The notes under the pieces: model-generated
The model's database searches: none
Told to the model about the DNA's origin: nothing
What the model saw: the letters and a program-made list of their open reading frames with translations, nothing else
Source: Actinocrinis sp.
GTDB taxonomy: Bacteria > Actinomycetota > Actinomycetes > Streptomycetales > Catenulisporaceae
Direction: 5' to 3'
DNA: 24,000 nt
NCBI GenBank assembly: GCA_035943635.1
Contig: DASZBX010000088.1
Coordinates: forward strand, 1 to 24,000
Position numbers and translations under genes: made by a program
Shown here: positions 1-24,000 of the stretch, piece by piece
How positions within the stretch are numbered: position 1 is the first letter of the stretch
How the letters are laid out: every line of letters begins with the position of its first letter

Positions 1-649
1 GGTAGGTCTGGGCGGCCTGGTTCTCCAGGTCCAGGGCCAGGTTCGCCACGCCGCCGACGGTGGTCACCGCGCTGAGGGCGGCCAGGGTCTGGGGCTGGTT
101 GGACAACGGGATGCCGGTGATCGTGGGCACGTTGGCCGAGGTGAGCACCGCGTTCCACGCCTTCGCGTGGTCGGCGTGCTGGCTCTTGGCGGTGGTGGCG
201 AAGGTCGCGACGGCCGGGGGCACGGCGCCGAGCTTGCCGGCGGTCGCGGCGGTCAGGGCCGCGCCGTAGGCGGCCACGGCCTGGTTCTCCAGCGCGGTGG
301 CCAGCGCGACGACCTTGAGGTCACCGGTGTACTGGCTGGTGCCCGAACCCGAGGCCATCGCGGACGGGCTGCCGGCCCCGCCGGTCCCCGCGGCCTGCGG
401 GGACGAGCTGGAGCTGCTGCACGCGGCCAGGGCCAGAGTGGCCCCGACCCCGCCGAGCCCGACCAGGAAGCCGCGGCGGCCGACCCGGCGTTCCGGGGTG
501 GCCTGGGTGTCGGCCAGTTCCTCGGCGAACAAAGCGGCCTGCTTGCGCATCACCGGGATGCTCTCGCGGTGCGCCTCGTCCAGGTCCTTGGTCATCGAAG
601 CCAGCTGGGCCTCGCTGATCTGCAGCTGCCACTGCGGCGTCCCGGTCAT
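1..649 (-). CDS. Ferritin-like domain protein with Tat-type lipoprotein signal (3' end cut by window edge)
   Basis: Absent from the ORF track because it runs off the window. My minus-strand translation from ATG 649..647 reads MTGTPQWQLQISEAQLASMTKDLDEAHRESIPVMRKQAALFAEELADTQATPERRVGRRGFLVGLGGVGATLALAACSSS..., then ...ALATALENQAVAAYGAAL...SQHADHAKAWN...LALDLENQAAQTY. It has a twin-arginine motif, a hydrophobic stretch and a lipobox (LAAC). It is a paralogue of 646..1452. Its ATG overlaps the upstream stop (ATGA at 646..649). Confidence 0.7.
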   Translation of the reverse strand, partial: MTGTPQWQLQISEAQLASMTKDLDEAHRESIPVMRKQAALFAEELADTQATPERRVGRRGFLVGLGGVGATLALAACSSSSSSPQAAGTGGAGSPSAMASGSGTSQYTGDLKVVALATALENQAVAAYGAALTAATAGKLGAVPPAVATFATTAKSQHADHAKAWNAVLTSANVPTITGIPLSNQPQTLAALSAVTTVGGVANLALDLENQAAQTY

Positions 650-1452
650 GAGACCGCTCCTTCGCTGACCGGCGACGCGCTGGTCGTCGGGTAGAACGAC
701 GTGGGGAACCCGACACTGCCCGCCGCGGCCGGCAGGCTGGCAGGCATGGTCGGGATCGCGATCAGGTCCGCGTCCCCGGCCGCCAGCAGGGCCTGCACGG
801 CCAGCAGCACCGACCGGTGCTGGGCCTCGACCGGCGCCACGCTGCCGAACAGCGTCCGCAGCGAGGCGTCACTGGCCAGCGAGACGTACTTGGTGTAGGT
901 CTGCGCCGCGACGTCTTCGAGCGTGATCGCGAGGGTCACGACGTCCGCCGGGGACTTGATCGTCGGCAGCGCGGTCTTGACCACCGCGGCGTACTTCGGG
1001 TCCGCCCCGGTCTGCTCCTTGCCGCCGGCCGCGGTGATCGCCGCGTTGAACGCCTGGGCGTGCGCGGTGTGCTGGGCGGTGGTCTTGGTGATGAACGCGG
1101 CCACGGTCGCGTTGCCGGACTTGATGAAGTCCAGGCCCGCGGCGGTCGTGTACACCGACACCGCCAGGTTCTCGATCGACGCCGCGGTCTGCAGCGCCAT
1201 GATGTCCCCGCTGGTCGCGGTCGCGGGCGCACTCGCCGCCGCCGCGGCCCGGCCTGCGCCGAGCAGCATCGCGCCGCCGGCGATCCCGGCCAACCAGCCG
1301 CCGCGCGAACGCCGCGCGCCGGCGGTCTCCTGCTGCTGCTGCGTGTACTCGTCCAGCGCCTGCCGAGTGATCCGTACCGCGTCGCTGTTCAAATCCTGCG
1401 ACTGGACGGTCAACTCCGACAGAAGCCGGGTGTCGAGACTCTCGTCACCCAT
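646..1452 (-). CDS. Ferritin-like domain protein with twin-arginine signal
   Basis: 268-aa ORF. GGAGG lies 6 nt upstream of ATG 1452. RRSRGGWLAGIAGGAMLLGAG...AAAAASA looks like a Tat signal. The ferritin-like helices (LQTAASIENLAVSVYT, TAQHTAHAQAFNAAI, ITLEDVAAQTYTKYV, VAPVEAQHRSVL) match the pattern of the downstream paralogue. Confidence 0.75.
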   Translation of the reverse strand: MGDESLDTRLLSELTVQSQDLNSDAVRITRQALDEYTQQQQETAGARRSRGGWLAGIAGGAMLLGAGRAAAAASAPATATSGDIMALQTAASIENLAVSVYTTAAGLDFIKSGNATVAAFITKTTAQHTAHAQAFNAAITAAGGKEQTGADPKYAAVVKTALPTIKSPADVVTLAITLEDVAAQTYTKYVSLASDASLRTLFGSVAPVEAQHRSVLLAVQALLAAGDADLIAIPTMPASLPAAAGSVGFPTSFYPTTSASPVSEGAVS

Positions 1453-1660
1453 AACGGCCCTCCGATTTCCTAAGACGTGCGGCCCGCCGGAGCGGGCCTC
1501 GTTGCAGGATTCTTTCGGTGTGCAGGGGGTCGCGGATTGGCATTGAGCGTAAGTGGCCGAGAACTTCGCTCGTTCGAGTTAACCGACCAATCCGCCGCCG
1601 CTGCCGGGGCGAATGCTGGAAACGGAGCAATACATCAGCAGGAGAATTGTGGTTCGAATG

Positions 1661-1705
1661 TTCGTCTTCTCATAATTCTCCCGGGCCCGGGGATGAGCGG
1701 ACGAA
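1661..1705 (-). terminator. Possible factor-independent terminator hairpin after tatB
   Basis: It follows the tatB stop (1706..1708) directly. Nested complementarity: TTCGTC..CTCAT..cccgggcccggg..ATGAG..GACGAA. There is no clear U-tract, which is common in high-GC actinomycetes. Confidence 0.3.
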
Positions 1706-2029
1706 TCAGGTCACGTCGTCGTCATAGGTGAGACGCGTGGCGCGCAGGTCCTCTTTGAGTTCGGCGCCGAGCGAGCGCAGGTCCTCGGTCTCGCCCAGCA
1801 GGTTCTTGCGCACGAAGGTCTTCGGGTTCAGATCGTGCAGGTCCAGTCCGTCGAACTCCGGGCCGAGTTCGCGGCGCAGCCCTTCGCGGGTGCTGTCGCT
1901 GAAGGCCCGGACCTGCTGGATGAAACGGGCCGCGCGGGCCGCCGTCTGCGGGAGCTTGTCCGGGCCGAACAGGACGACCCCGAGCCCGAGCAGCACCACG
2001 ATCTCGGGCAGGGACAGGTCGAAGAACAC
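1706..2029 (-). CDS. tatB: Twin-arginine translocase subunit TatB
   Basis: 107 aa with a GTG start and GGAG 8 nt upstream. N-terminal TM helix plus hinge motif (VVLLGLGVVLFGPDKLP). The amphipathic helix and ELGPEFDGL...KTFVRKNLL resemble actinobacterial TatB. Confidence 0.8.
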   Translation of the reverse strand: MFFDLSLPEIVVLLGLGVVLFGPDKLPQTAARAARFIQQVRAFSDSTREGLRRELGPEFDGLDLHDLNPKTFVRKNLLGETEDLRSLGAELKEDLRATRLTYDDDVT

Positions 2030-2107
2030 GGTGACGGCTCCGGTCGGTGATCGAGAGGGGTTCGGGCGGGCCCGGCGGCGTGGCCGGGTGCGCCCTGGAA
2101 CGCGGGT

Positions 2108-2308
2108 TTAGACGACCGTGTCCCGCACCGCAGTGACCGGCTCGGCTTCGGCCTCGGCGCCGGTCTTGGCGGCGCCCAGCTCCGAGCGGAAGATCCGCAG
2201 CGACTGGCCGACCGAGCGGGCCGAGTCGGGCAGGCGCTTGGCGCCGAACAGCAGCATCGCGATCGCACCGATGACGACCAGGTGCCAGGGCTCAAATGCA
2301 CGCAACAT
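2108..2308 (-). CDS. tatA: Twin-arginine translocase subunit TatA
   Basis: 66 aa. [37 protein letters not shown] is the canonical TatA/E TM-hinge-amphipathic helix signature. Confidence 0.85.
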
Positions 2309-2527
2309 GATCCGATTCCGTTCTGTCTGAGGGCTGCCGCCGCCCAGTCGGGAGGTGGACGGTCGCGAACGAGTCGGGGCCGGAAGGTGTTGTGCGCCCC
2401 GCTGTACTGGACCATTCGCAGCAGTCGGGGCCCCGGATTGGTGAGCCGCGTAAATTCACCCTTTCGAGTCGGCCGCGCCTGCTCGCCACGGGCGGCGGGT
2501 CCCGGCGGACAGGACAGGACCCGGTGT

Positions 2528-2560
2528 CGGAACGTTCCGCGGGTCGCGCGGAGCGTTCCG
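2528..2560. promoter_or_regulatory. Two tandem 12-nt palindromes (CGGAACGTTCCG / CGGAGCGTTCCG), 21 nt apart; candidate operator or stem-loop upstream of tatA
   Basis: CGGAACGTTCCG at 2528..2539 is a perfect palindrome. A one-mismatch copy sits at 2549..2560. Together they can also fold as a stem of about 13 bp. Location is 220-250 nt upstream of the tatA start. Confidence 0.25.
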
Positions 2561-2580
2561 GCACCGGGCCGGTGGGGACT

Positions 2581-2678
2581 GGCCGCGCCCACTGCTAGGG
2601 CCTGTTCGGAGTTCAGATCAAGGCGAAACGGCTGATCTTGATCTGAACTCCGAACAGGCCCTAGCAGTGGGCGCGGCC
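2581..2678. repeat. Perfect 42-bp inverted repeat with 14-nt spacer; probable terminator hairpin
   Basis: Left arm 2581..2622 (ggccgcgcccactgctagggcctgttcggagttcagatcaag) is the exact reverse complement of right arm 2637..2678. The right arm contains the last codons (GRAHC-stop) of CDS 2661..2864. Confidence 0.9.
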
Positions 2679-2864
2679 GAGGACGTCCACGGCGTTGCAG
2701 GCCAGCGTGACCGGGACGGTCACGTCCAGGAGGTGGATGGGCAGGACGTTGATCCCGGCGTCCTCGGACACCGGGGCGGCCGCCCGCTCGACCGCCCAGG
2801 CGGACGAGGTGGACCCGGCCATGACTGCCGCTGCGAGCAGGGCGCAGGCGATGATCTTCTTCAT
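2661..2864 (-). CDS. Small secreted protein, chaplin-like (DUF320-like)
   Basis: 67 aa with a Sec-type signal (MKKIIACALLAAAVMAGSTSSAWA). The mature part GINVLPIHLLDVTVPVTLACNAVDVLGRAHC loosely follows the chaplin pattern (N-V-x-x-P-[IV]-H...P-V-x-x-x-C-x-N-x-x-x-V-[IL]-G...C) with two Cys. Confidence 0.5.
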   Translation of the reverse strand: MKKIIACALLAAAVMAGSTSSAWAVERAAAPVSEDAGINVLPIHLLDVTVPVTLACNAVDVLGRAHC

Positions 2865-2996
2865 GGCCGACTCAACGACCTCTTCACCGGGAGGTTACGT
2901 GAGGCAACGTCCGATGTTCACTCGTCTGGAGTACAACCTGCCGGAAACCGGTCCGGCCACGCCGAGCGGGCGCGCCGGGTCAGGGTGAAGCCGCGG

Positions 2997-3221
2997 TCAG
3001 CGCGAGGCCGCGGTCAGGCGCGCGGCCAGTTGCCGGTCGTAGATCTTCCGCTGGACGTTGCCGCGGGAGATGTCGAGCTCGCCGGTGTGCAGGTCGCGCA
3101 CGTGCACCACGACCTCGTTGGTGACCAGGGTGTCGCTGATGCAGGTGGTGTTCGGCAGTACCGCGTCGGCCGGTTTGGCCGCGGCGGCCTGGGCGGGTGT
3201 GCGCCCGGCGGCGAGCGCCAC
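2997..3221 (-). CDS. Small protein of unknown function; frame stays open upstream to 3389 and encodes a Tat-like leader
   Basis: G/C sits at the third codon position in about 70 of 74 codons, so the frame is genuinely coding. The first canonical start is GTG 3221. The same frame upstream reads ...HTQGVSRRGLVRGATGVAAVGAVALAAGRTPAQAAAAKP, i.e. RR, a hydrophobic stretch and AxA. The true 5' end is unresolved. Confidence 0.5.
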   Translation of the reverse strand: MALAAGRTPAQAAAAKPADAVLPNTTCISDTLVTNEVVVHVRDLHTGELDISRGNVQRKIYDRQLAARLTAASR

Positions 3222-3445
3222 CGCGCCGACCGCCGCGACCCCGGTCGCGCCGCGGACCAGCCCGCGTCGCGAAACGCCCTGAGTGTGCGGCTTGCGCCGA
3301 GCCGATTCCCGGTGCCGGCTCTCGTCTTCGCCGTCATTCCCGTCGGCCTCCGCCGTTTCAAGGCGAATCAGGGGTCCGCCATGTACCGGTCAGGGAAATC
3401 ATGGTTCTCCTACGCCGCGGGCACAACCGGGCAATCGCCGAGCGG

Positions 3446-4291
3446 TCACCCGGTCCGCGGCACGTCCAGCAGACCCGGGTCGATCGTCGCCCGGGCGGTC
3501 ACCGACGCCGCCGCGGAGTCGACGATCAGGGCGGCGTCCTGCTCCCGGCCCTTCGGGATCTCGATCGCCGCGCTGTCCGGGCCGTCCCGGTGCGCCATCA
3601 GCCAGTCGTACAGCAGCCAGTCGACCGCGCAGGCGACGGCGAGCGGGTCGGCGTCGGCGGACCCGGCCGAGGTGATCACCGTGCGCAGTGCCTCGCGGTG
3701 CTCTGCCAGCGCGGCGTCCTTGTTGACGCCCGAGCTGTCGAACAGCAGCATCGCGAGCGTGGCCGGGAGCCGCAGGCCAGCCTCGGTGCGCACGATCCAC
3801 CGGCCGCCGCACCACGGCCGCCGCGGGTCGACCCGCTGCATCTGGCCGAAGCCGCCGACCACGCCGAGGGCCGGCGCGTCGAGTTCGCCGTCGAACGGGG
3901 CCGGGCCGAGCAGCCCGAGCGGCAGCCGGGCCCGGATCGCGAACAGCGCCGCGGTGCCGACGATCTGCCCGGCCCGCATGTCCGGCGCCGACCCGAGCAG
4001 CACCGACGCGGCGTGGTACTCGTGGCAGAGCCGGTCCAGCGCGCGGTGCAGCTCGCGCAGACCCTCGCGCTCGGCCGGGCCCGTGGGGCCGCGCCCGCCG
4101 CCGAGCAGCTCACCGAATTGCCCGGCCGCACTGACCAGCGCGTCGTCCAGCGCCTCGAGGTGGGTCGCGGCCAGCCGGTCGGGCTCCTCGTCCCGGCGGA
4201 CCAGGTCCGGCAGGCCGGTCGGGGCGCCGGCGGCGGTGAGCCAGTGGAAGCCGATCTGGCCGTCGGCCTGGGCTATCCGCGGCCGGCTCAC
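3446..4291 (-). CDS. Hypothetical protein, last large gene of the hydrogenase operon
   Basis: Consistently high-GC3 frame. GTG 4291..4289 forms a GTGA overlap with the upstream stop (4288..4290), the coupling pattern seen across the operon. ATG 4348 is an alternative start. I recognise no motif. Confidence 0.6.
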   Translation of the reverse strand: MSRPRIAQADGQIGFHWLTAAGAPTGLPDLVRRDEEPDRLAATHLEALDDALVSAAGQFGELLGGGRGPTGPAEREGLRELHRALDRLCHEYHAASVLLGSAPDMRAGQIVGTAALFAIRARLPLGLLGPAPFDGELDAPALGVVGGFGQMQRVDPRRPWCGGRWIVRTEAGLRLPATLAMLLFDSSGVNKDAALAEHREALRTVITSAGSADADPLAVACAVDWLLYDWLMAHRDGPDSAAIEIPKGREQDAALIVDSAAASVTARATIDPGLLDVPRTG

Positions 4292-5268
4292 CAGGTCCAG
4301 CCCGCTTCCGCCGCACGGTCCGGTCCCGGCCGGCCGGGCGCCGGCCACGGCCGGTCGGCCGGGCGGGCCGACTGCCGGGCCGAGACCCGCGAGCCCATCC
4401 GCGCGGCCGCCAGCCGCAGGTTGGTCGCGTCCAGCTGGCGCAGCGTGCTGGCTTCGAGGGTCTCGGCCTGGTCCGGGCGCAGCCGGTCCGAGAGCCAGTC
4501 CCAGTGCAGGGCGACCTGGTCGCCGGGCGCGACGTCCGGCAGGAAGCTCAGGCCGTCGACCGAGACCCGGACCCGCTCGGGCACCGGATCGCCGAGCCGC
4601 AGCGCGAATCCGTCCCAGGTCAGGCGGCGCGAGGTCAGCTCGACCTGGTCCCCGTCCCGGGCCACCACGGTGCCCCAGCGGATCCGGCAGTTGTCGAGCA
4701 CCCGCAGCGGCTCGTTGACCGGCTCGTCACCGCGCGCGGCAGCGCCCGGGCCGGCGACGCCGTGCGCGGCGAGCAGGCGCGACCACGGGTAGACGCCGAA
4801 CACGTGGAAACAGTGGTTGCCCGCGGCCTCGGCGACCAGCTCCGAGTTCAGATGCGACCAGTAACTGCTCGCCTGCGGCCCGATCAGCGCGAGCAGGTGG
4901 GCGCCGAAGTCGCGCGGGCTGATCTCGGCGCCGACCCCGCCGCCGAGCCAGTAGGCCTCGACGATCCGCCGGTCCAGCGGGTCCGCGATCCCGGTGAGTT
5001 TGGACAGGACCTGGAGGTAGGGCCAGGCGCCGGAGAACCGGCGGGCCACCGCGCGCACGTCGTCGGCCGAGCCGAGCTGCGCGGAGCCGGCCGCGGCCAG
5101 CGCGCCGGTCTCGGCCGGGCCGCAGAACCCGAGCTTGTTCGGCGCGTAGGCGTAGCGGGCGAACATCCACGCGCCGGAGACATCGCCGGAGGTGCCGCCG
5201 GTGCAGTCGCCGATGGTGGCCCCGGCCGGTTGCGCGGGCGTATCCGAACCCTGGGTCGGCGTGCTCAT
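4288..5268 (-). CDS. Conserved-looking hypothetical protein coupled to hypD (YAPNKLGFCGP motif; HypC-like C-terminal segment)
   Basis: ATG 5268..5266 overlaps the hypD stop (ATGA), giving 326 aa. The N-terminal half carries YAYAPNKLGFCGPAE. The C-terminal CRIRWGTVVARDGDQVEL...VAPGDQVALHWDWL echoes the HypC pattern. The part of the track ORF upstream of 5268 lies inside hypD in another frame. Confidence 0.65.
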   Translation of the reverse strand: MSTPTQGSDTPAQPAGATIGDCTGGTSGDVSGAWMFARYAYAPNKLGFCGPAETGALAAAGSAQLGSADDVRAVARRFSGAWPYLQVLSKLTGIADPLDRRIVEAYWLGGGVGAEISPRDFGAHLLALIGPQASSYWSHLNSELVAEAAGNHCFHVFGVYPWSRLLAAHGVAGPGAAARGDEPVNEPLRVLDNCRIRWGTVVARDGDQVELTSRRLTWDGFALRLGDPVPERVRVSVDGLSFLPDVAPGDQVALHWDWLSDRLRPDQAETLEASTLRQLDATNLRLAAARMGSRVSARQSARPADRPWPAPGRPGPDRAAEAGWTW

Positions 5269-6401
5269 CGCGGCTCCGCGGACTGTCCGACCAGCCGGGC
5301 CGCGTCGCGGTGCATCCGGCCGAAGTTGTAGTACGCGGCGCACGCGCCCTCGGCCGACACCATGCACGTGCCGATCGGCGTCTCCGGGGTGCACGCGGTG
5401 CCGAACACCTTGCACTCCCACGGTTTCAGCACGCCCTTGAGCACCTCACCGCACTGACACGCCTTCGGGTCGGCCACCCGCAGGCCGGGCAGGTCGAAGA
5501 GGCGTTCGGCGTCGAAGGCGGCGAACTCCTCCCGCAGCCGCAGCGCGCTCTGCGAGATGAATCCGAGGCCGCGCCACTCGAAGTGCGGGCGCAGCTCGAA
5601 CACCTGGGCCAGCAGGGCGAGCGCGGCCGGGTTGCCCTCCTCGCGCACCACCCTCGAGTATTGATTCTCCACTTCGCAGCGGCCCTCGCGGAGCTGGCGC
5701 AGCAGCATCGCCACCGACGCCAGGATGTCCAGGGGTTCGAACCCTGCGACCACGAGCGGCTTGCCGTACACCTCGGGCACGAACCGGTACGGCCGGTTGC
5801 CGACCACCGTGGAAACGTGGCCGGGCCCGAGGAATCCGGACAACCGCAGGTCGGGCGAGTCCAGGATCGCCTTGAGCGGCGGAACGATCGTGACGTGGTT
5901 GCAGAACACGCTGAAGTTCGACAGTCCGAGCTCGCGGGCGCGCACGAGCGTGACCGCGGTGGACGGCGCGGTGGTCTCAAAGCCGAGGGCGAAGAACACC
6001 ACCCGCCGGTCCGGGTTCTGCGCGGCCAGCCGCAGCGCGTCCAGGGGCGAGTAGAGGAAGCGCACGTCCGCGCCGCGGGCCTTGGCCTCCAGCAGGCTGC
6101 CGCGGCTGCCGGGCACCCGCATCATGTCGCCGAAGCAGGTGAAGATCACGCCGGGCTGCTCGGCCAGCCAGATCGCGTCGTCGACCCGGCCCATCGGGAT
6201 GACGCAGACCGGGCAGCCGGGGCCGTGCACCAGTTCCACGTTCTCCGGCAGCAGGTGTTCGAGCCCGTGCCGGTAGATGGTGTGGGTGTGGCCGCCGCAG
6301 ACCTCCATGAACTTGTGGTGCCCGGTGCCGGCCGTGTCCCTGATCGCCGCGAGCAGAAGCCGGGCCGCGGCCGGGTCGCGGAACTCGTCCACGAATCGCA
6401 T
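5265..6401 (-). CDS. hypD: [NiFe]-hydrogenase maturation protein HypD
   Basis: 378 aa. Motifs: FMEVCGGHTH, GPGCPVCV, FFALGFETTAP, GFLGPGHVS and the C-terminal CxxC...C...C Fe-S motif (ACQCGEVL...WECKVFGTACTPETPIGTCMVSAEGACAAYY). GGGGAGGG RBS upstream. Confidence 0.95.
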   Translation of the reverse strand: MRFVDEFRDPAAARLLLAAIRDTAGTGHHKFMEVCGGHTHTIYRHGLEHLLPENVELVHGPGCPVCVIPMGRVDDAIWLAEQPGVIFTCFGDMMRVPGSRGSLLEAKARGADVRFLYSPLDALRLAAQNPDRRVVFFALGFETTAPSTAVTLVRARELGLSNFSVFCNHVTIVPPLKAILDSPDLRLSGFLGPGHVSTVVGNRPYRFVPEVYGKPLVVAGFEPLDILASVAMLLRQLREGRCEVENQYSRVVREEGNPAALALLAQVFELRPHFEWRGLGFISQSALRLREEFAAFDAERLFDLPGLRVADPKACQCGEVLKGVLKPWECKVFGTACTPETPIGTCMVSAEGACAAYYNFGRMHRDAARLVGQSAEPR

Positions 6402-6435
6402 GAACCCTCCCCATCAGTGTGTACGAGCCCTGCGA

Positions 6436-6708
6436 TCACAGGACCGAGGAGGTGTCGAAGGCCTCGATCTCGGACCGGTACGCCTCCCCCATCTTCTGCA
6501 CCGCGGCCAGGGTCAGCATCGCCTCGTCCTCGTCGATCCGGGCCATCGCGAACCCGACGTGCACCAGCACCCAGTCCTGCGGCCGGACCTGTTCTCGTTC
6601 CAGCAGCCGGATGCTGATCGTGCGCTGCACCCCGCCGACGTCGACCTTGGCCAGACAGTTCGCGGCGTCCACGATCTCGACGATCTGCCCCGGAATCCCC
6701 AGGCACAT
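6436..6708 (-). CDS. hypC: Hydrogenase assembly chaperone HypC/HupF family (copy 2)
   Basis: 90 aa. N-terminal MCLGIPGQIVEI and ...DWVLVHVGFAMARIDEDEA. GAGGAGAGGGA RBS upstream. Confidence 0.9.
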   Translation of the reverse strand: MCLGIPGQIVEIVDAANCLAKVDVGGVQRTISIRLLEREQVRPQDWVLVHVGFAMARIDEDEAMLTLAAVQKMGEAYRSEIEAFDTSSVL

Positions 6709-6737
6709 GTCCCTCTCCTCTTCTTCACGGTGACGGC

Positions 6738-6756
6738 GGCGCCCGGGCCGGGCGCC
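6738..6756 (-). other. Intra-operon GC hairpin (8-bp stem, 3-nt loop) abutting the hypE stop
   Basis: GGCGCCCG (6738..6745) pairs with CGGGCGCC (6749..6756). It lies in the 48-nt hypE-hypC2 gap. Confidence 0.4.
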
Positions 6757-7896
6757 TCAGCAGATCCGCGGCAGCGGGTCGCCGACCAGCAGGTCCACGA
6801 TCCGGGTGCCGCCGAACAGGGTGCGCAGCACCACGGTCCCGGCCGGGTCGGCGGCGATCTCGCCGACCACGGCGGCCTGCGCGCCGAGCGGGTGCCCGCG
6901 CAGCGCGGCCAGCCCGGCCTCGGTCTCGCCGGCGGCGAGCACGGCCAGGAACTTGCCCTCGTTGGCCACGTACAGCGGGTCGATGCCGAGCAGTTCGCAG
7001 GCCCCGTTGACCGCCGGGCGGACCGGCAGCCGCCACTCGTCCAGGACCACGCACAGGCCGGCGGCCCGGGCCAGTTCGTTGCAGACCGTGCCGACGCCGC
7101 CGCGGGTCGGGTCGCGCAGCCAGCGGGTCGAGGGGGCCGCGGCGAGCAGGACCTCGGCCAGGTCGCCGAGCGGGGCCGTGTCCGAGCGGATGTCGGCCTC
7201 GATCGCGAGGTCGCCGCGGGCCAGCATCACGGCCATCCCGTGGTCGCCCATCGTCCCGGTCAGCACCAGGCGGTCGCCCGGGCGCACCGAGGCGGCCGAG
7301 AGCCGGCGCCCGTCCGGGATCACGCCCACGCCGGCGGTCGTGATGAACAGTCCGTCGGCGGCGCCGGTCGGTACGACCTTGGTGTCGCCGGTGACGATCT
7401 GCACCCCGGCGGCCTCGGCGGCCTCGGCCATGTCGGCCACGATCGCACGCAGTCCGCTGATCGGGAAGCCTTCTTCGAGCACGAACGCGGCCGACAGCCA
7501 GGCCGGGCGGGCGCCGGACACGGCCAGGTCGTTGACCGTGCCGTGCACCGCGAGGTGGCCGATCGAGCCGCCGGGGAAGCGCAGCGGCTGGACCACGAAC
7601 GCGTCGGTGCTGAAGGCGAGCCGGTCGCCGCCGGGCAGGGCCAGGACGGCGCCGTCGCCGAGCGCCTCGAGGTGTTCGTTGCGGAAGGCCTCGACGAAGA
7701 CCGAGTCGACCAGCGCCGCGGACGACTTCCCGCCGGCGCCGTGGGCCAGGGTGACGATCTCGTCCAGCAGCCGCGGCCGGCGGCGGCGGAAGGCCTCGAT
7801 CCGTTCGATCACCTCGCCCTCGGCGAAGGACGGGCCGGGGCCGGACCGACTGTGCTCGGCCGGGTCGTGCGCGGCGAGGCCGGAGTAAGAGGTCAT
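6757..7896 (-). CDS. hypE: Hydrogenase maturation protein HypE (carbamoyl dehydratase)
   Basis: ATG 7896..7894 overlaps the upstream stop (ATGA), giving 379 aa. AIR-synthase-like motifs (LAHGAGGK, TDAFVV, GTVNDLAVSGA, TGDTKVV) and the diagnostic C-terminal PRIC. Confidence 0.93.
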   Translation of the reverse strand: MTSYSGLAAHDPAEHSRSGPGPSFAEGEVIERIEAFRRRRPRLLDEIVTLAHGAGGKSSAALVDSVFVEAFRNEHLEALGDGAVLALPGGDRLAFSTDAFVVQPLRFPGGSIGHLAVHGTVNDLAVSGARPAWLSAAFVLEEGFPISGLRAIVADMAEAAEAAGVQIVTGDTKVVPTGAADGLFITTAGVGVIPDGRRLSAASVRPGDRLVLTGTMGDHGMAVMLARGDLAIEADIRSDTAPLGDLAEVLLAAAPSTRWLRDPTRGGVGTVCNELARAAGLCVVLDEWRLPVRPAVNGACELLGIDPLYVANEGKFLAVLAAGETEAGLAALRGHPLGAQAAVVGEIAADPAGTVVLRTLFGGTRIVDLLVGDPLPRIC

Positions 7897-8552
7897 CGTT
7901 GCTCCGCCGGCTGAGCCAATTGTTCGTGGACTGATTCCCAGAGCCGGTATCCGAGCAGGGCTTGGGCCTCCTGGATCCGGTGCACGCTCTGCGAGCGCAC
8001 GACGAGGCACACGTCGACGTCCGGGCTCCCGGCGAACTCGCCGCCGTCGTAGCCCGCGAACCCGACCGTGTACAGGCCGCGCGCCCGCGCCTCCCGGAAC
8101 GCGGCGGCCAGGTCGCGCGAACTGCCGCTGGTGGACAGGGCGATCGCGACGTCCGTGGGCCGGGCCCGGGCGATCAGCTGCCGGGCGAAGACCAGGTCGA
8201 AGCCGACGTCGTTGCCCAGCGCGGTCAGGATCGCCTGGTCGGCGGCCAGGGACCAGGCCGGCAGCGGGCGGGCCGGGGATCCGGGCGGCGGGACGGCGAA
8301 CAGCCCGGCCAGGGTGGCGGCGTCGGTGCAGCTGCCACCGTTGCCGAAAGTGAAGATCCGTCCGCCCGCGGACAGCCGGCGGGCGATCTCGGCGGCGGCC
8401 GTCCGCAGCTGCGGCGCGCACGCTTCGAGGGTGCTGCGGCGTAGCTGCGCGCTCTCCCGGGACTTGGCCCGGGCCGAGGCGGCCAGGTCGGTCAGCAGGG
8501 AGCCCTGGTCTCGTTCCGTGGCGTCCAGGAACGGGTAGAGGAAGCCGGTCAC
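7893..8552 (-). CDS. SIS-domain protein, GmhA (phosphoheptose isomerase)-like
   Basis: 219 aa. GTG start forms a GTGA overlap with the upstream stop. SIS hallmarks: RIFTFGNGGSCTDA, LTALGNDVGFDLVFARQ, DVAIALSTSGSSRD, VHRIQEAQALLGY. Confidence 0.8.
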   Translation of the reverse strand: MTGFLYPFLDATERDQGSLLTDLAASARAKSRESAQLRRSTLEACAPQLRTAAAEIARRLSAGGRIFTFGNGGSCTDAATLAGLFAVPPPGSPARPLPAWSLAADQAILTALGNDVGFDLVFARQLIARARPTDVAIALSTSGSSRDLAAAFREARARGLYTVGFAGYDGGEFAGSPDVDVCLVVRSQSVHRIQEAQALLGYRLWESVHEQLAQPAEQR

Positions 8553-9370
8553 GGCCGGCCCTCCTCGGCCAGGCGGCTGATCGCCATCCCGGCGTGCACG
8601 AGCACCAGGTCGCCTCCGCGGACCGGTTCGACCAGCGCCGTGGAGACGCGTTCTTCGTAGCCTGCGACGAGGACGACGGCCTCGCCGCCGGGACCCACCG
8701 TGACCACCTCGCCGAGCCTGCCCTCGTCGCTACAGGTGACGCAGACCTCCTCGTCGCAGTCGGCCGCGACGGCCTGGCCCAGCAGTCCCGGGTGTTCGAA
8801 GCAGACGTGGGTCAGTTCCCAGAGCAGGTGGTAGAGCAGCACGAACCCGCCGGCGGCCGGCCGGCCCGGGTCCGGATCGTCAAGCCAGAGCACGTGATCG
8901 GCCGCGCCCGCCGGGGGCCGGGGGCCGTTGCCGATCCACAGGGCGCTCGCGCCCCAGGCCGGGGCGCGGCGGATCACCGCGCCCGCCTGCGGGTCGTCGG
9001 CCGCCGCGACGGCGATGATCACGTCGCCGGGCCGGACCGAGAGCCGGGCCGCGCCGACCACGGCCGGGCCGGTCAGCGCGACGGCCGGCAGGGCCTTCGC
9101 GCCGACCACGACCGGATGGACGAACTCGACCGCGATGTGCTGGGCGTGCGGCTCCCAGGCCGGGGCCAGGCACCAGAGCGTGGCCCCGGCGGCGAACCGG
9201 CGCGCGAGACTCAGCGCGGCCGTGGCCAGATCGGCGGCCAGATCCTCGCCGATCTCGCCTTCGGGCGCGGTGGCCGCCGGGTCTTGCGGCTCCGGAGCCG
9301 CTTCGGGCTCGTTCCCGCCGAGGGCATCAGTATTCGTATCAACCATGACGACACCTATCGCGGATATCAT
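8549..9370 (-). CDS. Degenerate SIS-like domain fused to a C-terminal HypC-like domain
   Basis: ATG 9370..9368 overlaps the hypC1 stop (ATGA), giving 273 aa; ATG 9346 is an alternative start. The middle region (AQHIAVEFVHPVVVGAKALPAVALTG...GDVIIAVAAAD...LYHLLWELTHV) follows SIS topology but lacks the GNGGS and STSG motifs. The C-terminus CVTCSDEGRLGEVVTV...GGDLVLVHAGMAISRL parallels HypC. Confidence 0.6.
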   Translation of the reverse strand: MISAIGVVMVDTNTDALGGNEPEAAPEPQDPAATAPEGEIGEDLAADLATAALSLARRFAAGATLWCLAPAWEPHAQHIAVEFVHPVVVGAKALPAVALTGPAVVGAARLSVRPGDVIIAVAAADDPQAGAVIRRAPAWGASALWIGNGPRPPAGAADHVLWLDDPDPGRPAAGGFVLLYHLLWELTHVCFEHPGLLGQAVAADCDEEVCVTCSDEGRLGEVVTVGPGGEAVVLVAGYEERVSTALVEPVRGGDLVLVHAGMAISRLAEEGRP

Positions 9371-9729
9371 CGGGCGCCGCCGCCTCGCTGAGCCGGGACG
9401 GCCCCGACCGCGGGCCCGCTTGCAGACGTCGCAGGGCTCAAATTTGCCGCACGGTCGGCCGCCGCCGGAATCTCCGCGGCCTGGCCGAAGACCCCGTACT
9501 CCGCCATCGTCGCAATGGTCTCCAACGCCGACGCCTCCTCGATCCTGGTCAGCGCGAAGCCCGCGTGCACGATCGTGTAGTCGCCCACCTGCAGCTCCGG
9601 CAGGTAGGCCAGGCAGATCCGCCGGGACTCCACGGCCGTTCCGGCCTGCCGGAACTCGACCCGGGCCATCCGCGCGCCGCTCTCCTCGTCCCAGACCTCG
9701 ACGATCTTGCCGGGTATGCCCAGACACAT
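9367..9729 (-). CDS. hypC: Hydrogenase assembly chaperone HypC/HupF family (copy 1, with about 40-aa C-terminal tail)
   Basis: 120 aa. MCLGIPGKIVEV...VGDYTIVHAGFALTRIEE. The start lies 1 nt after the hypF stop. Confidence 0.9.
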   Translation of the reverse strand: MCLGIPGKIVEVWDEESGARMARVEFRQAGTAVESRRICLAYLPELQVGDYTIVHAGFALTRIEEASALETIATMAEYGVFGQAAEIPAAADRAANLSPATSASGPAVGAVPAQRGGGAR

Positions 9730-9730
9730 G

Positions 9731-12142
9731 TCAGCTCTCCTCCTCGATCGCCCGCAGCGCCGACACCGCGGCCTGGCCGAGCGCCAGGCCGCCGTCGTTC
9801 GGCGGGACCAGGCGGTGCGTGAGCACCTCGAAGCCCTCGGCCTCCAGCTGTTCCCGGCACAGGCCCAGCAGCAGCACGTTCTGGAACACCCCGCCGGTCA
9901 GGCCGGCCAGCCGCACGCCGTGCTCGCGCCCGACCTGGACCGCCACCATCGCGACCGCGTCCGCGAGAGCGGTGTGGAAGGCCTCTGCGAGCAGCGCCGC
10001 CGGGACCGCGTCGCGCAGCCCTGCGACGAGATCCGCCAGCATCGGCGCGGGATCCAGCACGCCGTCCGCGCCGACCTTGAAGTGGAACTTCGGCGCCGTC
10101 ATGTTCAGGTCCTCGGCCGAGCGCGCCAGCACCTCCAGCTCGATCGCGGCCTGTCCCTCGTAGGCGATCCGGTGCCGCACGCCGAGCAGCGAGGCCACCG
10201 CGTCGAACAGGCGGCCCACGCTCGTGCACGGCACGCACCCGAACCCGCTGTCCAACTGCGATCTCAGCACTCGGAGTTCCTGGACGCTCGCCGCCGCCAC
10301 CGGGGGCAGGTCCCCGGACCAGTCGATCCCGGCCGCGCGCAGGTGCGACAGGGCCATCCGCCACGGGTTGCGCACGGCGAGGTCCCCGCCGGCCAGCGGC
10401 ACCGGCGCCAGATGCCCGGCCCGGATGAACCGCTGGCTGGCCCGGCCCAGCAGCAGCACCTCGCCGCCCCAGACCGCGCCGTCGGTGCCGTATCCGGTGC
10501 CGTCGAAGGCGAACCCGACCACCGGGCGGCCGAGCCGGCCGTGCTCGGCCAGCAGTGAGACGACGTGCGCGTGGTGGTGCTGGACCAGGTCCAGCGGGCG
10601 GTCCCCGGCGGCGCGCTCGGCCCAGCCGCGGGTGAGGTAGCCCGGGTGCAGGTCGGCGGCCAGCCGTTGCGGACCGTCGCTCTGCAGCCCGGTGAGCTGC
10701 TCGACCGAGCGTTCGAACGCGCTGAGCGTGGCGGCCGCGCCCATGTCGCCGATGTGCCCCGAGGTGTACGCCAAGCGGCCCTCGGTCAGGCAGAAGGTGT
10801 TCTTCAGCTCCCCGCCGACCGCCAGGACCGAGGGCGCGGCCCGGCCGAGGTCGACCGGAAGCGGCGCGTACCCGCGGGAGCGGCGGATCGGCAGCACGGT
10901 CCCGTCCACCACCCGGACCACCGAGTCGTCGCAGGGCACGTGGATAGGCCGGTCGTGGGTGAGCACCGCGTCGGCCAGGTCGGGCAGCCACGCGACCGCG
11001 TCCTCGTCGCGGAAGCAGATCGGTTCGTCCTCGATGTTGGCACTGGTGAGCACGATCCCGTGCGGCGGGTACACGTCCGCCCCGGGCACCGGCTCGAACA
11101 CCAGGTGGTGCAGCGGCGAGTAGGGCAGCATCAGGCCGATCCACGGGCTGCGCGAGCCCTCCATCCCGGCCACCCCGGCCGCCACCGGCGCGCCCAGCCG
11201 CCTTGGCAGCAACAGGATCGGGCGGGCCGGGGAGCTGAGCACAGCCGCGTCCGCGCGGTCGAACCGGGCCAGCCAGCGGGCCACGGTCAGGTCCGCGACC
11301 ATCACGGCGAACGGCTTGGCCGCGCGGGCCTTGCGGGCGCGCAGCCGGGCCACCGCCTCCTCGTCGTTGAGCGCGCAGGCCAGGTGGTAGCCGCCGATCC
11401 CCTTGATCGCGACGATCTGCCCGGCCGCCAAGGCGCGCTGGGTGGCCAGGATCGCGGCGTCCGACTGGCTCAGCCGGCCGAAGTCGCAGGCCGGTCCGTC
11501 GCCGTCCGGCTCGGGCCCGGCCACCTGCTGCCCGGCCGGTTTCGGCTCGGTCCAACTCTCGAACCGCAGGGTCGGGCCGCAGTCCGGGCAGGCGATCGGC
11601 TGGGCGTGGAACCGGCGGTTCGCCGGATCCTGATATTCGGCTTCGCAGCGCCCGCACATCGGGAACCCGGCCATGGTCGTGGCCGGCCGGTCGTACGGCA
11701 GGGATCTGATGATGCTGAACCGGGGCCCGCAGTTCGTGCAGGTGACGAACGGGTGCCGGTAGCGCCGGTCGGCCTTGTTGAACAGGTCGCGGCGGCAGTC
11801 GGCGCACATCGCGATGTCCGGCGGGATCGGCGAGCGGGCCCCGTCGGTCTCCTCGCTGGGCACGATCCGGAAGTCCCGGTCCGCGGTGGCCGGGATCACC
11901 ACGGTCCGCACCTGGTCCACGTCGGCCAGCGGCGGGGCCTGCTCGACCAGCCGGGCGGCGAACTCCTCGACCAGGTACCCGGGGCCCTGGACCTCCAGGA
12001 ACACCGCCGAGGAGTCGTTGCCGACCAGGCCGACCAGGCCGAGTTCGGTGGCGATCCGGTAGACGTGCGGCCGGAATCCGACCCCCTGCACCACGCCGGT
12101 CACCGTGAACCGGCGCCGCTCCACGTCGGCCAGCAATCCCAT
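9731..12142 (-). CDS. hypF: Carbamoyltransferase HypF
   Basis: Start chosen at ATG 12142..12140 (TGATG overlap with the NHL gene stop), giving 803 aa. Acylphosphatase domain ([16 protein letters not shown]), two Zn-finger repeats (CADCRRDL...CTNCGPRFS; CGRCEAEY...CPDCGP), YrdC-like ([11 protein letters not shown]) and a Kae1-like C-terminus. The track ORF upstream of 12142 is Arg/Pro-rich out-of-frame read-through of the NHL gene. Confidence 0.95.
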
Positions 12143-13341
12143 CAGTGCCGCCCCCAAATCAGGACTCGGTTGTTTCCGGAGTCGGCCACCGCGAGGCGGT
12201 CGCCGTGCATGCTGATCCCGTAGGGCCAGGACAGGGTGTCCCGCTGCACGCTGGACCAGCGGTTCTCCCCGTTCGCGGCGAAGGTCGGCTGGGCCAGCAC
12301 GTGGTCCGCGGCCTGGCCGTGCCCGGGCACCCGGTCCCACAGCAGGATCCGGTTGTCCGCGGTGTCGGCCACGGCCAGCCGGCCGCCTTCCAGCGCGACG
12401 GAGTAGGGGAAGCGCAGCCGGTCGCCGCTGTGCGGGCCGAACGGCCACTCGGCCGCGGTGTCGAAGTCCGGCTGGCCCAGCACCAGATCGGCCGGCCGGT
12501 CCCGGTCCGGGCGCGGGCGCCAGCCGAGCACCCGGTGGTTGCCGGCGTCGGCGACCAGCAGCAGGCCGTCCGTCCCGGCCACGCCGTGCGGCCAGCGGAA
12601 GCTGTCCGGGCCGACCCCGCGGTCCCGGTTCTCCCCGCGCCGGGTCGCCTCCGGCTGGCCGAGCACGACGTCGGCGGGGCGGTCCCGGTCCGGCAGGCCG
12701 CCGTCCCAGCCGAGCACGCGCCGGTTCCCGGTGTCCGCGACCCAGAACCACCCGTCGGCCACGGCGATCCCGAACGGCCAGTACAGCGATCCGGCGGTGC
12801 ACCGCACGCCGTCCTGCGCGCCGCCGCGGTTCGCGCCGACCGAGGCCGGGTCGGGCTGGCCGAGGATCAGGTCGGGGGCCTGGTCGCTGGCCCGCGAGAC
12901 CGTGTTCCAGATCAGGATGCGATGATGCCAGGCGTCCGCGACGGCCAGCCGTCCGTCGTGCACCAGCACGCCGGTGGGCAGGTTCATCCCGCGCTCCGGG
13001 CCGCGGCCGTCGGCCGCCCGGCCCTCGGTGGTGCCGTCCGGCTGGCCGAGCACGACGTCGGCCGGCTGCTCGTCCGCCGTCGGAACTCCGTGCCAGATCA
13101 GGACCCTGTGGTTGCCGGAATCGGCCACGACCAGGTGTTCGCGGTCCAGGAAGACCCCGCGCGGCGAGTACATCCAGGCCATGGTCGGGTTCGCCGCGGG
13201 CAGGGCGAGCCCGCCCGGCGCGGGCGCCCCGAGCCAGGTCTCTGCCGTCCATCCGCCGCTCAGGTCCGACAGCGCGGGCCCCGGGTTCGGCGTGTCCGCC
13301 GGTGGCCTCGGCCCGATGCTCACCCTCATCGTGTCGCTCAT
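12142..13341 (-). CDS. NHL-repeat protein (six-bladed beta-propeller)
   Basis: ATG 13341..13339 overlaps the upstream stop (ATGA), giving 399 aa. Six repeats of the type [VA]ADxGNxR[VI]LxW...D.[VI]LGQP[DE] ([78 protein letters not shown]). Confidence 0.85.
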
Positions 13342-14312
13342 GTGCCCACCCGGATCCAGACGTCCCCGGCTTCGACCCGCAGCGGCAGCTGTTCCAGGTG
13401 CGCTCCGGGGGCGCTCAGGCACTCGCCGGACAGCGCGTCGTAGCAGAATCCGTGCCAGGGGCAGGTCAACGTGCCGTTGGTTGCGTCGAGCAGCGCGTTG
13501 TCCAGCGGCATCCCCTCGTGCGCGCACGCGTTTCCGTACGCCGTGAGCCGGTTGCCGATGTTCACGACGATGACCCCCGCGGCCAGCGCCGATCTCGATC
13601 TCGTCCCCGGTGCCGCGCCCAGCGACAGTGTGCTGATCTTCCCCTCGGCCAACTCCCCGACCGCCGCGGCCTTCACCCATCCGTCGGCCGCGAGACCGTC
13701 CGGGTCCGCCGCCCCGGGCCCGATCCGCAGTGCGGACAAGGGAATCAGGGCCGGTGACGGTTCGCCGGGCAGCACTTCGACCGTCGTGATCCCCGGAACG
13801 CCGCCGACCAGCGCCTCTTCGACCAGGTGGCGAAGCGTCACCGAGGACATGGAGCACCCGTTGCAGGCGCCCTCCAGCCGGACATACGCGACCGGGCCCT
13901 CGATCCGGACCAGGGCGACGTCGCCGCCGTGCGACTGCAGCTGCGGCCGGACCTGAGTCAGAACCCTGGTCGCGAGCGTGACCGGATCCGGGCGGACGAT
14001 CCCGTGCAGCGACAACAGCAGATGCACGGTCGGATCATCGACGAGCTCGTACAACGCCGGACGGGTCGCCTCCTCGGACCGCAGCCGCCGGACGATCGTC
14101 ACCAACCCGGCCCGGTGCACGGCCTCCACGGCCGCCTTCAGCTCCTCGGCGACCGCCCGGGCCGGGCCGTCCAGCGCGGCCAGCGCCTTGACCGCGTCGT
14201 CCACCCGCATCGCCAGCCGCTCGAACGACGGTTCCGGCTCGGCCGGCTCCGGCTCGGGCCGCGCCGCGGGGGGGCGGTCCCGCGCCCGGCCGTCCCGGAT
14301 ATCAGCAGTCAT
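13338..14312 (-). CDS. hucE: NifU-like + Rieske [2Fe-2S] fusion protein (HucE/HhyE-like putative hydrogenase electron-transfer/assembly protein)
   Basis: ATG 14312..14310 lies 2 nt after the upstream stop, giving 324 aa. Nfu-type domain ([28 protein letters not shown]). C-terminal Rieske motif CAHEGMPL-x15-CPWHGFCYD. Confidence 0.8.
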
Positions 14313-14314
14313 GC

Positions 14315-15709
14315 TCACTCCGCATCCTGGTCCTGGTTCCTGACCAGCACCTGCTGGCGGGCGATCTCGTCGAGCAGGCCGCGCACCATCCGGACCGAGT
14401 CGCCGTCGGAGAACTCCTCGAACAGGAACCGGGCCTCGTGCAGCTTGGCCCTCGCGTGGGCGAACTGGCCCAGGTGCGCCAGCACGTTGCCCTGGTTGGC
14501 CAGCACCCGCGCGCGGCCGATCGGATCGGAGTGCCGCCCGCGGACCTGGAGCACGGCCTCGTACAGCTCCAGCGCTTCGACCAGATTGTCGGCCTGGTGC
14601 CGGGACGGCGTGTAGACAAGGGAATTGGCGAGATTCAGCTGAGTGCTCGCCCACCGCTCCGGATGGGTCTGCGGGGTGTACACCTTCAGCGCGTGACGCA
14701 GCGACTGCACCGCGACGCCGAGCCGGAGCTGATCGGAAGCCTGCGTCATCGGCATGGTCAGGTAGGCAGCGGCGAGGTTGGCGTGGGCGGCGGCCCACAG
14801 TTCCGGCGCCTGCTCGGCCGTGATCAGCTGGAGCACCGAGTGGTAGTGCGGCACCGCGAGCGCCAGCTGCTGCGGCTGCTGTGCGGACAGTTCGTGCAAC
14901 GCCCCGGCCAGGCCCAGGTGCAGCTCGGCCCGGCTGACCCGCAGGTCCTCGGCCCCGCTGAGCGCCAGCAGGGCCTGCTCGTAGAGCACCGCAGGGCCCG
15001 GATTCGCCGGGCCGCTGCTCTCGCCCAGGCCGAACACCTCCTGGCTGATCGACGCGGCCGCCCCCAGCATCAGTCCGGCCAGCGGCGGCGCCACCGGGCG
15101 CGCGGTCCGGGCCGCCTGGTGCAGCAGCCGCAGCGCCTCGGTCGGCTCGCCGGCGGCCAGCTCGTGCGTGGCCTGCGCGGACAACAGCAGCGCGGCGATC
15201 TCCCCCTCGGCCGAGCCCGGCTCGGGCGGCGTCACGGTCCGGCCGAGCACGAAGGACACCAGGTCGACCAAGGGCCCGAACTCGCCCAGATCCGCGCGCA
15301 GCTGCTGTAGTTCTCCTTCACCATCCTCAGAATCCTCAGCTCCGGCGCCGCCGAGGCCGTCCGGGTCCAGCACGAACCGGTTGTACCGGCTGACCGGATC
15401 GGACCCGGCCGCGGCCAACGCTGCCAGCGCGCCCCCCCGGTCCCCGGCCAACGCCAACTCGTGCGCCCGCAGCCGTTCCGGCCACGGATCCGGCGCCCGG
15501 CCCGCCAACAACGACACCCGCGCGGCCTCGGTGTCCGCACCGCCCGGGATCAGCAGGTACCCGGCCGGCAGCGGGAACGTGCCCAAAGGCTGCGGCCGCA
15601 CCGGCGCCGCCCACGCCGACGGGCCCGCCTGCGCAGTCCGCTCCGGCTGCGAGCTCGACGGCGACCCGTCGATCATGATCGTCACCGGACCGGCCAGCAG
15701 ATCAGACAT
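14315..15709 (-). CDS. TPR-like helical-repeat protein
   Basis: 464 aa. The C-terminal two thirds are Ala/Leu-rich helical-pair repeats (e.g. ELWAAAHANLAAAYL, RWASTQLNLANSLVY, GRARVLANQGNVLAHLGQFAHARAKLHEA). ATG 15709 overlaps the upstream gene by 8 nt. Confidence 0.6.
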   Translation of the reverse strand: MSDLLAGPVTIMIDGSPSSSQPERTAQAGPSAWAAPVRPQPLGTFPLPAGYLLIPGGADTEAARVSLLAGRAPDPWPERLRAHELALAGDRGGALAALAAAGSDPVSRYNRFVLDPDGLGGAGAEDSEDGEGELQQLRADLGEFGPLVDLVSFVLGRTVTPPEPGSAEGEIAALLLSAQATHELAAGEPTEALRLLHQAARTARPVAPPLAGLMLGAAASISQEVFGLGESSGPANPGPAVLYEQALLALSGAEDLRVSRAELHLGLAGALHELSAQQPQQLALAVPHYHSVLQLITAEQAPELWAAAHANLAAAYLTMPMTQASDQLRLGVAVQSLRHALKVYTPQTHPERWASTQLNLANSLVYTPSRHQADNLVEALELYEAVLQVRGRHSDPIGRARVLANQGNVLAHLGQFAHARAKLHEARFLFEEFSDGDSVRMVRGLLDEIARQQVLVRNQDQDAE

Positions 15710-16325
15710 CGAATCGTCCGCGCAGCTCGCGCTCGGCCGCCCGCTTGATCAACCTGGCGCTGACCTCGGCCCGGGACTTCGTGTGGAAACTGTCGATCCG
15801 GTGCCGGATCACGCCGTCGGGGAAGATCACCAGGACGTCCACCGCCCACCGGCCGCGCTCCGACTCGACCACGGTCTCCACGCCATACGCGCGACGCACA
15901 CCGGGAACGGACGAGCCGGCGGCCACATCAGAGAACGAGGGAACGGCCGGAGCAGGCGGCCCGGCCCACTCCTCCCGCCCCGACTTCGTCCCGGCCTCGC
16001 CCAGCAGATCCCGTTCTATCTCCGCGCACGTACTCGACAGCAGCCCCGCGATCGACGCCGGCACCGGATGCAGCCCGCTCCCACTCTGCTGCTCGCCGTC
16101 CGTCACAGCTGTGCCGCGTTCTGCATCGCCCGAGCCGTCCTTCCCACTGGTCTGCGCCTCCACATCCGTATCGGCCTCCACGTCAGCGTCCGCATACGAT
16201 TCCACCGAACCGGCCAGCTCTCCCAGCCCGCACTCGAGCACATCAGGATCCTGAAGAATCCGGTCGGCTCCCGCTCCGGTTCCGGCTCCGGCTGCGCCGC
16301 CGTGCTCCTCATACTTCGCGATCAC
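15702..16325 (-). CDS. Acidic hypothetical protein
   Basis: GTG 16325..16323 forms a GTGA overlap with the protease stop, giving 207 aa. Low-complexity acidic N-terminal half (ADADVEADTDVEAQTSGKDGSGDAE) and a structured-looking C-terminus (RWAVDVLVIFPDGVIRHRIDSFHTKSRAEVSARLIKRAAE). The long track ORF 15702..17084 upstream of 16325 is out-of-frame overlap with the protease gene. Confidence 0.5.
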   Translation of the reverse strand: MIAKYEEHGGAAGAGTGAGADRILQDPDVLECGLGELAGSVESYADADVEADTDVEAQTSGKDGSGDAERGTAVTDGEQQSGSGLHPVPASIAGLLSSTCAEIERDLLGEAGTKSGREEWAGPPAPAVPSFSDVAAGSSVPGVRRAYGVETVVESERGRWAVDVLVIFPDGVIRHRIDSFHTKSRAEVSARLIKRAAERELRGRFDV

Positions 16326-17362
16326 GGTTCCAGCTCCAGTTCTATCCTCAACGCGCCCTGATCCCCGTCCCAAGCCGCCCGGCGCTCGCCGACCGGAACC
16401 TCGTCCTTGAGCACCTCCCGGATCAACACCGCCCGGTCGCCCGCCGGATTGCGCTGCTTGAGCAACAGCCCGCCGCTCTGCGGGCCGATCAGCGGCAGCA
16501 GCCACAGCTGCTCGTCGCGCAGCAGCGCGACCGCCGCGTCCGAGGGGAAGCGCCGGGCGGCCAGCCGCGCGTCCAGGCGCAGATATCCGTCCTCGGTGAA
16601 CTCCACCTTCGGCCCGTCCGCCCCCGCATCGGCGGTCGGCCGCAGCGGGTACAGGAACTCCCACTCGACCAGCCCGATCACCTGCTCCATGGCCGCCGCG
16701 ACGGGCGCGCTCAGCTCCGCGCCGAACCCGACCCCGGCCGCCTCGATCAGGAACACCGTGATGTCCTCGGGGCACTCCCCGGCCAAGGCCCAGCGCGCGA
16801 ACGAGATCGCGTGGTCCCAGCGGAAGGAGTGCGTGTGCAGGCCCTGCAGCGGCGGCAGTTCGGCGAATTCGCTGCCCGGCACCCGGTAAACCGTTCCCGG
16901 CTCGGCGCCGGTCGCGCTCGCGTCGACGATCACCACGCGCTTGGCCCCGCGCATCTGGAAGGCCACGTCCATCCCGGCCGTCCCGCCGTCCACCAGCCGC
17001 GCGCCCTCGGGCACACCGCGATTCCACAGGTGCCGCACCAGGATCGGGCCCACGCCGTCGTCGCCGCGCAGCAGGTTCCCGCACCCGATCACCAGGACCT
17101 CGCAGCCGGGGCCGCGCAGATCTGCCAGGTCACTCAGCCCACTGTCACCGAGCACGTCCGCGACGTCCGCACCGTCGGCCGGCTGCGTGGACTCGGCCCC
17201 GCCGCGTCCGACGCACACCGGCTCGGCCGCCGGCCGGTTCACGCCCTGCGCCCAGCCCGCGTCCGCGCCCGCGGACTCGCCGTGCGGGCCGCCTCGGCCG
17301 ACGACGTGACCGTCCTGCGGGCCGCCGTGCCCCACACCTGTCACCGGTTCCTGCAACGCCAT
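16322..17362 (-). CDS. hupD: Hydrogenase maturation endopeptidase (HupD/HyaD family) with N- and C-terminal extensions
   Basis: 346 aa. Core motifs VLVIGCGNLLRGDDGVGP, VDGGTAG, VIVDA and HTHSF. About 85 aa precede the GCGN motif, and that stretch has high GC3, so it is probably translated. About 110 aa follow the core. GAGAGGTGA RBS before ATG 17362. Confidence 0.85.
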   Translation of the reverse strand: MALQEPVTGVGHGGPQDGHVVGRGGPHGESAGADAGWAQGVNRPAAEPVCVGRGGAESTQPADGADVADVLGDSGLSDLADLRGPGCEVLVIGCGNLLRGDDGVGPILVRHLWNRGVPEGARLVDGGTAGMDVAFQMRGAKRVVIVDASATGAEPGTVYRVPGSEFAELPPLQGLHTHSFRWDHAISFARWALAGECPEDITVFLIEAAGVGFGAELSAPVAAAMEQVIGLVEWEFLYPLRPTADAGADGPKVEFTEDGYLRLDARLAARRFPSDAAVALLRDEQLWLLPLIGPQSGGLLLKQRNPAGDRAVLIREVLKDEVPVGERRAAWDGDQGALRIELELEP

Positions 17363-17390
17363 CGTTCACCTCTCTCGGTCGCCCGGGAAA

Positions 17391-18998
17391 TCAGACCATT
17401 CCGTTGATCACGAATCTGCTGAGCTCGCGCCCGTTCCGGCCGTCGTAGGCGTGCACCGTGCACACCAGGCAGGAATCGAAGCTACGGGCCACGTGGCCGA
17501 GCTCGACCGGGTCCTGCGGATCGGTCACCGGCGACCCGATCAGCGCGCTCTCGATCGGCCCGACCATCCCGGCCCCGTCCCGCGGGCCGATGTTCCACGC
17601 GGTCGGCGTGACCACCTGGTAGTTCTTGATCTTGTTGTCCTCGATCACGATCCAGTCCGCCAGCGACCCGCGCACCGCCTCGGTCGCGCCGAAGCCGCGG
17701 CCCTCGGCGTACTCGGTCGGCTTGGTGTAGAAGCTCTCGTGCAGATCGATCTGGTCGAGCCACTCGCGCACCCACGTGTACATCTTCGGCGCCTCATGCA
17801 TCCGGGCCAGCTGCCGGACCAGCACGCTCGGCCCGATCCGCGCCATCACGTCCACGAACAGCGGGTCAAAGTCCTGATGCGGCGCCGCGCCGGGCGCCCC
17901 GGCCGCCATCCGCCGCGCCAACGGCCCGGCCTCCAGCGGGACCTGGCCCAGGCCCGGCACGTCGTACCGCGGCGACTTGGCCCAGCTGTACTTCTCCTGC
18001 CGGCGCCCGATCTCCGGGTCGATCGGCTTCGTCTCGCCGTCGAACGGGTGCAGCGAACCGGTCCCCTCGTAGAACGAGTGCGTGACGTCCTCGGTCACCC
18101 GGGCCTGGTCGAACTCGTGCCACCGGCCGTCCGCGTAGATCCCCGAGCGGCTGATCAGGGCACTGTTGCGGCCCTCGATGGTCGGCCGGTCGTACATCGA
18201 CGGCTCGAAATACGTGCCGGTGGCCAGGAAATCGCCGACCCCCGCGCCGTACTTGTCCAGCCCGATGTCCAGGCAGTACCGGATGAAGAACCCGCAGTCG
18301 CTCTCGTGCTGCGACTCGTTCTCGTCCACCCAGGCCAGGACGTCCTCCCAGGTCCGGTTCGCCAACCACCGCTCGATCGAACAGCCGAGCCACTGCTTCT
18401 CCAGCCAGTTGTCCTTCCAGTGCTCGAAGATCGCGATCGCGCGGGTCACGTCCGACAGGGTCGGCGCGCACATCACCCCGCCCGGCACCATGAAGCTCGA
18501 ATGCGGCCACTGCCCGCCGAAGATCGCGTACACCTCCACCGGTTTCGCCGAATACAGCACGCCCGGCTGGTAGCTCGTGCCCACATAGGGCGCGAACCGC
18601 CGCACGGCCTCGGCGTACAGCGGCGAGCGCGCATAGTTCTTGTTGGTGAAGTCGATCGCGAACAGCGCGTAGAAGTACCGCGGAATGCTCTGCAGCGTCT
18701 CCGCAGCCTGACAGATGTTGCGCACGAGCGTCGCGTTCGGCGGCACGTGCGTCTTCCAGGCGGTGTCCAACGCGTACGCGGACTTGTACAGGTGGCTGCC
18801 GCCGCAGATCCCGCAGATCCGCGGGCACACGATCAACCCGGCCTGCGGGTCCTTGCCCTGCAGGATGATCTCGAAGCCGCGGAACATCGCCGCCTCGGTC
18901 CAGGCCGAGGTCACGACCCCGTCCTCGACGGTCACCCGGACGTCCAGGTCGCCTTCGACCCGGCCCAGGGGGCTGACGAACAGATCAAGCGCTGTCAT
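17391..18998 (-). CDS. hucL: [NiFe]-hydrogenase large subunit, group 2a-like
   Basis: 535 aa. N-terminal SPLGRVEGDLDVRV and the Ni-binding motif PRICGICGGSH. C-terminal motif FDSCLVCTVH is followed by a 19-aa extension (AYDGRNGRELSRFVINGMV), the usual endopeptidase substrate. GAGAGGA RBS. Confidence 0.95.
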   Translation of the reverse strand: MTALDLFVSPLGRVEGDLDVRVTVEDGVVTSAWTEAAMFRGFEIILQGKDPQAGLIVCPRICGICGGSHLYKSAYALDTAWKTHVPPNATLVRNICQAAETLQSIPRYFYALFAIDFTNKNYARSPLYAEAVRRFAPYVGTSYQPGVLYSAKPVEVYAIFGGQWPHSSFMVPGGVMCAPTLSDVTRAIAIFEHWKDNWLEKQWLGCSIERWLANRTWEDVLAWVDENESQHESDCGFFIRYCLDIGLDKYGAGVGDFLATGTYFEPSMYDRPTIEGRNSALISRSGIYADGRWHEFDQARVTEDVTHSFYEGTGSLHPFDGETKPIDPEIGRRQEKYSWAKSPRYDVPGLGQVPLEAGPLARRMAAGAPGAAPHQDFDPLFVDVMARIGPSVLVRQLARMHEAPKMYTWVREWLDQIDLHESFYTKPTEYAEGRGFGATEAVRGSLADWIVIEDNKIKNYQVVTPTAWNIGPRDGAGMVGPIESALIGSPVTDPQDPVELGHVARSFDSCLVCTVHAYDGRNGRELSRFVINGMV

Positions 18999-19040
18999 GG
19001 AACTGATCCTCTCAGGACGGCCGCGATCCCGCCGGGCGAT

Positions 19041-20012
19041 TCAGACAACGAACATGTCTTCTTTGGACCACTGCGGCGCGGCGATCCGCGCCGCGGCCGC
19101 GTGCGCCATGTAGGTCAGGTGGTCGTTGCCCTCCGGCACCTCCTTCGGGATCATGCCGCTGACCTTCTGGGTCTTGAACACCGTGCCCGGGGTCAGGTCG
19201 AAGAACGGGAACTCCGGTTCGGTGCAGCCCAGGCACGGCATCCCGGCCCGGGTCTTGGAGGACTGCCGGTTCCACAGGATCCGGTTGCACGGCGAGTGCG
19301 TCATCGGCCCCCGGCAGCCGAACTCGTAGAACAGGCACCCGGTCCGCGTCCCCTCGCCGAACGACACCGTCGACTGCTTGTACTCGAAGAACTGCACCCG
19401 CGTGCAGCCGGTCTGGGTGAACGACTTGAAGAACGTCTCCGGCCGGTGCAGCTCGTCCAGGGTGATGTCCGCCGCCCGCCCGGTGGCCAGCGCCACCAGG
19501 ATCTGGGTGATCCAGTCCGGATGCGCCGGACAGCCCGGGATGTTGATCACCGGCAGCCCGGACCGGGACCGGAAGTCCGGCCCGAGATACCCGCCCTTCT
19601 CCCGCTTGTGGAACTGCAGCCCGGTCGACCCGGACGGATTCGGCGCCGTGGCCGGAATCCCGCCCCAGCACGCGCAGTCCCCGATCGCCACCACGATCTG
19701 CGCCTGCGCGGCCAGGTCGGTCACCCAGTCCTTCATCGGCCGGTCGGCGAACATGTCCATCCGCCCGCTCCCGTTCGGCCCCTCGATCACGGTCCCCTCG
19801 AACACGAAGATGTCCAGCGGCCGGGCCCCCCGGGCACAGTCCTGGAACAGTTTCTGCGCGTTCTTGCCCAGTTCCAGGCCCAAAGAAGGGTGCCAGAGCA
19901 GGTCGAGACCGAAGTCGACTATCAGGTCGACCACGTTCGGCTCGTCCGCGTTCAGGAACGACATCGTGTTCCCACTGCAAGCACCGCCCTGGAACCACAG
20001 GACAGACGCCAT
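19041..20012 (-). CDS. hucS: [NiFe]-hydrogenase small subunit without Tat signal, group 2a-like
   Basis: Start chosen at ATG 20012..20010, preceded by GAGAGGAG, giving 323 aa that begin directly at MASVLWFQGGACSGN. The ORF-track N-terminal extension is not a convincing Tat signal and ignores that RBS. Fe-S ligand motifs: GACSGN, GDCACWGG, GCPAHPDW, TQTGC, GCLFYEFGCRGP, SPCN, PCLGC. Confidence 0.93.
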   Translation of the reverse strand: MASVLWFQGGACSGNTMSFLNADEPNVVDLIVDFGLDLLWHPSLGLELGKNAQKLFQDCARGARPLDIFVFEGTVIEGPNGSGRMDMFADRPMKDWVTDLAAQAQIVVAIGDCACWGGIPATAPNPSGSTGLQFHKREKGGYLGPDFRSRSGLPVINIPGCPAHPDWITQILVALATGRAADITLDELHRPETFFKSFTQTGCTRVQFFEYKQSTVSFGEGTRTGCLFYEFGCRGPMTHSPCNRILWNRQSSKTRAGMPCLGCTEPEFPFFDLTPGTVFKTQKVSGMIPKEVPEGNDHLTYMAHAAAARIAAPQWSKEDMFVV

Positions 20013-20129
20013 GGAATACTCCTCTCGATTGCCCGCCGACCAGGTCGGTGTGAATGGGGGAAGAACCACGCCCGCACGCCTCCGACCAGCAAGGAGGCAG
20101 CGGGCGAACAAACCGGCGACCGGAACCGG

Positions 20130-20672
20130 TCAGGGCGGACCCGGCCGCCGGCCCAGCACCCGGGCCACCTCCACGAGATGACCCAGGCCCCGGGAGACCT
20201 CCTCGTCCCTCAGCAGCCGCAACAGCCCCAGCAGGCCGGTCGGGGCCCCGCCGGGCCGCTGCGCCGCCCGCTGCTCGCCCTCGGCCAGCGCCGCGGCCAG
20301 CCGGGACAGCGCCCGGACCGTGCCCGGATCGGCCAGCGGGCCGCCGAGCAGCTCGCCCAGCGCGGGCGTGGCGGCGACCACGGGCCCTGACAGGCTGGCC
20401 GCGCTGGCGGCGAGTCCGCGCAGGTCGATCCCGGCCAACGGACCGTTGCCGAGCCCGCCCGCCGCGCCGCGCAACTCGGAGGCGCCCTCGGCCAGCGAGT
20501 CGGCGATCACCTCGCCGCGGCGGAAGAATCCGTCCAGCGCGGTCACCAGGAACACGATCAGGTCGGCGTTGTCGAGCAACACATTGAGAGCCTCGACGGT
20601 ACGCGGCTGCTCAAGGCGCGCGAGCAGTTCCCCGACCGGGGTCGGGGCGAGGAGCCGATCGTTCGCGGTCAC
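20130..20672 (-). CDS. DUF1641-like helical protein, candidate HucM-type third subunit/scaffold
   Basis: GTG 20672..20670 has a perfect AGGAGG 7 nt upstream, giving 180 aa; ATG 20726 is the longer alternative. Ala/Leu-rich helical protein (TVEALNVLLDNADLIVFLVTALDGFFRRGE ... LLGLLRLLRDEEVSRGLGHLVEVARVLG). It is the first gene of the hydrogenase operon. Confidence 0.55.
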   Translation of the reverse strand: MTANDRLLAPTPVGELLARLEQPRTVEALNVLLDNADLIVFLVTALDGFFRRGEVIADSLAEGASELRGAAGGLGNGPLAGIDLRGLAASAASLSGPVVAATPALGELLGGPLADPGTVRALSRLAAALAEGEQRAAQRPGGAPTGLLGLLRLLRDEEVSRGLGHLVEVARVLGRRPGPP

Positions 20673-20923
20673 CCGGAAACCTCCTGTGACATCTCGATCA
20701 CTGTATGCAGTCCCAAGCCTAGACACACTCGGCTGGATCGCCTATCGTCTTCACGCATCGACTATCAGGAATGCGCAGACTTTATGAGCTGGAAGCGCAA
20801 GACTTCGCCAGGGTTCGATGGAGGAGTGGGAACTGATCCAACGTCAGTCGGCGGCCGCTGACCGCCTGCCCCACTTCGCCCTCTCATCCTCCCCTGTTCC
20901 CGGCGGATCGAATCGGAGCCCGT
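20673..20923. promoter_or_regulatory. Divergent promoter region between the hydrogenase operon and the AraC-family gene, with two pairs of direct repeats
   Basis: Locally lower-GC 250-nt intergenic region. ATCGcCTATC (20737..20746) and ATCGaCTATC (20757..20766) are 20 nt apart. GCGCAGACTT (20773..20782) and GCGCAAGACTT (20795..20805) are 22 nt apart. Confidence 0.4.
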
Positions 20924-21982
20924 ATGTCCCGACTGACCAAGCTGGGCTTCATCGACGTGCGCCGCACCACCAACCCGGTCCGCCGCCGGGTCCGTTCCCG
21001 GGGCATCCCCCCGGCCTTGTCCGGTCACGAGATCTTCTACACCGAGGACGTCCACGAAGCAGGCGAACTGATCGGCAAGGCCCTGTCCCCGGCCAAGCTC
21101 GACCTGGGCAAGGCCGACCCGGACCGCTTCGCCGCCAGCCTGCACGGCGTCCGGCTGCGCAACGTGAGCATGCTCTACATCGACCTCGGCATCGACGCGA
21201 CGGTCGACATCCCGGCGATGGGCCCGTACTACGCCGTGCACATGCCCACCAACGGCCAGGCGGTCTGCACCTACGAAGGCCGCACCTTCGAGGCCAACCC
21301 GATCCGCGCCGTGGTCACCAGCCCCGGCATGCCGCTCACGATGCGTTTCGCCTTCGACTCTCCCCAACTGGTCATCCGGATCGAGCAGGAGGCCCTGGCC
21401 CGCCACCTGACCCGCCTGCTCGGCGTCACCCTGCAACGCCCGATCGTCTTCGCCCCCGAGATGGACCTGACCACGGACGCCGCGATGCGCTGGAACGGCG
21501 CGATCCAGCTCCTGCATACAGAGGTCTACTACACCGGCTCCCTGGTCCAGCGCGGCCAGGGCATCGGCTCGATGGAGGAGCTGTTGATGAGCACCCTCCT
21601 GCTGCTCCAGCCGTCCAACCACTACGACCAGCTGGTCCTGCCCAAGGAACAGACCGGCCGGCACGTGGTCCGCGACGCTCTCGACTTCCTGGAAGCCCAT
21701 CTGAGCGAGCGGATCACGATGGAGGACATCGCCCGCAACGTGCACATGAGCATCCGCGCCATCCAGCAGGGCTTCAAGGAGGAACTGGGCACGACCCCGA
21801 TGCTCTACCTGCGCAACAGGCGCCTGGAACGAGCCCACGAGGACCTGACCGACGTCATCCCCGCCGACGGCGTCACGGTCACCGACATCGCCGCCCGGTG
21901 GGGATTCACCCACCTGAGCAACTTCGCGGTGCTATACAAGAAGCGCTGGGGCGAATCCCCCTCGGAGACCCTTCGCCGGTGA
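20924..21982 (+). CDS. AraC-family transcriptional regulator
   Basis: 352 aa with GGAG 6 nt upstream. The C-terminal double HTH is typical of AraC/XylS (ITMEDIARNVHMSIRAIQQGFKEELGTTPMLYLRNRRLERAHEDL...VTDIAARWGFTHLSNFAVLYKKRWGESPSETLR). The N-terminal domain looks like an AraC-type ligand-binding domain. Confidence 0.9.
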   Translation: MSRLTKLGFIDVRRTTNPVRRRVRSRGIPPALSGHEIFYTEDVHEAGELIGKALSPAKLDLGKADPDRFAASLHGVRLRNVSMLYIDLGIDATVDIPAMGPYYAVHMPTNGQAVCTYEGRTFEANPIRAVVTSPGMPLTMRFAFDSPQLVIRIEQEALARHLTRLLGVTLQRPIVFAPEMDLTTDAAMRWNGAIQLLHTEVYYTGSLVQRGQGIGSMEELLMSTLLLLQPSNHYDQLVLPKEQTGRHVVRDALDFLEAHLSERITMEDIARNVHMSIRAIQQGFKEELGTTPMLYLRNRRLERAHEDLTDVIPADGVTVTDIAARWGFTHLSNFAVLYKKRWGESPSETLRR

Positions 21983-22004
21983 ACCGGTGGCCGGTGGCCG
22001 GTGA
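21976..22004. repeat. Heptamer tandem repeat CCGGTG[AG] x4 spanning the araC-family stop codon and the hypA upstream region
   Basis: CCGGTGA-a-CCGGTGG-CCGGTGG-CCGGTGA. GGTGAACCGG (21978..21987) recurs in imperfect form as AGTGAACCGA at 22009..22018. Confidence 0.8.
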
Positions 22005-22044
22005 TTCAGTGAACCGATGATCCGGAGGGCAGGAGCCCGCGACA

Positions 22045-22383
22045 GTGCACGAACTTTCGATCTGCCGGTCCGTCAGCGGCATCGTCACCAAGCACGCCGC
22101 CGGGCGCGAGGTGCGGATCGTCCGGCTGCGGGTCGGGAAACTGCGGCAGATCGTGCCGGACACGCTGGTGTACTGCTGGGCGCTGGTGAACGAGCAGACC
22201 CCGCTGGCCGGTTCGCGGCTGGAGATCGAGAGCATCGCGGCGTCGATCAGATGTCTGCGGTGCGGGCAGACCCGGGAACTGACCGAGGTGCGCCTGGTCT
22301 GCGACTCCTGCGGCGGCCGGGAGGTGGAACTCGCCACCGGCGAGGAATTCCTGATCACGTCGCTGGAACTCGCCGAGGAGTAG
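22045..22383 (+). CDS. hypA: Hydrogenase nickel-insertion protein HypA
   Basis: 112 aa with a GTG start. N-terminal MHELSIC (MHE nickel site) and the zinc motif CLRCGQ...CDSCGG. Confidence 0.9.
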   Translation: MHELSICRSVSGIVTKHAAGREVRIVRLRVGKLRQIVPDTLVYCWALVNEQTPLAGSRLEIESIAASIRCLRCGQTRELTEVRLVCDSCGGREVELATGEEFLITSLELAEE

Positions 22384-22394
22384 AGGAGAAGAGA

Positions 22395-23213
22395 ATGGGC
22401 CGCTTCCACCGCCATGACAGCGTTGACCACGAACACGAACACGCCGATCACGATCGCGATCACACCCACGCAGACCTCGGCGACCACTCCGGTTACGCGA
22501 CGGGCACCGAGCGGATCGAGGTCCTGGAGCGGATCTTCGACGAGAACGACCACACCGCCGCGCTCAACCGCGCCGACTTCGACGCCGCGAACGTGACCGC
22601 CGTCAACCTGATGTCGGCGCCCGGCGCGGGAAAGACGGCCCTGCTCCGCCGGACGCTCACCAGCCTGCGCGGGCACCTGCGCGTGGGTGTCGTCGAGGGC
22701 GACATCGAGACGGGTCTCGACGCCGACCGCCTGGCCGGCCTGGGCGCAACGGTGTCCCTGCTCAACACGGCCAACGGTTTCGGCGGCGAATGCCACCTGG
22801 ACGCCCCGATGGTCAGATCCGCACTGCCGCGCCTGCCCTTATCAGAGCTCGATCTGGTCATCGTCGAGAACGTGGGAAACCTGGTCTGCCCAGCCGAATT
22901 CCGCGTCGGCGAGCACCACCGGGCCATGGTCTACGCCATCACCGAGGGCGAGGAGAAGCCCCTGAAATACCCGGTCATGTTCCGCTCCGCCGACCTGGTC
23001 CTGGTCAACAAACTGGACCTGCTGCCCCACCTGGACTTCGACTTGGACCTCTTCTACCGGAACCTGCGCGACGTGAATCCGCGCGCGACCGTCCTGGAAA
23101 CGAGTGCCCGCACCGGCGAGGGCGTCGACGCCTGGTGCTCCTGGCTGACCGATCGCCACCGCGAGCAGTCAGGCGGCCTCAGCCCGGTCGAAGGCTTCTC
23201 GCGCACTCCATAG
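22395..23213 (+). CDS. hypB: Hydrogenase nickel-incorporation GTPase HypB with His-rich N-terminus
   Basis: ATG 22395 with GAGGAG at 22384..22389, giving 272 aa. His-rich tract HRHDSVDHEHEHADHDRDHTHADLGDH. P-loop SAPGAGKT. Also ECHLDA, ENVGNLVCPA and the NKLDL G-domain motif. The last 45 nt overlap the convergent HxlR gene. Confidence 0.93.
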   Translation: MGRFHRHDSVDHEHEHADHDRDHTHADLGDHSGYATGTERIEVLERIFDENDHTAALNRADFDAANVTAVNLMSAPGAGKTALLRRTLTSLRGHLRVGVVEGDIETGLDADRLAGLGATVSLLNTANGFGGECHLDAPMVRSALPRLPLSELDLVIVENVGNLVCPAEFRVGEHHRAMVYAITEGEEKPLKYPVMFRSADLVLVNKLDLLPHLDFDLDLFYRNLRDVNPRATVLETSARTGEGVDAWCSWLTDRHREQSGGLSPVEGFSRTP

Positions 23214-23540
23214 CTCGGCCAGATTCTCCCGCGACCAGCCACGCACCTGCTCGATCAGTCCCAGCAGGGTGAGCCCGAGCGGCGTCAGTTCGTACTCGAC
23301 ACCTCCGCCAACGCTGTCAGTACCCTCAAACGGCCGACGGAGCACCAGACCGTCCCGTTCCATGGCGGTCAGGCTCTCCTTAAGGACCTTCGCGCTGATC
23401 GGGCTCAGATGCCGCCGCAGTACGCCGAACCGCCGCGGGCCGGTGTGCAGACACAGCACGATCATCGCAGTCCACTTACCGCCGATCTGAATCGGAAAGA
23501 CGCTCGTCGGGCAGATCGGATCGAACCTCGGCAGCGGCAT
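23169..23540 (-). CDS. HxlR-family winged-helix transcriptional regulator
   Basis: 123 aa. CPTSVFPIQIGGKWTAMIVLCLHTGPRRFGVLRRHLSPISAKVLKESLTAMERDGLV matches the HxlR signature (CP...IGGKW...RF..L......IS.K.L...L..ME.DGL). Confidence 0.85.
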   Translation of the reverse strand: MPLPRFDPICPTSVFPIQIGGKWTAMIVLCLHTGPRRFGVLRRHLSPISAKVLKESLTAMERDGLVLRRPFEGTDSVGGGVEYELTPLGLTLLGLIEQVRGWSRENLAELWSAREAFDRAEAA

Positions 23541-23548
23541 GTGCCCGG

Positions 23549-23851
23549 TTGGTCTTCATGGACGACCCGGCCCTGTTCCCGCCGCACCTCACACCGTTCG
23601 CCGAAGCCCACGCCCGCGAACTGACCGCGCTGCGCAACGCCCCGGCCCTGCACTGGGCGATCCTGGTCCCACCGGCCGGATTCGGCAGCCTCCCAGAGCA
23701 CGACGAGGCCTACCGGCTCCTGCCCGAGCCCGTCCCGCTCCAGCACGCCACAGCCCGGCTCTCGCACGCCCTCTACGCCAGAGCCGTGGCCGACGAACTG
23801 ACCCGGCCGACCGTCCACAACGCCCGCGCGGCCGTCATCCCGCTCCCCTGA
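23549..23851 (+). pseudogene. C-terminal fragment of an NAD(P)H-binding (NmrA/BVR-B-like) oxidoreductase; Rossmann half missing
   Basis: The 100-aa ORF (TTG 23549 or ATG 23558) reads DDPALFPPHLTPFAEAHARELTALRNAPALHWAILVPPAGF...YRLLPEP...ISHALYARAVADELTRP.VHNARAAV. This resembles the C-terminal half of the roughly 210-aa NAD(P)H-binding proteins usually paired divergently with HxlR. No GxxGxxG region is present, and only 8-17 nt separate it from the HxlR start codon. Confidence 0.55.
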
Positions 23852-24000
23852 TCGCGAGGCTGAACCAGACACTCTTGCCGTCCTCCGTCGGCCGCGTCCC
23901 CCAGTGATCGGTCAACGCCTCGACCAGCAGCAGCCCCCGGCCCGACTCGTCCTCCTCCTCCGCCTGCCGCGGATGCGGGACGATGGTGGCCCGGTCCGTG
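23835..24000 (-). CDS. HATPase_c-type ATP-binding protein (RsbW/SpoIIAB-like serine kinase / anti-sigma factor family), C-terminal end only
   Basis: Absent from the ORF track because its 5' end is outside the window. My minus-strand translation reads ...TDRATIVPHPRQAEEEDESGRGLLLVEALTDHWGTRPTEDGKSVWFSLAIRGAG-stop (stop at 23837..23835). GRGLLLVEAL..WG....GK.VWF.L is the typical C-terminus of this family. Confidence 0.6.
   Translation of the reverse strand, partial: TDRATIVPHPRQAEEEDESGRGLLLVEALTDHWGTRPTEDGKSVWFSLAIRGAG

Follow-up and report, generated by a model that had tools for sequence, protein, structure and literature searches.

With the hydrogenase Huc, soil actinobacteria can live on the traces of hydrogen in air; Huc-type enzymes that oxidize atmospheric H2 account for a major sink of the global hydrogen cycle, and this reaction is being developed for air-powered fuel cells. 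The DNA analyzed here (hereafter the window) is a stretch of 24,000 nt from an Actinocrinis sp., in which hydrogenase and maturation genes follow one another on the minus strand. It raises the question of which enzyme these genes encode, how they are expressed together and what controls them. On the evidence of its sequence, the window carries a complete, intact Huc locus of an already known type, in the metagenome-assembled genome (MAG) of an organism that is known as a MAG alone and whose Huc activity and affinity are predicted. As a whole, the data are very probably best explained by a complete actinobacterial Huc locus of 17 genes, encoding HucSL, HucM and the Hyp and protease set, that appears packed for co-expression and is probably activated by an AraC-family regulator. 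The cluster as such is no surprise to a specialist; the new lead is a conserved regulator gene next to it, with a candidate DNA site. Our analysis establishes what the genes encode, which residues are conserved, how the genes are joined, their synteny and a conserved promoter footprint.

Extent and integrity of the gene cluster

The minus strand carries 17 genes arranged head-to-tail between positions 3446 and 20672, and both a GC3 frame plot and inspection of the junctions confirm that the run of genes is uninterrupted. Together with the divergent genes described below, 20 of 20 genes are intact and free of frameshifts. The initial annotation had counted 17 or 18 genes and extended the cluster to position 2997. 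The count of 17 holds, whereas the eighteenth, the open reading frame at 2997-3221, was rejected as a cluster gene because none of the syntenic loci contains a counterpart, which puts the end of the cluster at 3446. At the other end, the hucM start had been placed at 20726, but the GTG found there lies inside the conserved promoter, to which the additional 54 nt belong. The actual start is the GTG at 20672, which is preceded by AGGAGG and aligns with the starts of relatives.

Identity of the hydrogenase

The hydrogenase subunits are encoded by the following genes:

20130..20672, minus strand: hucM, stalk/scaffold subunit (DUF1641), 180 aa; Pfam DUF1641 and PDB 7uus_Q matches
19041..20012, minus strand: hucS, small subunit, 323 aa; 91.6% identity to M. 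smegmatis HucS
17391..18998, minus strand: hucL, [NiFe] large subunit, 535 aa; 83.1% identity to M. smegmatis HucL (1041 bits)

Both catalytic subunits were compared with the solved M. smegmatis structures (7UUS, 7UUR). The large subunit reaches 1041 bits against HucL, versus at most 233 bits against any other solved hydrogenase, group 1 structures included; for 5AA5, the group 1h structure, the score is 122 bits. These scores bear out the original proposal of a Huc-like group 2a locus, as opposed to a membrane-bound group 1 enzyme, as do the identities of HucL and HucS and the presence of HucM and HucE; placement in group 2a is based on the 83% identity to the type enzyme. The product of hucM, directly upstream of hucS, matches the chain annotated as 'Huc membrane associated subunit' (PDB 7uus_Q; E=1.2e-25, residues 21-194).

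The nickel-iron ligands, cluster cysteines and menaquinone-site residues are preserved. HucL contains both CxxC ligand pairs, C62/C65 (RICGICGGSH) and C510/C513 (DSCLVCTVH), a C-terminal tail of 19 aa beyond His516, and His166 at the same position as in M. smegmatis (residue from PMC10017518), a correspondence at the sequence level, from which the D-configuration is not readable. No Tat signal is found in HucS, which begins MASVLWFQGG in alignment with HucS residue 1-2. All 11 of its cysteine positions are identical to those of M. smegmatis HucS, a pattern that, by analogy with the clusters described in PMC10017518, would accommodate three [3Fe-4S] clusters, and the menaquinone-site residues K212, Y229 and Y301 (positions from PMC10017518) are conserved.

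HucS and HucL are thus predicted to form a cytosolic, oxygen-insensitive group 2a [NiFe]-hydrogenase. Its high affinity, the architecture of the oligomer and the reduction of menaquinone are extended to it from work on M. smegmatis. On that model, a HucM tetramer would form a stalk that is surrounded by eight HucSL dimers and provides a path for menaquinone to the distal cluster. Hydrogen would then be oxidized at the NiFe site, its electrons passing through the three [3Fe-4S] clusters to menaquinone and on to the aerobic respiratory chain.

Maturation and accessory genes

The genes predicted to mature the enzyme, with their neighbours in the maturation block, comprise:

16322..17362, minus strand: hydrogenase maturation endopeptidase; Pfam HycI, NCBIfam TIGR00072 (6e-40)
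9731..12142, minus strand: hypF, carbamoyltransferase; five of five HypF Pfam domains
9367..9729, minus strand: hypC copy 1 (MCLGIPGK...); Pfam HupF_HypC (1e-21)
8549..9370, minus strand: 273-aa protein with C-terminal HypC-like domain; Pfam HupF_HypC at residues 220-270
7893..8552, minus strand: SIS-domain (GmhA-like) protein; Pfam SIS_2 (8e-15)
6757..7896, minus strand: hypE; Pfam AIRS and AIRS_C, PGAP name HypE
6436..6708, minus strand: hypC copy 2; Pfam HupF_HypC (7e-26)
5265..6401, minus strand: hypD; Pfam HypD (1.4e-154)
4288..5268, minus strand: DUF6390 protein; Pfam DUF6390 (9e-101)
22045..22383, plus strand: hypA, nickel metallochaperone; Pfam HypA (3e-27)
22395..23213, plus strand: hypB, His-rich GTPase for nickel insertion; NCBIfam TIGR00073 (2e-73)

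By Pfam and NCBIfam matches the [NiFe] maturation set is complete (HypA, HypB, two copies of HypC, HypD, HypE, HypF and the HycI protease), and its products would assemble the Ni-Fe(CN)2CO centre, insert it into the enzyme and remove the 19-residue tail of HucL. As initially reported, hypA and hypB are split off on the other strand; the best NCBIfam match of HypA (TIGR00100) stands at 72.7 bits, under the 88.1 cut-off, and hypB starts with ATG behind the ribosome-binding site GGAGGAGAAGAG. The SIS protein matches NCBIfam phosphoheptose isomerase models below their cut-offs. Aligned with its relatives, the endopeptidase consists of a conserved C-terminal domain of about 110 aa and a lineage-specific N-terminal extension, for a length of 346 aa versus 256-295 aa in the comparison loci.

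The remaining genes of the cluster are:

15702..16325, minus strand: small Huc-specific protein; in-frame low-complexity insertion of about 115 aa in alignment with relatives
14315..15709, minus strand: Huc-specific TPR-like protein, 464 aa; weak Pfam TPR_12 match
13338..14312, minus strand: hucE, NifU-like and Rieske iron-sulfur protein; Pfam NifU (1.7e-22) and Rieske (7e-14)
12142..13341, minus strand: NHL-repeat beta-propeller protein; Pfam NHL (1e-28)
3446..4291, minus strand: 281-aa conserved protein, last gene of the cluster; 779 homologues

The small protein has no Pfam or NCBIfam match and is 207 aa long, against 86-90 aa in the aligned relatives and 83-90 aa in the Pseudonocardia, Mycobacteriaceae and metagenome loci; the coding signal of its insertion is weak, and translation of the low-complexity extensions is weakly supported in both this protein and the endopeptidase. 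TPR-like orthologues of 416-435 aa occupy the same position in all Huc loci. HucE (59% identity to its M. smegmatis orthologue) carries the CNGC and CAH-x17-CPWH motifs, and the NHL protein is 69% identical to its M. smegmatis orthologue. The 779 homologues of the 281-aa protein are all unnamed and without Pfam domains, and its AF2 model (pLDDT 90.9) matched no PDB fold (best E=0.11). HucE and the small, TPR-like and NHL proteins are probably accessory factors.

Comparison with other hydrogenase loci

The M. smegmatis Huc locus (MSMEG_2261-2270; PDB 7UTD, 7UUR, 7UUS; L130) shares with the window the order divergent araC, hucM, hucS, hucL, protease, small protein, TPR-like protein, hucE and NHL, as well as the cluster cysteines, menaquinone-site residues, His166 and promoter repeats. 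Genes 1-8 and gene 17 each have a counterpart in the M. smegmatis huc structural operon, the last of them being 63.5% identical to the product of the gene that directly follows the NHL gene there. In the window, an eight-gene block (hypF, hypC, HypC-like, SIS, hypE, hypC, hypD and DUF6390) is inserted before this last gene and hypAB come after araC, unlike in M. smegmatis, where hypB and hypA are found downstream in opposite orientation, followed by a classical hypF-C-D-E series (PMC2799521). HypF is 49.5% identical between the two. The suggested match of the gene set to mycobacterial huc is right for the HucM, HucE, NHL and TPR-like genes; the hypF-to-DUF6390 half differs from the hyp genes beside M. 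smegmatis huc.

This half is of the type linked to the group 1h (Hhy) enzyme in most mycobacteria. Group 1h modules share the hypF ... HypC-like, SIS, hypE, hypC, hypD, DUF6390 order, with identities to the window from 63-66% (HypF) to 84-88% (HypD), and are as close to it as, or closer than, the mycobacterial Huc-linked copies. They are attached to a group 1h large subunit (1077 bits to 5AA5 in L001) and a HhyE-type protein, and lack HucM, the small protein, the TPR-like protein and NHL. Comparison thus separates Huc-specific accessory genes (small protein, TPR-like, NHL) from genes that travel with both Huc and Hhy (HypC-like, whose 273-aa product is conserved in both kinds of module, SIS, DUF6390 and the 281-aa protein), which narrows the candidates for Huc-specific maturation steps.

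Other actinobacteria carry exactly the same arrangement of Huc genes and maturation block. The order and spacing of the 17 genes recur in five loci (L004, L081, L082, L083 and L084) and partially in four more (L085-L088); order, overlap pattern and divergent araC are found in Pseudonocardia, some Mycobacteriaceae (GCA_000243415.3, GCA_001675225.1 and Mycolicibacterium sp. P9-64) and soil metagenome contigs. The nearest locus, L083 (JGI 3300033179; HucL 88%, AraC 83%), also has the araC-hypA-hypB order. The first hypC is present in L083 and L084 and missing from the mycobacterial loci of this type, the protease and small protein are shorter in the Pseudonocardia, Mycobacteriaceae and metagenome loci than in the window, and flanking genes vary.

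These comparisons bear on three other readings of the locus. The resemblance of the hyp module to those beside mycobacterial group 1h enzymes might suggest an enzyme of another [NiFe] class (group 1h/Hhy, 1f or H2-sensing 2b) that is superficially Huc-like, but the bit scores of the large subunit, the 92% identity of the small subunit to HucS, the presence of HucM and HucE and the synteny with M. smegmatis huc effectively refute this reading, which we regard as extremely improbable. Scarcely more credible is a decaying or chimeric, non-functional MAG artefact: the sequence does come from a metagenome bin and contains odd low-complexity insertions in the protease and small protein, yet these insertions are in frame, no gene is disrupted, catalytic and cluster ligands are intact and gene order is identical to that of isolate genomes. 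A functional Huc-type enzyme could also serve mixotrophic or autotrophic growth by recycling H2 that is produced internally or is elevated locally, instead of scavenging it from the atmosphere. Recycling of nitrogenase H2 in cyanobacteria was the first role described for group 2a enzymes (PMC7784904), and RuBisCO genes adjoin the same cluster in two Mycobacteriaceae loci (L081 and L082); however, neither nitrogenase nor RuBisCO genes are found in the window, and the enzyme does not differ from the atmospheric H2 oxidizer in the residues linked to high-affinity catalysis and to menaquinone coupling, making a recycling role unlikely.

Transcriptional organization

All junctions in the initial annotation are present at the positions it gave: ATGA overlaps at 13338, 9367, 7893 and 5265, GTGA overlaps at 16322, 8549 and 4288, a 1-nt TGATG overlap at 12142 and one of 8 nt at 15702-15709, besides two short gaps, of 2 nt at 14313-14314 and of 1 nt at 9730. 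The wider gaps, which lie before hucS (117 nt), hucL (42 nt), the protease (28 nt), the second hypC (48 nt) and hypD (34 nt), all lead into a strong Shine-Dalgarno sequence. Independent gene calls in related loci are equally tight, the 8-nt overlap included, so the choice of start codons does not account for the overlaps. The 17 genes thus appear packed for co-expression from a promoter at approximately 20710-20800, with most accessory genes translationally coupled through 1-8-nt overlaps and the structural genes on their own spacers and strong ribosome-binding sites. The fixed stoichiometry first proposed from this arrangement is overstated, since these spacers and binding sites set the structural genes apart and coupling ties the translation of neighbours without making it equimolar; purified Huc contains HucS, HucL and HucM alone, at 8:8:4 (PMC10017518).

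From the geometry of the junctions and its conservation we infer a single transcript across all 17 genes. Less probable, but to be taken seriously, is a division into two or more transcription units (structural/accessory and maturation, or with re-initiation before the second hypC and hypD), in which internal promoters would set differing levels of enzyme and assembly factors. Structural and maturation genes are treated as separate operons in M. smegmatis (PMC6883350; bioRxiv 10.1101/769216), where hucS and hucL are induced 5.4-fold and hyp genes 1.5-2-fold (PMC2799521, Table 2), and the gaps before hucS, the second hypC and hypD would offer room for promoters. The hyp arrangement of M. smegmatis differs, however, so that its data are not directly transferable; between the protease and hypE, as between hypD and the last gene, neighbouring genes overlap or are no more than 2 nt apart, leaving scant promoter room; and the hucM-hucS spacer is conserved at the ribosome-binding site and not elsewhere. 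A scan for consensus promoters and terminators within the cluster yielded nothing useful and is neutral on internal promoters.

A candidate regulator and operator

The control region between hucM and the divergent genes contains the following features:

20924..21982, plus strand: AraC/XylS-family regulator, candidate huc regulator, divergent from hucM; Pfam AraC_binding_2 and HTH_18
20742..20799, minus strand: candidate operator with direct repeats TGCGCATTCCTGATAG (20777-20762) and TGCGTGAAGACGATAG (20757-20742), from a phylogenetic footprint
20716..20721, minus strand: -10-like hexamer TAGGCT (TANNNT), from which a transcription start is predicted

The araC-hypA-hypB unit shares this region with the huc cluster, and its order is conserved in L083, L085, L087 and L088 (L086 has araC-hypA, then the contig end). 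An AraC orthologue adjoins hucM divergently in 12 of 12 protein-selected loci covering that region, including M. smegmatis, whose orthologue is 61% identical. The AF2 model of the regulator (pLDDT 85) finds its best PDB folds in CuxR, Rns and ToxT.

Footprinting of the huc promoter across 10 loci identified 21 invariant columns. The candidate operator is a tandem TGCG-N7-GATAG repeat overlapping the -35 region, with a weaker TGCGC further upstream (20799). Tandem TGCG-N7-GAYAG repeats occur in all 11 loci not chosen by motif, M. smegmatis included, and in each of the 11 a TANNNT hexamer follows at a constant spacing of 20-21 nt past the second repeat. A metagenome scan with the motif returned 41 matches, 40 of them beside huc and/or araC genes.

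Class II AraC/XylS-type promoters (AraC I1-I2, XylS at Pm, RhaS) have two bipartite half-sites in direct repeat, approximately two helical turns apart, the proximal one abutting or overlapping the -35 region, and their regulators combine a cupin-like N-terminal domain with two C-terminal helix-turn-helix motifs. The huc control region resembles them in its tandem repeat layout at -35 and in the two-domain regulator predicted here, while the TGCG-N7-GATAG motif is particular to the huc AraC family. This architecture suggests that the huc promoter is probably activated by the AraC-type protein bound at the tandem repeat. On balance, we favour the broader proposal that the divergent AraC is a conserved direct regulator of huc, probably an activator, across Actinomycetota including M. 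smegmatis, acting via two direct TGCG-N7-GATAG repeats, the second of which would end some 21 nt before the -10 element, and that its cupin-like domain would bind the metabolic signal that turns on atmospheric H2 oxidation. According to a 2026 study on M. smegmatis, the direct huc regulator is still unidentified (PMC13098282), and our literature search returned no paper tying AraC to Huc.

Conclusions

The locus adds Catenulisporales (Actinocrinis) to the lineages with a complete, intact Huc system, and the 17-gene layout with its control region is conserved as a unit in five or more families of actinobacteria. The AraC gene and its repeat operator provide a concrete, cheap-to-test lead on the acknowledged open question of huc control; if the proposal is true, this AraC would be the missing direct huc regulator of M. 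smegmatis.

Enzyme class and gene content

The locus had initially been annotated as a complete Huc-like group 2a [NiFe]-hydrogenase cluster, and this assignment is correct, all sequence-level defining features of the Huc type being present. The HucL large subunit scores 1041 bits against its Mycobacterium smegmatis counterpart in the solved Huc structure (7UUS), compared to 233 for the next best solved hydrogenase and 122 for the group 1h structure 5AA5. Residue by residue, identity to the M. smegmatis proteins is 83.1% for HucL and 91.6% for the small subunit HucS, and all 11 cysteines of HucS keep their positions, while HucL has both of its CxxC pairs. Conserved too are the menaquinone-holding residues of the M. 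smegmatis structure, HucS Lys212, Tyr229 and Tyr301 (PMC10017518), and HucL His166, named in the same work. HucS begins at the mature HucS position and carries no Tat signal, and the upstream DUF1641 protein matches HucM, the "membrane associated subunit" of Huc (E=1e-25). The group 2a placement rests on 83% identity to the type enzyme, and it is unlikely that a tree incorporating groups 2b-2f would alter it. In the public annotation of this metagenome-assembled genome the small subunit (19041-20012) is a 'hypothetical protein' (HEV2637786.1), though it is 92% identical to HucS.

Window G+C is 72%. In a codon-position GC plot, minus-strand coding frames run without a break between about 3446 and about 20700, and plus-strand genes come after them. 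Gene identities were assigned with Pfam and NCBIfam, and by comparison with solved structures.

Genes of the huc cluster, in order, and genes flanking it
1, minus, HucM (DUF1641)
2, minus, HucS
3, minus, HucL
4, minus, maturation endopeptidase
5, minus, small protein, no family
6, minus, TPR-like protein
7, minus, HucE (NifU + Rieske)
8, minus, NHL-repeat protein
9, minus, HypF
10, minus, HypC
11, minus, 273-aa protein with a HypC-like domain at its end
12, minus, SIS (GmhA-like) protein
13, minus, HypE
14, minus, HypC (second copy)
15, minus, HypD
16, minus, DUF6390 protein
17, 3446-4291, minus, 281-aa protein, no family
20924-21982, plus, AraC-family regulator
22045-22383, plus, hypA
22395-23213, plus, hypB (start fixed)
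23169-23540, minus, HxlR-family regulator, converging on hypB and overlapping its 3' end by 45 nt
2108-2308, minus, downstream, tatA-like
1706-2029, minus, downstream, tatB-like
646-1452, minus, downstream, ferritin-like (Ferritin_2) with twin-arginine signal sequence
2-868 (cut by the window edge), minus, downstream, ferritin-like (Ferritin_2) with twin-arginine signal sequence

Cluster boundaries and junctions

The initial annotation had counted 17-18 coupled genes between 2997 and 20726. Seventeen of these are borne out, but the eighteenth, an ORF at 2997-3221, is not: taken as such or extended up to 3389, it has no homologue by tblastn in any syntenic locus examined and lies 224 nt past the last conserved gene, so the gene count is set at 17. 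The translated upstream extension of this ORF (2997-3389) contains a Tat-like SRRGLV motif, but the first canonical start (GTG 3221) comes after the motif, which also counted against an 18th gene. An ORF of 14 codons with GGAG as its ribosome-binding site lies at about 3357-3401. The upstream cluster limit at GTG 20726 had to be abandoned, for this codon sits within the conserved promoter. hucM in fact starts at GTG 20672, nine bases past AGGAGG; this start aligns with those in relatives and yields a HucM of 180 aa, versus 177-178 aa in the closest loci.

Beyond the last gene, 2581-2678 forms an inverted repeat, perfect over 42 bp and with a loop of 14 nt. One of its arms takes in the stop codon and final 18 nt of a small ORF with a signal peptide (2661-2864), and the repeat could be a bidirectional terminator of great strength or a mobile-element remnant. 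The plus-strand ORF at 2392-2598 was considered as a paralogue of this small ORF and rejected, the palindromic 3' end being all that they have in common.

Printing the minus strand at each stop codon and fixing the starts reproduced every junction in the initial annotation.

Gene junctions in the huc cluster
13338, 9367, 7893, 5265, minus, ATGA overlaps
16322, 8549, 4288, minus, GTGA overlaps
12142, minus, TGATG 1-nt overlap
15702-15709, minus, 8-nt overlap
14313, minus, 2-nt gap
9730, minus, 1-nt gap

True spacers occur only before hucS (117 nt), hucL (42 nt), the protease gene (28 nt), the second hypC (48 nt) and hypD (34 nt), and a strong Shine-Dalgarno sequence follows each of the five. 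Since independent gene calls in related loci display the same junction pattern, including the unusual 8-nt overlap, the overlaps are a conserved property and not a longest-ORF artefact.

Two genes are enlarged in this genome. The protease spans 346 aa and the small protein 207 aa, where other loci have 256-295 aa and 83-90 aa, respectively. Low-complexity sequence accounts for the additional length, and its coding signal is weak (0.28-0.31 bits per codon, versus 0.64-0.77 in conserved genes). Both insertions are missing from all relatives examined.

Low-complexity insertions
15951-16325, minus, about 115 aa, in frame, small Huc-specific protein
17123-17362, minus, about 60 aa, in frame, protease N-terminus

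The GTGA junction at 16322 could in principle be an artefact of ORF over-extension, as the weak coding signal would allow, but the N-terminal residues of the small protein align with the starts of its relatives and the insertion is in frame; the junction was therefore kept.

Proposed function and expression

By analogy with the M. smegmatis enzyme, HucS and HucL would carry out H2 oxidation at the NiFe site, with the electrons travelling over three [3Fe-4S] clusters to menaquinone. A HucM tetramer, with eight HucSL units assembled around it, would supply the menaquinone through its hydrophobic tube (PMC10017518). HypA-F and the endopeptidase would, likewise by analogy, build the cofactor and cut a 19-residue HucL tail. 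In M. smegmatis, activity depends on HucE (PMC6883350).

Junctions of this kind fit co-transcription of the genes, with the accessory ones translationally coupled. A fixed stoichiometry between canonical and accessory genes had also been read from them, which does not follow: HucS, HucL and HucM are the only components of purified Huc, in an 8:8:4 ratio; the structural genes are served by strong ribosome-binding sites of their own; and the response of hucS/hucL in M. smegmatis differs in extent from that of the hyp genes (PMC2799521). A consensus sigma-70 promoter and intrinsic terminator scan of 2400-22100 returned one and three sites, respectively, not above shuffled sequences, and so says little about this high-GC actinobacterium. 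An Rfam scan of the whole window identified no RNA families, and alignment of the hucM-hucS spacer across 10 loci revealed no internal promoter or RNA element, the ribosome-binding site alone being conserved.

Related loci and the maturation module

Loci for comparison came from scanning genomes with HypF, from tblastn searches with every window protein, and from contigs with HucE, HucL, AraC and HucS homologues; the M. smegmatis locus (L130) was reached via an exact match to HucS from the solved structure. The full 17-gene order also occurs in a soil metagenome contig (L083, the closest, with 88% HucL identity), a Pseudonocardia-like contig (L084), two Mycobacteriaceae genomes (L081 and L082) and Mycolicibacterium sp. 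P9-64 (L004). In L081 and L082 (1-3050), the araC-huc unit adjoins genes for RuBisCO large and small subunits, a CbbX-like AAA protein and a LysR regulator, a hint that Huc may be connected with CO2 fixation in these two genomes.

The gene set had been likened to that of the mycobacterial huc locus, and this holds for genes 1-8 and the last gene, but not for the maturation half, which is unlike the M. smegmatis huc flank. L130 shares the order araC, hucM, hucS, hucL, protease, small protein, TPR-like, hucE and NHL; there, unlike in the window, NHL is directly followed by a homologue of the last gene (63.5%), beyond which come the opposite-strand genes hypB and hypA and, after them, hypF. The genes reported beside M. 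smegmatis huc are hypB, hypA, hypF, hypC, hypD and hypE (MSMEG_2271-2276), and a hypF ... hypE, hypC, hypD set lies beside the group 1h enzyme Hhy (PMC2799521). In the window, hypA and hypB do lie on the strand opposite the cluster, as first described.

The HypF-to-DUF6390 block of the window most resembles blocks in mycobacterial loci with large subunits 24-30% identical to HucL, at 63-66% identity for HypF and 84-88% for HypD, and one large subunit from those loci reaches 1077 bits with 5AA5, the group 1h structure. Judging from sequence comparison, the maturation half is a module common to Huc and Hhy clusters. Across the block at 4288-12142 (hypF, hypC, HypC-like, SIS, hypE, hypC, hypD, DUF6390), mycobacterial Hhy-linked copies are as similar as Huc-linked ones (loci L001-L012 and L045), which suggests that the module has been exchanged between the two types of cluster.

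Among the loci compared, the small, TPR-like and NHL accessory proteins were found only with Huc, and the HypC-like fusion, SIS, DUF6390 and 281-aa proteins with both Huc and Hhy. The protease C-terminus comprises a conserved domain of about 110 aa, common to all Huc-linked proteases compared. The widely conserved 281-aa protein (3446-4291) has 779 homologues, none of them named or assigned a Pfam domain. AlphaFold models it with confidence (pLDDT 90.9, pTM 0.91), and a Foldseek search against solved structures returned no match.

A conserved AraC-family regulator and candidate operator

Wherever a protein-selected Huc locus extends upstream of hucM (12 loci), an AraC-family orthologue lies divergent from hucM. 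The M. smegmatis orthologue, encoded next to MSMEG_2261 (L130 8071-9132), is 61% identical to that of the window. The araC-hucM intergenic regions are mostly unalignable between families, save for some 45 bp in which 21 columns are invariant across 10 loci. This block consists of a tandem direct repeat of the TGCG-N7-GATAG type in a 20-bp register.

Candidate operator and promoter elements
20742-20799, minus, repeat region of the candidate operator (M. smegmatis counterpart at L130 9256-9291)
20777-20762, minus, repeat 1, TGCGCATTCCTGATAG
20757-20742, minus, repeat 2, TGCGTGAAGACGATAG
20716-20721, minus, -10-like hexamer

The TANNNT -10-like hexamer lies at a fixed 20-21 nt past the second repeat in 11 of 11 loci not selected by motif, M. 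smegmatis among them, so the proximal repeat abuts or overlaps the -35 position. In class II AraC/XylS-type promoters the regulator site likewise abuts or overlaps the -35. The composite motif has a single occurrence in 7 of the 88 loci examined, each time at the huc promoter, and an exact scan of a metagenome collection with a stricter motif yielded 41 sites, 40 of them flanked by an araC orthologue and/or hucM-hucS-hucL, and by one on either side wherever the contig reaches far enough. The exception, on a 1.5-kb contig (L093, 63-100), is upstream of a membrane protein gene with a HIT-like C-terminus, and might represent a chimera, a chance match or another member of the regulon. The AF2 model of the regulator (pLDDT 85) matches ligand-responsive activators of the AraC type over their full length, CuxR, Rns and ToxT among them; the regulator's best NCBIfam likeness, below cut-off, is AndR.

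The divergent AraC gene, the tandem repeat and the TANNNT spacing are thus present at every huc promoter examined, in five actinobacterial families and including M. smegmatis, for which the direct transcription factors of huc were reported in 2026 as still unidentified and the AraC-family gene goes unmentioned (PMC13098282). The library searched contained no literature linking AraC with Huc or group 2a hydrogenases. On this comparative evidence, the AraC-family protein and its operator provide a lead on huc control, as candidate regulator and candidate sites. The locus itself is a further example of a well-characterised kind: its layout is already present in public genomes, and its lineage (Catenulisporales, Actinospicaceae) is absent from the 2020 survey of group 2a hosts, the accessible text of which contains no Catenulisporales name. 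The Huc locus is by itself of modest interest, and the conserved AraC regulator with its operator is the part worth an experiment.

Follow-up and report, generated by a model that had tools for sequence, protein, structure and literature searches.

A pair of GmhA-like SIS proteins with complementary site residues in the hyp operon of Actinocrinis sp.: a candidate accessory module of hydrogenase maturation

Operon context

The window, meaning the whole 24,000-nucleotide stretch of Actinocrinis sp. DNA that was analysed, carries the large-subunit gene of a [NiFe] hydrogenase and a hyp operon on the minus strand (Table 1). An assignment to the group 1h loci, by analogy with M. smegmatis MSMEG_2702-2720, was considered and rejected because the large subunit is of the Huc type. 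Two genes, referred to here as A and B after their products, lie between hypC1 and hypE. The preliminary description had placed two coupled genes at this position, and both were confirmed at its coordinates, on the minus strand. The junctions are tight, with ATGA shared by hypC1 and B, GTGA by B and A, and ATGA by A and hypE. The products of hypC1 and hypC2 both begin with MCLGIPG.

Table 1. Genes and protein features of the locus
Feature	Position	Strand	Description and basis
DUF6390 gene	4288..5180	minus	Pfam DUF6390 1.5e-100; start uncertain
hypD	5265..6401	minus	Pfam HypD 1.4e-154
hypC2	6436..6708	minus	Pfam HupF_HypC 7e-26
hypE	6757..7896	minus	AIRS and AIRS_C domains; ATG overlaps protein A stop
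Protein A gene	7893..8552	minus	219 aa; ORF and translation
A motif HRIQEAQ (Q194)	7962..7982	minus	translation, alignment; Q194 kept in 120/120
A motif STSGSS, phosphate loop 2	8118..8135	minus	translation; STSG kept in 120/120
A motif GNGGS, phosphate loop 1	8331..8345	minus	translation; kept in 120/120
Protein B gene	8549..9370	minus	273 aa; ORF and translation
B HypC-like OB fold	8561..8722	minus	residues 217-270; Pfam, Foldseek
B motif CVTCSD, internal CxxC[SA]D	8726..8743	minus	replaces HypC N-terminal Met-Cys; translation
B SIS (GmhA-type) fold	8780..9253	minus	residues 40-197; Foldseek, profile, hhalign, MAFFT alignment
B motif YHLLWELTHVCFEH, last SIS helix	8792..8833	minus	translation, hhalign, MAFFT
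B motif HAQHIAVEFVH (H75, H78, E82, H85)	9116..9148	minus	translation, alignments
hypC1	9367..9729	minus	canonical HypC, N-terminal MCLGIPG; Pfam HupF_HypC 1.1e-21
hypF	9731..12142	minus	five HypF Pfam domains; start checked
[NiFe] hydrogenase large subunit, Huc type (group 2a)	17391..18998	minus	PDB 7UUS/7UTD, E = 0, 1041 bits

The pair is conserved inside hyp operons. It is embedded in the gene order hypF-hypC-B-A-hypE-hypC-hypD in loci of the 2a type as well as of the 1h type, so that the suspected association with these two hydrogenase groups holds for both. Synteny further identifies the DUF6390 gene as the last member of a conserved block, B-A-hypE-hypC-hypD-DUF6390. The C terminus of its product shows only a weak match to HypC (E = 0.25). 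No HypX-like reading frame is present among the scanned ORFs of the window, in line with the preliminary description, and no HupK-like gene was identified among them.

In M. smegmatis, the pair corresponds to MSMEG_2706 and the gene just upstream. Several papers have already noted a "gmhA" and a hypothetical gene in such hydrogenase loci but never explained or characterised them, and no functional study of MSMEG_2706/2707, of Huc together with GmhA or of SIS proteins in NiFe maturation was found in the literature. As had been pointed out, the canonical HypABCDEF scheme has no sugar isomerase-like module, and none is mentioned in a field review from 2025. Reviews do state that Huc and Hhy need extra, poorly defined maturation proteins.

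Protein A

Protein A is a SIS protein resembling GmhA. It matches the Pfam families SIS_2 (8e-15) and SIS, both above their gathering scores, and B. pseudomallei GmhA in the PDB at 2e-28. Against the NCBIfam GmhA equivalogs it scores 98-107 bits, with cut-offs of 209-276, and protein B does not match these models. Many homologues of A are labelled "D-sedoheptulose 7-phosphate isomerase" by JGI and NCBI.

Conservation was counted in 120 near clusters and, separately, in representatives at 50% identity. The two phosphate loops, quoted earlier as sugar-phosphate-binding motifs and present at the checked coordinates, are invariant, as is Q194 (Table 1), which aligns with Q175, the zinc ligand that GmhA receives from the neighbouring monomer. 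At the positions of the GmhA residues H64, E68 and H183, protein A carries T80, L84 and Y202. The first two replacements are conserved (T80 in 119 of the 120 clusters, L84 in all), whereas the position matching H183 is variable and is occupied by Y, H, F, E or S.

Protein B

Protein B consists of an N-terminal GmhA-like SIS domain, a CxxC linker and a HypC-like OB domain. Its first ~37 residues are unconserved, and translation may alternatively start at Met9 (ATG at 9346). More than 4450 homologues with a typical length of ~240 aa were found, and B occurs in at least 589 species. The SIS domain retains about 70% identity across genera, which indicates strong constraint.

The N-terminal domain has zero Pfam matches. 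By Foldseek, its best matches are all GmhA (7e-6; 2i2w_A with a TM of 0.6). A PDB search with the profile of the B family retrieves GmhA at E = 0.0065, placing "HAQHvAvEFV" on "DAQHIAGEFV" and an identical "LPAVALT", and hhalign relates the B family to the A family at E = 8.8e-4 with a probability of 23%. At the level of sequence alone this relationship is weak; together with the fold match, these comparisons bear out the SIS-like topology previously attributed to B. The model of B alone is poor, with a pTM of 0.50 and a pLDDT of 65 that drops furthest near the metal motifs; it is usable for fold assignment but not for details of the site. The natural fusion P0247, a single-chain B–A protein, was modelled with AlphaFold as a proxy for the A·B pair and reached a pTM of 0.80 and a pLDDT of 87.3, which rises above 90 in the B-type SIS part; the gain over B alone is confounded by the different target sequence and the more diverse alignment.

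Three residues of the B SIS domain correspond to zinc ligands of GmhA. H78 and E82 in the motif HAQHIAVEFVH align with H64 and E68, and H181 in the motif YHLLWELTHVCFEH aligns with H183. Each His and Glu of the former motif, like H181, is kept in all 120 near clusters; in the 50%-identity representatives, H78 is found in 109/123, E82 in 113/124 and H181 in 100/118. Both phosphate loops are missing, and "LAPAW" and "VAAAD" stand in their places. A loop of ~16 residues that GmhA possesses is also absent, and the Gln ligand is replaced by Ala in 116 of the 120 clusters.

The linker motif CVTCSD, which the earlier reading had also quoted correctly, is highly conserved: C210, C213 and D215 are kept in 120/120 near clusters and in about 89% of the 50%-identity representatives. 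The CxxC is the sole Cys feature that survives in divergent members, and a four-Cys metal cluster (C190, C205, C210, C213) was for this reason rejected as a general property of the family.

Residues 220-270 reach 41.8 bits (1.2e-10) with Pfam HupF_HypC, whose cut-off is 28.5, and cover profile positions 7-56 of 65. The protein ends three residues further on, and its HypC-like domain is devoid of the C-terminal helix. The modelled OB domain superposes by Foldseek on T. kodakarensis HypC (3vys_A/3vyt_A) with a TM of 0.9 and an rmsd of 1.1-1.4 A, the values for 3vyt_A being 0.91 and 1.1 A. The HypC-like tail with an internal Cys, as formerly described, is thus confirmed, and the profile families SIS and HupF_HypC, proposed for the pair at that time, are indeed matched, the former by A and the latter by the C-terminal domain of B. 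Protein B scores 31.1 bits against TIGR00074, below the cut-off of 48, and fails the N-terminal HypC pattern MC[LIV][GA][LIV]P, its Cys residues lying at 210 and 213 of 273. H259 in LVLVHAGMAI is kept in 120/120 near clusters and 79/83 representatives. This residue ("LVHAG", on the strand that reads "VHxGFA" in HypC) is the equivalent of His51 of E. coli HypC.

A proposed site divided between two chains

All GmhA orthologues share the four zinc ligands H64, E68, Q175 and H183 (PMC5705639). The crystal structure of the N. gonorrhoeae enzyme shows that H61, E65 and H183 are provided by one monomer and Q175 by its neighbour (PMC5387315). In a modelled complex of the Mtb enzyme, the phosphate loops and the Gln reside on one monomer and the Glu on the other (PMC7705670). 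When the four ligand positions are read off for each chain, A has T, L, Q and Y (1/4) and B has H, E, A and H (3/4); together they account for 4/4, and neither chain of the pair carries the full set. Protein A thus possesses both phosphate loops and the Gln without the other three ligands, while B possesses those three without the loops.

Because these two residue sets match the partition between GmhA monomers, A and B are best read as complementary halves of one predicted composite site. The preliminary description had regarded A as intact and B as degenerate, i.e. as an active and an inactive partner. This view does not hold, as A has lost three zinc ligands and B retains exactly those. The two proteins probably work as an obligate heteromer, for which the analogy with the tetramers of GmhA makes an A2B2 composition probable. 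Since B keeps the His-Glu-His half and A the half with the Gln and the phosphate loops, an A·B pair would rebuild one complete zinc/sugar-phosphate site and leave the reciprocal one without function. The drift of the H183-equivalent position in A counts against a composite site to some degree, because it shows that residues beyond the proposed site vary too.

Gene coupling, fusions and undivided relatives

The synteny is conserved elsewhere, as the preliminary description had anticipated. B is directly followed by A in 79/80 genome loci, and the lone exception stops at a contig edge. A candidate start of A overlaps the stop of B by 4 nt or 1 nt in 58/76 loci, the overlap in the window being 4 nt. 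Natural single-chain B–A fusions are represented by P0247, P0273 and P0371, the last of which occurs on several contigs between hypF and hypD. Other chains join a B-type SIS domain in tandem to an A-type one and have no HypC domain (P0298, P0313, P0348, P0361 and pTHTHE1601 of Thermus thermophilus). Six further long "fusion" representatives (P0354, P0359, P0291, P0335, P0304, P0340) were discarded as frameshifted metagenome calls with Arg-rich out-of-frame stretches. The whole fusion model aligns with the tandem-SIS isomerase domain of GlmS. Such single-chain A+B relatives match over both SIS domains, but the match is loose (TMq about 0.5, rmsd about 6 A, 8-10% identity). With GmhA as the reference, the A-type half of a fusion reaches a TM of 0.8-0.9.

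A tblastn search of plasmids with B yielded one mycobacterial plasmid only, while the search with A reached proteobacterial, Thermus and Sulfobacillus loci. Among the former, C. necator pHG1, Afipia pHCG3 and Methylocystis harbour a single, undivided SIS gene (229-230 aa) between hypF/hypC and hypD, which in pHG1 occupies 69693..70382. Its product has all motifs of A and B, namely GNGGS, DAAHIAVEFLHPV, STSG, HRVQE and YHILWDLVH, and scores 148-150 bits (C. necator 148) against the GmhA equivalog, whose cut-off is 209. Undivided, tandem-fused and split forms of the module are therefore all extant.

Comparison with known systems

The closest known relative is GmhA (PDB 2X3Y, 2I22, 5I01), which shares the SIS fold, the phosphate loops and Gln seen in A, and the His/Glu/His triad seen in B. 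Its site also spans the subunit interface, and it is already a half-of-sites enzyme. Unlike GmhA, the family has additional invariant His residues (H75 and H85 in B, H191 in A), its members including the undivided form all remain below the equivalog cut-offs, and its genes are located in hyp operons instead of heptose pathways.

HypC/HybG, which acts in the HypCD scaffold as the Fe(CN)2CO chaperone, resembles B in its OB fold and in having a Cys where the barrel begins, but the Cys of B is internal, with the CxxC at 210-213 behind a SIS domain of ~200 residues. HupF/HoxL, the HypC paralogues of aerobic hydrogenases, likewise combine a HypC-like domain with an extra one in hosts that make hydrogenase in air, and some B homologues are named "HupF" by NCBI. 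In HupF, however, the addition is a short C-terminal tail, the N terminus is kept as in HypC and the partner is HupK/HoxV, whereas B has its addition at the N terminus, in the form of a SIS fold that probably depends on a partner protein. DiaA of E. coli, a SIS-fold tetramer like GmhA that binds DnaA, serves purely as a protein scaffold or platform; A and B have no link to DnaA.

Proposed role and alternatives

The explanation we favour, with somewhat more confidence than doubt, is that A and B descend by divergence from two copies of a GmhA-like SIS protein linked to hydrogenases and work only together, as an accessory maturation factor with a composite site. The module would serve the oxygen-insensitive hydrogenases Huc (2a) and Hhy (1h). 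A metal and a phosphorylated ligand would be bound at its predicted site, from which something would be handed to the HypC-like arm of B, or which would gate this iron-binding arm. The arm is carried on a flexible linker and keeps the His that HypC needs for iron binding. This step might take place while Fe(CN)2CO is put together under aerobic conditions, with HypD/HypE or the large subunit as partners. Proteomics of A. ferrooxidans showed that a gmhA-annotated protein of the hup locus is up together with the Hyp proteins. The DiaA precedent and the occurrence of HypX alongside the undivided SIS gene in C. necator count against this explanation. As C. necator has HypX and also, in its group 1h locus, the undivided gene, the module is not simply a substitute for HypX. 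Moreover, the processed N-terminal Cys2 of HypC has been described as essential, and a domain with an internal Cys may therefore not handle Fe(CN)2CO.

A non-catalytic scaffold or chaperone is a less likely but serious alternative. The SIS pair would then be an oligomeric platform, as DiaA is for DnaA, with the His, Glu and Gln residues in structural roles, and would offer the HypC-like arm to the large subunit and shield it from oxygen, as HupF does. DiaA is indeed among the structural and sequence neighbours, and the phosphate loops are gone from B. A scaffold nevertheless leaves unexplained why all residue classes of the GmhA site are retained in exactly complementary fashion in Actinomycetota, Thermus and metagenomic lineages, and why the single-copy form of proteobacteria has a complete site.

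The strict retention of both phosphate loops in A would also suit a metabolite sensor whose composite site binds a sugar phosphate, e.g. sedoheptulose-7-P, without turnover and gates the HypC-like arm according to carbon status. Glycerol-mediated catabolite repression is reported in a recent paper to regulate mycobacterial H2 consumption. We regard a sensor as improbable, since the catalytic Glu is kept along with the whole metal triad, which goes beyond the needs of mere binding, a DNA-binding or signalling domain is absent and no post-translational link is known.

Slightly less likely still, and in our estimation a long shot, is the reading that A·B acts as an enzyme under aerobic conditions and furnishes the Fe(CN)2CO unit with a ligand or with its metal. 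A metal-enediolate site of the GmhA type could, for example, free CO from a phosphosugar-derived enediol by chemistry resembling that of acireductone dioxygenase, and the product would go to iron that the tethered HypC-like arm binds through its CxxC and His. If true, this would represent a third route to the CO ligand, in oxidisers of atmospheric H2 that do without HypX.

That A is an ordinary sedoheptulose-7-phosphate isomerase of heptose synthesis that just happens to sit in the operon, and that B is no more than a HypC paralogue whose extra domain has decayed, as the database names and the best PDB matches of A might suggest, is very hard to credit in view of the three missing zinc ligands out of four invariant ones, the sub-threshold equivalog scores, the synteny with overlapping genes and natural fusions, and the strongly constrained SIS domain of B.

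Implications

Huc and Hhy oxidise atmospheric H2 in air and are under development as catalysts. The A/B module lies beside hypE, hypC and hypD in hundreds of species, where it is misleadingly annotated as a heptose enzyme and a plain HypC. Its architecture can now be tested, with one predicted metal/phosphosugar site per A·B pair that is tethered to an iron-chaperone-like domain. A half-of-sites homo-oligomer has apparently been turned by duplication into an obligate hetero-oligomer, which makes the module a clean natural case of this transition, and the undivided, tandem-fused and split forms offer material for studying how a pseudo-enzyme partner originates. For the heterologous production of Huc or Hhy, the findings argue for co-expressing A and B. 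Judged from the sequences, the module points to an extra step in the building of oxygen-insensitive hydrogenases, to which it may contribute a composite metal and sugar-phosphate site.

Gene order and hydrogenase type

The hydrogenase of the window is of the Huc type (group 2a) and not of group 1h. Its large subunit finds its best PDB match in M. smegmatis Huc (1041 bits), and the group 1h enzyme of C. necator is a distant match. Within the hyp genes lie those for protein B (273 aa; an SIS domain, a CxxC linker and a HypC-like OB domain) and protein A (219 aa; a GmhA-like SIS protein, with 100% identity to an NCBI entry that comes from the metagenome-assembled genome of an Actinocrinis sp.). 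Four-base overlaps, the usual mark of translational coupling, join hypC1 to B (ATGA), B to A (GTGA) and A to hypE (ATGA). The SIS pair also occurs in about 50 loci of mycobacteria where the large subunit is 1h-like, with only about 24% identity; the module therefore serves hydrogenases of either group.

Features of the window, in minus-strand order, with the divergent gene last
Feature	Position	Strand	Remark
Small subunit	19041..20111	-	First in the series
Large subunit	17391..18998	-	After small subunit
HycI-like protease, then two unknown genes		-	Between large subunit and NifU–Rieske gene
NifU–Rieske protein, then NHL-repeat protein	within 12142..14798	-	Upstream of hypF
hypF	9731..12142	-	
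hypC1	9367..9729	-	Between hypF and B
Protein B	8549..9370	-	
Protein A	7893..8552	-	
hypE	6757..7896	-	After A
hypC2	6436..6708	-	
hypD	5265..6401	-	
DUF6390 gene	4288..5180	-	After hypD; last in the series
Putative ORF, 300 aa	3446..4348	-	Downstream of DUF6390 gene; no Pfam match
Putative ORF, 254 aa	1828..2592	-	Downstream of DUF6390 gene; no Pfam match
Small ORF	1706..2029	-	Starts MFFDLSLPEIVVLLGLGVVLFGPDKLP; TatA/TatB-like by eye
Ferritin-like/rubrerythrin-domain protein	646..1452	-	Pfam Ferritin_2, 8e-15; adjoins the TatA/TatB-like ORF
HypB-like gene	22017..23213		Divergent from the minus-strand series

In most of 80 related loci, the DUF6390 gene ends a conserved block, B-A-hypE-hypC-hypD-DUF6390. 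The C-terminal ~100 aa of its product ('DNCRIRWGTVV...GDQVALHWDW') match HupF_HypC weakly (E = 0.25, 11.9 bits) and might be a further HypC-like OB domain with an internal Cys.

Fold of proteins A and B

All motifs quoted in the preliminary description are present, and its placing of A near GmhA agrees with matches to Pfam SIS_2 and SIS and to B. pseudomallei GmhA (2e-28). The N-terminal domain of B has no Pfam match, and the AlphaFold model of B alone reaches a pLDDT of 65. The SIS-like topology proposed for this domain is nevertheless borne out: its top Foldseek matches in the PDB are all GmhA (7e-6), the B-family profile matches GmhA among PDB sequences (E = 0.0065), and the B and A families match each other in profile-profile comparison (E = 8.8e-4). 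The HypC-like tail was likewise recognised correctly, residues 220-270 matching Pfam HupF_HypC above the gathering score and the modelled domain superposing on HypC structures (rmsd 1.1-1.4 Å, TM 0.9). The first ~37 residues of B (9260..9370, -) are Pro/Glu/Ala-rich, unconserved and modelled with low confidence. Since B homologues typically have ~240 aa, the true start may lie downstream, for example at Met9 (9346); the upstream candidate, ATG at 9370, overlaps the hypC1 stop.

Division of the GmhA site residues

The GmhA zinc ligands H64, E68, Q175 and H183 are fully conserved in orthologues, and all matter for activity (PMC5705639). In a modelled Mtb GmhA complex, one monomer supplies the Gln and the phosphate loops, and the other the Glu (PMC7705670). 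Aligned to GmhA, A has T80, L84, Q194 and Y202 at the ligand positions, so that of the four ligands the Gln alone is retained; both phosphate loops are kept as well. In B, 'HAQHIAVEFVH' aligns with GmhA 'DAQHIAGEFVS' and 'LLYHLLWELTH' with 'LLGYRLWESVH' of A, which equates H78 with H64, E82 with E68 and H181 with H183; Ala occupies the Gln position, and both phosphate loops are lost. The pair had been described as one intact and one degenerate SIS protein, a view that does not hold, as A lacks three zinc ligands and B retains those three. Judged by these alignments, B carries exactly one monomer's share of the GmhA site residues and A exactly the neighbour's.

For each family, conservation was scored over the 120 closest clusters at 90% identity. 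In A, GNGGS, STSG, Q194 and L84 occur in 120/120 clusters and T80 in 119. In B, H78, E82 and H181 are found in all 120, with Ala at the Gln position in 116; among representatives at 50% identity, many of them frameshifted fragments, the three ligands persist in 85-91%.

Coupling and fusion of A and B

A relative of B occurs in at least 589 genomes (scan of one genome per species). The synteny of the pair extends to other hydrogenase loci, A directly following B in 79 of 80 fetched loci, with the lone exception stopping at a contig edge. In 58/76 loci, the stop of B shares 4 nt or 1 nt with a candidate start of A.

Three proteins (P0247, P0273, P0371) are natural single-chain fusions of B (SIS and HypC-like domains) followed by A; P0371 is present on more than one contig, in a 1h-type locus where hypF and hypD flank it. 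Four others (P0298, P0313, P0348, P0361) join a B-type to an A-type SIS domain without the HypC domain, as does a 392-aa 'SIS domain-containing protein' encoded between hypE and hypF on Thermus thermophilus pTHTHE1601. These tandem proteins, that of Thermus thermophilus included, divide the residues as A and B do. The long 'fusion' representatives P0354, P0359, P0291, P0335, P0304 and P0340 of the metagenome protein library were rejected: they are genes called across frameshifts in high-GC DNA, as shown by Arg-rich stretches that are out of frame. Taken at face value, such representatives would inflate domain-fusion counts. On two plasmids, a gene for a small glutaredoxin-like (seleno)protein directly follows the tandem SIS–SIS gene (L083, pTHTHE1601, 5452..6883; L085, Sulfobacillus acidophilus, ~5430..6850); the Sulfobacillus region is unannotated and continuous only with a frameshift.

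The AlphaFold model of P0247 has a pLDDT of 87.3 and a pTM of 0.80. Its B-type SIS domain exceeds 90, against 26-50 for that region in B alone, a gain that is supportive but not decisive, since target and alignment differ between the two models. The A half superposes on GmhA (TM 0.8-0.9), and the full-length chain shows a loose match to the GlmS isomerase domain, a tandem SIS. An A·B heteromer with a composite site is considered likely. A and B would be obligate partners in a heteromer, probably A2B2, in which each A·B pair has one predicted site of the GmhA type for a metal and a phosphorylated ligand.

The HypC-like arm of B

The HypC-like domain of B comprises the OB-fold core only, starting at profile position 7 and ending, with the protein, 3 residues past position 56 of 65 (Pfam). 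The His of its 'LVHAG' motif is invariant and presumably corresponds to E. coli HypC His51. At the site of the HypC N-terminal Met-Cys, B has CxxC[SA]D, the only Cys feature retained in divergent relatives. The 2025 maturation review describes the N-terminal Cys2 of HypC as essential and as the partner of HypD Cys41 in holding Fe(CN)2CO. The internal Cys of B cannot make use of a free amino terminus; the second thiolate, at a distance of three residues, could plausibly take its place. As the operon still has two canonical HypC genes, B comes in addition to HypC and not in its stead. HupF offers a precedent: this HypC paralogue likewise has an additional domain, and it keeps the large subunit stable in oxygen.

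Undivided form and inferred history

C. necator H16 pHG1 (group 1h locus), Afipia carboxidovorans pHCG3 and Methylocystis parvus carry a single SIS gene (229-230 aa) between hypF (or hypF-hypC) and hypD. The undivided chain has all motifs of A and B (LYPFL, GNGGS, DAAHIAVEF[LV]HPV, STSG, HR[IV]QE, YHILWDLVH). It also stays below the GmhA equivalog cut-off (148-150 bits against 209), which sets the hydrogenase-linked SIS proteins apart as their own clade beside GmhA. In the simplest history, an ancestral homo-oligomer with complete sites would have been duplicated, and complementary losses would have led to the tandem forms of Thermus and Sulfobacillus and the split forms of Actinomycetota; the HypC-like domain would have been gained at the end of the B-type copy in the actinobacterial line. 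GmhA is a half-of-sites enzyme, its paired sites lying 15 Å apart and working one at a time (PMC5705639), and the A/B pair looks like this asymmetry made permanent.

Previous records and annotation

The Frankia synton 'hypF2-hypC2b-hypothetical-gmhA-hypE2-hypC2a-hypD2' has the gene order of the window (PMC11879354); that paper calls the gmhA product heptose-1-phosphate adenylyltransferase, a different enzyme. A 'gmhA' is on record in group 1h/2a loci of Acidobacteria and as M. smegmatis MSMEG_2706, and both genes of the pair are labelled phosphoheptose isomerases in M. indicus pranii. GmhA was among the hup-locus maturation proteins at elevated levels in A. ferrooxidans proteomics, and the hydrogenase neighbours catalogued in a 2025 neighbourhood survey include 'SIS domain'. 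The module is explained in none of these papers, the 2025 maturation review does not include an SIS module, and our literature searches found no study of protein A or B. In databases, A goes by the name of sedoheptulose-7-phosphate isomerase and B by that of HypC/HupF chaperone; neither name agrees with the defining tests of its family. Many A homologues in JGI and NCBI are named 'D-sedoheptulose 7-phosphate isomerase' although, of the four invariant zinc ligands, three are absent. The SIS pair is a genuine and conserved feature whose annotation is wrong.

Proposed role

The genomic context points strongly to a link between the A/B module and hydrogenase maturation. A non-catalytic scaffold of the DiaA or HupF kind is an unlikely alternative, though the strongest. 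A sugar-phosphate sensor gating maturation is less likely still, and slightly below it ranks the boldest reading, an enzyme that in air would provide the Fe(CN)2CO unit with CO or iron. C. necator has the undivided SIS gene as well as HypX, so one is not simply a substitute for the other. A housekeeping heptose enzyme placed in the operon by chance is very improbable given the missing zinc ligands, sub-threshold scores, conserved synteny and natural fusions.

The preliminary interpretation was partly right. The pair is a variation on known kinds of protein, the GmhA-type SIS enzyme and the HypC paralogue, in a specific, testable architecture. The complete reading, an obligate A·B heteromer docking on the Hyp machinery or the large subunit as an accessory maturation factor, is favoured by a modest margin of belief. 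The tethered HypC-like arm of B would provide the docking, and the module would help oxygen-insensitive hydrogenases of groups 1h and 2a to mature in air.
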